Positions 1 to 64,000 of a DNA stretch of 64,000 nucleotides are shown in pieces. The notes below the pieces were generated by a model that ran no database searches, was not told the origin of the DNA, and saw only the letters and a program-made list of their open reading frames with translations. The first letter of the stretch is position 1. The number at the start of each line of letters is the position of its first letter. The stretch covers positions 444 through 64,443 of the forward strand of contig CBCPND010000018.1 in NCBI GenBank assembly GCA_965120395.1. Reading direction: 5' to 3'. This stretch comes from an uncultured Helicobacter sp. (lineage in GTDB: Bacteria; Campylobacterota; Campylobacteria; Campylobacterales; Helicobacteraceae). The translations under genes were made by a program, and so were the position numbers.

Positions 1-23
1 GAAAACCCAAATCTAAAAAAGGG

Positions 24-377
24 TTAAATTTTTTTGTTAGAGAAAAACTTATCCATAACCGCTTGCATTGCATCGCTTTTAGTTATGATTTGGATTTGAT
101 TTTGTAGTTGTGCGATGAGTTTATCCTTTTCAGCAAGCATTTGGTGATAGCTTTTGTCCTTTTCAGCGAGGCTTTCTCTTTTTTCAGCAAGCAGCAAATT
201 ATAATCTTTTTGCTTTTGTGCCATAACGCTATCAAAGATTTTGCGCGCTTGTTTAGTTTTCTTGAAATCAAGAACTAAACAAAGCAAATAACCAGCAATC
301 ACACCAAGAAAAAGCCCGACGAAAAAATCTACACTACCACTTGTTATCAACTCTAGCAATGATTTTGCATTTTGCAT
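24..377 (-). CDS. Phage-island bitopic membrane protein with C-terminal coiled coil (paralog of 5342..5611)
   Basis: Trimmed to the internal ATG (MQNAKSLL...) with AAGGAC upstream. One TM segment (FFVGLFLGVIAGYLLCLVL) followed by LAEK-repeat coiled coil. Same architecture and end motifs as 5342..5611. Confidence 0.5.
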   Translation of the reverse strand: MQNAKSLLELITSGSVDFFVGLFLGVIAGYLLCLVLDFKKTKQARKIFDSVMAQKQKDYNLLLAEKRESLAEKDKSYHQMLAEKDKLIAQLQNQIQIITKSDAMQAVMDKFFSNKKI

Positions 378-591
378 TTTGCAGTCCTTTTGGAAATTTT
401 TTAAAATAATATCTAAACACAAAAAACAAAAAAGGGTTAAAACCCGCGCGGGTAAAATAAAGCTATAAGCCCTATACAACGATAATTTTAACTTTAACAA
501 GCAAGGCAAAAAGCCTTAAAAATCTTTTAACCCTTTTTTTTAGTTTTTGATTTTTGTAAAGTTTCGCGAAATTTAACACAAGGAGTCGCAA

Positions 592-951
592 ATGGCATCC
601 CAAAAAGTAAAAAATGTATCATATTTAGCAGTGGCTACACTTGATTTTAGCGATGGAGAGCTTAACAAAAGCGCGGTGTTAATCCCACCTTATGCAGAAG
701 TTATCCACATTAGCACAGAGGTGACTAACGCAGGAAGCGGAAGCCTTGATTTAGGATTTGAAGGAGATAGCCAAGCCGTAGCAAATGGCATCGATTTGAG
801 CGCTCTTTCTACAAATATATCTAATAGTGTTTTCACAAGTGCAAGCGCACAAGAGCTTATCGCCACAGCAAGCGCGACAAGCGATGCAGTAGTTAAAGTG
901 CGTGTGCAGTATTTCTTGCCAAGTGAAATTAGCATCGAATGCCACTACTAA
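592..951 (+). CDS. Hypothetical phage protein (first gene of capsid block)
   Basis: AAGGAG RBS 6 nt upstream. 119 aa, Ser/Ala-rich. Sits directly upstream of the scaffold-like and capsid-like genes. Confidence 0.45.
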   Translation: MASQKVKNVSYLAVATLDFSDGELNKSAVLIPPYAEVIHISTEVTNAGSGSLDLGFEGDSQAVANGIDLSALSTNISNSVFTSASAQELIATASATSDAVVKVRVQYFLPSEISIECHY

Positions 952-962
952 AAGGATTTAGG

Positions 963-1541
963 ATGAACGAGGAACTACAAGGCGCGCCCCAAGAGTCGCA
1001 AGCGCAACCAAAGCCTAGAACCAGAGATGACATTCTAAATGATTTGAAAAGCGGGATAATTTCAATCCAAGAGGGACTAGCTAAAGAGCTAGCCGAAATG
1101 GTAGAAAACAATCCAGAGTTAGAGGATTTATTCTTTGAGGACAAAGAAGCGTTTTTTAAGAAAATCATTGAGTTTCAAGACAAGGTAGTCAATGAACGCA
1201 TCGTCGATAGACAAAACGAGCTAGAGGAATACGACAAAAACGCGCAATTTGAATCAGGCTTACAAGCTTTAGAACAAGCTAAAAAAGCCTTTCAAGAAGC
1301 GCATCCCGATGTCAATGCAGATGAGCTTATGCAGTTTTATCTAACCTTGCCACAAGATGTGCAAGCGCAGCTTGATTCTTTAGCGCCAGATGCGCTATTT
1401 GAAAAGCTATTTGAATTACATCAAGCACAAGGAGGCGCACAGCAAGGACAACAAGATCAGCTACCAAAACAATTAAATGGTATGCCAAGCGATGCGAGCG
1501 AGCTAGAGCCAGAGCTCGACTTGCCAACCACACGATATTAA
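963..1541 (+). CDS. Putative capsid scaffolding protein (acidic, helical)
   Basis: Start moved to ATG 963 (MNEELQ..) to remove the overlap. Very acidic, Q/E/L-rich protein immediately upstream of the capsid-like gene. The call rests on position and composition only. Confidence 0.4.
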   Translation: MNEELQGAPQESQAQPKPRTRDDILNDLKSGIISIQEGLAKELAEMVENNPELEDLFFEDKEAFFKKIIEFQDKVVNERIVDRQNELEEYDKNAQFESGLQALEQAKKAFQEAHPDVNADELMQFYLTLPQDVQAQLDSLAPDALFEKLFELHQAQGGAQQGQQDQLPKQLNGMPSDASELEPELDLPTTRY

Positions 1542-1562
1542 ATTTAACATAAGGAGTAAAAA

Positions 1563-2747
1563 ATGGCAATCAATTGGAATAACATAAGCTACGATAGCTT
1601 AACAAACGACCCAAACATCGCGGTGAAAATCGCACAAGAAATCGAACGCACAAGTTGGCTAAAAAGCCCTTTTGCAAGTTTCGTAGGTAAAGGCGGAGAT
1701 AGAGGCGTAAGGCATTACGATGTCAATATTTGCCAACCATACAGACCAAGACTTAAAAATAAGCTAACAGGTGATGGTGTAGATGGCAATACAGATTTAG
1801 ATGCTAACTACGATAATTTGGAGATTCTCAATCAAACCATTTATCCACGCGTAGTGGCTAATGCTTTAAGAAGCGAGATTAAGCAGTATTCTACAATGAA
1901 AGGCATTAATTTCGCTAAAGAGGCAAGCGATTCTTTAAGCGAGTGGATCCAAGATAAGCGCGATAGGGAATTAGTCGCGGCATTATCTAATGATTTCACA
2001 AATGCAGTCGTTGCAAGCAACACTACAGGCACAGGCTATGCAGATACTACGAGCGCGGATTCTATCGCGGATGTTACTAAACAAATCGAAAAAGGCGATG
2101 TATGTAATGTCGCATTATTAAGGCGAGCTATTTTTATGGCAAGGACTGGTTTAAGGTATGACGGCACAAGTGCCTATCCGATTAAGCCTATCAAATCAGA
2201 CCTTGTAACACAAAATGGTGTAAGCTACATGCACAATTCTTACATCATCTTGCTAGATAGCTATCAAGCTAACCAGCTAAAATCAGATGAGGAATGGAAA
2301 GATATCCAAAAATATGCAGGGGCAAGAGGTGATGAAAACCACCTTTTCACAGGGCTTTTAGGCATGATTGATGGATGTCCAGTGCTAGACATGAACATTT
2401 GGAGTGTGATGCAAGTGGGTATGCTAAATTCTAACATTAGCGATGCGGACTTCAAAAAGAACATCCACGCACAAAACCACACTACACTAACACCGCCAAG
2501 CTACTACACAGGCGATAATCCAGTGTCAATCGGGGCTTTAATTGGTGCGAGTGCTTTAGTAATGGTCGGCACAGATAAACCACAATTCTACTTTAACGAC
2601 AAAGAGGACATGGGACGAAAGATTGCGTGCGGTGTGGATAGAATCTTATCTATTTCTAAAGGTAGATTTGCATTAGAAAGCGGAGCTTTAAGCGTATTTT
2701 CTAATCAAGATTTTGCCACAATCGGGATTTTCACAAGCTGTGAATAA
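1563..2747 (+). CDS. Putative major capsid protein
   Basis: 394 aa with AAGGAG RBS. Follows the scaffold-like gene and is followed by a perfect 10-bp hairpin. Size and composition are typical of HK97-fold major capsid proteins. Not verified by search. Confidence 0.5.
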   Translation: MAINWNNISYDSLTNDPNIAVKIAQEIERTSWLKSPFASFVGKGGDRGVRHYDVNICQPYRPRLKNKLTGDGVDGNTDLDANYDNLEILNQTIYPRVVANALRSEIKQYSTMKGINFAKEASDSLSEWIQDKRDRELVAALSNDFTNAVVASNTTGTGYADTTSADSIADVTKQIEKGDVCNVALLRRAIFMARTGLRYDGTSAYPIKPIKSDLVTQNGVSYMHNSYIILLDSYQANQLKSDEEWKDIQKYAGARGDENHLFTGLLGMIDGCPVLDMNIWSVMQVGMLNSNISDADFKKNIHAQNHTTLTPPSYYTGDNPVSIGALIGASALVMVGTDKPQFYFNDKEDMGRKIACGVDRILSISKGRFALESGALSVFSNQDFATIGIFTSCE

Positions 2748-2749
2748 GG

Positions 2750-2776
2750 GCTTTTAAGCTTTAAAGGCTTAAAAGC
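2750..2776 (+). terminator. Perfect 10-bp hairpin just after the capsid-like gene (attenuator/terminator candidate)
   Basis: GCTTTTAAGC (2750-2759), 7-nt loop, GCTTAAAAGC (2767-2776). Begins 3 nt after the stop codon. No following T-run. Confidence 0.35.
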
Positions 2777-2796
2777 GCAACTTAAAAGGATAAGCT

Positions 2797-3438
2797 ATGC
2801 TAATCTATGAAAAAGTCGCAGAAATTGATAGCCTTTTAGCACAAATCCAAAGTGAAAAGCAAGCAGGCATCACAGAGATGAAAGCCGAGCTTGAAAGCGC
2901 GCTAAATGATTATCAGACAACCACAAGCGAGGCGATAGATTCTAAAATCTCACAATCGCAAGAAAACCTAAAAAGCGATTATGAGAATTCTTTAGCAGAG
3001 TCCATTACAAGCCTTAAAAGTGAAAATGCAGAGATAATCAATCAAACGCTAACAGATATCGCAAGTGTAGCTAAAGAGGAAGTCAAAAGTGAGATTTTAG
3101 AGAATAAGGATTCTATACAAGGCGAGCTTTTGGAATCACTAAATAAGACGCTGCCAATGGAGCTTTTAGCCAATGCTTGCTTTAATGCTAAAGTTTTAGC
3201 GGGCATTGAAGGGACGATAGAATCCCAGATGACCACCGATAAGGCTAAACGCGTTTTCAAAGAAGCACTAAAAGAGGATGTGTTAGTTAAGGATTATTAT
3301 GAGTCGTTTTTGCGCTTGCAGAGTTTAAAGATTTTTGGCACGCACGAGCTTATACAAGGCATTATCCAAGCCATAAGCAAGCCCGAGCCAGAACCAGAAC
3401 CGCCACAACAAGCACAAAACATCCTTATAGCAAGGTAG
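2797..3438 (+). CDS. Hypothetical phage coiled-coil protein
   Basis: 213 aa with AAGGA RBS. Heptad-like E/S/L-rich sequence and a C-terminal PEPEPEPP tract. Confidence 0.45.
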   Translation: MLIYEKVAEIDSLLAQIQSEKQAGITEMKAELESALNDYQTTTSEAIDSKISQSQENLKSDYENSLAESITSLKSENAEIINQTLTDIASVAKEEVKSEILENKDSIQGELLESLNKTLPMELLANACFNAKVLAGIEGTIESQMTTDKAKRVFKEALKEDVLVKDYYESFLRLQSLKIFGTHELIQGIIQAISKPEPEPEPPQQAQNILIAR

Positions 3439-3442
3439 CTTA

Positions 3443-4291
3443 ATGAATAATGCAGAATTTGATACAAGGCTAAATCTAGTATGCAAAACGCTTTTTAAAA
3501 GCGGTTTTTTAGAAAACGCAGATAATCGGAACAACTTCACAGGCAGTGATTTAGCACAAATCCAAGTGGGATTAGCACAAATCGCGGTTAATGCAGTGCT
3601 AGCAATGGAGAAAACCGATTTAGAGCGCGAGGCCATGAATGTATCAAATGCTAAAATGCAAAGTGAATTAGAGCTAACCATTAACCGCGCTAAAATCGAA
3701 AACATCAAAATTATGGCAGAAGCAATCGCCCAAGCCATACAAGCAGAATCAATTAAGCGCAGCGTAACCGATAATGCTACGATTAACAAAACAAATGCCT
3801 ATGTTAGCTTTTTCAATGTCGCAATGAATGCCATTGCTAATAATAGCGCGAGTTTAGAGGATGGCACGATGTTATCTAGCATAAGCACATTGGTGATGAA
3901 TTGCATCGAGACAATTAACACCGAGGCTTTAGGTAGCAATTTTGATGATTTACTCACAATGCTAACCACAAACGCACAAAAGCTAGATAACATCGGAGAT
4001 GGCACAAGGAAAGTCCAAATTATCGCGCCTAAAAATGTTATTATGCGTGGTGAGCCGCTAACCTTAATCGGATTAAGCACTTATGGCAATAATGCGTGCG
4101 AATTTGTCGATGGCGAGAATACCATCTCTAGCAGATTTTATACATTTAGCGAGCCCAGCGAGTGCAAGAAAGAAATCACCTTTAGAGTCAAAAACAACGA
4201 GGATGAATGGGTAAGCGATACCATCCACATTGTCGTAACGCGCTTTAAGTATAAGAAAAAAAACAAGGAGATTGTAATCGATGCAAAATGA
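3443..4291 (+). CDS. Hypothetical phage virion-module protein
   Basis: 282 aa, 4 nt after the preceding stop. The C-terminal ~90 aa look like a beta-sandwich domain, judged from alternating hydrophobic pattern only. Confidence 0.45.
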   Translation: MNNAEFDTRLNLVCKTLFKSGFLENADNRNNFTGSDLAQIQVGLAQIAVNAVLAMEKTDLEREAMNVSNAKMQSELELTINRAKIENIKIMAEAIAQAIQAESIKRSVTDNATINKTNAYVSFFNVAMNAIANNSASLEDGTMLSSISTLVMNCIETINTEALGSNFDDLLTMLTTNAQKLDNIGDGTRKVQIIAPKNVIMRGEPLTLIGLSTYGNNACEFVDGENTISSRFYTFSEPSECKKEITFRVKNNEDEWVSDTIHIVVTRFKYKKKNKEIVIDAK

Positions 4292-5336
4292 ACAAGAATT
4301 TGAGGATTTAGAATACACCGAAAAAGACTTAATCTTAAGCGAGGAAGCCACACCAGAAGCTAAATCTAAAGCTTTAGCGCGGGCAAATCAAGTAGCACGA
4401 GCATCAGGACAACCCGAGCTTATGGCAGATTATCAAGAGGATTTAGAGCAGCAAGGAATTTTTGACGCGCTAAATAACTCGGTGATTAAGGATTCTAAAG
4501 GCTTAAGCGATGAACTTAATAACCAAATTGATGAAATCGATGGCATAAGCGAGGATAGCGAGGGCACACCTTATGGCTATCAAATGCCACAAAGCGATAC
4601 TTACGAGACTACACGCTATGAAAGGTATAGGAATACAGGCGTGGCTTATTTTGATAAGAAAAAAGATTTAAGCTTGCTTGATGCGTATTTAGCTAAAAAG
4701 TTAGGTTTAGATGTTAAGTGGAATTATCACAAAATCGATATGAAAGGTGATTTTTCAATCAAAAACCGCAATCAAGGCGCAGCAATTGAAAACATGATGA
4801 ATAGCGTTAAGCAAGCACAAAACCTATATTCTATGGTGATCCCCTTGATGGTGAACAAAGATACTAAAGAGAACATCCAAAGTGCAATCAAAAAAGGCGC
4901 ATTTAAAGCGGTCGGCGGAATGGTAGATTTTGATGTAACAGATCCAAATATGCGAAAGACAGCATTAACCGAAATCATAGCAGGTGTAATGACAAGCGCG
5001 GGGGGCAGAAGCGGTCGCATTACAGATGAAGTGCGCAGAAATGCAGCAGAATATGTTAAAGGCGCATTTGATAACAAAAATTACTACGATGTTGCGCGGG
5101 TTATGGGTGATTTAGCGTTGAATGCTATTGAATCAAATTATCAAAGAGCACTTATGAGCGGGTTTGATGATAACACTTTAGCACTAATGCATCGCGATGT
5201 TGTTAATGCTAGAAAGGTTGTAGATTCTATCAAAAACAGCAATCGTGAGGATTTTGCTAAAAATCCAGTTAAAACATTTGCAGTGCTTGATACATTCTTA
5301 CGCGGGAACAGAATCCCAACAGATCGCATAAGGTAA
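4281..5336 (+). CDS. Hypothetical phage protein
   Basis: 351 aa with AAGGAG RBS. Overlaps the preceding gene by 11 nt, consistent with translational coupling. Confidence 0.45.
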   Translation: MQNEQEFEDLEYTEKDLILSEEATPEAKSKALARANQVARASGQPELMADYQEDLEQQGIFDALNNSVIKDSKGLSDELNNQIDEIDGISEDSEGTPYGYQMPQSDTYETTRYERYRNTGVAYFDKKKDLSLLDAYLAKKLGLDVKWNYHKIDMKGDFSIKNRNQGAAIENMMNSVKQAQNLYSMVIPLMVNKDTKENIQSAIKKGAFKAVGGMVDFDVTDPNMRKTALTEIIAGVMTSAGGRSGRITDEVRRNAAEYVKGAFDNKNYYDVARVMGDLALNAIESNYQRALMSGFDDNTLALMHRDVVNARKVVDSIKNSNREDFAKNPVKTFAVLDTFLRGNRIPTDRIR

Positions 5337-5341
5337 AAGCT

Positions 5342-5611
5342 TTAAGGTTTTTTGTTGAGCTTTTCAACAAAAGGCTTAAAAAGTGCTTGCGTGCCTATTT
5401 GTTGTCGTAATTCTTGAATCTTGGCATCTTTTTCTTTTATAATCAAATCAAAATTTTTTCTTGATTCTTTTAAACTTTCTCTAATTTCTTTTGTTGCCTT
5501 GAACCAAAATCTACCTACAAGAAAACAGCACAAAGTAGCTACAATCACACCAAAACCAAAACCAGCCACAAAAGCAGAAGCATTTTCAAGATGAAAGTGA
5601 ATTTCGCTCAT
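5342..5611 (-). CDS. Phage-island bitopic membrane protein with coiled coil (paralog of 24..377)
   Basis: 89 aa. TM segment FVAGFGFGVIVATLCCFLV, then KEKDAKIQELRQQI (compare AEKDKLIAQLQNQI in 24..377). AAGGG RBS. Antisense to the flanking structural blocks. Confidence 0.5.
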   Translation of the reverse strand: MSEIHFHLENASAFVAGFGFGVIVATLCCFLVGRFWFKATKEIRESLKESRKNFDLIIKEKDAKIQELRQQIGTQALFKPFVEKLNKKP

Positions 5612-5683
5612 TTTTAACCCTTTTTTAAATTTGAAATTTTCACAATAATACCAAAATCCAAAAATTAAAAAAGGGGATAAAAA

Positions 5684-5770
5684 ATGTATTTTACATTAGG
5701 TTTTATCGCTGGTGTAAGTTTAGTTTGTGTTATCTTTTTTTGTATGCTAAAAAGGGATTTGCGCGATTAA
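5684..5770 (+). CDS. Candidate micro-ORF: 28-aa hydrophobic peptide MYFTLGFIAGVSLVCVIFFCMLKRDLRD
   Basis: Below the ORF-track cutoff. GGGGA RBS 7 nt upstream of the ATG. One TM-length hydrophobic stretch plus a charged tail. Confidence 0.25.
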   Translation: MYFTLGFIAGVSLVCVIFFCMLKRDLRD

Positions 5771-5807
5771 ACGCACTTGCAAATCAATCAAAAACAAGGA
5801 GTAAAAA

Positions 5808-6191
5808 ATGGGCGACATTCTTACCTCATTAGGAAACATCGGGTTAGGAATCCTAAACGCATTTAATGCATCAAAATCGCTAAAACTTCAAGAGGAGAGT
5901 TTAGCGGAAACCAAAGCACAAAACGCTTACGAGCGTCAGAAGTATGAAAACGCACTTGCCAATCAACAAGAGGGCATAAGCGCGTTAGGAAGTGTGTTTA
6001 GCAGTGCTTTAGAAAAAAGCCAAAGCACGGATTCTAGCACAGAATCTAGCACGGATTCTACAAGTGGCTTAACAGGAAGCACAGATGCAAGCGCAAGCGT
6101 AGATGGAAGCGCAAGCGCAGCGGATGCAACGACAAGCAAGGCAGCAAGCGAAGGCACAAGCGATGCTAGCGTGCCAACACAAAGAGATTAA
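5808..6191 (+). CDS. Hypothetical phage protein with Ser/Thr/Asp-rich repetitive C-terminus
   Basis: AAGGAG RBS. N-terminal glycine-zipper-like hydrophobic segment. Contains a 12-bp tandem repeat x3 (6024-6059) encoding STDS/STES/STDS. Confidence 0.4.
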   Translation: MGDILTSLGNIGLGILNAFNASKSLKLQEESLAETKAQNAYERQKYENALANQQEGISALGSVFSSALEKSQSTDSSTESSTDSTSGLTGSTDASASVDGSASAADATTSKAASEGTSDASVPTQRD

Positions 6192-6264
6192 CAATCGAGA
6201 TAAGTCTAGAATTAGAAAAAGAGCTAGCGCAAAAATGCAAAAGGCTAGTTTTTGGAGTTGAAAG

Positions 6265-6699
6265 ATGAGAGAAGTAATCAATGATAGCGAGGAAGCTATC
6301 ACACTAAAGCTAAAAAACAGCTATGGTAAAACCATAGCCACTTATAAGATAGAAAGTCAAGAGAGTATAAGCTTGCCATTATTTAGCGAGGATGAAAGGC
6401 TTATGAATGATAATAAGCAAGTGTTTATCTATGCAGGAAGCGGAGAGCTAAACATAAGCGAATGCTATACGAAGTATGTTTTTAGCGACATCGATGTTAA
6501 GGATTTAGATTACTACCTGCAACACCAAAAAACCCCGCTAAAAGCTAAAGCTAAAGAGCAGTTGCAAGCTTTCATCGAGCTTATGGAATCTAACCTCAAT
6601 CTAGGATACGATAAAATTAAGCCACCGCTATACGAAAAACTAGAGAGGGATTTATTATTTTATCGCAACGAGGATTTAGACTTTAGGTTTGTGTTTTAG
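6265..6699 (+). CDS. Hypothetical phage protein
   Basis: 144 aa with GGAG RBS upstream. No recognisable motif. Confidence 0.4.
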   Translation: MREVINDSEEAITLKLKNSYGKTIATYKIESQESISLPLFSEDERLMNDNKQVFIYAGSGELNISECYTKYVFSDIDVKDLDYYLQHQKTPLKAKAKEQLQAFIELMESNLNLGYDKIKPPLYEKLERDLLFYRNEDLDFRFVF

Positions 6700-6776
6700 A
6701 TTTGCTTTTGTGAAAAAAGCAAGCTAACCACAAAGGCAATAAGAGCAAAGATTAGAATTTGGATTAAGATACTCAT
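6696..6776 (-). CDS. Candidate micro-ORF: 26-aa hydrophobic peptide MSILIQILIFALIAFVVSLLFSQKQI
   Basis: Below the ORF-track cutoff. GGGGA upstream of the ATG. Caveat: it overlaps an 8-bp hairpin (6702-6722) that could instead be a terminator for 6265..6699. Confidence 0.2.
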   Translation of the reverse strand: MSILIQILIFALIAFVVSLLFSQKQI

Positions 6777-6870
6777 TTTACACATCCCCGCGAGAATCCC
6801 GCTTTAAAAATTTTAACCCTTTAAAAAATTTGGCATTTATAGAATAATAGCACACAAAAAAGGCAAAATA

Positions 6871-7470
6871 ATGAACACAGCCAAAAAAGTGATAAATCTT
6901 ATCCGAAGCATAGCTAGAGATGATGATTATAAGAAGCTATTTTTTAGCGATAGCGAGTTATTAGAAAAGTTAAGCTTATCACAAAACGAACTCATTTCAG
7001 AGTTTAAAGAAAACATCCACTACCTAAAAATAAAGCTAAAAGGCAGCACAGAGCTAGAATTACCAGCTAAAATTGCCTACATTATCAAGCTAGAGTTAGA
7101 TGGCAAGCCACTAACCTATACGAGTGCTACCACAGGATTAAAGCTAAAAGAGCCTTGCTTTTTTTACTTGCGAGGCTACACCTATATGCTTTACAATGTT
7201 AGCAAAGGCGAGGAGCTAGAGATAATGGCAAGCTTTTTTAGCAAAGAGCTAAAAAGTCCTAATGATAGCCTTGCTTTAAGCGCAGAATTTAATAAGGCTT
7301 TAGCTTTAAGGGTCGTATTGGATACGCTTTTAGTGGAGAGAAGCAGCGCGGATTTGCAACCACGAATGCAGATATTGCGCAGTGAATACGAGTTAGCTAA
7401 AAGCAAAATAAGAAGCTTAAAAAACATAGCTAACACGCCAAACATAACCTATACTAAACATCACATCTAA
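6871..7470 (+). CDS. Hypothetical phage protein (immediately upstream of portal-like gene)
   Basis: 199 aa. First gene of the third + strand block, downstream of a TTTTAACCCTTT box. Confidence 0.45.
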   Translation: MNTAKKVINLIRSIARDDDYKKLFFSDSELLEKLSLSQNELISEFKENIHYLKIKLKGSTELELPAKIAYIIKLELDGKPLTYTSATTGLKLKEPCFFYLRGYTYMLYNVSKGEELEIMASFFSKELKSPNDSLALSAEFNKALALRVVLDTLLVERSSADLQPRMQILRSEYELAKSKIRSLKNIANTPNITYTKHHI

Positions 7471-7480
7471 AGGATAGCAA

Positions 7481-9403
7481 ATGTTAGAATTATCAGAATT
7501 GCAAGCAATGCTAGAGATAGACTCAATGAGTGCAGATAGTGCTTTAAGAGAGTATAAGGACTCTAAAGCGTATTATCACGGACACCAAATCGACCCCGCT
7601 ACTCTTGGGATCATACAAGCGCGCGGGCAAGTGCCAGTGTATGAAAACATCTTTAAAATGATTTGTGATAAGATTCTAGGTTACAAAATCCAAAGCAGCA
7701 CAGAGATAAAAGTTTATGGCAGGCAAGAAGAGGATAAGGCTTTAGCGAATTTGTTATGCGATTTACTCAAGGTGTTTAATCAACAAAACAATTATGAAAA
7801 AGAAATCTATAAGCGGGATTTTGATTTGCTGATGGGATTAAGCGTTGTAGAGTTATGGATAGAGCAAGACACACATAATGATAAGCACATCACACTAAAG
7901 CACATACCTACTGACTGCTTTATGATCGATGCGTATTCTATCGACAAAAACGCCATTGATGCTACGCGCTTTCACAAAAAACAAAACATTAACTACTACG
8001 AAGCAAGGGCAATAATCGGAGAGGAGAAAGAAATCTATGTTAGCAAGGAAGATATAGCCGACAAGCGCGCTTTTATTATAGAATCTTGGATTAAAGAGCC
8101 ACACGAAAAGCTAGGTTTTTCTTGGAATCGCTATCTATGGCATAGCAATGGCGGAATCTACAAATACGAAGTCGCACCCTTTAAAAACGGCGCGCATCCT
8201 TTTGTAATCGCAAAATACAATATCGATGAAAAAAATAATTGGTATGGATTATTTCGCGACATTAAGCCGATACAAGATGAAATTAATTTTAGCGAGATAA
8301 AGACGGGTAATTTGCTAGGAAGCGTAAAAGCGCTTTATGAAAGTGATGCAGTGGATGATGTCGATAGTTTCGCGGATAACATAGGGAAAGGCAATGCTTT
8401 AATACAAGTGCGAAGCGGAGCATTAAAAGAGGGCAAGATAGAATTTATCCAACATCAAGCAGACATTAGCGCACTAACTCAAAGAGCAGACATTAAGCGC
8501 ACGCTAGCAAAAGTAATAAGCGGGCTTAACGAGGAAGCATTAGGACAAGCGGTTAATCGACAAAGTGGCGTAGCGATAGCCCAAAGGCGAGAACTTGGCT
8601 TGCTTGGCTTGCAGTATTATGTCAAAAGCGCGGATGACATGGATAGGCTTTTGTATGAAAAAGTGCTAGATTTCATCCAGCACTACTACACAAAAGAACA
8701 AGTTTTTAGAATCACAGATAAAAAGACAGGTGAAAGATACTTTAAAATCAACACAGACGAAAACAACGCGATTAAAATCGGTTGCTTTGATTTGGTGTAT
8801 AAAACACAGCTTAAAACGCAAGGTCGAGAGGAAAGGTTTGCACATTGGGCAGAGATTCTAAAGACTATCGGAAGCGTGCGAGGCGATATTTTGCCACAAT
8901 TGCTACCATTGATGCTAAAAGATACAGATAGCCCGATAATCGAGGATATCGAGGAAGTGCTAGCAAATGCAGAGGCACAAGCACAAGAAGCACAACAAGC
9001 ACAAGCACCTATGCAGCAAAAAATGCAAGAACTAGAAATGGCTAAAATGCAAAGCCAGATAGCTAAACTTAATGCAGAAGTCGCAAAACTAACATCACAA
9101 GCTGAAATGCTTGCTAAATCTACAGAGCTTATACAAGAACAAAGCGCGGATTCTAACACCAGCGCGGATGGCTTGGAGAGAAGCGATTCTAACCGCACTT
9201 CTAGCGCGCAGAGCCAAAACACACAAAAAGAGCAAAACCGCGCGACCCAAAATCAAGAGCCAAGCACAAGCGCGCAAGAAGCCAAAAGAGCAGAGCCAAA
9301 AACAAGCAACAACAATGGCTTACCGGGCAAAGAAAAAACAGGCATAGAAATACCCAACATCGTAAGACAAAAAATGCAAATATCTAAAAATGATATGCGT
9401 TAA
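7481..9403 (+). CDS. Putative portal protein with long helical / low-complexity C-terminal extension
   Basis: 640 aa, the largest ORF in the island. The central region resembles portal cores (..IKPIQDEINFSE.., recognised by eye). The last ~150 aa are Q/A/E-rich coiled coil followed by an S/T/N/Q-rich tail. Confidence 0.5.
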   Translation: MLELSELQAMLEIDSMSADSALREYKDSKAYYHGHQIDPATLGIIQARGQVPVYENIFKMICDKILGYKIQSSTEIKVYGRQEEDKALANLLCDLLKVFNQQNNYEKEIYKRDFDLLMGLSVVELWIEQDTHNDKHITLKHIPTDCFMIDAYSIDKNAIDATRFHKKQNINYYEARAIIGEEKEIYVSKEDIADKRAFIIESWIKEPHEKLGFSWNRYLWHSNGGIYKYEVAPFKNGAHPFVIAKYNIDEKNNWYGLFRDIKPIQDEINFSEIKTGNLLGSVKALYESDAVDDVDSFADNIGKGNALIQVRSGALKEGKIEFIQHQADISALTQRADIKRTLAKVISGLNEEALGQAVNRQSGVAIAQRRELGLLGLQYYVKSADDMDRLLYEKVLDFIQHYYTKEQVFRITDKKTGERYFKINTDENNAIKIGCFDLVYKTQLKTQGREERFAHWAEILKTIGSVRGDILPQLLPLMLKDTDSPIIEDIEEVLANAEAQAQEAQQAQAPMQQKMQELEMAKMQSQIAKLNAEVAKLTSQAEMLAKSTELIQEQSADSNTSADGLERSDSNRTSSAQSQNTQKEQNRATQNQEPSTSAQEAKRAEPKTSNNNGLPGKEKTGIEIPNIVRQKMQISKNDMR

Positions 9404-9406
9404 AGA

Positions 9407-9619
9407 ATGAAAAAGAAACTGAAACTAGAAAAAGCCATCAAAATCTTGCTTGGCACACAAAATGCACGCGTGGTAAGGTTTATCACACACGACACGACAT
9501 TAAACTTGAAAATCAAGCGCGAGAATGAGCACTTAAAAGTTATCGTGTTAGATGAAAAAGGATTTGTTTTAGATGAATTTAGCTTAAGCACTTTTAGTTT
9601 GAATCTTATAGCGATTTGA
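9407..9619 (+). CDS. Hypothetical small phage protein
   Basis: 70 aa, starting 3 nt after the portal-like stop. Last ORF before the non-coding junction. Confidence 0.35.
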   Translation: MKKKLKLEKAIKILLGTQNARVVRFITHDTTLNLKIKRENEHLKVIVLDEKGFVLDEFSLSTFSLNLIAI

Positions 9620-9692
9620 TGTCGCGCAGTGGCTTAAAGCGAACAAGTGATACATTTAGCGCGCAGTTAATAAGCTTTAGATATAATAAGGT

Positions 9693-9770
9693 ATGAAAAA
9701 ACCTATAGTAACGATATTTGCAGGTTTGCCTTGTTTTGCGTGCATTGCGTGGATTGCGTGCATTGAGTAA
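9693..9770 (+). CDS. Candidate micro-ORF: 25-aa Cys-rich hydrophobic peptide MKKPIVTIFAGLPCFACIAWIACIE
   Basis: TATAAT at 9683-9688 and AAGG just before the ATG. The 9-bp tandem repeat 9736-9762 lies inside it. Confidence 0.2.
   Translation: MKKPIVTIFAGLPCFACIAWIACIE
9736..9770. repeat. 9-bp tandem repeat TTGCGTG(C/G)A x3 plus a partial copy
   Basis: TTGCGTGCA TTGCGTGGA TTGCGTGCA TTGAGTAA, read directly from the sequence. Confidence 0.8.
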
Positions 9771-9820
9771 GTTTTGCTTTGGCAACTTGGAATCTCATTT
9801 AGCTTGCTTTAGATTCTAAT

Positions 9821-10024
9821 CGCGCGCTACATTTTGAATGCACTTTAGTTTTTATCGTGCTTGTTTGATAAGCTACATTGAAAAATCTACACTTCACACC
9901 ACTTCACACCCAAGCGCGCCCACATTTTAAAAAGTCTATTTAAGCCATTTCTACCTTTTTAACCCGCGCGCCACATTGAAAAGCTATACTTTATCGACCA
10001 AAAAACCGCGCCCACATTTAAAGG
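9821..10024 (+). repeat. Five direct iteron-like repeats (GC-rich)-C(T/C)ACATT(T/G)-A-rich
   Basis: Cores CTACATT at 9827 and 9873, and CCACATT at 9920, 9971 and 10012. Start-to-start spacing is 46/47/51/41 bp. Three copies are preceded by GCGCGC-type runs. Confidence 0.7.
9891..9910. repeat. Exact 10-bp tandem duplication ACTTCACACC x2
   Basis: Read directly from the sequence. Confidence 0.9.
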
Positions 10025-10271
10025 CAAGCGATTTTAGGGATTTAAAAAAGCTTTTAAATAAATTTGCTTGCCTTTTTTTAATGGCAAAATTGCAGCGCGG
10101 TTTTGGAATTTGAAAAAAAGAAAGGCAAAATGCAAAAAGTGCAAATTGGTTTTGCTTGGATTTGGCTTTATGGCTTGGTTAGAAAAATTTACGCGGGCTT
10201 TAAATATCGTAGCACGCGAGGTTTAGCGCGGATTTGATTAAGGCTTGATTTCAAAAATTTAGCGCATACTC

Positions 10272-10301
10272 TTGACAAAAGCAGGGCAAAAAAGGTATAG
10301 T
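10272..10301 (+). promoter_or_regulatory. Near-consensus sigma70-type promoter TTGACA-N18-TATAGT
   Basis: TTGACA at 10272-10277 and TATAGT at 10296-10301. No ORF begins within about 200 nt downstream. Confidence 0.35.
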
Positions 10302-10360
10302 TTTTTTGCTTTTTTGGAAGCGTGTTATTTGAAATTGTGTCTTGTAGTGTGTCTAAAAGC

Positions 10361-10390
10361 TTGAAATTTGGCAGTTTTGGCACTTATAAT
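10361..10390 (+). promoter_or_regulatory. Near-consensus promoter TTGAAA-N18-TATAAT (candidate yejB promoter, ~120-nt leader)
   Basis: TTGAAA at 10361-10366 and TATAAT at 10385-10390. Confidence 0.4.
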
Positions 10391-10515
10391 GCAAAAAAAG
10401 GCACAAAAAAATATCGATAATCATTAGGTTAAGAAATTAGGAACTTAACGCTACTTCATAGGATTTTAGCCATAATCCAAACCACCTATTAGAATTCTAG
10501 ATTCTATAAAATTGG

Positions 10516-11568
10516 ATGAAAATGACCTTTTATTTCCTTAAGCGCATTTTGTTGATAATTCCCACACTTCTAGGCATCATCACGCTTAATTTTTTCATCA
10601 TCCAGTTAGCTCCCGGCGGTCCAGTAGAGCACATCACAAGCAAACTCGAGCAAGGCACACATAGCGAAGCAAGCAGTGGCACTAAAATAAGCGATTATAA
10701 AGCTTCAAAAGGACTTGATGTAGAACTCATAGAGGAGCTTAAAAGACAATATGGCTTTGATAAAAGCATAACTGAGCGCTACATTTTAATGCTTAAAAAT
10801 TACCTTACCTTTGAGCTTGGCGAGAGTTATTATCGAAAGATTAGCGTGTGGGATTTGATTTTAGAGAAGATGCCTGTTTCTATTTCTTTGGGGCTTTTTA
10901 GCACATTGCTCATTTATCTTATCTCAATTCCGCTTGGAATCTATAAAGCGCAGAAAAATGGCAGCACGCTAGATTCTATATCTTCGCTTATTATTGTTGT
11001 GCTAAATGCCATTCCGGCGTTTTTGTTTGGGATTTTGCTTATTGTGCTTTTCGCGGGTGGAATCTATTTGGATATTTTTCCATTGCGAGGATTAACAAGT
11101 GATGACTTCGCGCAAATGGGCTATTTTGATAAGATTAAGGATTATCTCTGGCACATTACTTTACCGGTGTTGTGCTTATCTATAGGTGGCTTTGCCACGC
11201 TCACATTACTAAGTAAAAATTCTTTTTTAGAAGAAATGCACAAAGGCTATGTCTTAACTGCCTATGCAAAAGGCGCGAGCAATCAGCGCGTGCTTTATGG
11301 GCATATTTTTAGAAATGCAATGTTGCTTGTGATCTCTTCATTTCCTGCGGCGTTTTTAGGGATTTTCTTAAGTGGAAGCTTGATGATTGAGATTATTTTT
11401 AGCTTGGATGGTTTGGGGCTTTTGGGGTATCAGAGTATTTTAGATCGCGATTATCCAGTCGTCTTTGGCACGCTTTATATTTTTACGCTTTTTAGCCTAA
11501 TTATTGCTGTGGTAAATGATTTTGTTTATACACTAGTTGATCCTAGAATAAATTTTGAAGCGCAGTAA
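10516..11568 (+). CDS. yejB: Peptide/opine-family ABC transporter permease, YejB-like
   Basis: Near-collinear similarity by eye to E. coli YejB (..LAPGGPV.., ..YGFDK.., ..DYLWHITLPVL.., ..FRNAMLLVI.., ..DYPVVFGTLYIFTL.., ..LVDPRI.F). ATG 10522 is an alternative start. Confidence 0.85.
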   Translation: MKMTFYFLKRILLIIPTLLGIITLNFFIIQLAPGGPVEHITSKLEQGTHSEASSGTKISDYKASKGLDVELIEELKRQYGFDKSITERYILMLKNYLTFELGESYYRKISVWDLILEKMPVSISLGLFSTLLIYLISIPLGIYKAQKNGSTLDSISSLIIVVLNAIPAFLFGILLIVLFAGGIYLDIFPLRGLTSDDFAQMGYFDKIKDYLWHITLPVLCLSIGGFATLTLLSKNSFLEEMHKGYVLTAYAKGASNQRVLYGHIFRNAMLLVISSFPAAFLGIFLSGSLMIEIIFSLDGLGLLGYQSILDRDYPVVFGTLYIFTLFSLIIAVVNDFVYTLVDPRINFEAQ

Positions 11569-11630
11569 TTTTAAGTATTTTTTAATTATTTTTATCATAA
11601 ATATTATCCATTTTATTTTAAGGAGCACAA

Positions 11631-12707
11631 ATGCAAAAAAAAATTAGACAGCTTTTATCACAAGTGATATATCCAAATTTTCAAAAAGACATTGTAAGTT
11701 ATGGATTCGTGAGTGAAATCCTCATTAATGATAACAATATAGAAATTTTCATCAATATCCCTTCTAGCGATCCTAAAGTGGCAAAAGCACTTTATGATAA
11801 AATAGACAGGGTTTTGCAAAAAGAAAACATCATTGCCAAAATTCACATTCAAGCCCCAACCCCACAAACTCCACCCAAACCAAAGCCAAAAAACCTAGCC
11901 CCACAAATCAAGCATTTCATAATGGTAAGCTCTGGCAAAGGTGGTGTAGGCAAATCAAGCGTAGCGACAAACCTCGCCATAGCACTTGCGATGCAAGGAA
12001 AAAGCGTTGGAATCTTGGATGTGGATATTTATGGACCAAATATTCCGCGTATGTTTGGCGTGCATAATCAAAAACCAAAGCTAGATTCTAGTGGCAAAAA
12101 GCTTATTCCGTTAAATGCCTTTGGCGTTGATATTATGAGTATGGGCGTTTTGTTTGAAGAGGGGCAGAGTCTCATTTGGCGTGGTCCTATGCTTATGCGC
12201 GCAATTGAGCAGATGTTTAGCGATGTGGTTTGGAGGGAACTTGATGTGATGGTTTTAGATATGCCACCCGGAACTGGTGATGCGCAGCTTTCAATCGCGC
12301 AAAATATCCCAGTAAGTGCTGGAATTGCCGTAATGACGCCTCAGCAAGTAAGCCTTGATGATGGAGCGCGAAGTTTAGATATGTTTGAAAAGCTAGATAT
12401 TCCGATTGCTGGGGTCATCGAAAATATGAGTAGCTTTGTGTGCCCAAATTGCAATGAAGAATATGATATTTTTAGCAAAGGTGGCAGTGCACCGCTTGCT
12501 AAAAAATATAACACTCAGATTCTAGCTCAGATTCCGCTTGAGAAGCAAATCCGCGAAGGCGGTGATAATGGGCAGCCGATTGTGTATTTTAACCCAGAAT
12601 CTAAAAGCGCAAAAGAATTTATAAAAGTCGCTATTGAAACATTAGAATTCTTACAAAAAGTAGAAAAGGAAAATCTAGCAGATAACTCCTCCATCCAGCC
12701 ACAATAA
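11631..12707 (+). CDS. apbC: Fe-S cluster carrier ATPase Mrp/ApbC
   Basis: Deviant Walker A SGKGGVGKSS and a CPNC motif. N-terminal DUF59-like domain. 358 aa. Confidence 0.9.
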   Translation: MQKKIRQLLSQVIYPNFQKDIVSYGFVSEILINDNNIEIFINIPSSDPKVAKALYDKIDRVLQKENIIAKIHIQAPTPQTPPKPKPKNLAPQIKHFIMVSSGKGGVGKSSVATNLAIALAMQGKSVGILDVDIYGPNIPRMFGVHNQKPKLDSSGKKLIPLNAFGVDIMSMGVLFEEGQSLIWRGPMLMRAIEQMFSDVVWRELDVMVLDMPPGTGDAQLSIAQNIPVSAGIAVMTPQQVSLDDGARSLDMFEKLDIPIAGVIENMSSFVCPNCNEEYDIFSKGGSAPLAKKYNTQILAQIPLEKQIREGGDNGQPIVYFNPESKSAKEFIKVAIETLEFLQKVEKENLADNSSIQPQ

Positions 12708-12725
12708 GTGCTTAAAGCACTTATT
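12705..12725. terminator. Hairpin between convergent apbC and lctP (bidirectional terminator candidate)
   Basis: ATAAGTGC-TTAAA-GCACTTAT, an 8-bp stem that overlaps the apbC stop codon. Confidence 0.45.
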
Positions 12726-12733
12726 GATATAGA

Positions 12734-14449
12734 TCAATTAGGCATAATCCACGGAAACCAAAACGCCATAGCATAAGTGAAAAATCCTACAATAATCACA
12801 AGTGCCACAGAATATTTCGCTGTAAATCTAAACAACTCAGATTCTCGCCCAACCAATCCAACGGCTGCACACGCAATAACTATACTTTGGGGGGAAATCA
12901 TTTTGCCAATGACGCCACCCACGCAGTTTGCTGCCAAAAATAATATATCAGAAATACCAAGTTTGTTTGCTGTAAGTTGCTGAAGTGTTCCAAAAAGAAT
13001 ATTTGAACTCGCATCACTTCCTGTCAAAAATACACCAAGCCATCCCACAATAGGAGAGAAAAATACGAACGCTTCACCTGTATTTGCAAGTGCTAATGCT
13101 AAAGTTGCTAATATACCGCTGTAATTTGAGATGTATGCAAATCCTACAACCAAAGAAATCGTCAAAATAGCAAATTTCATTTCATTGAGTGTCTCACCAA
13201 ATGTCTTAACTGCTTCTGTAATTTTTACCTTAAGTAATACCATAGTAATTAATGCAGCAATAAAAATTGAAGTGCCTACAGTATTGATTAGAGGCAAATC
13301 AAATAATGATTTCATAACCTTATTCTCTCGTGCAACTTCTGTAGTTTGGATAATGCTACCAAGTTCGCTAAAATTAATCTGTAAAACAAAAGAATTTAAG
13401 ATTCCAGCTTCTTTGATAAGCTCCATTTCTCCGTTTGCATTTGTGCCATATTGTGCTGATGCAAATAAATCTTTAAACCAATCTTGAGTCCAAATTACAA
13501 TCATAAAAATCAAAATTATAAAAGGCATCCAAGCTAAAATAATTTGCTTTGTGGAATATTTCTTGCCCTGCGATATATCGCTATCCACAGAGGCATTATT
13601 TTCAAATTTAAAAATATTTTTTGGTTGCCAAAAGCGTAAAAATACTGCCACGCAGACAATCGATGTAATTGCTGATAAAACGCACAATTCTGGTCCAAGG
13701 CGTGTGGCTGTGTAATACTGCACAATAGTAAAACTTCCTCCAGCTACTAAAGCCACAGGCCAAGTTTCTTTGAGTCCTTTAAGACCATCCATTAAGAAAA
13801 TCAAGAAAAATGGAACAAGCACCGAAAGTGGAGCGAGCATATGCCCTACCATTGAGGAAATTTTAAGCGCATATTCGCTTGTGCTAAATCCTGCTGTATC
13901 CACAACTCCAGCCATAGCAATAATAGGAATCCCCACAGCTCCAAAAGCAACTGGCGCGGTGTTGGCAATCAAACAAAGTCCCGCTGCATACAATGGTCTA
14001 AGTCCAAGTCCAACTAAAAGAGCCGCAGTAATAGCAACGGGACCACCAAAACCAACCGCACCCTCTAAAAACGCACCAAAACAAAATCCAATCAAAATAA
14101 CTTGAATCCGCTGATCTGGCGTGATAGCAATGATAGATTCTCGCAGAATATCAAAATAGCCCGATTTAACTGTAAGCTTGTAAAGAAAAATTGCTGCAAT
14201 TATAATCCAAGCAATAGGCCACAGCCCATACAGCGCACCAAACAAAAAGCTATAACCTACTTTTGATGCAGGCATACCATAAACAAATATCGCAATTAGT
14301 GCTGTTAGAATAACAGTGAGCAATCCTGCCGTATATCCCTTTAGCTTAAATACAATTAATGAAACAAAAAACAAAACAATTGGCAAACACGCTACTAACG
14401 CGCTTAACCATCGATTATCAAGTGGATTATATACCTGTGTCCATTCCAT
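12734..14449 (-). CDS. lctP: L-lactate permease
   Basis: 571 aa polytopic protein. The N-terminus (W.Q.Y.P....LSALVA.LPI) and overall sequence match the LctP/LldP family. Confidence 0.9.
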   Translation of the reverse strand: MEWTQVYNPLDNRWLSALVACLPIVLFFVSLIVFKLKGYTAGLLTVILTALIAIFVYGMPASKVGYSFLFGALYGLWPIAWIIIAAIFLYKLTVKSGYFDILRESIIAITPDQRIQVILIGFCFGAFLEGAVGFGGPVAITAALLVGLGLRPLYAAGLCLIANTAPVAFGAVGIPIIAMAGVVDTAGFSTSEYALKISSMVGHMLAPLSVLVPFFLIFLMDGLKGLKETWPVALVAGGSFTIVQYYTATRLGPELCVLSAITSIVCVAVFLRFWQPKNIFKFENNASVDSDISQGKKYSTKQIILAWMPFIILIFMIVIWTQDWFKDLFASAQYGTNANGEMELIKEAGILNSFVLQINFSELGSIIQTTEVARENKVMKSLFDLPLINTVGTSIFIAALITMVLLKVKITEAVKTFGETLNEMKFAILTISLVVGFAYISNYSGILATLALALANTGEAFVFFSPIVGWLGVFLTGSDASSNILFGTLQQLTANKLGISDILFLAANCVGGVIGKMISPQSIVIACAAVGLVGRESELFRFTAKYSVALVIIVGFFTYAMAFWFPWIMPN

Positions 14450-14516
14450 AAAAGCTCCTTTAGCAATAGTGAAGCTATTCTAGCAAAAAAAATCTAAAAA
14501 TAATTCTTAAATTACA

Positions 14517-15287
14517 TTATTGCTCTTGGATTTCTTGCTTAATTCCCAAAATAAGATGTGAAATATTCGCGCTGTAGCTTTTAATGATCTTTGTTTGGAT
14601 TCCAACTTTAGCAAATTCTTGTGCAAGTTCTTGAGGTGTAAGAAAGCTGTCCATAGAATCTGGTAAATATTTATATGCAGCATAATTTTTAGAAATCACA
14701 CCGCCAATTAAAGGCAAAATATACTTTGTATAAAAGCTTGTGATGTAATCAAGCAAGCTTGGATTTTGCTTCTTAAAAAAATCTAAAACGACAATTACGC
14801 CACCATTTTTTAGCACCCTTGAAAATTCGCTAATCGCCTTTTTATATTCCACCACATTGCGCAATCCATATGCAATGGAGAGAATATCTACGCTATTAGA
14901 TTCTATCATCTCAAGATTCTGAGCCTGCCCGACAAAAAGATTTATATCTTTTGATTCTTCATCACTCGATTTGATGTCTTTAAGCTTGGTTTTTGCCACT
15001 TCAAGCATTTTGATAGATGGATCAACGCCAATGATAGAATCTGTAGCGATATTGTGTTTTTTGGCTTGGATTTGCCAATGTAAAATCATATCTCCAGTGC
15101 CACAAGCCACATCTAAAATGCGCTCAATTTTATTTTTTTGCAGTGCTTCAAAAGCTCTTTGGCAAGCATTAATGCGCCAAGAAATATCAATGCCAAGACT
15201 CAAGATTCTATTAGCCTTATCATAATCTTTGGCAATCGCATCAAACATCTCAACAATTTGGCTTTGTTTGTCCATTTGTTTATTCAT
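14517..15287 (-). CDS. ubiE: Demethylmenaquinone/ubiquinone C-methyltransferase UbiE/MenG
   Basis: MFDAIAKDYDKAN..., SAM motif VACGTGDM, and the LRNV motif. Start trimmed to MNKQMDK (AAGGAC RBS) so it does not overlap argH. Confidence 0.85.
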   Translation of the reverse strand: MNKQMDKQSQIVEMFDAIAKDYDKANRILSLGIDISWRINACQRAFEALQKNKIERILDVACGTGDMILHWQIQAKKHNIATDSIIGVDPSIKMLEVAKTKLKDIKSSDEESKDINLFVGQAQNLEMIESNSVDILSIAYGLRNVVEYKKAISEFSRVLKNGGVIVVLDFFKKQNPSLLDYITSFYTKYILPLIGGVISKNYAAYKYLPDSMDSFLTPQELAQEFAKVGIQTKIIKSYSANISHLILGIKQEIQEQ

Positions 15288-15321
15288 CAGCGTCCTTTGT
15301 GATATTTTGCAATCCTCCTTT

Positions 15322-16701
15322 TTATGCCGTATTGAGCCATTGTTGCAGAATCTTAATTTGCTCTTTTGTTTGTGTGCTTGAAGTGCCACCAAAGCTATCT
15401 CTAGATTCCATAGAATGCACCAAATCCAAAGCTTCTTTCACGCCATTTTTTATTAAAGGATCAAGTCTTAGAATCTCTTCTTCGTCAAGCTCGCTAATAT
15501 CGCAATTTTTAGATTCTGCGTAAGCTACGATCTTGCCTGTGATATGATGTGCTTCGCGGAATGGCACGTCTGAGCTTTTTACCAAGAAATCCGCTAAATC
15601 AGTCGCACTTAAATGCCCCATTTTGCAAGCTTTAGCCATATTATCAACATTGATTTGCATTGTTTTTAAAACCTGCTTTAAAATCTCAATGCTTATTAGA
15701 ATATTCTCAACGCTATCAAACACAGCTTCTTTATCCTCTTGTGTATCCTTATTATAAGCTAATGGCAATGATTTCATTACAACTAAAAGTCTAGTCAGAT
15801 TCCCAAAAAAACGCCCACTTTTTCCACGTAAAAGTTCTGGCACATCGGGGTTTTTCTTTTGGGGCATAATCGAACTTCCTGTAGCATAATCATCACTTAT
15901 TGTGATGAATTTAAACTCATAGCTACTCCATAGCACTAGTTCTTCAGCAATGCGCGAGAAATGCATCCCAATCATCGCAATGTCATACAGCAAATCAAGT
16001 GCGAAATCTCTATCACTCACAGAATCCATCGCATTAAGCGTAGGTGCGCTAAATCCAAGCTCATCACTCAACATCTCACGATCATTTTTATAGGGTGTGC
16101 CAGCAAGCGCTCCAGAACCTAAGGGCATAAAATTATTGCGAGAAAAACTAGATTCTAGCCTCTCTATATCGCGCTTTAGTGCGCAAGCCCACGCCACAAG
16201 ATGAAAGCCAAAATTTACAGGTTGTGCGTGTTGAAGATGGGTCATTCCGGGCATAAGCGTTTTGGTGTGTTTATCTGCAATTTGTAGAATCTCGGCTATA
16301 AGATCCATTAAGCCTCGTTTGATTTGAATAATTTTATCAAGCACATATAATCTGAAATCAAGTGCTACTTGATCGTTTCTGGAGCGCGCAGTATGAAGCT
16401 TTTTCCCCACATCGCCGATTTTTTGCGTCAGACGCGCTTCAATTGCCATATGAATGTCTTCATCACCTATGTTAAACTCAAATTTACCTGCTTTGATTTC
16501 TTCTTCTATCTCAAGCAAACCTTGTTTGATTTTAGTATATTCTGCATCGTCTAAAATATTTAGCTTATGAAGCATTTTAGAGTGTGCTAGCGAACCTAAA
16601 ATATCATAAGGATACAAAATATAATCAAATCCAATTGAAGCATTAAACTTCTCTAAAAGCTCACTAGAATCCGCGCTAAATCGACCGCCCCAGAGCTTCA
16701 T
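15322..16701 (-). CDS. argH: Argininosuccinate lyase
   Basis: MKLWGGRFS... N-terminus and the [12 protein letters not shown] signature loop. 459 aa. Confidence 0.95.
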
Positions 16702-16708
16702 ATCATCC

Positions 16709-17164
16709 CTAAAATTTAATGACTGCGCATATCACAATAACAATCATTAAGATTGTTGGTATCTCATTAAAAAATCTAAAAAACTTATGACTAATGGAGC
16801 ACGAATCATTTTGCATTTTTGTTACTATTATTCCACATACGATATGAAAAATCAGCATAAGAACAGTAAATAGCACTTTAATGTGAATCCACATCCCGCT
16901 TCTAAAAATATCTGGGAACATTATCCATATCAATAATCCTCCACTACCTACACTAAACCACATAGATGGACGCATAATATAAACAAAAAGTCTATATTCT
17001 TGAAGTTTTACGACACTAGTAAAGGCTTCATTGCCATAATTAAGCGCGTGATAAACAAAAAGCCTTGGCAGATAAAAAAGCCCAGCCATCCAGCAAATCA
17101 CACTTATAATATGCAGTGTCTTAATCCACGAATAATACTCCATTAGCCACTCTGCAAATTCCAT
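16709..17164 (-). CDS. hemJ: Protoporphyrinogen IX oxidase HemJ-type (UPF0093) membrane protein
   Basis: 151 aa, 4 TM segments. W.K..H...[16 protein letters not shown] motif typical of HemJ. Confidence 0.7.
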
Positions 17165-17207
17165 TTTCTCTCCTTTTTAAAACTTCACTACTTATTTTAC
17201 CTTCATT

Positions 17208-18356
17208 TTACTTTAATATTGGTAAAAACTCAAAAAGTGTAATCTCAGAAGTAGAAAAACTTCTCATAGGCGGACCCCAGAATCCCGCACCTTCATTGAC
17301 ATAAATATATGTGCTCGTCTCTGGAATCTTATGCAAACCTTTTAAATAAGGCTGTTGCAAAAGCACAGCTAAAGAAATCGGGAAAATTTGCCCGCCGTGC
17401 GTGTGTCCAGCAAGAATAAAATCAATCTTTTGCAAAAGGGCAGAATCTAGAATGTTTATAACTTTTGGCTGATGGGTTAGGAAAATTACAGGCAAGTTTG
17501 CATTTATATTTTTTAATGATTTGTTAAAATCTGGCTTTAAAAAGCCCATTCTATTGCCCATTAAATCCGCGCTTCCAGCGATATTGATCATATCTTTAAT
17601 CTCGATATTTTCATTGATAAGCACTTTAAAGCCAAGTGATTTTATAGATTCTATGATCTCATAAATATCGTGGATATACTCGTGATTACCAAGCACATAA
17701 TACACGCCATATTTCGCGCACAAATTACCCAGAATCTGCAAACTCGCTTTTGAATTTTCTAAACTTGAATCTATTAAGTCGCCTGTGATTGCGATTATAT
17801 CTGGATTTTGCGCATTGCTTAAAGAGACGATTCTAGCCACGCGCGCTTCATCCATAAGTCCGCCGATGTGAATATCGCTTAATTGCAAAACCTTAAGAGG
17901 TTTGCTAAGCTTGTTAAGCTCAGAACTTATATGCCTAATCTTTGGCTCTGATAAGCCATTATACAGCGTATAAAAACCATAAATAAAACAAAAAGCTAGA
18001 ATGTAACGCTTAAGTTTTGGCTTTAGATGCTGCTTTTGTAAAATCCAAAATGCCAAACTCACGCAACTTGCGATAATTGCCCCAACCAAAAGCATAAACA
18101 TCAAACCAACGCAAATAGAAGCGATCATAAACGCCCATTTTGGTGCAAACTCATAACTTCGCATAAACATATAAAGCACGCTAAAAATCATATTTATAAA
18201 TAAAATCGTGTTAAGAAATCGCGCTATAATCTTGCTTGATGAGACCTTACGCACTAAAAGCATATAAACAATCAAATGTAACACGATAAATAATAAAGAT
18301 CCTAAAAACGGAAATAAAAAGCTTTGCATCTGCGCAAATTGCGGTGTATCATCCAT
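17208..18356 (-). CDS. Membrane-anchored metallophosphoesterase
   Basis: N-terminal TM segments followed by calcineurin-like motifs LSDIHIG, GDLID, GNHE and GHTHGGQ. Confidence 0.85.
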   Translation of the reverse strand: MDDTPQFAQMQSFLFPFLGSLLFIVLHLIVYMLLVRKVSSSKIIARFLNTILFINMIFSVLYMFMRSYEFAPKWAFMIASICVGLMFMLLVGAIIASCVSLAFWILQKQHLKPKLKRYILAFCFIYGFYTLYNGLSEPKIRHISSELNKLSKPLKVLQLSDIHIGGLMDEARVARIVSLSNAQNPDIIAITGDLIDSSLENSKASLQILGNLCAKYGVYYVLGNHEYIHDIYEIIESIKSLGFKVLINENIEIKDMINIAGSADLMGNRMGFLKPDFNKSLKNINANLPVIFLTHQPKVINILDSALLQKIDFILAGHTHGGQIFPISLAVLLQQPYLKGLHKIPETSTYIYVNEGAGFWGPPMRSFSTSEITLFEFLPILK

Positions 18357-18426
18357 TGATATTCCTCATTTTAGATTCTGTAATGCTATCAAAATATCTT
18401 TAATTTTTGTGCCTCTTATTTTCCTC

Positions 18427-18457
18427 TTGACTTAGAGTAGCTCTTATATTCTATAAT
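18427..18457 (+). promoter_or_regulatory. Promoter candidate TTGACT-N19-TATAAT upstream of 18483
   Basis: TTGACT at 18427-18432 and TATAAT at 18452-18457. AGGAGG RBS at 18471-18476. Confidence 0.35.
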
Positions 18458-18482
18458 TCACAAATCTTTTAGGAGGTTTTAT

Positions 18483-18917
18483 ATGAGCTTCTTGAAAGTA
18501 TTTCTTATTGGAGTGAGTTTTCTAGGAGGTATGGCAATGGCAGAAGAGATAAAAATAATATTAGAGCTTGAGAGTGAAAGCATCAAGGTGGCATTAGAGA
18601 ATAATGTCGCTTCAAGGGAATTTGTAGCGCAGCTTCCATTAGAACTAGAATTTAGCGATTATGTAGGTAAAGAAAAAATTGCTCATTTACCAAAGGCTTT
18701 AAGCGTGAAAAACACCACAGGCTATGATCCGCAAGTTGGGGATTTTTTCTACTTTGCTCCGTGGGGGAATCTTGGAATCTATTATGCTAAACAACCGCCA
18801 TATAAAGGGCTTGTATATCTTGGCAAGGTTTTGGATTCTAAGAGTGGGAAAAATGGCATAGAGATTATAAAGAACATAAAAAAGGATTTTAGAGTGAAAT
18901 TAAGTCGGGGTGATTAG
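18483..18917 (+). CDS. Secreted cyclophilin-like-fold protein (hypothetical)
   Basis: Signal peptide. The motif ..GDFFYFAPWGNLGIYY.. is typical of the cyclophilin-like domain family, recognised by eye. Confidence 0.55.
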   Translation: MSFLKVFLIGVSFLGGMAMAEEIKIILELESESIKVALENNVASREFVAQLPLELEFSDYVGKEKIAHLPKALSVKNTTGYDPQVGDFFYFAPWGNLGIYYAKQPPYKGLVYLGKVLDSKSGKNGIEIIKNIKKDFRVKLSRGD

Positions 18918-19328
18918 GATATAGTCTTATGAAATTATTTAAAATATTTTTGGCTGTGTATAAAATCCTTAATTTTACAAGCCCAAATAGAACCCAAAAT
19001 CTAGAATCTTTGTGTTGGCTTTTATGGTGTAGGAATTTTAAAATTGTATCATTCTTGAGTGATTGAGTGAAATCCATAGCGCATAAAAAGCCAAACATCA
19101 TAGGCATAAAAATAATTTTTATCGCGCATTCTATTTGGGTAAAAAACTTACTAAATCTTACATAACATTAAGCAAATTAGGATTCTCTCTTGTTGGACCT
19201 GAATATCTTTAAACCCAATCTTAATCTATCCCAGCTCTCGTTCTTTAAAATATTGATTAACAAGCAAATATTATTAAGTAAATAAAGAATCTACAATGAC
19301 TTTAAAGCCATTGGACCGCTATTTTTCA

Positions 19329-19892
19329 TCACGCATGCATAAATCTTATAGGCTGTCCGCATTTTTTGCAGTGGAAAACCTGTCCGTTTTGGATTTTTTT
19401 ATGTATGGTATCAAGCACTCTAAATTCTCGATTACAGCCACAAGTATAAATATGGCTTACCACTTTCTCATTACCAGATTGTGCGTGAGCACTAATTTCT
19501 TTTTCGTGTTCTGCTCGGTATTTCTCAATCAACATATCTTCTTTTAAAATATGTTCTATCAACCATTGTTCAGTGATAATAGCAAGCTTTTGCTTGAAGT
19601 CATATTTAATATTTTGAATGAGATCTGTCATATCGGCAATTATAGCTTTGTGCAACTCTTTTTGTCTTGCTAATCCGGGATAACCTATACTATCCATATA
19701 TTGCTCTTCATCGCGAAAATGCACCTTCATATACTCAAAGAGTTCTGCAAGGATTTTTTTAATTTCCTTGCTATCGACTTGCTTACTTATAAGAGTCCCT
19801 GCCTTTTCGGCAATCTCAAATAGCTTTTTATGCTGAGCATCAATAATGTCACTATGGATACTGTATTCATTATCCCATTTTGGTATTGCCAT
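19329..19892 (-). CDS. Bacteriohemerythrin with C-terminal Cys-rich (zinc-ribbon-like) extension
   Basis: Hemerythrin ligand motifs (..IDAQHKKLFE.., HFRDEEQYM, WLIEHILKED). C-terminal CGC...(25 aa)...CKKC. Confidence 0.8.
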   Translation of the reverse strand: MAIPKWDNEYSIHSDIIDAQHKKLFEIAEKAGTLISKQVDSKEIKKILAELFEYMKVHFRDEEQYMDSIGYPGLARQKELHKAIIADMTDLIQNIKYDFKQKLAIITEQWLIEHILKEDMLIEKYRAEHEKEISAHAQSGNEKVVSHIYTCGCNREFRVLDTIHKKIQNGQVFHCKKCGQPIRFMHA

Positions 19893-20027
19893 CTTATATG
19901 GCTCCTTATAAAGAATTATTTTACATTGATAGCAGTTTTTATTAAGTAAAACAAAAAATCATATAGCGATATATCGTCATTTTTAGATACAATTATCCTT
20001 TTTATAACAGAAATTTTAAGGGCAAAT

Positions 20028-20603
20028 ATGGCTGAGATGATAGAATCCTTCAAGGGATCTTTTGATACTTGGGGATATGTTGTATTGTTTTTATACTGCA
20101 TAGGTAGCGGATATGTAGGCATTATCGCTGCTGGAATCTTAAGTGCGCTTGGGCATATGAATATTAGTCTAAGCATTGGCATTGCCGCACTTGGCAATTT
20201 TACTGGGAGTTCTGTGCTTACTTATCTTGTGCGCTATCAAAAGCAGGATTTTTTAAAATACCTCGATAAACACCGCAGAAAGATCGCCCTTATGCATATT
20301 TGGCTTAAAAAATATGGCGCAATATTGATTTTTGTCAATAAATTTTTATATGGGGTCAAATTTTTAGTGCCTGTGGCTATCGGGATGAGTCGTTATAGCT
20401 TTAAAAAATTTCTTCTTTTAAATCTGCTTTCTTGTATCGCGTGGGCTTTGAGTCTTGGGATACTTGCATTTTATGGTTCAAGATTTATAGAATCTATCAT
20501 TGATAAATACGGACAATATTCATACATTATCATTATTGGTATTTTTGCTATCATTGGGGCATTTATACTGTGGCTTAATAAACAATCAAAACTCAAGCGC
20601 TAG
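20028..20603 (+). CDS. DedA-family inner-membrane protein
   Basis: 191 aa polytopic protein with a DedA/SNARE-associated pattern (..G.GYVGIIAAG.., ..KYG...IFV.KF..G.). Confidence 0.7.
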   Translation: MAEMIESFKGSFDTWGYVVLFLYCIGSGYVGIIAAGILSALGHMNISLSIGIAALGNFTGSSVLTYLVRYQKQDFLKYLDKHRRKIALMHIWLKKYGAILIFVNKFLYGVKFLVPVAIGMSRYSFKKFLLLNLLSCIAWALSLGILAFYGSRFIESIIDKYGQYSYIIIIGIFAIIGAFILWLNKQSKLKR

Positions 20604-20624
20604 GTTTTAAGATTCTAAAAATTG

Positions 20625-21095
20625 ATGAAAGCTTTAATTGTGTTTGCACTAATATGTGGCATAAAAGCCAAAGATTTACCCGATGCAAATGCTTTCTTAG
20701 AATTCCATCGCCATAATCTCACACAAACATACCAAAATGTCTTACAAGGTTCTATGAATGGAGATTTTGTGCGTTTTCGTGGATACAACCTTATTGATTA
20801 TGGCGTGTATAAAACTATGCCAGAATCTAGGATTCTAGCCATTAAAAAGCCTTTGATCTTTTTCCGTGGAATAATTGTATCAAACCCCTTATACAGCGAG
20901 TATGGAGGAGCGACAATTCAAGCAGTATTCATCCGAGAATCCAAAGAGCAAAAAGCCAAAAAAGTCTCCTTAAATTTCGCTGGGCGGTATCTAAGCGATT
21001 TATTAACCATAGGAGAAGGTAGCGAATTTTACGCACTTTGTGCCTTGCCATATGTGAATAGATGTGTGCTTTTAGGGATTGGTGAGAGATGGTAG
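20625..21095 (+). CDS. Hypothetical exported protein
   Basis: ATG at 20625, N-terminal signal-like MKALIVFALICGIKA. No recognisable motif. Confidence 0.5.
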   Translation: MKALIVFALICGIKAKDLPDANAFLEFHRHNLTQTYQNVLQGSMNGDFVRFRGYNLIDYGVYKTMPESRILAIKKPLIFFRGIIVSNPLYSEYGGATIQAVFIRESKEQKAKKVSLNFAGRYLSDLLTIGEGSEFYALCALPYVNRCVLLGIGERW

Positions 21096-21243
21096 ATTCT
21101 AAAAGCTGTCATTGATAAACCAAATCATCCAAATCCCAAAATACCACAATTCCACCCAAATCTCGCAATAGAATTTAAAATCCAAATGCGCCAATAATGC
21201 ACGAAAATTCGTTATAATGCGCTAAATTTCATAAAGGATTGCT

Positions 21244-22113
21244 ATGTTTAAAAAATTGACCACCCCAATCATTTCTGTATTGGATTTTATTACAAAGTAT
21301 TTTAAAACTTTTGTATTTTTATTTATCGTGGTGCTTATTATGGCTAGTTCTCATAAACCAACGCAAACACCAAATCTTGCTAAAATCTACCTTAAGGGCA
21401 CGATTTTGGATTCTGAGAATCTGCGCTTACAAATCGAAGAAATTAAGAAATACCCAAGCATAAAAGGTGCGTTGCTGATTATTGACTCTCCCGGTGGAGC
21501 AGCTGGAGCAAGCATAGAGATAGCGGATTTAATCAAAGATCTCACAAAGTCTATGCCCGTAGTTACGCATACTGAAAGCACTATGGCAAGTGGGGCATAT
21601 TATGCAGGAATCTATGCAAGCAGAATCTATGCTAATCGTGGCAGCCTTGTGGGGCACATTGGTGTGATTTTTAATGGCGCAAACATACAAGACTTAATCA
21701 AAAAGCTTGGTATTCAGTCTCAAACACTTTCTGCGGGTGAGTTTAAAGAAGCTGGGGCGCTTATGACGCGCGCGTGGAGTGAAAAAGAGAAAAAATATAT
21801 GCAACAAGTTATCAATAACACATATGATATGTTCGTGCTTGATGTTGCTAATGCGCGTAAGCTCAATATTGCAGATTCTCATAAGTTCGCGCAAGGGCAA
21901 ATCTTTAATGCCAAAAAAGCTAAAGATCTCGGGCTTATTGATGGGGTTTGCTCGCGTGATGAAGCTATCTCAACCTTAAAAGATCTAAGCGGTGTAACAC
22001 AAGCTAAATGGCTTGAAAAAACGAGATTTGAAACCTATATGGAATCCTTGATGCAATCCTCGATGGGCTATCTCTTTGGAATTTTTGGGCTAGGATCACA
22101 ACAAGCAAGATAA
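21244..22113 (+). CDS. sppA: Signal peptide peptidase SppA (36K type)
   Basis: N-terminal TM segment. IDSPGG motif and ClpP/S49-fold features (..ASGAYY..). Confidence 0.85.
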   Translation: MFKKLTTPIISVLDFITKYFKTFVFLFIVVLIMASSHKPTQTPNLAKIYLKGTILDSENLRLQIEEIKKYPSIKGALLIIDSPGGAAGASIEIADLIKDLTKSMPVVTHTESTMASGAYYAGIYASRIYANRGSLVGHIGVIFNGANIQDLIKKLGIQSQTLSAGEFKEAGALMTRAWSEKEKKYMQQVINNTYDMFVLDVANARKLNIADSHKFAQGQIFNAKKAKDLGLIDGVCSRDEAISTLKDLSGVTQAKWLEKTRFETYMESLMQSSMGYLFGIFGLGSQQAR

Positions 22114-22125
22114 ATTTGAGATTGC

Positions 22126-22153
22126 GGTTGCACGCCACTTCTTGCGTGCAATC
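22126..22153. terminator. Hairpin between convergent sppA and gdhA (bidirectional terminator candidate)
   Basis: TTGCACGC (22128-22135), 8-nt loop, GCGTGCAA (22144-22151). Extendable by 2 bp. Confidence 0.5.
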
Positions 22154-22168
22154 AAGGCAAGCTATTTA

Positions 22169-23530
<1,362 letters not shown>

Positions 23531-23576
23531 TTATTTAATTATTATAAAATCTAATTGTAGCCACTTCAGGTAAAAT

Positions 23577-24833
23577 TTAAGGATTCACAATGCGTTCTAT
23601 ATTAGATTGGATACTTATAATATTATAACGAGCCTGATTGATATTAGTCTGCATAGATGTAAGCAATAATTGCGCATTAATAAGTTCAGTATATGTTGAT
23701 ATATTCTGCAAATAGCGATTATTGATAATTGTGTAGTTTTCTTTTGCTTTTTTTAGAGAATCTTGGGCAATTTTTAGCTGATGTTTAGCACTCTCATAAT
23801 CACGCAAAAGCGCATACAAGTCTAACTCTAAATCCCTTGCATACTGCGTTAGATTATTTTGCATAGCTAGAAGTTCATAACGTTTGATTTGGTATTGCCA
23901 GCCATCGCTAAGCCCATTAAACAGATTTAAGCTCACATTAAGCCCAATTTGGCTTTGCAAGCCATATGTGTAGTTTGCTGCACCAGCACCATCGATATAC
24001 CAATACTTCACCCCACTTATATCAAGTTGTGGTAAAAAGCTCCCTATGGCTGATTTTAGGGCAAGCCTCGCAGATTCTAGTTGGGATTTGAGATATAAAT
24101 AATTTGGATTATTGCGCAAAGCCTGAGTGAGCAAATCTTGCTCTTTGTATTCATAAATTTGCACCTCTTTAATCTCTTCGATATCATCGATATTTACGCG
24201 CATTCCAATGAGATTACTTAAAGCATTAAGGGCATATTCAAGATTCTGCTTTGCGCTCTCAAATGTAATAATCGCACTTGAGAGCTGTAGCTCCATCGTT
24301 AAAACTTCATTCTTAGCACGCAAACCTTGCTGATAAAATGAATTTGCCTTTTTAAGCTGTTGTGTTAAGAGAGTTTTAGATTCTAAGCTTGTTTGCAGCA
24401 ATGCTTTAGCCTGTAAAATGCTAATGTAGGCGAGTTTAGCTTGAAGCCTCACATCTGCAAAGGTATTTTTTAAATCCAGATTTTTTCGCTCAAGATTCTT
24501 TTTTGACTCTTTTATGGCGATGTAATCCTGAAAGCCTTTAAAAATATTTACACGCCCCACGAGATTAAAGGTATTTAGCGCATATTCCTTAGAGACACTC
24601 GGAATGTTGTAACTATAGATGTAATTTGTATTTAATGTAGGCAAAAATGCCGAAAAAGAGGTGTATTTTTGGTATGTAGCAGTTTGCGTATAATGTCGCT
24701 GTGCCTCTAGTTTAGCTGAATGCTCTACTGCCTTGTTGATCGCTTCTTCTAAGCTTATCCCACACATACAAGAAATAAGCCCAAAGTTCATAACACAGGC
24801 TGCACAGATAGATCCTAGAATCCTCATTTTCAT
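23577..24833 (-). CDS. TolC-family outer-membrane efflux channel (RND operon)
   Basis: 418 aa, signal peptide, two-repeat OEP pattern. 4-nt overlap with the RND pump gene. Confidence 0.8.
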   Translation of the reverse strand: MKMRILGSICAACVMNFGLISCMCGISLEEAINKAVEHSAKLEAQRHYTQTATYQKYTSFSAFLPTLNTNYIYSYNIPSVSKEYALNTFNLVGRVNIFKGFQDYIAIKESKKNLERKNLDLKNTFADVRLQAKLAYISILQAKALLQTSLESKTLLTQQLKKANSFYQQGLRAKNEVLTMELQLSSAIITFESAKQNLEYALNALSNLIGMRVNIDDIEEIKEVQIYEYKEQDLLTQALRNNPNYLYLKSQLESARLALKSAIGSFLPQLDISGVKYWYIDGAGAANYTYGLQSQIGLNVSLNLFNGLSDGWQYQIKRYELLAMQNNLTQYARDLELDLYALLRDYESAKHQLKIAQDSLKKAKENYTIINNRYLQNISTYTELINAQLLLTSMQTNINQARYNIISIQSNIERIVNP

Positions 24834-27800
24834 CCTTGATTCTTGCTTTTTTCCTTTGGTGAGACACTCAAAAGCAAAGATGGGATAATAAACACCGTAA
24901 TAATCGTAGAAAACGTCAAACCACCGATTAAAACCGCGCCAAGCCCGCGATAAATCTCACCCCCAGCACCACTAAAAATAACTAATGGCAAGAGCGCTAA
25001 AACACTTGTCGCCATACTCATATAAATCGGCGAAAGTCGTGTGCGTGTAGAATCTAGCACAGATTCTCGCCAGCTCATTTTATAAGAATTGAAATTTATA
25101 CGTGCTTGATAGACGATTAAAATCGCATTATTCACGACACTTCCGACTAAAATGATAAATCCTAACATCGTTATGACATCAAGATTCTGCGAAGCTATTA
25201 AAGCATTCACACCAAAAAGCCCCATAATTCCGCCAGCTGTAGCTAAAGGAATGGTTAGGATAATAAAAAACGGATAAAAGTAGCTCCCATAAAGCGCACA
25301 TAAAATCAAATATGTAACAACAATAGCCAACACAAATCCCCACGATAAATCCGCGCGCAATTTGCTTAATTTATCGGCATTTCCATTAAGTGTTATGCTT
25401 AAATCATCAAAATTTTCTATCACAGGTTTTAGAATATTCTCTTGAATGATTTCTATAACCTCTTCAAGCGGGGCATTGCCATTTGGGTTTAGAATCAATA
25501 ATGCACTACGCTTTTGCTCAAAATGTCTAATAGTTGAGATTCCCACTTCATTACGCACATCAACCAACGAGACAAGAGGAATAACCTTGCCATTTGGAGT
25601 ATAAATTTGTGAATATAAAAAATCCTCTGGAGCGTAATCGCCTCTATTGCGTGCTGATTTTAAGACCAAATCGCTATACTCATCACCAATTCTAACCTGT
25701 CCAATTTTCTTTCCTCCAAGCGTGACCAAAAGAATATCCCCAAAGCTCTCAATATCAAGTTTATTTTGCAAAAGCGCAAATGAATTTGGATATAAATTAA
25801 CCTCTTGATTATTCGCATAAAGAGCCGGCACAGCCCTAATGCCTATGTATGGTAGCTTCTCATTTATAAGCCCAAAGATCTCTCGTGCAGCTCTAGTGAT
25901 AGAATCTAAATCATCACCACTAATATTTAAATCAATACTTGAGCTAGATGAGCCACTAAATATTTCTTGCTGTAAGACCACGCCTGATGCGTTTGGAATC
26001 TGATTGATGATATTTTTAGCAAAAGGAATTAGCTCTCTTGCCTTTTTATCATCACTCGCGACAAGGTAAAAATAAATTGTATTATCCACACTCATAAAAA
26101 AATCTCTAATTGCAGGAGGATCTTTTATGCTTTGTTGCACATAACCGTTTTGCTCTAAAAGTGGTGTAATTTCTTGATATAAAAGTTGTGAGATGTAGTG
26201 CTTTTCATTAAGAGAGATTCCCGGTGGTGTAGAGATATAGGCAATGATGAAGTTTTGCTCGCCTTTTGGCATATAATCTACCTTTGGAAAAGCATAAATG
26301 CTAAATCCTATAGATCCCCCAAGAAAAAGCACAACACTTAAAAACCGACTCATAGCACTTTTAGTGCAGAATCTAACAATGTGCATTATCCACTCTTGTG
26401 CTTTAAATCCGAATGTAGCGATTTTTTGACTGATTTGAGTGGGCGGTTTTTGATGTTTAGGAAGCCATAAAAGCAGCAAAGAAGGAATGATAAAAATACA
26501 CACTATAAGAGCAAGTATAATTGCGCTACTAGAAGCAATAGCAATGTCTGCAAAAAGCTGTCCTGCCTCATCTTTGAGGTATAAAATCGGGATAAAAATA
26601 GCAATAGTCGTAACACTTGAGGCAAAAAGCGCACCAAAAACTTCTTTTGTCCCAATGAATGTGGCTTCAAATGGTTGTGCAGGATTCTTGCGCCTATTGC
26701 GTATAATTGATTCTAGCACGACAATTGCAGAATCTATCACCATAGAAATTGCAAATGAAATACCCGCTAGAGAGATTACATTAAGTGTGCGCCCAAAAGC
26801 ATATAAAAGAATAAATGTCCCTATAATGCTTAAAGGAATGACAAGTGAGATAATAACAAGCGAAGTGAGATTGCGTAAAAACAACATCAACACCGCCACA
26901 GATAAAATCACACCCAAAAATACATTATCCTTCACCTGTTTAATCGCATCTAAAATAAACTGCCTTTGATCTCGCCCCCAATCTATATGGATTCCCTCTT
27001 TTTTAAGCACAGAGTTATTAAGATTTTGAGTAGCTTCCCAGATTCTATTTGTCAGCTCTAAAATATTGGCATTAGCCGTGGGACGAATCTGTATAGAGAT
27101 CACATCATCGCCATTGTGGATATTATAATTTGTCTTTTTGGCATATCCCTTTTTAACATCTGCTATATCTTTAAGTCTTGTAATTTTGCCATTTTGCACT
27201 TTTATGACGGTATTTAAAATCTCATTAAGCGAAGCATATGCACCTATAGCTTGAATTCTGTAATTGCGCTGATTAAAATCAACACTCCCAGCAGAAATGT
27301 TGATGTTTTGCGCATAAATTGCTTGGATAACTTCTTTAATTGCAATATTATTAAAAGCAAGCTGTTGGGCATTTAAAAAAATCTGAATTTCTTTTGTGGT
27401 GCCTCCAGATAGATATGCCTCTCCTACTCCTTCAATGCGCTCATAATAATGTAATACATTGTCTTCAATAAAATTCCTATAAGTATCAATATGATGCACA
27501 GAATCTAGCGATTTTGCAAACAAATAAACCGCCACAGGAATGATCTCGCCTGTTGTTTTTATAATAGGCTTTTGCACATTCTCGCGATATCCGCCGATTT
27601 CTTCAAGTTTAGAGCTCACATTAATAAAAGCCATATCTAAATCTGTATCAAGGCTAAACTCAAGATTGATAATCGCCATCCCCTCTCTTGAAGTAGAAGT
27701 CATACTCACAAGACCAAGGAGATTTTTAAGGTATTTTTCTTGCTTTTGTATGATTTCTCGCTCTATTTCATATGGTGAAGCCCCACTCCAAGCTGTATAA

Positions 27801-27940
27801 ACGCTAATCATCGGGCGCGTAGTTTGAGGTAAAAGCTGATAGGGGATTTTATATAAAGCGATGCAGCCAAACAGCAAGATAAAAATACCAATCACACTTG
27901 CAAAAACAGGATTCTTAAGAAAAAAACGTAAAAGATTCAT
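24830..27940 (-). CDS. RND (AcrB/HAE-type) efflux transporter
   Basis: 1036 aa, 12-TM AcrB architecture with two large periplasmic loops. Confidence 0.9.
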   Translation of the reverse strand: MNLLRFFLKNPVFASVIGIFILLFGCIALYKIPYQLLPQTTRPMISVYTAWSGASPYEIEREIIQKQEKYLKNLLGLVSMTSTSREGMAIINLEFSLDTDLDMAFINVSSKLEEIGGYRENVQKPIIKTTGEIIPVAVYLFAKSLDSVHHIDTYRNFIEDNVLHYYERIEGVGEAYLSGGTTKEIQIFLNAQQLAFNNIAIKEVIQAIYAQNINISAGSVDFNQRNYRIQAIGAYASLNEILNTVIKVQNGKITRLKDIADVKKGYAKKTNYNIHNGDDVISIQIRPTANANILELTNRIWEATQNLNNSVLKKEGIHIDWGRDQRQFILDAIKQVKDNVFLGVILSVAVLMLFLRNLTSLVIISLVIPLSIIGTFILLYAFGRTLNVISLAGISFAISMVIDSAIVVLESIIRNRRKNPAQPFEATFIGTKEVFGALFASSVTTIAIFIPILYLKDEAGQLFADIAIASSSAIILALIVCIFIIPSLLLLWLPKHQKPPTQISQKIATFGFKAQEWIMHIVRFCTKSAMSRFLSVVLFLGGSIGFSIYAFPKVDYMPKGEQNFIIAYISTPPGISLNEKHYISQLLYQEITPLLEQNGYVQQSIKDPPAIRDFFMSVDNTIYFYLVASDDKKARELIPFAKNIINQIPNASGVVLQQEIFSGSSSSSIDLNISGDDLDSITRAAREIFGLINEKLPYIGIRAVPALYANNQEVNLYPNSFALLQNKLDIESFGDILLVTLGGKKIGQVRIGDEYSDLVLKSARNRGDYAPEDFLYSQIYTPNGKVIPLVSLVDVRNEVGISTIRHFEQKRSALLILNPNGNAPLEEVIEIIQENILKPVIENFDDLSITLNGNADKLSKLRADLSWGFVLAIVVTYLILCALYGSYFYPFFIILTIPLATAGGIMGLFGVNALIASQNLDVITMLGFIILVGSVVNNAILIVYQARINFNSYKMSWRESVLDSTRTRLSPIYMSMATSVLALLPLVIFSGAGGEIYRGLGAVLIGGLTFSTIITVFIIPSLLLSVSPKEKSKNQG

Positions 27941-28959
27941 TTAGGATTTTTAATCTCCACTTCCATTCCGTCTCTTAGCACATCTTGCCCGCGATACACA
28001 ATTTTATCACCCTGCTTTAACTCTCCTAATACAAGCGATGAGGCATTTTGAATGGTAAGCACTTCTATATCCACTCTTGTAGCCCTATCATTATTGACCA
28101 CAAAAATATAGGCTTTTTTATTCCGATACACAACGCTATCTCGTGGCACTATAAAGCCCTTTTGGCTTCCAGAAATATCAAGCAGTACCTCTGCAGCCAT
28201 CCCATCTAAAAAGCTTCCATCATTATTGACAGAAATATGCACTGGGAAGGTTCTTGAGAGCATATCTGCTTTTGGAATGATTGCTGTTATAGTGCCATTA
28301 TATTTTTTAGAGCCAATGACTAATGCTGTTTGCTGATTCAATTTTATATTTCGTGCGACAGAGCTTGGCACATCAATAATCACTTCTGTATCTTTAGAAT
28401 TAAGAATCTGGCAGATCGCCTGCCCTATTTGCACCCATTCTCCAATGTGGATTTTCTCCTCTACGATAATCCCATCAAATGGTGCATAAATGGTTTTTTG
28501 AGCTAGTTGGGCTTGAGAGATTTTTAGCTCAGCTTCAAGGGCTATGATTCTAGCTTCTTGGGATTTGTATTCATACTCTAGATTCTCATATTGCTGCACT
28601 GAAATTGATTGAGAAGCCAAAAGCTTTTTATAACGTTCTAGTTCATTTCTTTGACGCTCAAGTATGTATTTAGCTTCTGTGATTTTGGCACGTTTTATTG
28701 TGATATCTTGTAAGAGCAGATCAGATTCTAGCTTTAAGAGTTTTTGCCCCTTTTTTACCCTTTGCCCAATATTAAAAAATATATTTTGCACGATCCCTTG
28801 CGCTGGTGATGCAATAGAGCTTGTCTCTTTAAAATACACACTTCCGATGAATGACTCCACTCGATTTATATTCCCATATTTTATATCTGCTACCTCAACA
28901 GCCACTTTTGCCCATAAACACCCTACACTTATAATAGCTATGAGCAATATTAGCCTCAT
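27937..28959 (-). CDS. RND periplasmic adaptor (membrane fusion protein)
   Basis: 340 aa, HlyD/AcrA-like lipoyl-hairpin-barrel pattern. Overlaps both neighbours by 4 nt. Confidence 0.85.
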   Translation of the reverse strand: MRLILLIAIISVGCLWAKVAVEVADIKYGNINRVESFIGSVYFKETSSIASPAQGIVQNIFFNIGQRVKKGQKLLKLESDLLLQDITIKRAKITEAKYILERQRNELERYKKLLASQSISVQQYENLEYEYKSQEARIIALEAELKISQAQLAQKTIYAPFDGIIVEEKIHIGEWVQIGQAICQILNSKDTEVIIDVPSSVARNIKLNQQTALVIGSKKYNGTITAIIPKADMLSRTFPVHISVNNDGSFLDGMAAEVLLDISGSQKGFIVPRDSVVYRNKKAYIFVVNNDRATRVDIEVLTIQNASSLVLGELKQGDKIVYRGQDVLRDGMEVEIKNPK

Positions 28960-29393
28960 ACAATTTCTCCCAATATTTTCTCTAAAAGATTTTTTAATGT
29001 CTGTTGCTCGTTAGAATCCAAGCATTGATTAAAGATTAATTCTATTTTTTTTGAAGATATGATAACCTCTTTAAGCTTTGTATGCCCTGCTTCTGTAATA
29101 CTGACATAAGTTATACGCCTATCAGTTATATTTCTATATTTTTTAATTAATCCCTTTTTTTCTAATGAATAAATACAGCGCGATATTGTTGTCTTATCTT
29201 TCATAGATTTTGAGACTATCTCACTTATAGTCATATCTCTAAAAGATACCATATATAGTATGCCCGCTTGTTCGGGTCCTAATCCAAGAGGTCTAATAGC
29301 ACAAGCCACATAATTTTCAAGATGTCTTGCTGTCATCCCAAACAATGCGACCAAGCTAGGATTATTACAATCCATTATTATTCCTTCAAACAC
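28956..29393 (-). CDS. MarR-family transcriptional regulator (first gene of RND operon)
   Basis: 145 aa, winged-helix pattern (..TISEIVSKSMKDKTTISRCIYSLEKKGLI..DRR..). Confidence 0.8.
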   Translation of the reverse strand: MFEGIIMDCNNPSLVALFGMTARHLENYVACAIRPLGLGPEQAGILYMVSFRDMTISEIVSKSMKDKTTISRCIYSLEKKGLIKKYRNITDRRITYVSITEAGHTKLKEVIISSKKIELIFNQCLDSNEQQTLKNLLEKILGEIV

Positions 29394-29487
29394 CAGAATC
29401 GCTAAAGCATTTTAGCATAAATCCATATAGATTTTTATTTTTTAACCACTTGCAATAGCCACTTGTGGAAGTTATGATGTAATTGCA

Positions 29488-30705
29488 TTATTCGTGCCTT
29501 AAAGCATCTATAGGGTTAAGCTTAGAAGCCCTTTTAGCAGGCAAATAGCCAAATAATACACCAATGAGTGCTGAAAAAATAAAAGCCACAATTGCCGTTG
29601 GTATATCAAAAATAAATGGTAACCCCACAGAATATGCCAAAACCAAAGATACAAAAAATGCCAATATAATGCCAATAATACCGCCAAGTGAGCTTAATGT
29701 AACCGCTTCGATGAGAAACTGCAAAAGCACTTCACTCTGCAATGCGCCAATCGCCATTCTCGTGCCAATCTCTTTAGTGCGCTCAGTAACAGAAACTAAC
29801 ATAATATTCATAATCCCAATGCCCCCTACAAGCAAGCTAACACTTGCGACAAGTCCTAAAAACATCGTTAAAACCTTTATATTTGACTCAAAAGCATCAG
29901 CAATTTGCTTTGTATCCATAATCTCAAAAGAATCCCTCTCACCCGGCTTTACATTGCGTATATCACGCAAAATACTAGTGAGGGCTGTAGCGATTTGAGT
30001 AGAATCAGCATCTTCTTCTGTGCGCATCATAATGCGCCCAAAGGCATTTAGTGTGCTGCTTTTTGAAATCGATCGAGAATATGTTTTCATCGGCAAAAGC
30101 AGCACATCATCTTGGTCATTTCCCATTCCACCTTGTCCTTTTGATTCTAGCACGCCCACACACTCACACACGATATTGCTTAGGCGGATTTTTCTACCTA
30201 ATGGATTCTCATTTTTAAAAAGATTCTTGCGCACAGATTCGCCAATCACACACACATTACTCCCAACCCTATATTCCTCATCTTCAAATAGCCTACCTTG
30301 TGAAGTATCCCACTGCGTCACATCAAAGAAATTTGCATCCACGCCTTGCACTTGCGTGGTGGTATTTTGCGCTTGGAACTGCAAAAATGTCGAGGTTTGT
30401 GAGACTGGAGCGATGGCTACAATGTATTCTCTAGCGCGCTCTTTTAGCTCTTTGACCTCTTGTGCGGTGAAATTCCGCCTGATGTTTGAACCTCCCGGAT
30501 TCATACCTCTTGCTGGAAAGATTAATATTAAATTCCGACCCAAAGATGTGAAAGTATCGCTTGTTTTTTTTGTCACGCCATTCCCTAAGCTTATCATCAC
30601 AACAACTGCGCCAACGCCAATAATCACACCAAGCATCGTCAAAAACGCGCGTAAAAAATTCCTCTTAATCTGTCGCAAGGCAAGCAAGAAAGCGTTAAGT
30701 ATCAT
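29488..30705 (-). CDS. MacB-type ABC transporter permease (FtsX domain)
   Basis: 405 aa. N-terminal TM segment, large periplasmic domain, C-terminal FtsX 3-TM, and a ..P...A.....I.ALR.E terminus. Confidence 0.85.
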   Translation of the reverse strand: MILNAFLLALRQIKRNFLRAFLTMLGVIIGVGAVVVMISLGNGVTKKTSDTFTSLGRNLILIFPARGMNPGGSNIRRNFTAQEVKELKERAREYIVAIAPVSQTSTFLQFQAQNTTTQVQGVDANFFDVTQWDTSQGRLFEDEEYRVGSNVCVIGESVRKNLFKNENPLGRKIRLSNIVCECVGVLESKGQGGMGNDQDDVLLLPMKTYSRSISKSSTLNAFGRIMMRTEEDADSTQIATALTSILRDIRNVKPGERDSFEIMDTKQIADAFESNIKVLTMFLGLVASVSLLVGGIGIMNIMLVSVTERTKEIGTRMAIGALQSEVLLQFLIEAVTLSSLGGIIGIILAFFVSLVLAYSVGLPFIFDIPTAIVAFIFSALIGVLFGYLPAKRASKLNPIDALRHE

Positions 30706-30810
30706 AAGATTCTTCCTTTGTTTTGTGTAATGTGTGAGGGCTTGTGATTTCTATACAGAATAATTTTAATTGATTTTTGCTTGTCTCAAAAATGGCAGTA
30801 TCTCTAAACA

Positions 30811-31482
30811 TCATACCAATTTCCCATCAAGACAATGAATCTTCCTGCTTGCATATTTCGCCATATCCGGCTCGTGCGTCACCATTAAGATTGTAATCCC
30901 AAGTGCCTTATTAAGATCGACTAGAATCTCCATAATCTCTACACTTCGCTTTGTATCAAGATTCCCGGTTGGTTCATCAGCGAGCAAAAACAAAGGCTTT
31001 GAAGCTATCGCTCTAGCAATTGCTACGCGTTGCTGCTGCCCACCAGAAAGCTTAGCACTTGTATGGCTTGCCCAATCCCTTAAGCCCACTTTATCTAGCG
31101 CTTGCAGGGCTATCTCCTCGCGCTCTGCTTTTTTAATCCCGCGATACATAAGTGGCAGCTCCACATTCTCTAATGCCGTTGTGCGCGCCAAAAGATTAAA
31201 GCCTTGAAAAATAAACCCTATATAATTCCTACGCAACAAAGCCCGCTGATTATGAGTAAGATCAAACACACTTGCACCACAGAATAAATACTCCCCTCTT
31301 GTGCCCACATCAAGCGTGCCTAAAATATTTGCTAAACTTGATTTTCCAGAGCCACTAGGTCCCATAAGGGCGATAAATTCACCCTGCTTGATCTCCAAGC
31401 TTATGCCCTTTAATGCTTCAAAGGCATTTTCGCCCTTGCCGTAGGTTTTATGAACATCATTAAGCACGATAAAATCTTGCAT
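30811..31482 (-). CDS. MacB/LolD-type ABC transporter ATP-binding protein
   Basis: Walker A GPSGSGKSS, signature LSGGQQQR, Walker B LLLADEPT. Confidence 0.9.
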   Translation of the reverse strand: MQDFIVLNDVHKTYGKGENAFEALKGISLEIKQGEFIALMGPSGSGKSSLANILGTLDVGTRGEYLFCGASVFDLTHNQRALLRRNYIGFIFQGFNLLARTTALENVELPLMYRGIKKAEREEIALQALDKVGLRDWASHTSAKLSGGQQQRVAIARAIASKPLFLLADEPTGNLDTKRSVEIMEILVDLNKALGITILMVTHEPDMAKYASRKIHCLDGKLV

Positions 31483-31484
31483 TG

Positions 31485-32789
31485 CTATTTACTTTTTAGT
31501 GCTGTAATGACTTTGGTTTGCATATCAATGCCACTTAGAATCTGGGTGTATTGCCCATCTGATATTCCCACTTCGACATTAATGGCTTCTGGGACGCCAT
31601 TTTTTAGAATCCATAAAGTGCCTTTTTTTGTGATTTTGTCTTTTTTATCTTGCATATTGAATCCCGGACGAGGCGGTCTTGGTGGCGTAAAAAGTGGGCC
31701 AGCGGATGATTTATCCTTTGACATTGCCTTTTGTATAGCTTTATTAAGATCAAAATACAGCGCACTACTTGGCACAAGAATGGCATTATCCACTCTAGCA
31801 ATGGTAATATCTGCTGTGGCGCTCATATCTGGGCGCAAGAGCAAGGATTGATTATCCACTTCTATACGCGCAATGTAGCTTACGATATCCGAGGAGCTAG
31901 AACTTGAGCTAGAGGAGCTAGAACTTGAGCTAGAGGAGCTGCTATCACCAGAGCCAAAATTGACTTTATTCACTTTTGCCTTAAAGATTTTATCAGGATA
32001 GGCATCCACACTAAAGCTAACCTCCTGCCCTTCTTTAACCTTGCCTATATCCGCTTCAGAAATATGAGCTTTTAGCACCATTTCTTCAAGCTTTTCTGCG
32101 ACCTTAAATAAAACGGGTGCTTGAAGACTTGCTGCGACACTCTGCCCAACTTCTACGCTTTTTGTAAGTACTACCCCATCAATTGGCGTTATGATATAGG
32201 AATTTTTAAGATCAAAGTTAGCAGATGCAATGCTCGTCTCAATCTCAGCAATTGAAGCCTTGCTAATATCGACATTAGAAAGCGCTGAAGTATAATCTGT
32301 TTTAGCGTTATGAAGCTCAAGCTGGGATGGGGATTTACCGCCAGTGCTTTCATACACATCAAGCAAGCGCTCATAGTTCCACTTCTTATCAGCCAGAGTT
32401 TGCTCATTTGCCTTTAGCTGCGCTTTTGCGGAATTTAGCTGTGCTTTATAGCGCGCTATTTCTTGATTTATCGTCTCTGGATTAATGCGTGCTAAAACCT
32501 GCCCCTTTTCAACCTTATCATTTTCCTCTACTAGCACTTCTAGCACGATTCCAGAGATAACACTTCCAATTTCAACTTCATTTGTAGGAGATAGTGAGCC
32601 AGAAGCTGAGATACTAGATTTTATTGCGCCTTGCTTTGGTGTGACAATCTCATATTCAAAGCTTGGCTTATGAAACTTCCAAAAATAAATCCCAACGACA
32701 AGTATAATCGCGCAAACCACCCCTGCTACGATTATCCACTTTGATTTAAGGGGTGATTTTTGCGGGTTGAGTACATCATAAATGTTCAT
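31485..32789 (-). CDS. MacA-type periplasmic adaptor (HlyD family) carrying an 18-Ser insertion
   Basis: 434 aa, N-terminal TM segment, long coiled-coil hairpin, barrel domains. Contains an uninterrupted run of 18 serines by my translation. Confidence 0.85.
   Translation of the reverse strand: MNIYDVLNPQKSPLKSKWIIVAGVVCAIILVVGIYFWKFHKPSFEYEIVTPKQGAIKSSISASGSLSPTNEVEIGSVISGIVLEVLVEENDKVEKGQVLARINPETINQEIARYKAQLNSAKAQLKANEQTLADKKWNYERLLDVYESTGGKSPSQLELHNAKTDYTSALSNVDISKASIAEIETSIASANFDLKNSYIITPIDGVVLTKSVEVGQSVAASLQAPVLFKVAEKLEEMVLKAHISEADIGKVKEGQEVSFSVDAYPDKIFKAKVNKVNFGSGDSSSSSSSSSSSSSSSSSSDIVSYIARIEVDNQSLLLRPDMSATADITIARVDNAILVPSSALYFDLNKAIQKAMSKDKSSAGPLFTPPRPPRPGFNMQDKKDKITKKGTLWILKNGVPEAINVEVGISDGQYTQILSGIDMQTKVITALKSK
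31891..31943. repeat. 21-bp in-frame tandem repeat x2.5 encoding poly-Ser
   Basis: GAGGAGCTAGAACTTGAGCTA at 31891-31911 and 31912-31932, then the partial copy GAGGAGCTGCT. Confidence 0.9.
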
Positions 32790-34390
32790 TTTATCTCCTT
32801 ATTTGCAGAATCTAAAGGTGATGATTTCAAATCTATAGAATCCTCTCTAGAATCATCAGAATCTTGATTAGAATCCAAGGTAGAATCTAGCACAGACTCT
32901 ATCCCTTCAGATTCTAAATACAGTGCTCCACCAAATGCTTTAAATAAAGTTACTGCCGCGATAAGCTCATTCACCCTTGAAGTGAAATACTGCGTTTGGA
33001 TGGAAATATGAGTATTTGCATTACTCAAAAACTCGCTTGTATCGATTATTCCGCTACGCATTCGCACTTTATCGGTCTGATAAGATTCTGTGCTCAAGCG
33101 CAATAACTCGGCATTATTCTCCACTTGCCTTTGTTGGGAATCCTTATTAAAAAGTGCATTTTCAATCTCGCTTAATGCTGTATTTATCGTCTCTTGCAAA
33201 GTATAAAATGCCTCTTTGCCAAGCTCTTTTTGAATCTTATAGGTCTCTCTTAAGCTCACGCGATTTAAAAGTGGTGTCGAAATAGAGCTTGCGATCTGAT
33301 AAACTAGCGATGAAGCCGATGATACAGTGCTAAGAAGCACGCGTCCAATCGACCCACTTAATGAGATCGTAGGCAGTCTCGCAGCCTTCGCATTAGTCAC
33401 TTTATAAAGCTGAGAATGCAGGGCAAACACGCTTGATTTGACATCTGGACGCTCCAAAATCACTTCCACTGGAATCGTGTTAATATTATAGTTTGCAATC
33501 TCTGGCAGATCCTCTTTGACAGAATCTAAAAACTTCACTTTAGAATCAAGCTCATCAGCATTGATATCAAGCAACACCAAAAGTGCGTTTTTGTTCTGCT
33601 CATAAGTGTAACGCAGGGTTTCTAGGGAGTTTTGCTGCGTGACTAGAGATTGTCTATTTGTCCTATAAGTATTTAAATCAACAAGCCCACGCTCATATTC
33701 TTTTTGACTAATAGAATCTATCTCTTTTAGATTCTCTAGCATCTCCTCGCCAAGCTTGATATTATAGGCATTATCGCGTAGGGTAAAATATAAGTTTCCA
33801 ACTTCGGATAATAATGACATTTGCGCATCCTGGAGATTGGCTTGGGCTTGTTCATAATCTTTCTTGCTTGACTTGCGCAAAGCATTTAATTTGCCAAACA
33901 AATCCAACTCCCAGCTCGCAGAGAGATTCGCGCTAACGGAATTTGTGCCAGTTTGGACGGATATGCTTTGAGACTGCGTGCGCCTATCGGTGTAATTTGC
34001 GCTGACATTCCCACTAATTGTGGGAAAAAGAGAAGCTGTATCGATGCGCACTTGGGATTTTGCCTGCTTGATACGCGACGCCATAGTAAGCACATTTGTG
34101 TTGCGCTCTAAGGCAATGTCTAAAAGTGTGTGCAAACCTTTATCATCAATGAAAAGATAAAAGCGTTCTATTGGCGTTTTATGCGGTGTTTTGGACTTGG
34201 ATTTTTTCTTAGATTTTTTTTGGCTAGAATCCAGATTCTCAAGATTTTGTGCGTTATTATCCTTGGGACTATTGACAAAGTGCTTAGGGATGTGAGCTTT
34301 TAATGCTAGCTCATCTGAAGTCGGAATCTTAGTTGTGCAGCCTACAAACAAAGCACACACGCTTGCTCCAAAGATTAAGCCCAATCTCAT
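32786..34390 (-). CDS. Outer-membrane efflux lipoprotein (NodT/OprM family) of the MacAB operon
   Basis: Lipobox ..LFVGC, OEP repeats. Lys-rich N-terminal linker and D/S-rich C-terminal tail. Confidence 0.85.
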   Translation of the reverse strand: MRLGLIFGASVCALFVGCTTKIPTSDELALKAHIPKHFVNSPKDNNAQNLENLDSSQKKSKKKSKSKTPHKTPIERFYLFIDDKGLHTLLDIALERNTNVLTMASRIKQAKSQVRIDTASLFPTISGNVSANYTDRRTQSQSISVQTGTNSVSANLSASWELDLFGKLNALRKSSKKDYEQAQANLQDAQMSLLSEVGNLYFTLRDNAYNIKLGEEMLENLKEIDSISQKEYERGLVDLNTYRTNRQSLVTQQNSLETLRYTYEQNKNALLVLLDINADELDSKVKFLDSVKEDLPEIANYNINTIPVEVILERPDVKSSVFALHSQLYKVTNAKAARLPTISLSGSIGRVLLSTVSSASSLVYQIASSISTPLLNRVSLRETYKIQKELGKEAFYTLQETINTALSEIENALFNKDSQQRQVENNAELLRLSTESYQTDKVRMRSGIIDTSEFLSNANTHISIQTQYFTSRVNELIAAVTLFKAFGGALYLESEGIESVLDSTLDSNQDSDDSREDSIDLKSSPLDSANKEIK

Positions 34391-34576
34391 CTTTTTACAT
34401 TCCTTGTCATAAAATCAGCTTGCAATTATAAAAAACAAAAAGTGAATTCAGTGTGAAATCTACCATAAATTTTGAGGGAGCCATTAAAATCCAAGTTTAT
34501 TTGCAGGTTTATTGGGGGGCAGAATCTATTTTAAGCATCTTTTGGTAAAATTCAAACTCAAGTTTTGGGGGTTTGT

Positions 34577-35701
34577 ATGCGATTTAAAGCAGAATGGGAA
34601 AAACAAAGCGCAATATTACTTGCCTTTCCGCATAAAAATAGTGATTGGGCACGCTACATTGATGAAGCAAGAGCTTGCTTTTTAAATATCATCAAGATTA
34701 TCACAAAGTTTGAAAATATCGTTATTTGCGTGGATTCTAGAGATAAAAAAGGCTTTGAGATTCTAAAGCAAAGCTTTGCGCCTAATTGTGATTTCAAATT
34801 TCAAGATTCTAACCTTCACGTCTTAAAGCTTACAAATCGCATAACTCTAGCTTTTATGCCAACAAATGACACTTGGGCACGCGACTTTGGCGCAATCACA
34901 TTAGAATCCAACACGTATTCAAGCAAAGACTCTAGCTTAGATTTCAGTCCAGAATCTAACGCGGATTCTAGTCAAGCAGAAACTAATGAGAATCTAACTC
35001 TTTTAGATTTTAGCTTTAATGGCTGGGGGAATAAATTTAGCGCAAACTTTGATAACCAAATTACACAAAACCTTTGCAAACTTGGGCTTTTAAGCCAGAA
35101 TCTAAAAAGCTTTGATTTTGTGCTTGAAGGCGGGAGCATTGATACAAATGGCAAAGGCTTGCTTCTTACGACAGCACAATGCCTCCTTGAGCCAAATCGC
35201 AATCCGCAGTTTTCAAAGCCCCAAATTGAAACCTTTTTAAAAGCACAGCTTCATATTAAAAAGGTTTTGTGGTTAGATTCTGGATTCTTGCAAGGCGATG
35301 ACACTGATAGCCACATTGACACGCTTGCGCGCTTTATTGATGCAAACACAATCGCTTATATCACCTGTGATGATGAAAGCGACATCCACTACAACGCACT
35401 TAAGAAAATGGAGCAAGAACTGCAAAGCCTGACAGATTCTAATAATAAGCCTTTTAAACTTATAAAGCTTCCTTTCACGCGCGCGATTTATTATGATAAT
35501 GAGCGCTTGCCCGCGAGTTATGCGAATTTTTTGTTTATCAATGATGCCTTGCTTGTGCCAACTTATAATGATGAAAATGACGCGCTTGCCTTAGAGATTC
35601 TTAAAAAAGCTTGCCCCGATCGCGAAGTTATTGGTATTGATTGTAGCGTTTTGATTCGTCAGCACGGGAGTTTGCATTGTGTGACGATGCAACTTTATTA
35701 A
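34577..35701 (+). CDS. aguA: Agmatine deiminase-family protein
   Basis: ..AFPH...DW.., WARDFG, FNGWGNKF, DSHIDTLARF and a C-terminal GSLHCVTMQ catalytic-Cys motif. Start set to ATG 34577. Confidence 0.85.
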   Translation: MRFKAEWEKQSAILLAFPHKNSDWARYIDEARACFLNIIKIITKFENIVICVDSRDKKGFEILKQSFAPNCDFKFQDSNLHVLKLTNRITLAFMPTNDTWARDFGAITLESNTYSSKDSSLDFSPESNADSSQAETNENLTLLDFSFNGWGNKFSANFDNQITQNLCKLGLLSQNLKSFDFVLEGGSIDTNGKGLLLTTAQCLLEPNRNPQFSKPQIETFLKAQLHIKKVLWLDSGFLQGDDTDSHIDTLARFIDANTIAYITCDDESDIHYNALKKMEQELQSLTDSNNKPFKLIKLPFTRAIYYDNERLPASYANFLFINDALLVPTYNDENDALALEILKKACPDREVIGIDCSVLIRQHGSLHCVTMQLY

Positions 35702-35718
35702 AGCTTTAAAGTGATTTT

Positions 35719-38187
35719 ATGTTTGAAATTCGACTAAAAGGGCAGGTTCAAGGCGTTGGATTTCGTCCGTTTATTTACAATTTATGCACGAGATTAAATA
35801 TTTGTGGATTTGTGCGAAACTGCGGTGCTGATGTGATTATAAGGCTTGAATTTGAGTTTTGCTTGTCAAGAATCTATAATGAAGCTGTACTAAAGCTAGC
35901 AAATTTTATTCAAGCAGAATCTATCATCACGCCATTTGTGGATTCTAGGCGGAGCGCAGAGTTTTTTAGGCATTTTTTTAGCACGCTTCCAAAAGCTGCT
36001 AAAATCACAAAAATTACAATCTATAAGCCCAAATCTCAAACAAAACACACAAATAAAATTTTAGATTCTAGTGTGGAATCCATGCAAGAATCCACACAAA
36101 ATTTCGCTTTGGATTTCAGATTAGATTCTACTCAAAACCACTTTATGATCTTACCTTCAATCAACCAAGAAATCTCACTAGATTCTAGAATCCCACAAGA
36201 TTTAGCCACTTGCAAAGAATGTTTAAATGAAATTTTCTCGCCCAAAAATCGCCACTATCTCTATCATCTCACATCTTGTGTGAATTGTGGCGCGCGATAT
36301 AGTATTATCAATGCTTTGCCTTATGATCGCAAAAATACCGCGATGAGCGAATTTGCGCTGTGTAAAAATTGCGCTAAGGATTATGAAAATCCTAAAAATC
36401 GCTATTATCACGCACAGCCAATTTCTTGTAATGATTGCAATGTGGAGCTTGATTTTTGGGATAAAGGTAAGATTGTCGCAAAAGATTTAGATGCGATTCT
36501 ACTTTGTGTAAAGAAGTTAAAGCAAGGTGAGATTATTTGCATAAAAGGGCTTGGCGGGTTTGCTTTGATTTGCGATGCGAGTGATAAAAGAGCGATTGAG
36601 AATCTACGCGTAATTAAGCACCGCCCTAAAAAGCCATTTGCCGTAATGGCAAAAAACATCAACCAAGCTAAGCAAATCGCGCTTTTAGAACCACTTGAAG
36701 AAAAATATCTAGAATCTAGCTTTGCACCAATCGTGCTTGTTAAACAAAACAAAGGTGCGAAATTAAGTGATAATAGCGATGTTATCGATGATATTAGTGT
36801 CGCATTTGATAAAATCGCACCGAATTTAGATTCTATTGGAATCTTGCTTGCTAACACGCCCTTGCAGCATATTTTATTCTCCTATATTGATTTCCCGCTA
36901 ATTTATACAAGCGCAAATCTTAAAGGCGAGCCAATTATCACACATATAAGCGAAGCAAGGGGAAAGTTTGGCAACAATGTAGAGTATTTTTTAGATTTTG
37001 GGCGCGAGATTTATCAAGGGATTGATGACTCGATTTTTAGACTCATTGCTGGAGAAATGCGCCCAATTCGTATGGCTAGAGGCGTTACTCCATTTTATAT
37101 CAATTTGCCAATACCACAGAATCAAGCCCAGATTCTAGCTCTTGGCGCGCAAGATAAGACAAGCCTTTGTTTTACACACAATGGAAAGACGATGATTGCA
37201 CCTTACATTGGCGATATGCAAAGTATTGCCACGCAAGAAAAATACATCCACACACTAGAGTTTTTCTCTAAAATCTACGATTTTAAGCCAAGCATCATTG
37301 TAAGCGATATGCATCCGCGCTACCAAACGACACAAATAGCAAAAAATATTTGCGCACATAATACTCGCGCTAAACATTTGCAAATCTATCATCATCACGC
37401 CCATTTATGCGCCATTCTTGCAGAATCCAATCAAAAAGAGATTCTAGGCTTTATCTGGGATGGAAGCGGATTAGGAAGCGATGGAAAAATCTGGGGTGGA
37501 GAAGTGCTTTTTGGTGATTTTAGTGAGTTCAAGCGCATGTGGCATTTTGAGGAGTTTTTACTTTTAGGTGGGGAAAAAGCTATTAAAGAGATTGATCGCA
37601 TAGGTTATGCTTTATCTTTGCAAGCTTGTCATAAAGAAATGATTTTACGCTATGAAAAAACACTGCCAAAAGCCGTAAGGCTTATGGCAAAAAATCATTT
37701 TAATAGCTTTGAGAGCACATCTGTTGGAAGGCTTTTTGATGGCGTGGCTTCGCTGCTTGGAATCTTGCATTGCTCAAGCTATGAAGGAGAATCTGGCGGG
37801 ATTTTGGAATCTTTATATAACAAAAATAGCGATTTTGGAATCTATGAGTTTTGCGTAAAAGATAATGTCATAGAAATTAAAAAAATGCTTTATCAAATCT
37901 GCCAAGATGTATGCGAAAAAGTGCCAAATTGCATTATTATTACAAAATTTATAGACACATTAGCATATATTACGCTAAAATGCAGTGTTTTATTTTTGCA
38001 GAATAAAACTCATATAAAAGTAGGGTTTAGCGGGGGAGTATTCCAAAACAAAGCATTGTGCGAAAAGATAGCCTCATTATTTTTAAAGCACAATATTCCG
38101 TTTGTATTCCACTCTAAAATCCCAACCAATGATAATGGCATAGCTTTTGGTCAAGCTATTTTTGGAACATTTTGTGTCAAGGAGTGA
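35719..38187 (+). CDS. hypF: [NiFe]-hydrogenase maturation carbamoyltransferase HypF
   Basis: Acylphosphatase-like N-terminus (VQGVGFRPF), four CxxC zinc-finger motifs, and YrdC-like and Kae1-like domains. 822 aa. Confidence 0.9.
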   Translation: MFEIRLKGQVQGVGFRPFIYNLCTRLNICGFVRNCGADVIIRLEFEFCLSRIYNEAVLKLANFIQAESIITPFVDSRRSAEFFRHFFSTLPKAAKITKITIYKPKSQTKHTNKILDSSVESMQESTQNFALDFRLDSTQNHFMILPSINQEISLDSRIPQDLATCKECLNEIFSPKNRHYLYHLTSCVNCGARYSIINALPYDRKNTAMSEFALCKNCAKDYENPKNRYYHAQPISCNDCNVELDFWDKGKIVAKDLDAILLCVKKLKQGEIICIKGLGGFALICDASDKRAIENLRVIKHRPKKPFAVMAKNINQAKQIALLEPLEEKYLESSFAPIVLVKQNKGAKLSDNSDVIDDISVAFDKIAPNLDSIGILLANTPLQHILFSYIDFPLIYTSANLKGEPIITHISEARGKFGNNVEYFLDFGREIYQGIDDSIFRLIAGEMRPIRMARGVTPFYINLPIPQNQAQILALGAQDKTSLCFTHNGKTMIAPYIGDMQSIATQEKYIHTLEFFSKIYDFKPSIIVSDMHPRYQTTQIAKNICAHNTRAKHLQIYHHHAHLCAILAESNQKEILGFIWDGSGLGSDGKIWGGEVLFGDFSEFKRMWHFEEFLLLGGEKAIKEIDRIGYALSLQACHKEMILRYEKTLPKAVRLMAKNHFNSFESTSVGRLFDGVASLLGILHCSSYEGESGGILESLYNKNSDFGIYEFCVKDNVIEIKKMLYQICQDVCEKVPNCIIITKFIDTLAYITLKCSVLFLQNKTHIKVGFSGGVFQNKALCEKIASLFLKHNIPFVFHSKIPTNDNGIAFGQAIFGTFCVKE

Positions 38188-38189
38188 CT

Positions 38190-39203
38190 ATGCAAACCAT
38201 ACAACTAGCCCAAGGAAGTGGCGGTATTGCGACAAATGAGCTAATTGAGAGGGTTTTCTTAAAACATTTGGGTGAGATGTTTGTAAATCAAGGTGAGGAC
38301 GCGGGAGTGTTCTGCCCAAATGGTGAAATGGCATTAAGCACGGATAGTTTTATTATCACTCCGCTTACTTTTGCTGGGGGCGATATTGGTAAGTTGAGCG
38401 TGTGTGGAAGCAGCAATGATGTAGCAATGATGGGTGCAAAGCCTGAATTTATAAGTTTTGGCTTTATGATTGAAGAGGGTTTGAGTATTGATACACTTGA
38501 GAATATTATAAAAAGCATTGCCCTTGAACTCAAAAAAACAGATATTAAAATATTAAGCGCCGATACTAAAGTCCTTCCAAAAGGTGGCGTCGATAAGATA
38601 TTTATCAATACAACTGCGCTTGGGAGCATAAAGCTTCAAAACATATCTGCTAAGAATCTACAAATTAACGATAAAATCATTCTTTCTGCGCCAATCGGCG
38701 CACACGGAGCGAGCATTTTTGCCTCTAGAGAAGAAATAGGCTTAAGCGGAAATCTACAAAGTGATTGTGCGCAGCTTTATCCGATGCTTGAGCCATTATT
38801 TGAGCGTGGTTTGCAAGTGCACGCAATGAGAGATGCTACGCGTGGAGGACTATCAGCTGTGCTTAATGAATGGGCAAATGCCTCTAATGTGATGATAGAT
38901 ATCAATGAGGAGAGGATTCCAATTGATGATGAAGTAAAAGGGGTGTGTGAGATTCTAGGTCTTGAGGCATATATGCTCGCAAATGAGGGTGTTTGCGTGC
39001 TATCAGTGGATACAAAATGCGCTAATGAAGTCTGTGAGATTCTGCGCGCACATCCGCTTGGCAAAAAAGCACAAATCATTGGAGAAGTCATAGCTTACTC
39101 AGATTCTAAAATGTTAAATAATCGCGTCGTGCTTAATAGCCAATGGGGAGGTAAAAGGTTTATGGAATACCCTCAGGGCGAGCTTCTCCCGCGTATTTGT
39201 TAG
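38190..39203 (+). CDS. hypE: [NiFe]-hydrogenase maturation protein HypE
   Basis: AIR-synthase-like fold and the diagnostic C-terminal ..PRIC. Start set to ATG 38190 (GGAG RBS). Confidence 0.9.
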   Translation: MQTIQLAQGSGGIATNELIERVFLKHLGEMFVNQGEDAGVFCPNGEMALSTDSFIITPLTFAGGDIGKLSVCGSSNDVAMMGAKPEFISFGFMIEEGLSIDTLENIIKSIALELKKTDIKILSADTKVLPKGGVDKIFINTTALGSIKLQNISAKNLQINDKIILSAPIGAHGASIFASREEIGLSGNLQSDCAQLYPMLEPLFERGLQVHAMRDATRGGLSAVLNEWANASNVMIDINEERIPIDDEVKGVCEILGLEAYMLANEGVCVLSVDTKCANEVCEILRAHPLGKKAQIIGEVIAYSDSKMLNNRVVLNSQWGGKRFMEYPQGELLPRIC

Positions 39204-39429
39204 GCAGATAAGCAAAAGGTTGATTTAAGAATGAATCAAATAATTCTAAAAAACAATACCAAAATGGTATATCAAACACTTCAAGCTATTAAAAAGATTA
39301 GTTATTGTAAATTTGGGTATAGCATTGCTAGATAATACAGAAGTAATCGTGTTAATCGCCTTTATCGGACTAATGGTTGGTATTGTTGCCCATTTTACAG
39401 GATCATCATAGGAGTTTTTAATTAGCACA

Positions 39430-39858
39430 TTAATCTAGATATTTAATCTTAAAGAGCACAATACTTGCTAGGCACACTATTACACCAAGCACATAGCCAA
39501 CAATCCTAAAATATTGATATTCCATAAGTATAACTACACCAATGGTCAAAGCCACATACGCAAAAATCCGATATAAACCTAATGAAAGCTTTAAGCCCAG
39601 CACAAATTTCGAGAATCTATGCATTTGATGTGGTTTTTGACCCCTGTCATCTTGTAATGATAAATCAAAATTTTTTTGTGTCTCTTGTTTTAGCTTACCT
39701 TTTAAACTCCAATAAGAACTCATAATAACCAAAAATGTAGAAAAATATGCTGCCTCAAAGTTTATGGCATTACAAATTTCAAACACATAAAATATGCCAA
39801 TAGCACATATTATATTTAAACCGCCTAGAATTGCTATGTATTTATAACACTTCATCAT
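39430..39858 (-). CDS. Hypothetical 4-TM membrane protein
   Basis: 142 aa. Two hydrophobic pairs separated by a charged loop. No motif recognised. Confidence 0.5.
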   Translation of the reverse strand: MMKCYKYIAILGGLNIICAIGIFYVFEICNAINFEAAYFSTFLVIMSSYWSLKGKLKQETQKNFDLSLQDDRGQKPHQMHRFSKFVLGLKLSLGLYRIFAYVALTIGVVILMEYQYFRIVGYVLGVIVCLASIVLFKIKYLD

Positions 39859-39946
39859 TTTTCCTTATTGCACTTAGATTCTCAAACTAGGATTATAGAA
39901 GAGCTGTATTTTAAAAAATCATTAAAGTATCTAAATCTTAAGTTAA

Positions 39947-40305
39947 TGGTGGAGTCGTGGGGAATTGAACCCCAGTCCAAAATCTATCTCCGAATCATAG
40001 GAATCTACATGCTTTCTGAAGGTTATCATTTCTTGTCATTGGGTAGTCCTTCAATCCCCAATGCAAAAAGCCGTATCTTTCTTTGGATTCTGGCGCAATC
40101 CAAAGGCAACTAGTTTAGTGACGATTTATGCGATGCACTAGTATCACCACACAATCGGCTCCGAAGAGAAGTTAAACCTACGCTACTCTTGCGTAAGCTG
40201 GAGCGTAATTTGCGCTGTTTGCGTTTATTTTTAATGGTAGTTTAACGGCATACCAGCCGACATGCACCTATGGGCAACAAATCCTGTCGAAGCCAAATCG
40301 ACCCC
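39947..40305 (-). ncRNA. ssrA: tmRNA (SsrA); predicted tag ANSANYAPAYARVA
   Basis: 5' GGGGTCGATTTGGCTTCGACAGG and 3' GGGGTTCAATTCCCCACGACTCCACCA form an acceptor stem with G3:U. Internal frame: GCA AAC AGC GCA AAT TAC GCT CCA GCT TAC GCA AGA GTA GCG TAG. Confidence 0.93.
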
Positions 40306-40339
40306 ATACGAAAATCGTATTTTAACATATTTTTTTAAC

Positions 40340-40879
40340 TTATTGGATAAAATCAATCCCTTGCGGAAGAACAAAATCAAATATCTTATCATCAACAAAA
40401 TGATTTATTTTTACTTGCTGAAAATCAATAATAATTGTATTCTCAAATTCATCTTGAAAAACAATTTGTTTTGGTGTGCCATCTTGCTTGAGAAGCAATT
40501 GATACTCAATCTTATCAAACACTGCATAATACTTACCATCAGTCTTTTTCTTTGCACTTTTAAGGATATTAAAAAAGTCAATCTTTTGTTTCGCCTTACC
40601 TAATGTAGCTTGCTCAAGCAATGGCTCATATACAATAGTGCTTTCATCATTAATATATATCTCTTTATTTGTGGGAGTATGATACACCCATTTTGCCTTT
40701 GAGGGGGCTTTAGCATAAAAATAGCCAGAATATACAAGCGTATTATCTTGACTTATAGTTTTTTGAGTGAATTTAGCCTCTATGCTTTGAATATTTTCTA
40801 TACCCTGATTCTCGCTATGCCCATATAAAGAGCAACTTAACACAACAAAAGTAACACAAATCAATCTAAAAAGAATCAT
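40340..40879 (-). CDS. lolA: Outer-membrane lipoprotein carrier LolA
   Basis: Signal peptide MILFRLICVTFVVLSC, then F.Q.....Y.G.FYAK.P.K..W.Y pattern. ATG overlaps the slyD stop (TAATG). The upstream part of the ORF-track call was rejected. Confidence 0.8.
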   Translation of the reverse strand: MILFRLICVTFVVLSCSLYGHSENQGIENIQSIEAKFTQKTISQDNTLVYSGYFYAKAPSKAKWVYHTPTNKEIYINDESTIVYEPLLEQATLGKAKQKIDFFNILKSAKKKTDGKYYAVFDKIEYQLLLKQDGTPKQIVFQDEFENTIIIDFQQVKINHFVDDKIFDFVLPQGIDFIQ

Positions 40880-41430
40880 TAGTGATGACATCCACAAGAA
40901 TGATTGCCACCACCTCCGCAACATTCTCCCTCCTTGTGCTCGTGTCCACCGCAACCACACCCACTTGCAGCTGCCTTATTTAAGATTTCCTCTGGACTCG
41001 CATCACGAACATCTACTATTTCAATATCAAAAATAAGGGTCTTACCTGCTAAAGGATGATTATAATCAATAATCACATTTGAATCATTAAAATCTTTAAC
41101 GACAACTTGCACCATTTGCCCATCTTGTGCCTGTCCAAAAAGAGTCATTCCCCTTTCAAGAGAGATTCCTTCAAATTGATCCTTCGACACTTCTTGCAAA
41201 GAATTAGAATCATAGATTCCATAAGCATCCTCTGGCGGAATAGTAATATTGAACTTATCGCCCTTTTGTGCTTTTAAGATGGCTTTCTCTAATCCTTGGA
41301 TAACCTGACCTGCACCAACAAGAAAATCCAGCGGTTTGCCTTCCATATTACCATCTATATAGTCTTTTGTATCAGAATCTTTAACCTCATATAAGATTGA
41401 TACAACTTGATTTTGTTTGATCTCACTCAT
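40879..41430 (-). CDS. slyD: FKBP-type peptidyl-prolyl isomerase SlyD with Cys/His-rich metal-binding tail
   Basis: FKBP + IF-domain pattern (..LDFLVGAGQVI.GLE.., ..HPLAGKTL.F..). C-terminus GCGCGGHEHKEGECCGGGGNHSCGCHH. Confidence 0.9.
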   Translation of the reverse strand: MSEIKQNQVVSILYEVKDSDTKDYIDGNMEGKPLDFLVGAGQVIQGLEKAILKAQKGDKFNITIPPEDAYGIYDSNSLQEVSKDQFEGISLERGMTLFGQAQDGQMVQVVVKDFNDSNVIIDYNHPLAGKTLIFDIEIVDVRDASPEEILNKAAASGCGCGGHEHKEGECCGGGGNHSCGCHH

Positions 41431-42415
41431 TATTGCTCCTTTTTCTTAAATCTATTGCTTTTTTTCCTTGATCACTTTCTGGATAAAGATAAATTAAAGA
41501 ATCTAAAAATTTGTTGTAATTTGTCATATCTTTAGAATATCTAAAAGCCCAAGCTGTATGCCACAACAATATAGGCATATAGCTAGCCTTATCATCTGAA
41601 GAAGCACTTCTTTTATAGAAAGATATAGCCTCTTTAAATTCACCTTTTTGATAGGCGATCTCACCTAACATATACAAGCTTGATGCTACCCTATAATTAT
41701 TATCGATAAGCTTCTGGTATAATTTTCTTGCCTCATCAATGTTTCCCGCTCTATATAATTTCCTTGCCTCATCTAATATCTCCTTATTTGTCTTATTTGT
41801 CTCTGTTGTAGAGTTGGCCACTGATAAATGCGGAGAAGCAGACTTTTGGACTTGGCTTTGCTTGTGGTTGTCTTGACGTGATTGTGTATCTTGGGTTGAT
41901 GGATTGGCTTTATCTAACTGCGCTGATTGGTTTGTTTGAAGTTTATCAAGCTGGGAGATAATGTCTTGGTTAAGACTTGTTACAAGTGCTGTAAGATTAG
42001 TGATTTTTGAGTTAAGTTGTTCGATAAAATTAGTGCTTGTACTATGTTTTTTTTGCAGTTCCTCGATGATTGCACTTTGTGCGATTATTGTTTCACTTTG
42101 TTTTTCTAGATCGCTTTGCAATCTCTTTAATAAAATATCTTGTTGTCCTAATGAATCCATTAAAACCTTAATTCTTAAGGCTTGTCCCTCAACAACACTT
42201 TTTAACCCTTCACAAGACTGCTCTAAAGCCTGAATTCTAGTATTATAGTCAATGGCAATGTTTTCAAGATTTCTATTTGCAGTTTGAATATTCTTGAGAT
42301 CTTTTTTTGTCGCACCACTCTGGAGCTCAAACGCCGATGGTTCGGCATCAGAAGCACCAGAAAGCAGTTGCAATACGAGCACAAGACAAATAATAAGAAA
42401 CTTAACCTTATTCAT
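41423..42415 (-). CDS. Tol-Pal system protein YbgF/CpoB-like (coiled coil + TPR)
   Basis: Signal peptide, long coiled coil, C-terminal TPR repeats. Located directly downstream of pal. Confidence 0.7.
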   Translation of the reverse strand: MNKVKFLIICLVLVLQLLSGASDAEPSAFELQSGATKKDLKNIQTANRNLENIAIDYNTRIQALEQSCEGLKSVVEGQALRIKVLMDSLGQQDILLKRLQSDLEKQSETIIAQSAIIEELQKKHSTSTNFIEQLNSKITNLTALVTSLNQDIISQLDKLQTNQSAQLDKANPSTQDTQSRQDNHKQSQVQKSASPHLSVANSTTETNKTNKEILDEARKLYRAGNIDEARKLYQKLIDNNYRVASSLYMLGEIAYQKGEFKEAISFYKRSASSDDKASYMPILLWHTAWAFRYSKDMTNYNKFLDSLIYLYPESDQGKKAIDLRKRSNNE

Positions 42416-42437
42416 ATCTCATATTGTGCTATTTGGC

Positions 42438-42950
42438 TTATTCTGATAATTTAATATCAGCCCTTCTATTTTTTTGATAACACTCTTTTTCTTTTTCAGT
42501 GCACACTGGCTTACTTTCACCAAAGCTCACAACTCTTATATTGGCCCTATTTACTCCCTTAATGACCAAAGCATCTCTCACAGAAATCGCACGCTTTGTT
42601 CCAAGAGCATAGTTATACTCATCTGTCCCTATTTCATCAGTATTACCTTCAATCACAACATCGTAACTATCTCTTTTCTTAAGATCTTCAGAAACTCCAT
42701 CGATCACAGATTGCATATCCCCACGTATATTGAATTTATCAAAATCAAAATATACACTTCCTAACGTCTGACCTGTCGCCTCTTGCACCTGTTGAGTAGT
42801 AGTCGCTGGTTTTGAAGTTCTAGTAGGAGTATCATACTCCTCATCCACATCTTCATAACCTTGACCTTCTACATCTACCTGTTTGCTTGGACATCCTGTT
42901 AAAAGAAAAAGTGCCAATAATGCACCTAACACTCCAATTATTTTTTTCAT
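42438..42950 (-). CDS. pal: Peptidoglycan-associated lipoprotein Pal (OmpA family)
   Basis: Start set to MKKIIGVLGALLALFLLTGC (lipobox). OmpA-C motif ..GNTDE.GT.EYN.ALG.KRA... Confidence 0.9.
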   Translation of the reverse strand: MKKIIGVLGALLALFLLTGCPSKQVDVEGQGYEDVDEEYDTPTRTSKPATTTQQVQEATGQTLGSVYFDFDKFNIRGDMQSVIDGVSEDLKKRDSYDVVIEGNTDEIGTDEYNYALGTKRAISVRDALVIKGVNRANIRVVSFGESKPVCTEKEKECYQKNRRADIKLSE

Positions 42951-43023
42951 TGCAAAACTCCTTTCAAAATGACAATGAATTGACATTATACTATAAAAAC
43001 CCATTTTTTTATATAGTTTTTTA

Positions 43024-44280
43024 CTACCAATCAAAAGATTGGATTCTGGTTTTACTTAGAGGAAACAAATAGCTTTTGTTATAATCAAGTCTGATAACCC
43101 CCAAGGCAGTCTGTCCAGAAGTATGTTTCAAAAACATTACAGAACTTCCATCTTTTGAAAACCTCGGCATCTGATTATTACCAACGGCAGTAAGCCTACG
43201 AATATAATCTGTCTTTGTGGAAATTAAATAAATATTAAAGGTATTTGCTCCAAACTCATTATCGGTCTCACGGCTTGAATACACCACATAATCTCCAAAA
43301 GATGATACAGAATTATTATTCTTACCGTGATAAACGACTTGTTCTGCTGGGGCGTTTATATTTAACCTTTTAGAATAAATATTAGCATAGCCTGATCTAT
43401 CAGAGATAAATACCATTGCAGATTCATTATTGATAAAATTCCCAGATACATCTATGCCAGAATATTTTGTAAGCTGTGTAAGTCGCTTGCTACCAACTTG
43501 ATATAAATAAACATCAGCTTGTTGTTTTGGAGAGAGGGTAACAAGAAGTCGCTTGCCGTCTTTACTAACATCAGAGACAGCAGCCATACCATTGCTATTT
43601 ACAATCATCTCAGATTTGCCACTATAAATATTATATTTCATAATCGTAGGACGCGCTAGATACTTAGTATAATAGATCTCTTTCTGATCGGAATCAGCCC
43701 ATTTAGGGAAAACATTTAAGCCACCAGTTACGATAGGCTGATTAAATGTAAGTGTGTAATCAGCCAAAACAATATCAGCAAAGCCTGAAGCGGTGTATTT
43801 TGAATAAACAACATAGCGACTCATCCATTCAACGGATGGAGCATTAATGTATTTATTTATATCAATTGCCATTTTATGGGCAATAAATGGATAAAGTGGT
43901 GCGTCGGTAATCTGATATGTTTTGTTGATCTGGAGTTTCAAGGAATTGACATCATACAATAAAAGTGTAGCCTTTAACGCCCCACGTTCTTTATTGACTT
44001 GCACTATACCAACCAACTCTATCTTCTTGTTTTTATAAGCATCATAGTTAATGGTATTTTTACCATAATTACCACCATCCAATACCTTAAAATGCCCAGA
44101 TACATTCAAATCTCCAGCAAGGATTTTATATACCCTTCTTGCCGTTACAGAATCTCCGTCATTGATATAGCCAATCTCGATTTTTGGTGATTTTTGTGCT
44201 GTTTTAATAACATCAATCGTAGCATTAGCTGCAAATGCACTCCACACAACGCAGGTGCATAAAAATGCAATCTTTTTCAT
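43024..44280 (-). CDS. tolB: Tol-Pal system beta-propeller protein TolB
   Basis: 418 aa, signal peptide. N-terminal TolB domain plus repeated propeller blades (..P.FS.DG..). Confidence 0.9.
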   Translation of the reverse strand: MKKIAFLCTCVVWSAFAANATIDVIKTAQKSPKIEIGYINDGDSVTARRVYKILAGDLNVSGHFKVLDGGNYGKNTINYDAYKNKKIELVGIVQVNKERGALKATLLLYDVNSLKLQINKTYQITDAPLYPFIAHKMAIDINKYINAPSVEWMSRYVVYSKYTASGFADIVLADYTLTFNQPIVTGGLNVFPKWADSDQKEIYYTKYLARPTIMKYNIYSGKSEMIVNSNGMAAVSDVSKDGKRLLVTLSPKQQADVYLYQVGSKRLTQLTKYSGIDVSGNFINNESAMVFISDRSGYANIYSKRLNINAPAEQVVYHGKNNNSVSSFGDYVVYSSRETDNEFGANTFNIYLISTKTDYIRRLTAVGNNQMPRFSKDGSSVMFLKHTSGQTALGVIRLDYNKSYLFPLSKTRIQSFDW

Positions 44281-44281
44281 A

Positions 44282-44998
44282 TTACTCCTTTGTTAATAAA
44301 TTGACCTCGATATTTATTGCTTTCCTATTAGGTGGCGGAGGAAATCTCTCACCCTTAAAAGCTTCTAAAAAGTCTAACACATTCTGATTAAAATCGTCAT
44401 ATTGCGATAGTCTAATAACCTTATAGACAAACCCTCCATCCTTATCTACTTGTAATAACACAGTCGCTTTTGCTGTTTGATAGAAATTCACTTGCCATTT
44501 CCTATATATTATATCATAAATCTCTGCAAACCACTTATTGTATTGACCACTCGTGAGTTCTGGGGATACTGCAGTGGATTTAATATCGAGAGTTTTAGCT
44601 TGAAGTGTTTTTAGGTCATTACTGATTCTATGAAGCTGCTCTTGAATATTCTTGATTCGACTTTCATCAGTTTTATCTCTAGTGTTTTTGGCAACCTCAC
44701 TTCTATTATCCTCATTAACTTGAGGCGCTAAATTCTCATCTGGAATCGAGGCAAACACATCCTTAACACCCAATCCTTCTAGCGGTGTCCCAGCAGTTTT
44801 AGTGCTTTTAGATTTTTTTTTAACAGATTCACTTAGATCGATAGAGATAGACTGCTCCAAAACAGCATTGCTTTTAGTGGTGTATTTAATGCGACTCAAA
44901 GATAAAAAATTAAAAAACAAAAATGCCAATAGTAAGAAATAAATACCAAACGCTAAAATACCGCTATAAATGAGTAGAATCTGTTGTCTATCAGCCAT
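44282..44998 (-). CDS. TolA/TonB-family energy-transducing protein
   Basis: N-terminal TM anchor, charged linker, C-terminal TonB_C-like domain. Lies between tolR and tolB. Confidence 0.6.
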   Translation of the reverse strand: MADRQQILLIYSGILAFGIYFLLLAFLFFNFLSLSRIKYTTKSNAVLEQSISIDLSESVKKKSKSTKTAGTPLEGLGVKDVFASIPDENLAPQVNEDNRSEVAKNTRDKTDESRIKNIQEQLHRISNDLKTLQAKTLDIKSTAVSPELTSGQYNKWFAEIYDIIYRKWQVNFYQTAKATVLLQVDKDGGFVYKVIRLSQYDDFNQNVLDFLEAFKGERFPPPPNRKAINIEVNLLTKE

Positions 44999-45389
44999 TT
45001 GTTACCAATGAAATTTTAATAAACCCTGCTTCTCTTACGCTTTTTAACACATACATAATATTTTCGTATTTAAGATTCTTATCTGCACGGATAAAAATGG
45101 TTGTGTCTTTTTTATTATATTGCTTAGCAATTAAATTAAAACTATCTGGGAAGGTTGCATATTGGTAGGTTTTGTCTTTTATATAAATTTTCTTTGCTTT
45201 ATCTATGCGCACTTCAATCATATTGTCAGCCACTTTTTTAACATTCCTGGTTCCTTTTGGCAATGCAATATCCTCTTGATATACAATCGTTGGAGTCGTA
45301 ACCATTAAAATTGCCAACAATACGAGCATAATATCTACAAGCGGGGTAATGTTCAGTTCTGGTCTATCATCCCACATATTTTTATCCAT
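44991..45389 (-). CDS. tolR: TolR/ExbD-family protein
   Basis: ..ELNITPLVDIMLVLLAILMV.. ExbD/TolR signature. ATG 45389 with a GGGG RBS is preferred over TTG 45401. Confidence 0.8.
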   Translation of the reverse strand: MDKNMWDDRPELNITPLVDIMLVLLAILMVTTPTIVYQEDIALPKGTRNVKKVADNMIEVRIDKAKKIYIKDKTYQYATFPDSFNLIAKQYNKKDTTIFIRADKNLKYENIMYVLKSVREAGFIKISLVTNG

Positions 45390-45406
45390 TGCAAACCCCA
45401 ATCAAG

Positions 45407-45961
45407 TCATTTCGACGAAGATAAGAAATCTATCTGCATCTGGATATAAACTCCCATATCATAAGCTTTACGTCTTAATAAAATAAAAAATGTATAAGCC
45501 GGAATAGCAGTTAAGATGCCAGCAGCAGTTGCAATGAGGGCTTTTGAAATAATGGGCGCTAATATATCAAAAGAAACTTGCCCGCTATTACCAAGCCTAC
45601 CAAACGCTCCCAGAATCTCAACCACAGTCCCAAATAAGCCGATAAAAGGAGATGTAGAAGCAATAACACTTAAAAAAGATAGACCAACTGTAGCCTGTCT
45701 CATCGCCTTATTTTTCCAAATAGATAAAATCCCGCCAGACATAATACTATTGGTATTAAAAAATAAAGCATCTCGTGGCAATTTTTGCTCGCCCTGTAGA
45801 ATAGCCTCTAGTGACTCTTGCTCATCTTTAAGCATTCTTGAAATAGCAAGATGTTTATAAAAAGAAATCCATAAGGTAATAATAAAATATACCGACAACC
45901 AGCACAGAGTAAAAATCGTAACGATATTAGACTCGCTAAAAAAACTAAATAAAACTTCCAT
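45407..45961 (-). CDS. tolQ: TolQ/ExbB-family proton channel
   Basis: MotA/TolQ/ExbB pattern (..SPFIGLFGTV.GI...F..). ATG overlaps the atpC stop (TAATG). Confidence 0.8.
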   Translation of the reverse strand: MEVLFSFFSESNIVTIFTLCWLSVYFIITLWISFYKHLAISRMLKDEQESLEAILQGEQKLPRDALFFNTNSIMSGGILSIWKNKAMRQATVGLSFLSVIASTSPFIGLFGTVVEILGAFGRLGNSGQVSFDILAPIISKALIATAAGILTAIPAYTFFILLRRKAYDMGVYIQMQIDFLSSSK

Positions 45962-46350
45962 TACAATCTACCTTTCATTGTTTGCTCTATTCTTGAAACC
46001 ACAGAAGAGATAGCTATCTTATCAGATGAGGCATCTTCAAGCAGTTTTTTAGCTTCTTTAATCGCATCTGAAATATTACCTTCATTCCGGTTGTTTATAG
46101 CCACCGCACCATTAGCTATAATATCGACCTTAGATGGAGTAATTTCAGCATATCCCCAATCTATAGCTACAAGGTCTCTCAAGCCATTATTGGTAATCTC
46201 GATAACTCCAGCCTTAAGCAAAGAAAGCAAGTTCTCGTGCCCATAAAACACACCAAACTCCCCTTCTGCACCGGGTAATGTAACAGAATCTATTTCATCG
46301 GAAAAAATCTCTCCATAGGGTGTTACAATACTTGTAAGTATCTTTTCCAT
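45961..46350 (-). CDS. atpC: F1 ATP synthase epsilon subunit
   Basis: 129 aa, last gene of the atp cluster, with the typical N-terminal beta-sandwich sequence. Confidence 0.9.
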   Translation of the reverse strand: MEKILTSIVTPYGEIFSDEIDSVTLPGAEGEFGVFYGHENLLSLLKAGVIEITNNGLRDLVAIDWGYAEITPSKVDIIANGAVAINNRNEGNISDAIKEAKKLLEDASSDKIAISSVVSRIEQTMKGRL

Positions 46351-46361
46351 TAGCTGTCCTC

Positions 46362-47765
<1,404 letters not shown>

Positions 47766-47783
47766 TCACTCCTTCTAATAAAA

Positions 47784-48698
47784 TTATTTCATTGCTTCGA
47801 CGCCAGCGTTAATTTCTACAAGCTCTGTTGTGATCGCCTCTTGCCGTGCCTTGTTATAAGATATCGTTAGATTTCTAACGAGTTCTCCAGCATTCTTTGT
47901 GGCTGCATCCATTGCCTGCATCCTCGCACTATGCTCTGCTGCTAGAGAATCTATAAGCGCATAATACATATTATATTCAATATATTTATGAGCCAATTCA
48001 TCAAGCACCCTATCTTCCTCATCATCTGGCTCTATATTGACTATTTCACCAGTAATAGATTTATTGTTCTTGCGCAATTCTTCATACATATCCATACCCA
48101 AAGGTAAAATAGTTTTTGTTTTAAGCTCTTGAGAAATTTTAGTCTTAAAACCATTATGAACTAGCACAATTTCATCTGTGACACCATTAACATAATCACT
48201 GATGACATTTGTAATAAAATTACTTGAGCTTTCATAATCCGGAGTTGAACTCAAGCCAATAATCTTATCCAAAGGTTCAATTTTATTAAAAGTAAAAAAT
48301 GCTATACCTTTTTTACCAACGCCTCGCAACCGCACTTTTATACCTTTTGATTTAAAATCACTCATCAGCCTTGATACTTCTTTAATTGTCGTCGCATTAA
48401 AACCACCACACAAGCCCTTATCAGCTGTAATAAAAACAATATCAACGCATTTAATTTGTCTCTGATTTAAACCCACAAACAAATCACTATTGATATTTTC
48501 TAACCCTCGCGACTGCACTTTAGAGATAATATCCTCAAAAATTGCATTGAGCTTATCTGCATAAGCCCTTGATCGTCTCGCCATTTCTTCAGCTTTTTTT
48601 AGCTTTGAGGTTGAGACCAGCTGCATTGCCCGAGTAGTTTTTTGAGTATTTTTAACACTGCTGATCTTTTTTCGAATTTCTTTTAGATTGCTCCCCAT
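47784..48698 (-). CDS. atpG: F1 ATP synthase gamma subunit
   Basis: N-terminal ..IR.KI.SVKNTQKIT.AM..V, C-terminal ..ITTEL.EI..G..A. 304 aa. Confidence 0.95.
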
Positions 48699-48714
48699 AT
48701 TCTTTTCCTTTATC

Positions 48715-50226
48715 CTAATTAAAACTCAACTTATAATCTTCAAGAGCCTTAATCAACATAGATTCTATCTCTTGATCGATGACTTTTTTAGTATGTATGT
48801 TTTCAAGAATTTTAGGATACTTAGATTCTAAGAATGGATACAAATCTCGTTCAAAATGCACAATTTTATTCGCAGGCACATCATCAAGAAACCCTTTTGC
48901 GCCAGCAAAAATAATCACAATCTGCTTTTGAACAGCAAGAGGTGCATATGGAGGTTGCTTTAAAACTTCTACCATTCTTTGCCCTCTCTCAAGCTGTCTT
49001 CGACTCACCTCATCAAGATCTGATGCAAACTGAGAAAATGCTTGCAACTCGCGGTATTGAGCCAAATCCAATCTTAATGTTCCGGCTACTTGTTTTGTAG
49101 CTTTAATCTGTGCAGCACCACCAACCCGTGATACCGACAAGCCAACATTAATCGCTGGCCGAATACCAGAATTAAATAAATCTGTCTCAAGGAAAATTTG
49201 TCCATCTGTAATTGAAATAACATTTGTTGGGATATATGCAGAAACATCTCCTGCTTGTGTTTCAATGATAGGGAGAGCAGTTAATGAGCCAGCTCCTTTT
49301 TCATCAGATAACTTCGCTGCCCTTTCAAGCAATCTTGAATGAATATAAAAGACATCTCCGGGGAATGCCTCACGACCCGGAGGACGTCGCAAAATAAGGC
49401 TCATCTCACGATACGCAACAGCGTGTTTTGTCAAATCATCATAAATGATAAGCGCGTGTTTGCCATTATCTCTAAAATACTCACCAATCGTAACGCCTGT
49501 ATATGGAGCAAAGAACTGCATTGCTGCAGATGATGAAGCTGGGGCATTAACCACAATCGTATATTCCATAGCACCGTGCTCTTCTAGCTTTCTCACGGTT
49601 TGTGCAACAGTGGATTCTTTCTGTCCGATTGCAACATAGATACATATAACATCTTGTCCTTTTTGATTAATGATAGTATCTACCGCGATAGTTGTTTTAC
49701 CAGTTTGTCTATCACCGATAATAAGCTCTCTTTGCCCTCTTCCAATTGGCACAAGCGCATCAATCGCCTTAATGCCTGTTTGTAATGGTTCATGCACAGA
49801 TTTCCTATCCATAATGCCAGGTGCTTTTTGTTCTACAAAACCAAATTCGCTAGATTCTATGCTGCCCTTTGCATCCATTGGCTCACCAATCGCATTAATA
49901 ACGCGACCTATGACATTCTTACCTACAGGCACTTTCATCAATTTATTGAGCCTTTTTACAGAGATGCCTTCTTTAATTTTGCTACCACTTCCGAGCAAAA
50001 CAACCCCAACACTTCCTTCCTCAAGGTTTGAAGCTAATCCTACATCACCGGTCTCAAACTCCACCATTTCATAAGACATTACATTTTTCAAACCATACAC
50101 TTTGGCGACACCATCCGCATAGGAAATAACTTTTCCCGTCTCTGCTATATCAATATCAATGTCAAAACTATTGATTTTGTCCTTAATGATTGAGCTAATT
50201 TCTTCAGATTTTAGTTTTCGTACCAC
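48715..50226 (-). CDS. atpA: F1 ATP synthase alpha subunit
   Basis: Walker A GDRQTGKT. 503 aa. Confidence 0.97.
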
Positions 50227-50247
50227 TTTATTTCTCCTTTTTTAAAT

Positions 50248-50775
50248 TTAAATTGACTTTAGAATGTGATGTTTTAGACGCGCTAAAAATCTCTCTTTTA
50301 AGAAAGATATCTCAACACCTAAATCTTGAACAACCAGCTTAATGCCATCTACTGAAACGATAGACTGTGTAATACTAAGCACCACTCCTAATCTTTTTGA
50401 GAGATTATCAGCAATCTCTTTAACGCTAGCAGAATCCAACTCCTCAGCCACATACAAAACCGCCTCATACTTTTTATTGAGATTCATAAAATGCCTTGAT
50501 AGAGCCTGTGTTATAAAGGGAATTAAATCCAGCCTATCATTCTCAGCTAATACACTTATGAAGTTTTTCATATCCTTATTATCATCCAATAGTGACAACA
50601 TAAAAGCCTTTTTATCTTGTTTTGAGACATATGGGGAACGTATAATCTCCTTGCATTTATCCATACTAAAAGCTTGGGAGACATCGCTTAGAAAAGCATA
50701 TATGTCTTCTAGCTTTTTTTGAGGATAAGCTTCTATCAATGCATTGGCATATTTTTTTGCGATGATTTCTTCCAT
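50248..50775 (-). CDS. atpH: F1 ATP synthase delta subunit (OSCP)
   Basis: 175 aa. N-terminal ..IAKKYA.AL.. Position between atpF and atpA. Confidence 0.85.
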   Translation of the reverse strand: MEEIIAKKYANALIEAYPQKKLEDIYAFLSDVSQAFSMDKCKEIIRSPYVSKQDKKAFMLSLLDDNKDMKNFISVLAENDRLDLIPFITQALSRHFMNLNKKYEAVLYVAEELDSASVKEIADNLSKRLGVVLSITQSIVSVDGIKLVVQDLGVEISFLKERFLARLKHHILKSI

Positions 50776-50779
50776 AATC

Positions 50780-51289
50780 TTATGCCACCTTTCTGTTTAG
50801 TATTTTTATGTAGTCTTTATGGCTAATTTTTGCGACATCCCCACCAAAGAGCTCATCTAATATTTCTTCAATTGCCTCATTCTCTATTTTGCGCTCTTCA
50901 AGAAACATTAGAGATTCCATATTCTTTGTAATATTATCTGCATCAATCTTATACTGCTCTTCATACTTTTGTGATATAAGGACTGTCTCCTTTTTAGCGT
51001 CTGCCACGATTTCTGCCGCCTTTTTTACTGCATCATCTAGTTGCTTGCGTGCATTCTCCTTTGCTTTTTTGGCAACTTTGACCCTATTTTGAATCTCATC
51101 AAGGCGCGAGATGATGTCATTTTTCCTATTTTGAAGTAGGGTTTTGAGTTTATCCGCTGCAAAATACCACAAAATAGCGACAAAGATCACAAAGTTAATA
51201 ACACGCTCTACAAAGTCCGTTTGAGAAATATCCACATTCGAAGCAGATAAAACCCCACTTATACACAATACTAAAACAACAAGTCTCAT
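50780..51289 (-). CDS. atpF: Fo ATP synthase b subunit
   Basis: Single N-terminal TM segment plus a long charged helix. Operon position. Confidence 0.8.
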   Translation of the reverse strand: MRLVVLVLCISGVLSASNVDISQTDFVERVINFVIFVAILWYFAADKLKTLLQNRKNDIISRLDEIQNRVKVAKKAKENARKQLDDAVKKAAEIVADAKKETVLISQKYEEQYKIDADNITKNMESLMFLEERKIENEAIEEILDELFGGDVAKISHKDYIKILNRKVA

Positions 51290-51298
51290 ACAGCCATC

Positions 51299-51730
51299 CT
51301 AAATCTGATTCATTTTATTTTGTAAAGCTACCCTAAAATCTGGTAGATAAGTAGCCAACTCTGCTTTTAATGCCTGTTTTTGCTCGACTAAATCTTTTCG
51401 GAATTTCTCAATCTTGCTTTGGGATTCTGCTTGTTTTTTGGCAATCTTTTCATCATAATCCGTCTTTGCTTGACTTGTCGCATCATCGAGAATCTGCCCT
51501 GCTTCCCGCCTTGCATTTGCTAAAATTTCTTGAATTTGCCTCTGAATTTCTTGAACATCACTATCATTGCTTGCTACAGAATGCAAATCTCTCTGCATAG
51601 ATGATTCACGCTCATCCATAAAACCAAGCAATGGCCTAAACAACCACGCATTCAAAAAAAGCATTGTTAGCAAAAAAACAATAAAAACTAAAAGCATCAA
51701 CCAAGGATCTGGTATCGTAATACTCATCAT
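51299..51730 (-). CDS. Fo ATP synthase b' subunit
   Basis: Single N-terminal TM segment plus a charged helix. A second b-type gene is typical of epsilonproteobacterial atp operons. Confidence 0.75.
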   Translation of the reverse strand: MMSITIPDPWLMLLVFIVFLLTMLFLNAWLFRPLLGFMDERESSMQRDLHSVASNDSDVQEIQRQIQEILANARREAGQILDDATSQAKTDYDEKIAKKQAESQSKIEKFRKDLVEQKQALKAELATYLPDFRVALQNKMNQI

Positions 51731-51794
51731 TTCTCCTTTAATTTAGCTAAATTCATAAAACCTATGTATTCATTCTAGCAGGGCAAACCTTAAA

Positions 51795-52655
51795 TTAAGA
51801 TTTTAATTTTTTAATTAAATGAATAATTCTTTCTTTTGATGCTGTTATGGTGATTGAATTTTTTACAATCCTAGCTTGTATTCCTAAAGATTGCAAAGTC
51901 TCTTGAAGATTTCGTATTTCAGGAATAGTTTCATTTTTGCTCATTTTATTTTTTGCTTTCCCCTGCGGTATCGTTTCTTGTTTTAATGATTTTGCTAAAG
52001 ATTCTGTTTCTCTTACTGAAAGTTTTTGCCCCATAACAGAATCTGCGATAATATGCTGCTCTTCGTTAGTAAATCCAACTATAACTTTTGCGTGCCCTTG
52101 CGTGATTTTATTTTGCGCTACCAAGTCCTGAACATAATCAGACAAATCAAGCAGACGTAATGTGTTGGTGATTTGCGCTCTTGAGCATTTTAGTCTTTTT
52201 GCTAAGTCATCGTGTGTAATTTTGTAATCATTTATCAATTCTTGATAAGAACGTGCCAAATCTATTGGATTTAGATTCTCTCTTTGGATGTTTTCTATGA
52301 TTGCCAGCTCTCGCAATCTCTCTTTTGCAATATCTACAACAATGGCTCGTATTGTTGATTGTTTAGCAATCTTGCTTGCACGGAGTCGCCTCTCACCCGC
52401 AATCAAAAAATAATCCCCTCCATCTTCATAAACCAAAATAGGTTGCAAAAGCCCGTGCTCAATGATTGACATTGCCAATTCGCGCAGAGATTCTTCTTGG
52501 AAGTTTTTGCGCGGCTGATACGGATTGGGCTTGATGATATCAACGCTTAATTCTATAATGCTCTCTAATCGCTCGTTGAGGTTTTTTTCATAGGCTGATG
52601 CAACCTCCCCTAAAAGCTCACCAAGCCCACTTCCTAAAGCCTGCTTTTTTGCCAA
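51795..52655 (-). CDS. parB: Chromosome partitioning protein ParB (Spo0J)
   Basis: ..NPYQPR..F, GLLQPI.V and ..LIAGERR.RA motifs. Confidence 0.93.
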   Translation of the reverse strand: MAKKQALGSGLGELLGEVASAYEKNLNERLESIIELSVDIIKPNPYQPRKNFQEESLRELAMSIIEHGLLQPILVYEDGGDYFLIAGERRLRASKIAKQSTIRAIVVDIAKERLRELAIIENIQRENLNPIDLARSYQELINDYKITHDDLAKRLKCSRAQITNTLRLLDLSDYVQDLVAQNKITQGHAKVIVGFTNEEQHIIADSVMGQKLSVRETESLAKSLKQETIPQGKAKNKMSKNETIPEIRNLQETLQSLGIQARIVKNSITITASKERIIHLIKKLKS

Positions 52656-52656
52656 T

Positions 52657-53451
52657 TTATGCCCCTTGTAATATAGCTTGGGCTAAATCTTGATAAGCCA
52701 CACTACCGCTTGATTTAATATCATACAGCAATACAGGCTTTCCAAAGCTCGGAGATTCTGCTAATCTTACGCTTCTTGGAATGATGATATAAGATTCTGT
52801 GCCATCTTGTTGCTTTTTAAAAAGCTGCGCATCAAAATGTTGAGACAAATCAGCAAAAACCTGCTTTGACAGGTTGTTTTGAGAAGAAAACATCGTTGGC
52901 AAAAGCCCTTTGATTTTTAGCTGTGGATTGATGCCATTGTCCTTTAGCAATTTAATTGTGCTTAAAAGCTGTGCCAATCCTTGCAATGCATAATACTCAC
53001 ACTGGATAGGGATAATCACAGAATCTGCGGCTGCTAGGGCATTGATCGTTAATGGACCAAGTGCGGGTGGAGAATCTATAATGATAAAATCATACGCACC
53101 CTGCACTTCTTCAAGCTTCTTTTTAAGCACAAGCTCTCTGCCGGTTTTATTGCTATAAAAGTTCTTTTCAATCCCAACCAACCCGATATCAGAAGGCACT
53201 AAATCCATAAATGGTATATCTGTCTTTTGAACAATCTCGGATATTTTCTTGCTTCCCATTAGCGCATGATAAATATTAAATTCAATGTTTGCTCTACGAC
53301 AACCCAAGCTTGTTGTGGCATTTGACTGGGAATCAAAGTCAATCAAAAGCACCTTTTTTTCTGCGATTGCTAAAGATGCAGCCAAATTTACTGCTGTTGT
53401 TGTTTTGCCAACTCCACCTTTTTGATTTGCAACAGTTATAACCTCTGCCAT
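52657..53451 (-). CDS. parA: Chromosome partitioning ATPase ParA (Soj)
   Basis: Deviant Walker A NQKGGVGKTT. 264 aa. Confidence 0.93.
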   Translation of the reverse strand: MAEVITVANQKGGVGKTTTAVNLAASLAIAEKKVLLIDFDSQSNATTSLGCRRANIEFNIYHALMGSKKISEIVQKTDIPFMDLVPSDIGLVGIEKNFYSNKTGRELVLKKKLEEVQGAYDFIIIDSPPALGPLTINALAAADSVIIPIQCEYYALQGLAQLLSTIKLLKDNGINPQLKIKGLLPTMFSSQNNLSKQVFADLSQHFDAQLFKKQQDGTESYIIIPRSVRLAESPSFGKPVLLYDIKSSGSVAYQDLAQAILQGA

Positions 53452-53454
53452 TTT

Positions 53455-54090
53455 CTACTCCACATATCTGATATTATAGATTTTTCTTCCGCCAACTTCA
53501 ATAGAACCATCATCTAGCAAAACTGTATTCTTCAGAGAAACTACTTCGTCTTCTAAATGAAAAAAAAACGGGAAGTTTTTGTGAAATTCTAACTTATAGT
53601 TTCTGAAAATTTGCTTCCAGCTTTTGAATTTTTTCAAATCTTGAAAATACGCCTGCAGAAGTGCTTTCTTACCGATTCTTATGTCTAAAGAACCAAAATT
53701 TTCTGCCTTTAAATTGATCCCTATCCCACAAACAATTTGCTTTTCCACAATGCCAACCAAAATACCACCAATTTTTTTATCTTCTATATATAAATCATTT
53801 GGCCATTTTAGCCATACTTTTGAGCCGAGATTACGCAATGTATCTTTTAAAACGCACCCAAAAAAAATTGCCGCACTCTGCAATGGCAGATCTTCTGGCA
53901 ACCCAGAATACACAAAAGAAAACATTAAAGATTCTACTTCATTCTCCCATTTTGTGCCTCTTGAGCCAAGTCCGAAATCTTGCCTTTCAGCCACAATGCA
54001 CAAATCTGTGATATTTTGCTTGCTTTTGATTCTGCGTTTTAGCTCCTTTTGCGTAGAATCTAGCTCTTTAAACCACTCTATTTTTATCAC
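53455..54090 (-). CDS. birA: Biotin-[acetyl-CoA-carboxylase] ligase (group I, no HTH domain)
   Basis: ..GLGSRGTKW.. (GRGR.GR.W-type motif) and ..KWPNDLY...KKIGGIL.. 211 aa. Confidence 0.85.
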   Translation of the reverse strand: MIKIEWFKELDSTQKELKRRIKSKQNITDLCIVAERQDFGLGSRGTKWENEVESLMFSFVYSGLPEDLPLQSAAIFFGCVLKDTLRNLGSKVWLKWPNDLYIEDKKIGGILVGIVEKQIVCGIGINLKAENFGSLDIRIGKKALLQAYFQDLKKFKSWKQIFRNYKLEFHKNFPFFFHLEDEVVSLKNTVLLDDGSIEVGGRKIYNIRYVE

Positions 54091-54983
54091 TTTAATATAT
54101 CTCCTATTTTATATCTTCGCCCACAGATAAAATCTTTTGCGCATACTTTTTGTTTATTTGGAGCTTGGAGTTGCCCTATTTTTAAGCTTCCTTGCCCACA
54201 ACCAATGACGATATAATCTTTCTCGATCCCTAGAATCTCGCCAGTCATATTTTTGCTATTTTCATCTTGCAAGCCTATATCAAAAAGTTTCAACCCACTT
54301 TCAAGATAGATTCCAGGCCACTTCTCATAAGCCAAAGACTTCTTAAAAATCGCCTTTGCATTGTCAAAACAAATAAGCCCATCAGATTTTAGAATCTTTT
54401 TACAGTATGTTGCTTTTGACTCATCTTGCGGAATTGGCTTAATGCTGTGTAGATTCTCTAGTGTTTTTAAAAGTGCATCAGCACCGAGCAAAGCCAGTTT
54501 CTTACTCAAAGATTCTAGCCCAATATCCTCTCTTGGCATTGTTTTAATCTTAAGAATATCCCCGCTATCTAAAGCATAACTCATCTGCATAATGCTCACG
54601 CCAAACTCCTCATCATCGCTTAAAATCATTTGTTGAATCGGGCTTGCACCACGATATTTAGGTAGAATTGAAGCATGAACATTGATGCAAGGCGCGATAT
54701 TTAAGATAGATTCTGGCAGAATCTTACCATACGCGACAACAACAATCACATCTGGGCGCATTTTACGTATAGATTCTGCTTGAGACTCATCGATTTTTTT
54801 AGGCTGAAAAACCGGAACACTATGCTTCAAAGCTACTATTTTTATCAGCGGAGGCGTGATGATGTTTTTGCGTCCGACGGGTTTATCAGGCTGAGTAAAA
54901 ATAGCTAAAATCTGATGCCTTGCTACTAAGTTTTCAAACACCACTTCCGCAAAAGATGGCGTCCCCATAAAAACAATTTTCAT
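54087..54983 (-). CDS. fmt: Methionyl-tRNA formyltransferase
   Basis: MKIVFMGTP.FA.., ..NVHASLLP.YRGA.PIQ.. motif. Confidence 0.93.
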   Translation of the reverse strand: MKIVFMGTPSFAEVVFENLVARHQILAIFTQPDKPVGRKNIITPPLIKIVALKHSVPVFQPKKIDESQAESIRKMRPDVIVVVAYGKILPESILNIAPCINVHASILPKYRGASPIQQMILSDDEEFGVSIMQMSYALDSGDILKIKTMPREDIGLESLSKKLALLGADALLKTLENLHSIKPIPQDESKATYCKKILKSDGLICFDNAKAIFKKSLAYEKWPGIYLESGLKLFDIGLQDENSKNMTGEILGIEKDYIVIGCGQGSLKIGQLQAPNKQKVCAKDFICGRRYKIGDILK

Positions 54984-55272
54984 TTTGCTATCCTTACCGC
55001 TTAAAAGGACATCATTTTGAACCTTATAGGCAACTAATGATATTCTATAATTTTTACACTTATTAAAATCTACCTATAAAAGACTCAAATAATATAAAAA
55101 TAGAAAGCAGAGCAAGATGCGGACACAAAAACTACTTCTTAACCTTTCTAAATCAACACCTAAATTCTACACCTTGCGCCAGAAAAGAAGTAGATTCTAA
55201 AGCCAAATCATCCAAAAAAAGTAAAAAATGTCAAAGACTAAGTCTTCAACATTCTATATACAAAAGCAAAAA

Positions 55273-56220
55273 CTATTTTGGACTACTTTCTTCAAGCCTT
55301 TGGAGATATTCCCAACGCGCATTTACTTCTTTTTGAAATGTTTCAATAATGTGCTCATTTTCTTTCTTAAAAAGATGTTTAAATCGCCCTTGCGCGCCCA
55401 TATAATCGCGCACAGAAATGACATTTTTAGGACGATAAGTGATGTGTAACTCGCACCCATTGATAATCTCAAACAGCGGGAAAACCAAGCTATCCACAGC
55501 CAAATCAGAAACATCAATTGTACGATTAGATTCAAACTTCCATTCAGTCGTGCAAGCACTCATTGCATTAATAAAAGTAGGTCCTTCTGTCTCGATGGCT
55601 TGCTTGATTTTTTTGTTCATGTCTTTCCATTTATTTGGTGCGACTTGTGCGACATATGGACTTCCGTGCGCTGCCATTATAAACAAAATATCTTTTTTAC
55701 GCTCTTTTTTCCCATAACTTACGCTTCCTGCTGGAGTTGTAGAAGTGGATGAACCAACTGGTGTAGAACTACTCCTTTGCCCGCCAGTATTAGCATACAC
55801 TTCGTTATCCAAGCAAATATAAGTCATATCATGTCCTCGCTCAAAACAACCACTAATCCACTGGAATCCGATGTCATAAGTTGAACCATCTCCACCAAAT
55901 GCCACAAATTTTGGCTTTTCCCCCTTGAATCTGCCTTTTTTAACAAGGGCTTTATACATAGATTCTACTCCCGCAATAGCCGTAGAACTATTTTCAAACC
56001 CAATATGAATCCATGGCACATCCCACGAAGTATAAGGATAAAAAGTGGTTGAAACCTCGAGACAACCTGTTGAATTCCCAATAACAATTGGTCCTTCCAC
56101 TGCATTTAACACCTCGCGGATGATAATTCCATGCGCACACCCTGGGCAAAGAACATGGGATCCTTCAAATTTTTCAGCTGTTTTTGAAAATTGCTTAAGA
56201 TTCTTAACTTCCTTTACCAT
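55273..56220 (-). CDS. porB: Pyruvate:ferredoxin oxidoreductase beta subunit (TPP-binding)
   Basis: Start set to MVKEVKNLK.. CPGCAHG and GGDG...DIGF motifs. The N-terminal extension in the ORF track overlaps porA and was rejected. Confidence 0.9.
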   Translation of the reverse strand: MVKEVKNLKQFSKTAEKFEGSHVLCPGCAHGIIIREVLNAVEGPIVIGNSTGCLEVSTTFYPYTSWDVPWIHIGFENSSTAIAGVESMYKALVKKGRFKGEKPKFVAFGGDGSTYDIGFQWISGCFERGHDMTYICLDNEVYANTGGQRSSSTPVGSSTSTTPAGSVSYGKKERKKDILFIMAAHGSPYVAQVAPNKWKDMNKKIKQAIETEGPTFINAMSACTTEWKFESNRTIDVSDLAVDSLVFPLFEIINGCELHITYRPKNVISVRDYMGAQGRFKHLFKKENEHIIETFQKEVNARWEYLQRLEESSPK

Positions 56221-56234
56221 AAATCTCTCCTCAA

Positions 56235-57458
56235 TCAATAAAAACTTAATTTTGCCCCACGCAATCCAATAAACTGCTGTGTTGGGCATACTCTTTTTCC
56301 TGCCTTTGCATTCATATCAAGCTCTTTAAAAATCGCATTAATATCAACTTGCATCAAATCCCTCTCTCCTAAACCATAAATATAACTATTTAAAATTGGC
56401 TTATTTGGATTCTCTAGCTGATATAAAGCAGCTGAAACTTCATTAAATAAAGCTCCCATTGCACCAGCAGGCAAACTCTTATCCATAATACCTACAGCTT
56501 TAATGTTTTGAAGAGCTTGTGCCACCTCTGCATATGGGAATGGTCGCAAAACTTTAATGCCAACTACACCGGCTTTAATATTTTCTTTACGCATATTATC
56601 TGCAGCAACCATAGCGGATTCTACACTTGTCCCAATAGCTAAAAGGGCTACATCTGCATCCTCTATTTTGTAAGTTTGCACAAGTTTATGTTCTCTTCCT
56701 GTAAGTTTTTTGAATTCTTCAAATACACTCTGGATTGTCTCTTTTGAATGCATTAAAGCGTTATGAAGCTGTGCTTTATGCTCATAGTGCCACTCCTCTT
56801 CTGCTTGCGCCCCATAAGTCACTGGATGTTCAAAGTCTAAAAGAGGACTTTTAATTTTATACTCGCCAATAAACTTATAAGCCTCATCATCTTGTAGAGG
56901 GCGCACATTCTGTGCTGTATGTGAACACAAGAATCCATCCTGATTAACAATAACAGGCAAACGCACATTCATATCTTCTGCGATTTTAAATGCCATAAGA
57001 TTCAAATCGTAAGCATCTTGAGGATTATATGCACACAAGTTAATCCACCCAGCATCTCGCCCAAGATACATATCCGAATGATCTCCATGTATATTTAAAG
57101 GGGAAGCTAGGGCTCTATTAACAAGATTTAGCACGATTGGAAGACGCATACCTGAAGCTTGATATAATACCTCAATCATTAGGGCAAATCCTTGAGAACT
57201 TGTAGCAGTAGCAACTCTTCCACCAGCAGCAGCTGCACCTACACAAGCACTCATTGCTGCATGCTCAGATTCTACAAGCACAAACTCACCATCAATATAA
57301 CCATTACCTACAAAAGTCCCATAATTTTGAACTATTGGTGTTGATGGAGTAATAGGATAAGCAGCAACAACATCAATTTGAGCCTGCCTCATAGCTTGAC
57401 ATGCTGCAGTATTTCCATCCCACACTACAACTTGATCTAATTCCATAGTCTTTGCCAT
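56235..57458 (-). CDS. porA: Pyruvate:ferredoxin oxidoreductase alpha subunit
   Basis: 407 aa. ..GN.A.A.A......V.AAYPITPST.. N-terminus. Confidence 0.9.
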   Translation of the reverse strand: MAKTMELDQVVVWDGNTAACQAMRQAQIDVVAAYPITPSTPIVQNYGTFVGNGYIDGEFVLVESEHAAMSACVGAAAAGGRVATATSSQGFALMIEVLYQASGMRLPIVLNLVNRALASPLNIHGDHSDMYLGRDAGWINLCAYNPQDAYDLNLMAFKIAEDMNVRLPVIVNQDGFLCSHTAQNVRPLQDDEAYKFIGEYKIKSPLLDFEHPVTYGAQAEEEWHYEHKAQLHNALMHSKETIQSVFEEFKKLTGREHKLVQTYKIEDADVALLAIGTSVESAMVAADNMRKENIKAGVVGIKVLRPFPYAEVAQALQNIKAVGIMDKSLPAGAMGALFNEVSAALYQLENPNKPILNSYIYGLGERDLMQVDINAIFKELDMNAKAGKRVCPTQQFIGLRGAKLSFY

Positions 57459-57461
57459 TGC

Positions 57462-57854
57462 TTACTCCTTATTCTTTGCTTCTTTAGCAGGCCATTTTGC
57501 CAATGCATCAGAATTTTCTTCATAATTACTAAACATCAATAATGACTTGGGGTTTGTAGGACATACTTCAACACACACGCCACAGCCTTTGCAATGCACA
57601 TAATCAACGCCTGTAAGTTTCTCATTACGCGCTAAAATCGCACCATCAGGACAATAAACCCAACAATTAAAGCAATTAATACAAACATCGCTATTATGCA
57701 CAGGCTTATTGATCCGCCAATCTGCCACACTTGTTCCAAATGAACTTTCTTTAGTATAACTACGCTCATCATTGTGCTTACACAATGACTCTAATCCATT
57801 TTCTTCAAATGGAAAAAGCGCAGCACCTATTTCTAATTCGCTCCAACCTTTCAT
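57462..57854 (-). CDS. porD: Pyruvate:ferredoxin oxidoreductase delta subunit (2x[4Fe-4S])
   Basis: CINCFNCWVYCP and CKGCGVCVEVCP cluster motifs. Confidence 0.9.
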   Translation of the reverse strand: MKGWSELEIGAALFPFEENGLESLCKHNDERSYTKESSFGTSVADWRINKPVHNSDVCINCFNCWVYCPDGAILARNEKLTGVDYVHCKGCGVCVEVCPTNPKSLLMFSNYEENSDALAKWPAKEAKNKE

Positions 57855-57880
57855 ATCTTTTCTCCCTTATTTTCTTAATT

Positions 57881-58441
57881 TTATTTTACCTCATCATATG
57901 CGCGCTGGATTGCCTGCATATTTGCATCAATTATTGCTTGTGGTAACTTTTTACCTAAAACCTTTGTAAAAGCCTTTTTAAAATACTCAAGCTCCAAGAT
58001 TCCAGAAATCTTTACAAAAGCCCCAAGCATAGGCGCATTTGGGATTGGCTTGCCAATCGTATCAAGCGCGATTTGAATACAATCAAGAGTGTAGAGATTT
58101 TTCCCATTTAGTTCTGGCTTTTTCTCGCAAAGCTCTTCTTTGCTCATATGTGTGGTTATAATGTATTTGGTATCTTTTTTTTCATTTACGCAAATATCCG
58201 TAATAAACACAAGCCCAGGGTCAATCACTAGCACATAATCAGGCTCCATAAACTTTTCGTGATTTAAAATTGGCTTATCATCGATTCTGTCATACGCACT
58301 CATCGCCGCTCCTCGCTTTGCTGAACCATATAACGCAAAAGCCTGTACTTCTTTTCCAGTGGTTGCAATTACATCAGCGAGACCTTTTGCGCCTGTAACT
58401 GCACCTTGTCCAGCGCGAGAATGCCACCTAATCTCTAGCAT
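57881..58441 (-). CDS. porG: Pyruvate:ferredoxin oxidoreductase gamma subunit
   Basis: MLEIRWHSRAGQGAVT.. N-terminus, typical of POR gamma subunits. Confidence 0.9.
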   Translation of the reverse strand: MLEIRWHSRAGQGAVTGAKGLADVIATTGKEVQAFALYGSAKRGAAMSAYDRIDDKPILNHEKFMEPDYVLVIDPGLVFITDICVNEKKDTKYIITTHMSKEELCEKKPELNGKNLYTLDCIQIALDTIGKPIPNAPMLGAFVKISGILELEYFKKAFTKVLGKKLPQAIIDANMQAIQRAYDEVK

Positions 58442-58556
58442 TATTTCTCCTTTCTCTCCTAAATTTCATAAGGATTTTACGCCTTTTTCTATAAAACAAA
58501 TCTTAAAGAAAAATCTCGAATAGTAAATTTTGTAAGATATAGTATTTTTGTAACAT

Positions 58557-59288
58557 TTATGCTAGATTCTGGATATACTCCACTGCCCTATAGGCATTAT
58601 CAAAGCTTAGAGGCGCTATCTCATCGAGATTCTCACCAAATCCATTTCTCACCCAGATTCCATTCACACCAGCATTTTTAGCCGCTTGCAGATCATAAAT
58701 CGTATCGCCTATCATATAGACTTTTTCTTTAGGTGTGATGGGAAAAAAATCAAGTGCCCTTAAAATCGGCTCTGCGTGTGGTTTGGGCGCACTTACATCT
58801 TCTCTTCCAATAATCACTTGAAAATATTTTAACATTCTAAGATTCTTTAAAATCTGCTTCGAATATAAAAGTGCCCTTGAGGTAATAATGCCAAGATGCG
58901 CAAAACTATGCGCCAAAACCACAGCCTCTTTTGCTTGTGGCAGTAATTTTGTCTTATCTACACAGATTCTACGATAGTGATTCTTGTAGCGCTCCACACG
59001 CCTTTGCAGCTCATCATCATCAAAACCAACGCGCCTAAACATATCCTCTAAAGGCAATCCTATCAATCCACGCACTTCTTGAATACTCGGAAAATACTCG
59101 TCTTCACAAGCCCTGCTAAAACTCTCATAAATCCCATCCACAGAATCTAAAAGCGTGCCATCTAAATCAAAAAGAATGATTTTCTTCTCGTGCGCTCCAC
59201 TCTTATCGCTCCTTGCAGAATCCTTATTTGTAGATTTTGCATTTGTAGATTTTGAAGGTATTATTTTATCCTTAAGCCAGCGCATCAT
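58557..59288 (-). CDS. HAD-superfamily hydrolase (phosphoglycolate phosphatase-like) with unusual N-terminal extension
   Basis: DLDGTLLDS (motif I), ..ITS.. (motif II), ..GD...D (motif IV). The start is uncertain (M20/M21 of the ORF-track call) and overlaps the MATE gene 3' end. Confidence 0.75.
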   Translation of the reverse strand: MMRWLKDKIIPSKSTNAKSTNKDSARSDKSGAHEKKIILFDLDGTLLDSVDGIYESFSRACEDEYFPSIQEVRGLIGLPLEDMFRRVGFDDDELQRRVERYKNHYRRICVDKTKLLPQAKEAVVLAHSFAHLGIITSRALLYSKQILKNLRMLKYFQVIIGREDVSAPKPHAEPILRALDFFPITPKEKVYMIGDTIYDLQAAKNAGVNGIWVRNGFGENLDEIAPLSFDNAYRAVEYIQNLA

Positions 59289-60675
59289 TTCTTCTCCTTT
59301 TCCATAAGATTCTACCACTTTGGACACTTCCTGAGAATATTCCAAACTTCACTTCATAAGCCATCACACAAAGTGCGATAACAAGCGCACAAATCTGTGA
59401 TAAAGGATAAGCAATCCACGCACCATTTATGCCGTATTTATAACTCATAAATGGCAAAATCACAGCCAAAAATAAAATTGTATAGCAAATCGTTATGATA
59501 AATGAGCTTGCTGTGCGCTGCACGGATTGTAAGAATATCGCACAAACCATATTCACACCCAAAATAATATAGCCAAGATAATACACACTTATCGCTGCAA
59601 TCGTCTCATCCAAAAGTGCAGTAGTTTTGATATCATTCTTTAAAAACATCCCCACCAAATACGAATCAAAACAATAAAATACTCCATACATAAAAACCCC
59701 CATAAGCACAACCATAAATAGTGAAAATCTAAAAATCTGCCTTAAGCGCGTAAAATTTCCCGCACCATAATTAAAGCTAGCCAATGGTTGCATAGCCTGC
59801 GTCACTGAAAGCAAAATCGTGAAAAATACAATCCCACAATACATCATAATGCTATAAATTTGCAAGCCTTTTTCCCCAGCGATGCTTAATAAAATCGCAT
59901 TAAAAAGCAGCATCACAATTGATGCTGAAACTTCAGATACGCTCTCTGGGATTCCGGTTTTCGCAGAAGAGATAATCGCGGGAAGCGAAAAGCGCCACAC
60001 AAAATAAAGTTTGCCACTTTTACCGATAAAATGCACAAACAAAATTACAAACCCAATAAAATGCGCCAACAAAGAAGCTAGCGCGCTTCCTTGGATTCCC
60101 ATATCAAGCTTGAATAAAAAGATATAATTTAAAATAATATTGCTCCCAGAACCGACAATCATCGAGAAAGTCGCAAGAATCGGACGCTTATCATTCACGA
60201 CAAAAATATCACTCAATGGATGCAAGATAAAAAAAGGCGCACCAAGAAAGATTATTTTAAAATAAGTTAGGGCTAAGGATTTTATCTCTTGGATGTTTTT
60301 ATTTGCTTCATTTTTAATGAGTAAATCCACAATCTCGCTTGCAAACAAAAATCCCACAACACCGATAATCACAGAACTTATAGTCACAAAATAAAAAATT
60401 GAGCTAAATACCAATCGCGCACGATGCGTGGCATTTTTACCTAAAAAATACGACACAATAGCCGCCCCGCCAAATCCAAAAAGTAGCTCAAAAGCAATAA
60501 AGGCGGGAAATATGGGCCAGCAAATCCCAATAGCCGCCAATCCATTCTCTCCTATTTTTTTACCGACAAAAATCCCATCAATAGTGGAATATGTAGAAAG
60601 CGCAAGCATAGCGCAAAGTGCGGGAATGAAGTAATAAAAAAATAATTTAATAACAGAATCTTTCTTAAGATCCAT
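59272..60675 (-). CDS. MATE-family efflux transporter
   Basis: 467 aa, 12 TM segments. N-terminal ..P......L......DG.FVG..G...LAA.. pattern. Confidence 0.8.
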   Translation of the reverse strand: MDLKKDSVIKLFFYYFIPALCAMLALSTYSTIDGIFVGKKIGENGLAAIGICWPIFPAFIAFELLFGFGGAAIVSYFLGKNATHRARLVFSSIFYFVTISSVIIGVVGFLFASEIVDLLIKNEANKNIQEIKSLALTYFKIIFLGAPFFILHPLSDIFVVNDKRPILATFSMIVGSGSNIILNYIFLFKLDMGIQGSALASLLAHFIGFVILFVHFIGKSGKLYFVWRFSLPAIISSAKTGIPESVSEVSASIVMLLFNAILLSIAGEKGLQIYSIMMYCGIVFFTILLSVTQAMQPLASFNYGAGNFTRLRQIFRFSLFMVVLMGVFMYGVFYCFDSYLVGMFLKNDIKTTALLDETIAAISVYYLGYIILGVNMVCAIFLQSVQRTASSFIITICYTILFLAVILPFMSYKYGINGAWIAYPLSQICALVIALCVMAYEVKFGIFSGSVQSGRILWKRRRNDALA

Positions 60676-60723
60676 TTTTCTCTCACTAGATTCTGGCGCA
60701 AAATAGCCAGAATCTTATCTTTG

Positions 60724-61113
60724 TTATCTTTTAGAGAATTGCGGGCTTCTTCGTGCCTTTCTTTTTCCGTATTTTTTGCGCTCAACAACACGAGAATCCC
60801 TAGTCAATAGTCCTTTTGGCTTTAAAATCGCGCGAAATGCGATATCATAAATATTCAATGCCTTTGAAATTCCGTGCCTTAAGGCTTCAGCTTGAGCCGA
60901 ATAGCCACCACCAAATGTAACCGCTTTAATATCAACAGATTTTTCTTGCTTTGTCAAAACCAAAGGCTGCATTACCTTTTTCTTAATTGCCTCGTGTCCG
61001 CCAAGCCATTCATCAAGGCTCATATCATTGATAATAAGCTTGCCTTTTCCGCTATTTAGCCAAACTTTTGCTATTGCTGTTTTTCGCTTTCCTGTTGCAT
61101 AAACTTTTGCCAT
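60724..61113 (-). CDS. rpsI: 30S ribosomal protein S9
   Basis: ..ATGKRK.AIA.V.., C-terminal ..RKKYG..KARR.PQFSKR. Confidence 0.97.
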
Positions 61114-61122
61114 TTGATACCT

Positions 61123-61542
61123 TTATTTTTTGATTTGAGCGGTGTGAGGATGCTCACTGCCTGCATAAACTTTAAGCTTTTTAATCATAACTCGACCTAA
61201 TTTTGTTTTTGGCAACATTCCTCGCACAGATAGGTAATAGAGCTTTTGAGGACATTTTTCCAACATTTCTTGAAGGGTTTTGGATTTTGTGCTACCAAAA
61301 TAACCAGAATGTGTAAAATATCTTTTGTCTTGTAACTTCATCCCAGAGAATTTCGCTTGCCCTGCATTAATAACAACAACAAAATCTCCACAATCTGCAT
61401 TTGGTGTAAAGCAAGGCTTATGCTTTCCACGCAAAAGCGTGGCAATCTCAGTGATTAGCCGACCAAATGTTTTATCTTTCGCGTCAATGAGATGCCATTG
61501 GCGAGTAACCTCGCTTGCTTTGATTGATTTTGTAATATCCAT
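61123..61542 (-). CDS. rplM: 50S ribosomal protein L13
   Basis: ..W.LIDA....GRL...IA..LRGKHKP.FTP..D.GD.V.VINA.. Confidence 0.97.
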   Translation of the reverse strand: MDITKSIKASEVTRQWHLIDAKDKTFGRLITEIATLLRGKHKPCFTPNADCGDFVVVINAGQAKFSGMKLQDKRYFTHSGYFGSTKSKTLQEMLEKCPQKLYYLSVRGMLPKTKLGRVMIKKLKVYAGSEHPHTAQIKK

Positions 61543-61686
61543 AAATATCCCTTAAGTAAATTTCATTCTGCACAGATGCACACGACATCTGCACGTTCCG
61601 TTCAATGACCACTAAAAGTCAAAATTTTACCTTATGGACTCTTATACTTATCTTAAAACTTATATCTTAATTAAATTAAAAGTATT

Positions 61687-61971
61687 TTAAGCAACCAGAA
61701 TCTCGCTTAAGATACTTTGTAATCCCTCTTTGTCTATCTCATCGCTTGCCACAGCCACTACAACATCTTCTAGCCTTTCGTAAAAATCCTCTCTTAAAAG
61801 CTCAAGGTAATTTAATTCTATAAAAGCATCTGCAAGGTAAATAACACTGCGTTTATTGCCATCTAAGAATAGATGAAATTTCACACAAGCAAAGATTAAG
61901 TGAGTAAGCTTATCTAAAAAGCTAGGATAAAGCTCATCATAAGGTTGGTGATAATTAGAATCTATGCGAAC
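61687..61971 (-). pseudogene. N-terminally truncated Doc/Fic-family toxin remnant
   Basis: The stop-to-stop frame encodes ..VKFHLFLDGNKRSV.., matching the Doc motif HxFxDGNKR. There is no ATG, only GTG at 61884. About 40-50 N-terminal residues are missing and no antitoxin ORF lies upstream. Confidence 0.6.
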
Positions 61972-62049
61972 TTATCACAAGCTAGAACCTAGGCATTAAA
62001 GTAAGTTTTGGCAACCATTGCTTAATTAAATCTTAGATCGCTTTAGATT

Positions 62050-64000
62050 CTACTCTAGCAAGAATTCATATTCATAGATTTTAGGCTTTATCTTTTGAGC
62101 TAGATTCTCTAGTTCATAACGCAAGTTTGCCATTAAGTCATTAAAGTGAGAATCTAGACTTCTTGCGTTCATTTTGCTCTTATCATTTTGGCTTTTAAAT
62201 CCTTGAAAATAGCCTTTGATGTCATAAAGAGAGGCATTTGGATTGTAGGTTTTATAAAATTCATCGTTATGCTGGGCGTGGATTTCTAGGATTTCTCCAA
62301 AGTTTTGATGATAGTATCTCCACACTTCGCGCCCCGCATCAAACACAGCCTTAGATTCTTTACTAAATTCTAGTGGCTTAGTTGGGATAAAGCTTTGCTC
62401 TTTTATCAAGCTAGTGCTTATGGAATCTGCCTTAATCTTGCCATTGATAAATTGATACATAAAATGAGATTCAAAAGCTTCTCTAGCCATCACTTCTTTT
62501 TCGCTAAATGAGATAAAGTGATTTGTACCATATTGTGATTGTATATTATTGTTAAAAAGAGTGAAAGCTAAACTGTCATTTTGGAATTCCACATCATCCT
62601 GCCATTTATCATTTGGATGCAAAAATTGGTCTCTGTCATTCAACCAAGTTTTTGGTATGCTTTTTCTTACTGCAAAATATACACAAGCATATACAAGATT
62701 CTGTGGATTTATTAAAAATTGTCCAGCAGCTACATTATATAGCATATTAATATGATTAATTTGTATCATATTGTTATTTTGAAAGTCATTTCCCTTAAAA
62801 GGAAATTTTCCTAAAAGGTTTTTATCATCTTTTTTTGCTCTATATGGTTTTATCCACTCATTAATGTAGTGCTTATTTTCTAAAACATAAATATTTTTTC
62901 TTCCTATAAATTCCGCACTGTCTTTGGTTTTTTCATACGCATTTGCTGTAAATGTTTTAAATTCTTCTTTTACTTTTGTATCCCAAATGAAAAAACCAAT
63001 AGGAAATTCTCCAGAGACATTATCAAATGTATTTGAAGGAACTATAAATAATTCTAAAAGTTTTGCTTTAAAAAATTTTCTAAAATCTATAAAATGCTGT
63101 CCTTGCACAATTTTCAACTTTGAAAATTGTGCAAGGGTGCAATCTGGAATCTCTTTATAAATTCTTGTAAAAAATTGTATAAATAATTCTCTGTTACCTT
63201 GTCCTAAATCCTGTGCATATATTGTATTAATTATTGATTGTTCAACTGCCACCTTGCCTGCTTTGCCCAAACCTGTTGGAGCTTCTGCATATGGTGGATT
63301 TATGTAAATGATTAGCTTTTGACGCTCTTTAGGATCTTTTAAAATTTTGATTAAAGTTTGTGGAATCTTTGTATTTTTCTCATCAAAATTACAGCAATTA
63401 AAGCATCCATCTTGCCTTTCTTTATGAATCACGCAAGGCAATGGATCGTTAAGAAAGTCAAACTGAAAAATATGACTTTTAAGCAAGGTTTTATCGCCAT
63501 ATAAATCAAGCATAATATCAACATCGCTTTTATCAAGCGTAGAAGCAAAGATTCTGTATTTTTCACTAAGCCCTACTAAAAGATTCCCAGTCCCTGCCGC
63601 ACAATCCCAAATGTAATATTCCTCTTGATAATCCTCGCCTAAAGCGTTTTGTAAATATTCTTGAGATTTTCTAACCCAAACTTGTGGCGTGAAAAACGCT
63701 CCCTTACGCTCTCTAATATCCACAGGCACAAGCAAATCCCTACGCTCTAAAATATAATCCCAAAACTCCTCTTTAGGCGGTCGTTCATAGATATTCCAAA
63801 ATTGATTATGGGCTTTTTGGTTGTCGGTGAAATTTACATCGATATATGTAGCAAAAAGTTGGCTACCTTTCTTGATGTATTCATCTTTAACTTTGTAAAA
63901 AGTCTTTTTCAATAGGATTCTTAGGTTTTGCTTTATTTCTTGTGTCGTGTTATCAATGCTTAAAATATCTGCAAGGTAAAAATCAGAATCTAATATTCTA
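62050..64000 (-). CDS. N6-adenine DNA methyltransferase domain protein (gamma-class; 5' end beyond window edge)
   Basis: GAFFTPQ (motif X), WDCAAGTGNLL (motif I) and NPPY (motif IV), followed by ~400 aa of unknown, TRD-like sequence. The frame upstream of the TTG at 63912 has no stop through position 64000. Confidence 0.8.
   Translation of the reverse strand, partial: RILDSDFYLADILSIDNTTQEIKQNLRILLKKTFYKVKDEYIKKGSQLFATYIDVNFTDNQKAHNQFWNIYERPPKEEFWDYILERRDLLVPVDIRERKGAFFTPQVWVRKSQEYLQNALGEDYQEEYYIWDCAAGTGNLLVGLSEKYRIFASTLDKSDVDIMLDLYGDKTLLKSHIFQFDFLNDPLPCVIHKERQDGCFNCCNFDEKNTKIPQTLIKILKDPKERQKLIIYINPPYAEAPTGLGKAGKVAVEQSIINTIYAQDLGQGNRELFIQFFTRIYKEIPDCTLAQFSKLKIVQGQHFIDFRKFFKAKLLELFIVPSNTFDNVSGEFPIGFFIWDTKVKEEFKTFTANAYEKTKDSAEFIGRKNIYVLENKHYINEWIKPYRAKKDDKNLLGKFPFKGNDFQNNNMIQINHINMLYNVAAGQFLINPQNLVYACVYFAVRKSIPKTWLNDRDQFLHPNDKWQDDVEFQNDSLAFTLFNNNIQSQYGTNHFISFSEKEVMAREAFESHFMYQFINGKIKADSISTSLIKEQSFIPTKPLEFSKESKAVFDAGREVWRYYHQNFGEILEIHAQHNDEFYKTYNPNASLYDIKGYFQGFKSQNDKSKMNARSLDSHFNDLMANLRYELENLAQKIKPKIYEYEFLLE

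What the first reader, a model, noticed from the sequence alone, without database searches (positions are those of the whole stretch)
9620..10515. 0.9 kb non-coding phage/chromosome junction packed with iteron-like repeats
This gap is unusually long for such a compact genome and contains several repeat types. There are five direct repeats with core C(T/C)ACATT followed by an A-rich tail, at 9827, 9873, 9920, 9971 and 10012 (spacing 41-51 bp). Three of them are preceded by GCGCGC-type runs that stand out in AT-rich DNA. A related word, ACATTTAGCGCGC, lies at 9652-9664 with its GC run downstream of the ACATT core rather than upstream. There is a 9-bp tandem repeat x3 (9736-9762) and an exact 10-bp tandem duplication (9891-9910). 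Arrays of direct repeats at 4-5 helical-turn spacing are typical of replication origins (iterons), packaging (pac/cos) regions bound by small terminase, and recombinase arm-type sites next to an att core. Any of these would fit the end of a prophage.
Basis: partly seen in the sequence, partly recalled or inferred. Interest (0 to 1): 0.65.

Follow-up and report, generated by a model that had tools for sequence, protein, structure and literature searches.

The report
Phage attachment-site arm at prophage end
The 0.9-kb gap is one arm of a temperate Helicobacter phage's attachment region, most likely carrying binding sites for the phage integrase, joined to a stretch of older phage-derived DNA in front of a host transporter gene; it is an ordinary kind of feature in a phage group where it had not been described.

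Summary
Four or five C(C/T)ACATT repeats, a 9-bp x3.3 tandem and a 10-bp x2 tandem lie where stated.

The gap has two parts.
- 9620-10008 is phage-only DNA. It holds a deletion remnant of a zeta-toxin gene and repeats 1-4.
- 10009-10515 is a modular stretch: hairpin A, promoters B and C, and a TAGAAT-N5-ATTCTA inverted repeat. An empty-site strain of the same species also has it in front of the same permease (L037). At least five other places in this genome carry copies.

In related phages the same motif array follows the portal or cargo genes. Inverted copies lie on the far side of the central region, next to a small ORF and a tyrosine integrase (L022, L031, L034/L035). This is the layout of integrase arm-type sites in an attP.

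The prophage here is decayed. The zeta gene is deleted, and the only phage integrase copy in the genome is cut after about residue 90.

The exchange with the chromosome maps to 10365-10469. No binding was tested. The isolated N-terminal domain model found no known arm-binding fold. Read laying closed.

Verdict: a new member of a known kind, of modest interest.

The parts
7481..9403 (+). P22-type portal gene, the last structural gene of the prophage head module (context)
   Evidence: PF16510 E=1e-109 and phrog_156. Syntenic with Helicobacter prophages.
9407..9619 (+). orf70, a small cargo ORF that precedes the zeta-toxin gene in sibling phages; possibly the antitoxin (inference)
   Evidence: Present upstream of the Zeta_toxin gene in L026, L027 and L028. 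Absent together with zeta in L024. No family hit.
9693..9770 (+). Remnant of a zeta-toxin gene. The first 11 codons run to 9725, followed by the joint of a deletion of about 0.7 kb and out-of-frame tail sequence.
   Evidence: Runs X2-X4 and loci L026-L028, L023 and L031 carry a 186-196-aa PF06414 gene here. In X4, 711 extra letters lie between 9725 and 9734.
9736..9765 (+). 9-bp tandem TTGCGTGCA x3.3 (x2.3 in siblings); function unknown, copy number varies
   Evidence: TRF; alignment A2.
9820..9839 (+). Arm-type site candidate 1 (TCGCGCGCTACATTTTGAAT)
   Evidence: Conserved in L026, weaker in L031.
9866..9885 (+). Weak, variable copy 2 (AAGCTACATTGAAAAATC)
   Evidence: CTACATT here and CCTACATT in L024, but CCTAATT in L026 and CCCAATT in L031.
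9890..9910 (+). 10-bp tandem CACTTCACAC x2 between arm sites. Related tandems occur in L031 and in the C33 relic. Possibly an accessory-protein site (inference only).
9913..9932 (+). Arm-type site candidate 3 (AGCGCGCCCACATTTTAAAA)
9964..9983 (+). Arm-type site candidate 4 (CCGCGCGCCACATTGAAAAG); an island of conservation even against L023
10005..10024 (+). Arm-type site candidate 5 (ACCGCGCCCACATTTAAAGG). It forms the first bases of module A and is the only copy also present in the empty-site strain and in the relics on C33 and C43.
10020..10079 (+). Module A: long hairpin followed by T7, a terminator-like element closing the rightward late/cargo transcripts
   Evidence: Folding energy -21.6 kcal/mol, z=-3.5, 0 of 200 shuffles fold as well. 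Also present at the C33 end (98%) and on C43.
10272..10301 (+). Module B promoter TTGACA-18-TATAGT, facing right. It is kept in every allele in front of the permease.
   Evidence: Matches 11 of 12 consensus positions. Conserved in C9, L026, L031, L037 and the diverged allele L036.
10361..10390 (+). Module C promoter TTGAAA-18-TATAAT, facing right. It overlaps a sigma-54-like TGGCAC-N5-ATGCA at 10378-10393.
   Evidence: Conserved in C9, C43 and L031. The sigma-54 reading is by eye only.
10365..10469 (.). Interval in which the phage-type sequence changes to the chromosomal type; it ends in GGATTTTAG (10461-10469)
   Evidence: The window equals phage L026 and differs from empty-site L037 at 10023-10063, 10182, 10248-9, 10270 and 10364. 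From 10470 it equals L037 and differs from the phage. The diverged allele reads GGATTTTAG-GATT-GGATTTTAG.
10490..10506 (.). Core-type candidate: inverted repeat TAGAAT-TCTAG-ATTCTA, 9 bp before the permease ATG
   Evidence: All module copies stay alike up to TAGAAT. The phage reads TAGAAT-CTAAT-ATTCTA. C50 and C6rc are identical to the phage through TAGAATCTAATA and are then host sequence.
10516..11568 (+). ABC-transporter permease (BPD_transp_1), the first host gene
   Evidence: PF00528 E=2e-33. The same protein, read from the second ATG (10522), is found in 19 contigs with three different left neighbours.

Best explanation
The gap is the left (P) arm of the attachment region of a temperate Helicobacter phage that has a P22-type portal. 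It is kept at the right end of an integrated and now decaying prophage.

Reading left to right it contains:
1. A cargo slot after the portal gene. Here it holds orf70 and the stump of a deleted zeta-toxin gene.
2. An array of four well-kept GCGCC(C)ACATT(T/G)(T/A)AA words plus one weak copy. These are most likely the arm-type sites bound by the N-terminal domain of the phage's tyrosine integrase.
3. A terminator-like hairpin.
4. Two rightward promoters.
5. A core-type inverted repeat, TAGAAT-N5-ATTCTA.

In the circular phage the matching inverted set of the motif lies 250-500 bp beyond the core, followed by a small Xis-like ORF and int. Integrase molecules bound to both arms would then bridge to the core.

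In this genome the last ~0.5 kb (10009-10515) is also resident chromosomal DNA, itself a relic of an earlier phage arm. The phage sequence changes to chromosomal sequence within 10365-10469. That fits entry by recombination inside this shared module rather than at the palindromic core.

Shown here: the layout, the conservation, the empty site and the decay.
Inferred: that integrase binds the repeats, that the palindrome is the core, and that the promoters read towards xis-int in the circular form.
For: 1. Layout in relatives.
- L022 (portal 77% identical): portal, then 5 direct CCACATT copies at 9052-9188, then a central B/C-like region, then 3 exact inverted copies at 10264-10405 plus two looser ones seen by eye, then integrase at 10566.
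- L031 (attP form of a near-identical phage): zeta 3' end, direct copies at 798, 853 and 895, modules A-B-C-D, inverted copies at 1663 and 1848, a 92-aa ORF, then int.
- L034/L035 (same bird study): the core, 3 inverted copies at about 245-490, an 81-aa ORF, then int.

2. The motif is kept while the spacers diverge (L023). In L024 the array follows the portal stop by about 8 nt, so the cargo varies and the array is constant.

3. No such cluster occurs elsewhere in 10-21 kb of phage DNA.

4. The integrase.
- It has a catalytic domain and a SAM-like core-binding domain starting at about residue 77.
- An extra N-terminal 60 residues are modelled as three strands plus a helix, with pLDDT 87-96. 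This is the topology described for arm-binding domains.
- Full-length lambda Int aligns over 359-371 columns, against 288-305 for constructs lacking the arm-binding domain.

5. Empty site. L037 joins the G000:C33 tail (99.4% identical) through A-B-C directly to the same permease. It has only copy 5 of the array.

6. The phage side is real phage DNA. Its depth is 10 times the host's in run X4 on one contig that runs from the portal through the array to 10093.

7. The join is a real molecule. The assembly is a k=87 de Bruijn graph and C18 is unbranched across the gap.
Against: - No binding data exist.
- The isolated N-terminal domain model retrieved no known arm-binding domain (best E=0.36). Pfam finds no Arm-DNA-bind family in this integrase.
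- The arms lie 250-680 bp from the proposed core, far more than the 50-150 bp usual in studied attP sites.
- The window's phage/host change-over (10365-10469) is not at the proposed core. Its overlap (TCTAG) also differs from the phage's (CTAAT), so this particular junction does not look like a clean integrase product.
- This genome has no intact phage integrase: only XerH-like C17 and a truncated copy on C36.
- The left junction of this prophage was not found. The lpxR|int junction (C36, L029, L033) lacks the P' arm and may belong to a second relic.
Confidence: 0.6

Rival explanations
1. The CCACATT words are bound by a different phage protein. Candidates are the 78-92-aa Xis-like ORF upstream of int, or a regulator of promoters B and C or of the late terminator. 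On this reading they are regulatory operators, not integrase arm sites.
For: The array lies just upstream of a terminator-like hairpin and two strong promoters. A small unannotated ORF always precedes int. The isolated N-terminal domain of Int gave no match to known arm-binding folds.
Against: Asymmetric single words in direct arrays on one side and inverted arrays on the other side of a recombination region next to int are the typical arm-site layout. Recombination directionality factors usually bind one arm only (established knowledge of lambda Xis).
Confidence: 0.2
2. The repeats are iterons of the phage replication origin.
For: They are direct repeats at 41-51 bp spacing in AT-rich DNA. 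The phage can outnumber the host 10-fold.
Against: The HTH_36 initiator-like gene, the DnaB-like helicase and the primase lie 1.7-6 kb beyond int and have no motif cluster. In the prophage the array is separated from them by the whole element. A second, inverted set across the att core is not an iteron pattern.
Confidence: 0.07
3. The repeats are a pac or small-terminase recognition region.
For: They lie next to the portal gene in the prophage map.
Against: No terminase gene is adjacent. The only possible large-terminase gene, judged by eye, lies after the replication and early genes in L029/L032, with no motif cluster near it. The array is next to int in the circular map.
Confidence: 0.03
4. 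The phage-permease join is an assembly artefact at a shared repeat, so the window shows no real junction.
For: The module is multi-copy, with one unitig of depth about 2400 in runs where the host is 120-320. Phage and host depths differ in all four runs. Other assemblies of the study end their phage contigs at the module.
Against: Contig ends in this assembly overlap by exactly 87 nt, so contigs are unbranched paths, and C18 crosses the module without a break. The window's module carries private variants and a phage-type left part joined to the chromosomal D2 variant. A 51-nt unitig in X1 spans 10440-10490.
Confidence: 0.07

Closest known systems
Lambda attP (arm-type sites P1, P2 and P'1-P'3 around the COC' core), bound by the heterobivalent lambda integrase
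   Same: An asymmetric 9-11-bp word is repeated on both sides of a recombination region in opposite orientation, next to a tyrosine integrase with an extra N-terminal domain. After integration one arm stays at each prophage end.
   Different: The arms here lie 250-680 bp from the proposed core, so the region spans about 1.2-1.4 kb against about 240 bp in lambda. A terminator-like hairpin and two promoters sit between arm and core. There is no sequence similarity to the lambda sites. Binding is untested.
Tn916/Tn1549-type integrases, with an N-terminal three-strand-plus-helix arm-binding domain
   Same: Tn1549 Int gives the best structural matches to the catalytic and core-binding part (E=2e-14). 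The N-terminal topology of three strands plus a helix agrees with the description in PMC8138268.
   Different: The crystallised Tn1549 constructs lack the arm-binding domain. The isolated N-domain model gave no significant match. The element here is a phage, not a conjugative transposon.
Helicobacter prophages and phages of the KHP30/1961P type and the H. cinaedi / H. canis prophage records (BK0700xx)
   Same: Homologous capsid and portal at 60-66% identity, the same capsid-before-portal order, and an integrase present.
   Different: No nucleotide match to the gap. In the H. canis record the portal is followed by other genes, not by this array. I found no description of att arms for this group in the papers searched.
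'Grounded' prophages and att-site relics
   Same: The zeta gene is deleted, the only phage int copy is truncated, and phage-arm relics sit at several chromosomal places.
   Different: Here the relic module is kept in at least 6 copies and still carries near-consensus promoters.

Membership tests
attP/attR of a heterobivalent (arm-binding) tyrosine integrase | A tyrosine recombinase gene next to the site in the circular element | tested here: met
   Met in relatives. PF00589 integrase lies 0.15-1.1 kb beyond the inverted motif set in L022, L031, L034 and L035. Not met in this genome, which has only a truncated copy on C36 and XerH-like C17.
attP/attR of a heterobivalent (arm-binding) tyrosine integrase | The integrase carries an N-terminal arm-binding domain in addition to the core-binding and catalytic domains | tested here: inconclusive
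   About 60-75 extra N-terminal residues are modelled as three strands plus a helix with pLDDT 87-96. That matches the published topology, and full-length lambda Int aligns over 359-371 columns. However, there is no Pfam arm-domain hit and no significant fold match for the isolated domain.
attP/attR of a heterobivalent (arm-binding) tyrosine integrase | A repeated asymmetric word, different from the core, on both arms of attP | tested here: met
   Direct sets of 3-5 copies and inverted sets of 2-3 exact copies (up to 5 by eye in L022) in L022, L031, and L026 combined with L034/L035. The word is absent as a cluster elsewhere.
attP/attR of a heterobivalent (arm-binding) tyrosine integrase | A core of inverted core-type sites around a short overlap that is identical in attP and attB, with junctions that break there | tested here: inconclusive
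   TAGAAT-N5-ATTCTA is the last block shared by all copies. The C50 and C6 copies are identical to the phage up to TAGAATCTAATA. But the window's own change-over lies at 10365-10469, and its overlap differs from the phage's.
attP/attR of a heterobivalent (arm-binding) tyrosine integrase | Absence of the phage arm from the unoccupied site | tested here: met
   L037 has the C33 tail, the module and the permease, with only copy 5. L036, L038, L039 and L040 have only a diverged B'-C'-D2.
attP/attR of a heterobivalent (arm-binding) tyrosine integrase | Demonstrated binding of integrase to the repeats and a requirement for them in recombination | not testable with these tools
   Needs gel-shift or footprinting and recombination assays.
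Iteron-type replication origin | Repeats next to or inside the initiator gene, with an AT-rich unwinding region | tested here: not met
   The replication genes lie beyond int and carry no motif cluster.
pac/cos packaging site | Location in or beside the small-terminase gene; virion DNA ends map there | tested here: not met
   No terminase gene is adjacent in any relative. Ends could not be mapped because only contigs were available and read laying closed.
Known structured RNA or tRNA-type att target | A match to an Rfam family or a tRNA/tmRNA gene at the site | tested here: not met
   No Rfam hit with E<0.1 in 8500-11500. No tRNA was found; the only tmRNA is at 39947.

The most novel reading that the evidence does not exclude
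The ~0.5-kb A-B-C-D module is more than a scar. On this reading it is a portable phage-derived landing pad, kept in at least 6 copies per chromosome.
- It would let this phage family enter either through integrase at the TAGAAT-N5-ATTCTA core or by plain homologous recombination.
- Its two outward promoters would face xis-int only in the circular phage, giving an int switch that depends on circularisation.
- After integration the same promoters would drive the neighbouring host gene, here the permease.
- The unusually distant arms (250-680 bp) would then be part of a long-range attP architecture not described before.
Probability: 0.2. Interest if true: 0.55.

Novelty: new member of a known kind. 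Interest (0 to 1): 0.3.

Why it matters
It gives a first working map of the attachment region for a group of non-pylori Helicobacter phages found in bird guts: the arm motif, the candidate core, the cargo slot and the integrase. That map makes prophage ends in fragmented Helicobacter assemblies easier to call.

It also shows that relics of phage arms can persist as multi-copy chromosomal modules carrying promoters, which confuses both assembly and annotation.

It does not change what is known about how tyrosine integrases work.

Tried and rejected
- Rfam scan of 8500-11500: only two chance-level hits. No tRNA at the site.
- blastn of the gap against 50,697 phage records: no match.
- Module C pattern in IMG/VR and in GTDB representative genomes: no match.
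- Portal search in IMG/VR: only 26-27% relatives.
- Species-level relatives from the genome search share only the permease start. Synteny is not kept, so they gave no empty site.
- H. cinaedi prophage L001 shares only the portal. The region after the H. canis portal has no similar repeats.
- I first read the lpxR|int junction (C36, L029, L033) as this prophage's left end. It starts inside the 3' end of the Xis-like ORF and lacks the P' arm, so it is either a secondary deletion or a separate relic.
- I first read GGATTTTAG as the core. Comparing all copies moved the better core candidate to TAGAAT-N5-ATTCTA.
- The micro-ORF 10130-10237 and an ORF in module C are not kept in C9 or L031, so they are treated as non-coding.
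- Copy-number arithmetic from unitig depths gave no consistent number of module copies.
- A 20-nt PWM built from the window copies missed the inverted copies because their tails differ. An 8-mer core word was used instead.
- The fold search of the isolated integrase N-domain gave nothing significant.
The planned depth and loose-end test at the int side could not be run.

Full report
**What is there.**
The window is G000:C18:444-64443 of a 1.54-Mb, 87-contig, 37% GC genome. Public runs holding it are bird-gut metagenomes.
- Left of the gap lies a Helicobacter-phage head module: major capsid at 1563-2747, P22-type portal at 7481-9403, and a 70-aa ORF at 9407-9619.
- Right of the gap lie an ABC permease (10516), an Mrp/NUBPL-type ATPase and a lactate permease.
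- The 8-mer [GC]C[CT]ACATT occurs 0.19 times per kb in the genome. Five copies on one strand in 200 bp is far beyond chance, although the word was chosen after looking.

**The gap has two parts.**
A self-comparison of the genome shows that 10009-10469 is modular repeated DNA.
- Module A (10009-10093) begins with repeat 5 and holds a strong hairpin followed by a T-run.
- Module B carries the promoter TTGACA-18-TATAGT.
- Module C carries the promoter TTGAAA-18-TATAAT and ends in ...TTCATAGGATTTTAG.
- Copies or parts lie at the end of C33, on C9 and C43, and at the ends of C50 and C6. All are in ordinary chromosomal surroundings: flagellar hook genes, rpsA-ispH-aroA, metK-ackA, xth-purH.

Contigs of four runs were laid on the window.
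- The portal side has depth 417/237/369/1178 in X1-X4. The permease side has 323/190/218/119.
- In X4 one 4.1-kb contig of depth 1178 runs from the portal through the repeat array to 10093, so the array is phage DNA.
- The module itself is one unitig of depth about 2400-2500.
- In X4 the module continues with a different tail (GTGTTGC...), not with the permease.

**The zeta-toxin stump.**
- Sibling phage contigs from the same study (L026, L027, L028) and L023, L031 carry a 186-196-aa Zeta_toxin gene between orf70 and the array.
- The window keeps only its promoter, ribosome-binding site and first 11 codons, up to 9725.
- The 25-aa ORF at 9693-9770 is therefore a deletion product, not a micro-protein gene.
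- In L024 the array follows the portal stop by about 8 nt, with no orf70 or zeta. The cargo varies and the array is constant.

**What the array is.**
Relatives that keep the circular order show the layout.
- L022 (portal 77% identical): portal, then five direct CCACATT words at 9052-9188, a central region with B/C-like sequence, three exact inverted words at 10264-10405 plus two looser ones seen by eye, then a tyrosine integrase at 10566.
- L031, a near-identical phage from another study: zeta 3' end, direct words at 798/853/895, A-B-C, a tail D, inverted words at 1663 and 1848, a 92-aa ORF, then int.
- L034 and L035, from the bird study: they start at ...AATCTAATATTCTATTTTGG and have three inverted words within the next 490 bp, then an 81-aa ORF and int.

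Further points.
- Against the more distant L023, the words are islands of identity in spacers that cannot otherwise be aligned.
- No other cluster of the word occurs in the 10-21 kb of phage DNA examined.
- Direct words on one side, inverted words on the other, and an integrase gene beside them is the pattern of arm-type sites in an attP. This last statement rests on established knowledge of lambda and related systems.

**The integrase.**
- It has a catalytic domain (residues 171-338) and a SAM-like core-binding domain from about residue 77.
- AlphaFold (27-sequence alignment, mean pLDDT 88.8) models residues 4-59 as three strands and a helix.
- That is the topology described for arm-binding domains (PMC8138268).
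- The best fold matches are Tn1549 Int and lambda Int. Full-length lambda Int aligns over 359-371 columns, against 288-305 for constructs that start at residue 75.
- A separate model of residues 1-72 kept the same topology but found no significant match in the PDB (best E=0.36).
- This feature is therefore consistent with an arm-binding domain but not proven.

**Is the junction real, and where is it?**
- Twenty-one pairs of contig ends share exactly 87 nt, so the assembly is a k=87 de Bruijn graph and each contig is an unbranched path.
- C18 crosses from phage to permease without a break, so that molecule existed in the source sample.
- A look-up of the permease protein, read from its second ATG, found 19 contigs with three kinds of left neighbour.
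- L037 is the empty site. It consists of G000:C33 tail (99.4% over 1.4 kb), then A-B-C, then the same permease. It has no head module and carries only repeat 5 plus one relic word of the C33 tail.
- L036, L038, L039 and the X4 contig L040 carry a diverged B'-C' (76% identical), preceded in L036 by an Eco57I-like restriction island.
- So repeats 1-4 are phage-only, and 10009-10515 is resident DNA.
- The C33 tail itself looks like an older phage arm. It has a CACTTCAC-type tandem, two CCACATT words, a 138-aa gene between them, and then module A.

A base-by-base comparison locates the exchange.
- The window's module equals the phage type (L026) wherever L037 differs, up to position 10364.
- From 10470 the window equals L037.
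- The exchange therefore lies in 10365-10469.

**The core.**
- Lining up the right ends of all copies shows that they stay alike up to TAGAAT. A 5-6-nt spacer follows, and then ATTCTA in the phage, in the window (10490-10506) and on C9.
- C50 and C6rc are identical to the bird-study phage through TAGAATCTAATA and then become host sequence.
- This inverted repeat is the best candidate for the integrase core.
- The window's own change-over lies to the left of it, and the spacer here (TCTAG) differs from the phage's (CTAAT).
- The simplest reading is that this prophage entered, or was later patched, by recombination within the shared 0.46-kb module. This is an inference.

**State of the prophage.**
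- The only PF00589 hit in the genome is a XerH-like gene next to prfB on C17.
- C36 carries lpxR, a 107-bp spacer, and then an int gene cut after about residue 90 by a 1.93-kb deletion.
- In L029 and L033 the same lpxR junction has an intact int.
- That junction starts inside the 3' end of the Xis-like ORF and has no inverted words.
- It is therefore a secondary deletion or a separate relic. The true left end of the C18 prophage was not found.

**Rivals.**
- A different phage protein could bind the words. This cannot be excluded without binding data.
- Iterons and pac are unlikely. The replication genes, and the only possible terminase gene, lie elsewhere and have no such words.
- An assembly artefact is unlikely, for the k=87 reason given above.

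**Limits.**
- Only Logan contigs, not reads, were available for the runs.
- Depth figures are unitig means.
- The species has no name in the tools. Protein neighbours are labelled 'uncultured Helicobacter sp.'.

**Verdict.**
The finding is real and is explained as the P arm of a phage attachment region at a decaying prophage end. It is a new member of a known kind. The unusual details are arms far from the core and a multi-copy relic module carrying promoters.

Noticed in passing
window 9407-9770; L026 10845-11724; L024 11920-12129: The slot between the portal and the arm array is polymorphic. Some variants have nothing (L024), some have orf70 plus a Zeta_toxin gene (L026, L027, L028, L023, L031), and the window has orf70 plus a deleted zeta. 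This looks like a toxin-antitoxin cargo cassette whose toxin has been lost here.
   Followed up: partly
G000:C36 22800-25647 (L030); L029 9894-13292: A second phage-derived junction: lpxR, a 107-bp spacer, then int. In this genome a 1.93-kb deletion removes Int residues 91-358, three small ORFs and the start of the HTH_36 replication protein, leaving the putative arm-binding domain fused to the rest. After C36:24255 the sequence no longer matches L029.
   Followed up: partly
G000:C9 8820-9146; C43 2683-2940; C50 1-87; C6 36722-36808; C33 40740-41870: At least five further copies or parts of the A/B/C/D module lie in ordinary chromosomal places. Two of them (C50, C6) are 100% identical to the phage over the last 87 nt up to TAGAATCTAATA. 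They break the assembly.
   Followed up: partly
upstream of the permease: L036 1-5570, L037 1-1336, window 1-10008: The place in front of this permease is a variable hot spot. It holds a helicase plus Eco57I-like restriction island with a HicB-like stump in L036, the C33 tail in L037, and a prophage in the window.
   Followed up: partly
window 10378-10393: TGGCAC-N5-ATGCA, a good sigma-54-type match, overlaps the -10 box of promoter C. The GG and GC are kept in L023, where the -10 box is weakened (TACGAT). They are lost in C43 and L036. Judged by eye only.
   Followed up: no
window 10272-10515 and L036 5760-6000: Promoter B (TTGACA...TATAGT) is kept in every allele in front of the permease, including the 76%-identical one. 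It may be the working promoter of the permease, with a leader of about 210 nt.
   Followed up: no
whole genome (G000): Contig ends overlap by exactly 87 nt in 21 pairs, so the assembly graph can be partly rebuilt from the contigs. Contigs shorter than about 3 kb seem to have been dropped, which removes the repeat nodes.
   Followed up: partly
window 39947-40305 (-): tmRNA gene with tag peptide ANSANYAPAYARVA.
   Followed up: no
many intergenic places, e.g. window 10490-10510, C33 40790-40960, L015 7240-7500: Words of the type TAGAATCTAGATTCTA (containing GANTC) are very common between genes in this genome and its relatives. This weakens any argument that rests on that palindrome alone.
   Followed up: no

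Follow-up and report, generated by a model that had tools for sequence, protein, structure and literature searches.

AGAWTCT, a hyper-abundant palindromic word of enterohepatic Helicobacter and candidate tag of self DNA

The locus and the abundance of AGAWTCT

The stretch of DNA analysed here (64,000 nucleotides, hereafter the window) derives from the chromosome of an uncultured Helicobacter and consists of a prophage side followed by host chromosome (Table 1). The boundary between the two is placed near 10226 because homology to the contig of a prophage-free strain stops at that position. The first-pass annotation had delimited a phage island at 1-9620, and while its number of AGAWTCT copies for that interval was correct (exactly 8), its boundary was not. 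The nearest relatives of this prophage are prophages of H. cinaedi and H. canis, and a scan of IMG/VR for further relatives returned only matches of 26-27%.

Table 1. Features of the window and location of selected AGAWTCT sites
Feature	Position	Remarks
Prophage side	1..10226	9 AGAWTCT (0.88 per kb), 4.9x over 1.8 expected
Capsid gene	1563-2747	On the prophage side
P22-type portal	7481-9403	On the prophage side
Chromosomal part	10227..64000	143 AGAWTCT, 2.66 per kb, observed/expected 11.7
Two abutting copies, AGATTCTAGAATCT	22423..22436	Within the glutamate dehydrogenase gene; direct sequence reading
Densest stretch	32800..37450	28 copies in 4.65 kb (6 per kb); outer-membrane efflux gene, agmatine deiminase gene, hypF
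Intergenic copy (example)	34521..34527	
Longest motif-free gap	41505..44148	2.65 kb; TPR protein gene, pal, tolB
Other intergenic copies	9811, 10499, 18373, 19286, 20610, 21094, 30707, 39876, 55192, 61957, 62045, 63985	Part of the non-coding count

An exact count gives 152 copies of AGAWTCT in the window (85 AGATTCT and 67 AGAATCT), whereas dinucleotide-preserving shuffles of the same sequence yield 14.62±3.73 copies with a maximum of 24, so the roughly 150 copies and ten-fold excess tallied by eye in the first-pass annotation hold. For Markov models of orders 0 to 5, the expected counts are 13.5, 14.0, 17.0, 32.8, 67.8 and 145.8; the high-order values approach 152 only because those models are trained on the sub-words of AGAWTCT itself, and at orders 3 and 4, the comparison proposed earlier, the excess survives at 4.6x and 2.2x, respectively. 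In another 9.6 kb of core genes, from strain contig L090, the word is enriched 13x. The main word, being palindromic, marks one and the same site whichever strand is read; as had been noted, the A- and T-centred forms show no skew on the top strand (85:67, p = 0.17), and replication strand skew, i.e., polarity of the Chi/KOPS type, was not found, nor was it in the asymmetric dialect of H. zhangjianzhongii (14 versus 18 copies on the two strands).

After synonymous-codon shuffling, the 59 host genes contain 25.9±4.5 copies, compared with the 134 observed. Amino-acid order by itself lifts the expectation from 14.5 to 25.9, and about half of the permissive peptide contexts window-wide (134 of 266) are occupied. 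Copies occur in every reading frame (12, 49 and 78 in frames 0, 1 and 2), most commonly in the peptide contexts x-Asp/Glu-Ser and Lys/Glu/Gln-Asn/Ile-Leu, and on both coding strands, just as the first pass had reported, with orientations relative to the gene strand divided 70:69. The 3570 bp of non-coding host DNA hold 13 copies, all eight of the intergenic copies listed previously are real, and the intergenic excess is 23-fold (12 copies versus 0.53 expected from within-segment shuffling). The excesses over the synonymous and the intergenic expectation dispose of the proviso, raised at the outset, that a few codon pairs might fully explain the enrichment. Together with the occurrence in all frames and both orientations, and with the orthologue comparison below, they support the earlier view that the excess acts at the DNA level and is not a codon or amino-acid effect.

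Spacing of the word is near random (CV 1.10; dispersion index of 1-kb bins, 1.44), and neither even spacing nor periodicity was seen in 54 kb. Its density is 5.5 per kb in decayed restriction-modification and PLD-helicase genes, 3.6 in intergenic DNA, 2.6 in genes and 0.88 in the prophage, the sparseness of which had been recognized from the outset (p = 2e-4 relative to the 2.66 per kb of the chromosomal part). Though sparse in AGAWTCT, the prophage is still 4.9x enriched. Across 18 functional genes, stronger conservation does not go with a lower density (Spearman rho = +0.33, p = 0.18).

Anatomy of the site and its turnover

The core, first described as GANTC, should be read as GAWTC: AGASTCT is present in 3 copies versus 4.8 expected. 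Of the GAWTC sites in the window, 76% have the form RGAWTCY, and in the sequence logo position -1 is A in 71% and G in 17% of cases, position +1 is T in 63% and C in 21%, positions ±2 show a weak T/A preference (relative entropy at most 0.12 bits), and information is approximately zero further out. Variants at the outermost positions are enriched (GGAATCT 4.7x, AGAATCC 6.1x) and one-off variants in the core are not (0.4-1.9x of expectation); the neighbour words AGAATTT and AAAATCT stand at 0.70 and 1.87 of expectation, and a very-short-patch-like signature, in which one particular transition neighbour would be depleted, is lacking among the one-off words of the window. Sites with both preferred flanks number 152, against 145.8 expected from two 6-mer counts, and thus the flanks act independently. 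This anatomy fits a core that is read in an all-or-none fashion combined with an additive preference for the flanks, as described by Elhai for HIP1 (PMC4390886), and the RGAWTCY pattern, with one-off variants at the first and last positions around an internal methyltransferase site, is that of the HIP words. The core coincides with long-established Type II specificities, GAWTC in the case of TfiI and GANTC in that of HinfI and M.HpyAIV. H. pylori possesses a GANTC system (PMC4917963). The remark in the first-pass annotation that CTAG is usually avoided does not apply here, the observed/expected ratio of CTAG in this genome being 1.0.

Because nothing is conserved past the graded flanks, AGAWTCT is not a mobile element. 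A dispersed repeat (REP/MITE) was rejected on the absence of conservation past ±2 and the gap-free alignment of orthologous codons, and the footprint of a short repeat-generating process, previously offered as a candidate explanation, fails on the same absence of conservation and on the origin of the sites from point substitutions in aligned codons.

When the window is compared with the nearest genome, that of Helicobacter sp. 13S00482-2, AGAWTCT is present at 1 of 31 aligned sites, and the peptide is unchanged at 12 of the 31; the corresponding number for H. pylori is 0 of 30, and neither genome has it as an abundant word. The creation of sites took transversions and multi-base recoding (e.g., Ser AGC -> TCT). 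H. fennelliae, compared over 32800..37450, shares 6 positions with the window: Among 18 contexts permissive in both, 9 are occupied in the window, 10 in H. fennelliae and 6 in both, as against 5.0 if the two were independent (p = 0.64), and saturation is alike (29/52 permissive contexts in the window, 20/39 in H. fennelliae). The positional conservation that the first pass had proposed to look for, and that Xu et al. use as a criterion of selection, was thus found neither in H. fennelliae nor in the nearest genome; the sites are derived, and their turnover between species indicates continual replenishment and not conserved functional sites. Because the nearest HypF is 52% identical, there is no intermediate outgroup to polarise gains and losses. 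A HypF-based search of genome contigs for relatives found nothing, and in an exact-protein look-up three of four window proteins were without a record.

Differences among strains are mosaic (variance/mean 8-66 per 500 bp), a pattern to which chimeras could contribute in these metagenome assemblies, and 27 pairs of sites are incompatible by the four-gamete criterion, for which chimeras are likewise possible. Among strains differing by at most 0.8%, none of 48 motif sites varies where about 3 would be expected, and a strain diverged by 3% keeps 31 of 34 where about 27.5 would be expected, both being non-significant and underpowered comparisons. Three of the five polymorphic motif sites carry a C/T (G/A) transition at the core C. 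The window and a further ~28 kb of contig yielded no uptake receptor, no methyltransferase and no competence gene, and the window no restriction gene. The sole methyltransferase gene encountered, of Type IIG, is fragmented and belongs to another strain, and the parts examined of a 120-kb strain contig carry housekeeping genes and, apart from these, just two decayed defence genes. A ComEC gene adjoins the sampled locus of H. zhangjianzhongii. The literature searched contains no documentation of natural competence in enterohepatic Helicobacter, and searches for AGAWTCT or for uptake sequences in Helicobacter, non-exhaustive in their coverage, returned nothing relevant.

Dialects in relatives and likeness to known systems

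AGAWTCT is enriched 17x in a chromosome contig of H. fennelliae and 8.2x and 6.5x in prophages of H. cinaedi. H. canis and H. zhangjianzhongii have the dialect GTGGATTCTAG; in the latter, the asymmetric GGATTCTA occurs 32 times versus 0.6 expected (14 on the + and 18 on the - strand), and GGAATCTA merely twice. The dialect of H. ganmani is GGAWTCC. The sampled gastric species, H. pylori included, display neither an abundance of AGAWTCT nor the dialects. Because word and dialects are common to several named enterohepatic Helicobacter, they represent a clade trait and not the peculiarity of one genome. Other lineage-specific hyper-abundant palindromes exist in Campylobacterota (TTGGCCAA, TACATGTA, TAAATTTA and AGCGCGCT), and among the loci sampled AAATTT/TAAATTTA is enriched (2-9x) solely in Campylobacter.

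Short words of such abundance are rare and, to our knowledge, all those described (USS, DUS, HIP1, Chi) have led to a mechanism of uptake, recombination or repair. The USS of Pasteurellaceae and the DUS of Neisseriaceae are asymmetric words of 9-12 bases, read unmethylated by a known or inferred receptor. They occur at ~1-3 copies per kb in both orientations and in every coding frame, moulded by coding constraint, are sparse in recently acquired DNA, have dialects in related species, and are explained by uptake bias plus recombination, i.e., by molecular drive. Like them, AGAWTCT is dense, present in both orientations and in core genes, depleted in recently acquired DNA, and shared with relatives as the same word or as dialects; however, its main form is a palindrome of 7-9 bases, and only the H. 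canis/H. zhangjianzhongii dialect is USS-like in form. In E. coli, very-short-patch repair enriches CCWGG and depletes CTWGG, with an effect below two-fold. The likeness lies in a methyltransferase site that is over-represented through biased repair next to it; AGAWTCT differs in being enriched 10-fold and in having no depleted neighbour word.

HIP1 (GCGATCGC) and the alternate HIPs of cyanobacteria (Elhai 2015, PMC4390886; Xu et al. 2018, PMC5861425; Kamoku & Nielsen 2024, 10.1101/2024.09.10.611283) are, like AGAWTCT, short palindromes enriched at least ten-fold in all frames and in intergenic DNA, with a Type II methyltransferase site as core, one-off variants at the outermost bases, lineage-specific alternate words and a debated function (biased repair, nucleoid structure, transformation). 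AGAWTCT differs from HIP1 in the phylum of its host (Campylobacterota), in being AT-rich and of odd length with a W centre, in its 2.7 sites per kb as opposed to the ~1 per kb in Elhai's text, in the absence of an associated methyltransferase from the window and the extra ~28 kb, in having one asymmetric dialect, and in positions that are not conserved past saturation, whereas Xu et al. report conserved HIP1 sites (PMC5861425). What AGAWTCT brings to the HIP1 debate is a pattern that fits continual replenishment and not conserved sites. When HIP1 is methylated, cyanobacterial transformation is up to 100-fold higher. C. jejuni is reported to take up only DNA methylated at RAATTY (CtsM; as cited in PMC10046745 and 10.1101/2024.09.10.611283). 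RAATTY belongs to the same phylum as AGAWTCT and is also a palindromic AT-rich word that forms a methyltransferase site; it acts as a self tag for natural transformation, a role that AGAWTCT might by analogy share. As a 6-mer, RAATTY is so common that its enrichment is modest, and its part in uptake is established by experiment in C. jejuni, whereas that of AGAWTCT is a proposed one.

What may maintain the word

We tentatively propose, at somewhat less than even confidence, that enterohepatic Helicobacter possess in AGAWTCT a 'self' word common to the lineage, which introduces a bias into natural transformation and builds up through molecular drive. The proposed site has a strict GAWTC core and graded flanks (T-A-GAWTC-T-A). 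Some step of natural transformation, either surface binding and uptake or processing and recombination after entry, would favour fragments that bear the word. Since GAWTC is a well-known target of Type II methyltransferases, it may be the methylated word that is read; both the placing of the bias in transformation and a part for methylation are inferred. If these bacteria recombine with the DNA of their own population, as the mosaic strain differences suggest, word-creating mutations would be transmitted slightly more often than word-destroying ones, and this biased transmission would constitute a Redfield-type molecular drive. The equilibrium would be set by protein-coding constraint, with about half of the permissive contexts filled, more in pseudogenes and spacers, and less in a recent prophage. 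Since the word or its dialects saturate H. cinaedi, H. fennelliae, H. canis and their relatives, it resembles the species tag of uptake systems. Counting against the proposal are the absence of a receptor, an orphan methyltransferase and competence genes from the window and the ~28 kb, the lack of any report of natural competence in enterohepatic Helicobacter in the literature covered, the random spacing (CV 1.10), a density that does not fall with gene conservation, the asymmetry and length (above 7 bases) of most USS and DUS, the chance that the mosaic strain differences are partly metagenome-assembly chimeras, the almost identical patterns predicted by intracellular biased repair, and the reported indifference of H. 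pylori, the model of the genus, to the source of DNA (PMC10046745).

Elhai's model of HIP offers an explanation that we consider unlikely but serious, namely, an intracellular, methylation-coupled mutational ratchet in which a GAWTC methyltransferase and methyl-directed or very-short-patch-like repair would favour the word, such that AGAWTCT would be a functionless by-product of mismatch resolution in or near near-cognate sites. A palindromic core that is a methyltransferase site, with variants enriched at the outer positions alone, is Elhai's signature (PMC4390886), and a ratchet is also in keeping with the independent turnover and saturation of two species, the higher density in unconstrained DNA, the core-C transitions (3/5 polymorphic sites), and the 4.9x enrichment of the prophage, as if any resident DNA were processed. 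However, the strong neighbour depletion of one-way conversion is absent (AGAATTT 0.70, AAAATCT 1.87), creating sites needed transversions and multi-base recoding (Ser AGC -> TCT), an asymmetric dialect with a fixed centre (GGATTCTA 32, GGAATCTA 2) would not readily arise from methylation at a symmetric site, and the methyltransferase was not found in the window or the extra ~28 kb. H. pylori is not known to possess MutS1/MutL/MutH mismatch repair, which, as far as it applies to the present species, likewise tells against a ratchet.

Improbable in our estimation is selection on the word as a binding site of an abundant dimeric DNA-binding protein (e.g., one that is associated with the nucleoid or organises the chromosome) or as a palindromic Chi-like regulator of AddAB, with the high density kept because the chromosome needs many sites. 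The two-fold symmetry, the independent contribution of the half-sites and the thousands of copies per genome (if the density of the window holds genome-wide) suit such a protein, as do the motif sites retained among strains (0/48 varying, ~3 expected; 31/34 kept, ~27.5 expected), in tests that are non-significant; for HIP1, selection and a nucleoid role were argued by Xu et al. (PMC5861425) and a Chi-like role was raised by Kamoku and Nielsen (10.1101/2024.09.10.611283). But positions are conserved between species no more than by independent saturation, spacing is random with no periodicity detectable in 54 kb, dead genes are densest, which is unexpected if need set the density, and structural need leaves the dialects of sister species unexplained. 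That codon usage, dipeptide composition or a family of short dispersed repeats (MITE/REP) generates the excess as a by-product is scarcely credible: The unequal frames (12/49/78) and the rise in expectation from 14.5 to 25.9 through amino-acid order would speak for it, but it is refuted by the logo, which holds no information past ±2, by the synonymous shuffle (25.9±4.5 vs 134), by the orthologue alignment, in which codons show no indels, and by the 23-fold intergenic excess; orientations are equally used, and [DE]S is just slightly commoner than in orthologues.

The proposal of a self-DNA tag extends to a wider claim, which is possible but rather doubtful: Enterohepatic Helicobacter, including the human pathogens H. 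cinaedi and H. fennelliae, would have a hitherto unrecognised, sequence-specific system of self-DNA recognition for transformation, its signal being the GAWTC-core word AGAWTCT, possibly read in methylated form, with GTGGATTCTAG and GGAWTCC as dialects. The palindromes that abound in other lineages of Campylobacterota may be of the same nature and, if so, would amount to a phylum-wide barcode linking restriction-modification-type recognition to DNA uptake. Given that H. pylori is reportedly source-blind in uptake (PMC10046745), a tag in its intestinal relatives would change the picture of barriers to gene flow in Helicobacter. The occurrence of AGAWTCT in cultured pathogens (H. cinaedi, H. fennelliae) opens the question to direct test, and placing the word in constructs might ease the genetic manipulation of poorly tractable species. 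For metagenomes, word and dialects also provide a strong compositional marker with which to bin Helicobacter contigs and prophages and assign them to hosts.

The shift in the proteome frequency of [DE]S and [KEQ][NI]L is small and not significant (e.g., [DE]S dipeptides are slightly commoner than in orthologues, 49 vs 42 and 48 vs 35), and we therefore do not claim a reshaping of proteins by AGAWTCT. At several sites, the encoded peptide departs from that agreed by both outgroups (LEA->LES, KSL->KNL, EDL->ENL and LPS->LDS).

Abundance and anatomy of the word

Across the 64,000 bases of the window (37.3% G+C), AGATTCT occurs 85 times and AGAATCT 67 times, and the total of 152 bears out the roughly 150 copies tallied by eye in the first-pass annotation, whose eight copies at 1-9620 are exact and whose listed intergenic copies are all present. 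Dinucleotide-preserving shuffles yielded 14.62±3.73 copies, with none of 100 exceeding 24, and Markov models of orders 0 to 5 gave expectations of 13.5, 14.0, 17.0, 32.8, 67.8 and 145.8. The observed number thus exceeds the predictions of orders 3 and 4, the comparison originally suggested, and the rise at high orders occurs because five- and six-letter sub-words carry the word's own excess (AGAATC, 230 vs. 43.9 expected; AGATTC, 206 vs. 43.9).

A coding artefact is ruled out by a synonymous shuffle, by the spread over frames and strands, and by an intergenic excess. When synonymous codons were shuffled within each of 59 host genes, preserving protein sequence and codon usage, 25.9±4.5 copies (maximum 38) were obtained vs. 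134 observed, and shuffling codon order gave 14.5; the word is used in 134 of the 266 tripeptide contexts able to encode it synonymously. Host intergenic DNA (2.9 kb) holds 12 copies vs. 0.53 expected, such that the few codon pairs weighed in the first-pass annotation do not account for the excess, and density is higher in non-coding (3.6 per kb) than in coding DNA (2.6 per kb). As had been claimed, all three reading frames are used (12, 49 and 78 copies in frames 0, 1 and 2), and the split relative to the sense strand is 70:69.

We aligned all 325 GAWTC sites of the window, with orientation set by the central base. The core is preceded by A (71%) or G (17%) and followed by T (63%) or C (21%); the next base outward shows a weak preference for T (47%) on the 5' side and for A (42%) on the 3' side, and beyond these positions the 325 sites contain no sequence information. 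Changing a single letter of the heptamer gives 20 distinct variants, not counting the central A/T swap, which is the word itself; of these, the outer transitions are the only ones enriched (GGAATCT/AGATTCC, 4.7x; AGAATCC/GGATTCT, 6.1x), those altered inside GAWTC occurring about as often as expected. Together, the flank logo and variant counts therefore define the word as (T)R-GAWTC-Y(A), with A...T preferred, and not by the GANTC core first proposed, AGASTCT being present in 3 copies vs. about 5 expected. The RGAWTCY form makes up 76% of all GAWTC sites in the window. The two flanks act independently: both preferred flanks occur together 152 times, where the counts of the two 6-mers predict 145.8. 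For the extended TAGAWTCTA, enrichment in the chromosomal part reaches 37x. Since CTAG occurs at expectation (observed/expected 1.0), the earlier remark about its avoidance is inapplicable to this window.

Density along the genome and among strains

The assignment to Helicobacter is supported by AtpD, which is 91% identical to that of Helicobacter sp. 13S00482-2 and 86% to that of H. pylori, and the genes present and their arrangement (por, fmt, birA, parAB, atp operon, exbBD-tonB, tolB-pal, hypF/hypE, tmRNA) are typical of the genus. The exact proteins of the window are encoded only by contigs from metagenomes (ENA ERZ250393xx; Logan ERR142442xx) and by a single NCBI MAG, GCA_964498435.1. Because independent assemblies of the same species (97.0-99.95% identical) have equal word density, an assembly artefact is ruled out.

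Occurrence of AGAWTCT and related words, and coordinates of associated features (counts are observed vs. expected; L088 and L101 are sampled loci)
Sequence or feature	Location	Count or density	Observed/expected	Remarks
Chromosomal part of window	window 10227-64000	2.66 per kb	11.7	
Further core genes	strain contig, 9.6 kb	3.1 per kb	13.0	
Prophage side	window 1-10226	0.88 per kb	4.9	
Decayed island	L088 14209-21500	40 copies, 5.5 per kb	15.9	7.3 kb beyond homology end, strain contig
Longest word-free gap	window 41505-44148			2.65 kb; covers TPR protein gene, pal, tolB
tmRNA gene	window 39947-40305 (-)			tag peptide ANSANYAPAYARVA; AGATTCT at 39876, in spacer beside 3' end
ComEC-family gene (PF03772)	L101 5564-6920 (-)			H. 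zhangjianzhongii, about 3 kb from hypF
H. cinaedi prophages		67 vs. 8.2; 35 vs. 5.4	8.2; 6.5	logo T-A-GAWTC-T-A, as in window
H. fennelliae chromosome contig	syntenic with window 29-39 kb	45 vs. 2.6; 3.1 per kb	17	
H. canis prophage		CTAGAATC 52 vs. 1.4; GGATTCTA 33 vs. 1.0	7.6 (AGAWTCT)	
H. zhangjianzhongii chromosome		GGATTCTA 32 vs. 0.6		consensus GTGGATTCTAG; 14 on +, 18 on -
H. ganmani prophage		GGAWTCC 58 copies; GGATTCTA 25 vs. 1.3		
Helicobacter sp. T3_23-1056			8.4	
H. himalayensis prophage			3.6	
H. heilmannii prophage, H. pylori phage KHP30 (gastric)			1.2 each	GAWTC under-represented, 0.4-0.5x

Word density tracks constraint and residence (Table). The prophage end (P22-type portal, capsid) is strain-variable, its portal protein being 60-63% identical to the portals of H. 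cinaedi and H. canis prophages, and the sparseness of the word there, already noticed by eye, is significant relative to the chromosome (p = 2e-4). In a contig from another strain (ena:ERZ25039387:k87_76867), homology stops at window position 10226, and the decayed island that lies beyond has a density above that of the chromosome (p = 1.4e-4), with 14 copies within one 1.45-kb fragment. In this island, a Type IIG restriction-modification gene is split into four ORFs (108, 213, 297 and 482 aa) and a PLD-SNF2 anti-phage gene into three (156, 202 and 544 aa); another strain has an 829-aa version of the Type IIG methyltransferase part (protein record P0134). Among 18 functional genes, density was not correlated with conservation, and spacing is essentially random (CV 1.10; 1-kb dispersion index 1.44). 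The longest word-free gap may be due to chance or to DNA acquired lately from a lineage without the word.

Strain differences were compared over window positions 36365-57762 and 10226-24460 against sampled loci L001-L005 and L086-L089. In strains differing by at most 0.8%, 48 of 48 sites are unchanged vs. about 3 hits expected, and in a strain at 3.0% divergence 31 of 34 are common, each side having three sites of its own; these data are compatible with equilibrium and too weak to demonstrate purifying selection. In these metagenome assemblies, which are possibly chimeric, the differences are extremely clustered (variance/mean of 8-66 per 500 bp; for example, 78 of 92 differences between co-occurring strains inside one 500-bp bin) and 27 site pairs are four-gamete-incompatible. 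The clustering and the incompatible pairs indicate either frequent homologous imports or else chimeric assemblies.

Dialects, turnover and saturation

Our comparison covered prophages from Helicobacter genomes and chromosomal loci reached through HypF homologues (Table). Judging from these loci, the word is a clade trait with species dialects, all of which retain GATTCTA. In H. zhangjianzhongii, GGAATCTA occurs just twice vs. 32 copies of GGATTCTA, and the word in this species is therefore truly asymmetric; and since the same species has a ComEC-family competence gene, at least one dialect-carrying species encodes an inner-membrane DNA import channel. In H. cinaedi and H. ganmani prophages (L093, L096, L099), GASTC (GAGTC/GACTC) is strongly avoided (0.1-0.5x) and GAWTC is at 2.3-2.9x; restriction of GAGTC by a PleI/MlyI-type system in these hosts may underlie the avoidance. 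The locus from Helicobacter sp. T3_23-1056 (L102) has additional abundant words (AATCTA, 102 vs. 13.9; AAAATC, 155 vs. 36.8), along with unrelated repeats (GCAATGAC, 41 vs. 0.9) and C-rich runs, and these extra words may stem from a gene rich in repeats or constitute one more dialect.

Orthologous positions, whose inspection the first-pass annotation had advised, were examined in codon-level alignments of 18 genes with 13S00482-2 and H. pylori. The word is present at 1 of 31 aligned sites in the former and 0 of 30 in the latter; 21 kb of the nearest genome, 13S00482-2, contain 11 copies (2.2x), and a single copy (0.2x) was counted in H. pylori. At 12 of 31 sites the tripeptide is identical and codons alone have changed (one Ser AGC to TCT), and at several both outgroups agree on another peptide (LEA to LES, KSL to KNL, EDL to ENL, LPS to LDS). 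From these alignments, word sites are derived and subject to turnover.

The window and H. fennelliae are syntenic and have the same word, with proteins 48-85% identical. Within aligned codons the window has 29 sites and H. fennelliae 20; six coincide, vs. about 0.1 expected from shift controls and a naive calculation. Of 18 tripeptide contexts permissive in both species, the word occupies 9 in the window, 10 in H. fennelliae and 6 in both, where independence predicts 5.0 (Fisher p = 0.64). Permissive contexts are 56% saturated in the window and 51% in H. fennelliae, and contexts permissive in only one species are equally so (20 of 34 and 10 of 21, respectively). Because sharing is near the independence expectation, it results from independent saturation and not from conservation of particular sites, in contrast to HIP1, whose sites are reported to be conserved (Xu et al., PMC5861425).

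Possible mechanisms and other words

The word is a real and strong feature at the level of DNA, and a lineage-wide drive or selection acting at this level is almost certain. Its class, that of hyper-abundant short words, is known from HIP1, USS/DUS and RAATTY; new here are the word, its clade, its species dialects and its presence in cultured human pathogens, and a non-exhaustive literature search found no mention of the word or of a Helicobacter uptake sequence. The facts call for a bias that is symmetric, all-or-none for GAWTC and graded for its flanks, that is active in every sequence class and countered by coding constraint, and that is still operating in several species, with a flank specificity that can shift between them.

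Biased transformation is possibly the mechanism: fragments with the word would be preferentially bound, taken up or recombined, and molecular drive would then spread the word through a recombining population, as with USS and DUS. This fits well with the dialects, the occurrence of the asymmetric dialect in both orientations, the prophage deficit and the mosaic strain differences. It has precedents: C. jejuni imports only RAATTY-methylated DNA (as cited in PMC10046745 and 10.1101/2024.09.10.611283), methylated HIP1 raises cyanobacterial transformation up to 100-fold (10.1101/2024.09.10.611283), and in a 2026 preprint the abundance of HIP1 is connected with type IV secretion genes. H. pylori is described as indifferent to DNA source (PMC10046745), and this species has a documented GANTC restriction-modification system (PMC4917963). 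The 64-kb window and about 28 kb of extra contig yielded no gene for a methyltransferase, a receptor or competence.

The core/flank anatomy, the turnover of sites and the partial enrichment in the prophage would fit a methylation-coupled repair ratchet within the cell, as in Elhai's model (PMC4390886). We consider such a ratchet less likely than biased transformation, in that no neighbor word is depleted, sites were made by transversions and multi-base recoding, and the H. zhangjianzhongii dialect is asymmetric. In addition, H. pylori is not known to have canonical mismatch repair. Less likely than either of these, and on the whole improbable, is selection for structural or Chi-like sites bound by an abundant protein, given that spacing is random, positions are not conserved, and density is highest in dead genes. 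As a specific mechanism, a transformation tag is our tentative choice, with some probability assigned to none of the three.

Enrichment of AAATTT (2.1-4.9x) and TAAATTTA (6-9x) is confined, among the loci sampled, to those of Campylobacter (L009, L011-L014), in which the GAATTC form of RAATTY shows no enrichment; AAATTT is a form of RAATTY, the methylated uptake signal of C. jejuni (PMC10046745; 10.1101/2024.09.10.611283). Other Campylobacterota loci, each taken whole (L010, L016, L019, L097), have hyper-abundant palindromes of their own with restriction-site-like cores: TTGGCCAA in an Epsilonproteobacteria MAG locus (12 sites vs. 0.64 expected), TACATGTA in an Arcobacter MAG locus (8 vs. 0.45), which likewise ranks first in Campylobacterota MAG135, and AGCGCGCT in an H. 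heilmannii prophage (32 vs. 2.0 with both strands counted, or about 16 sites).
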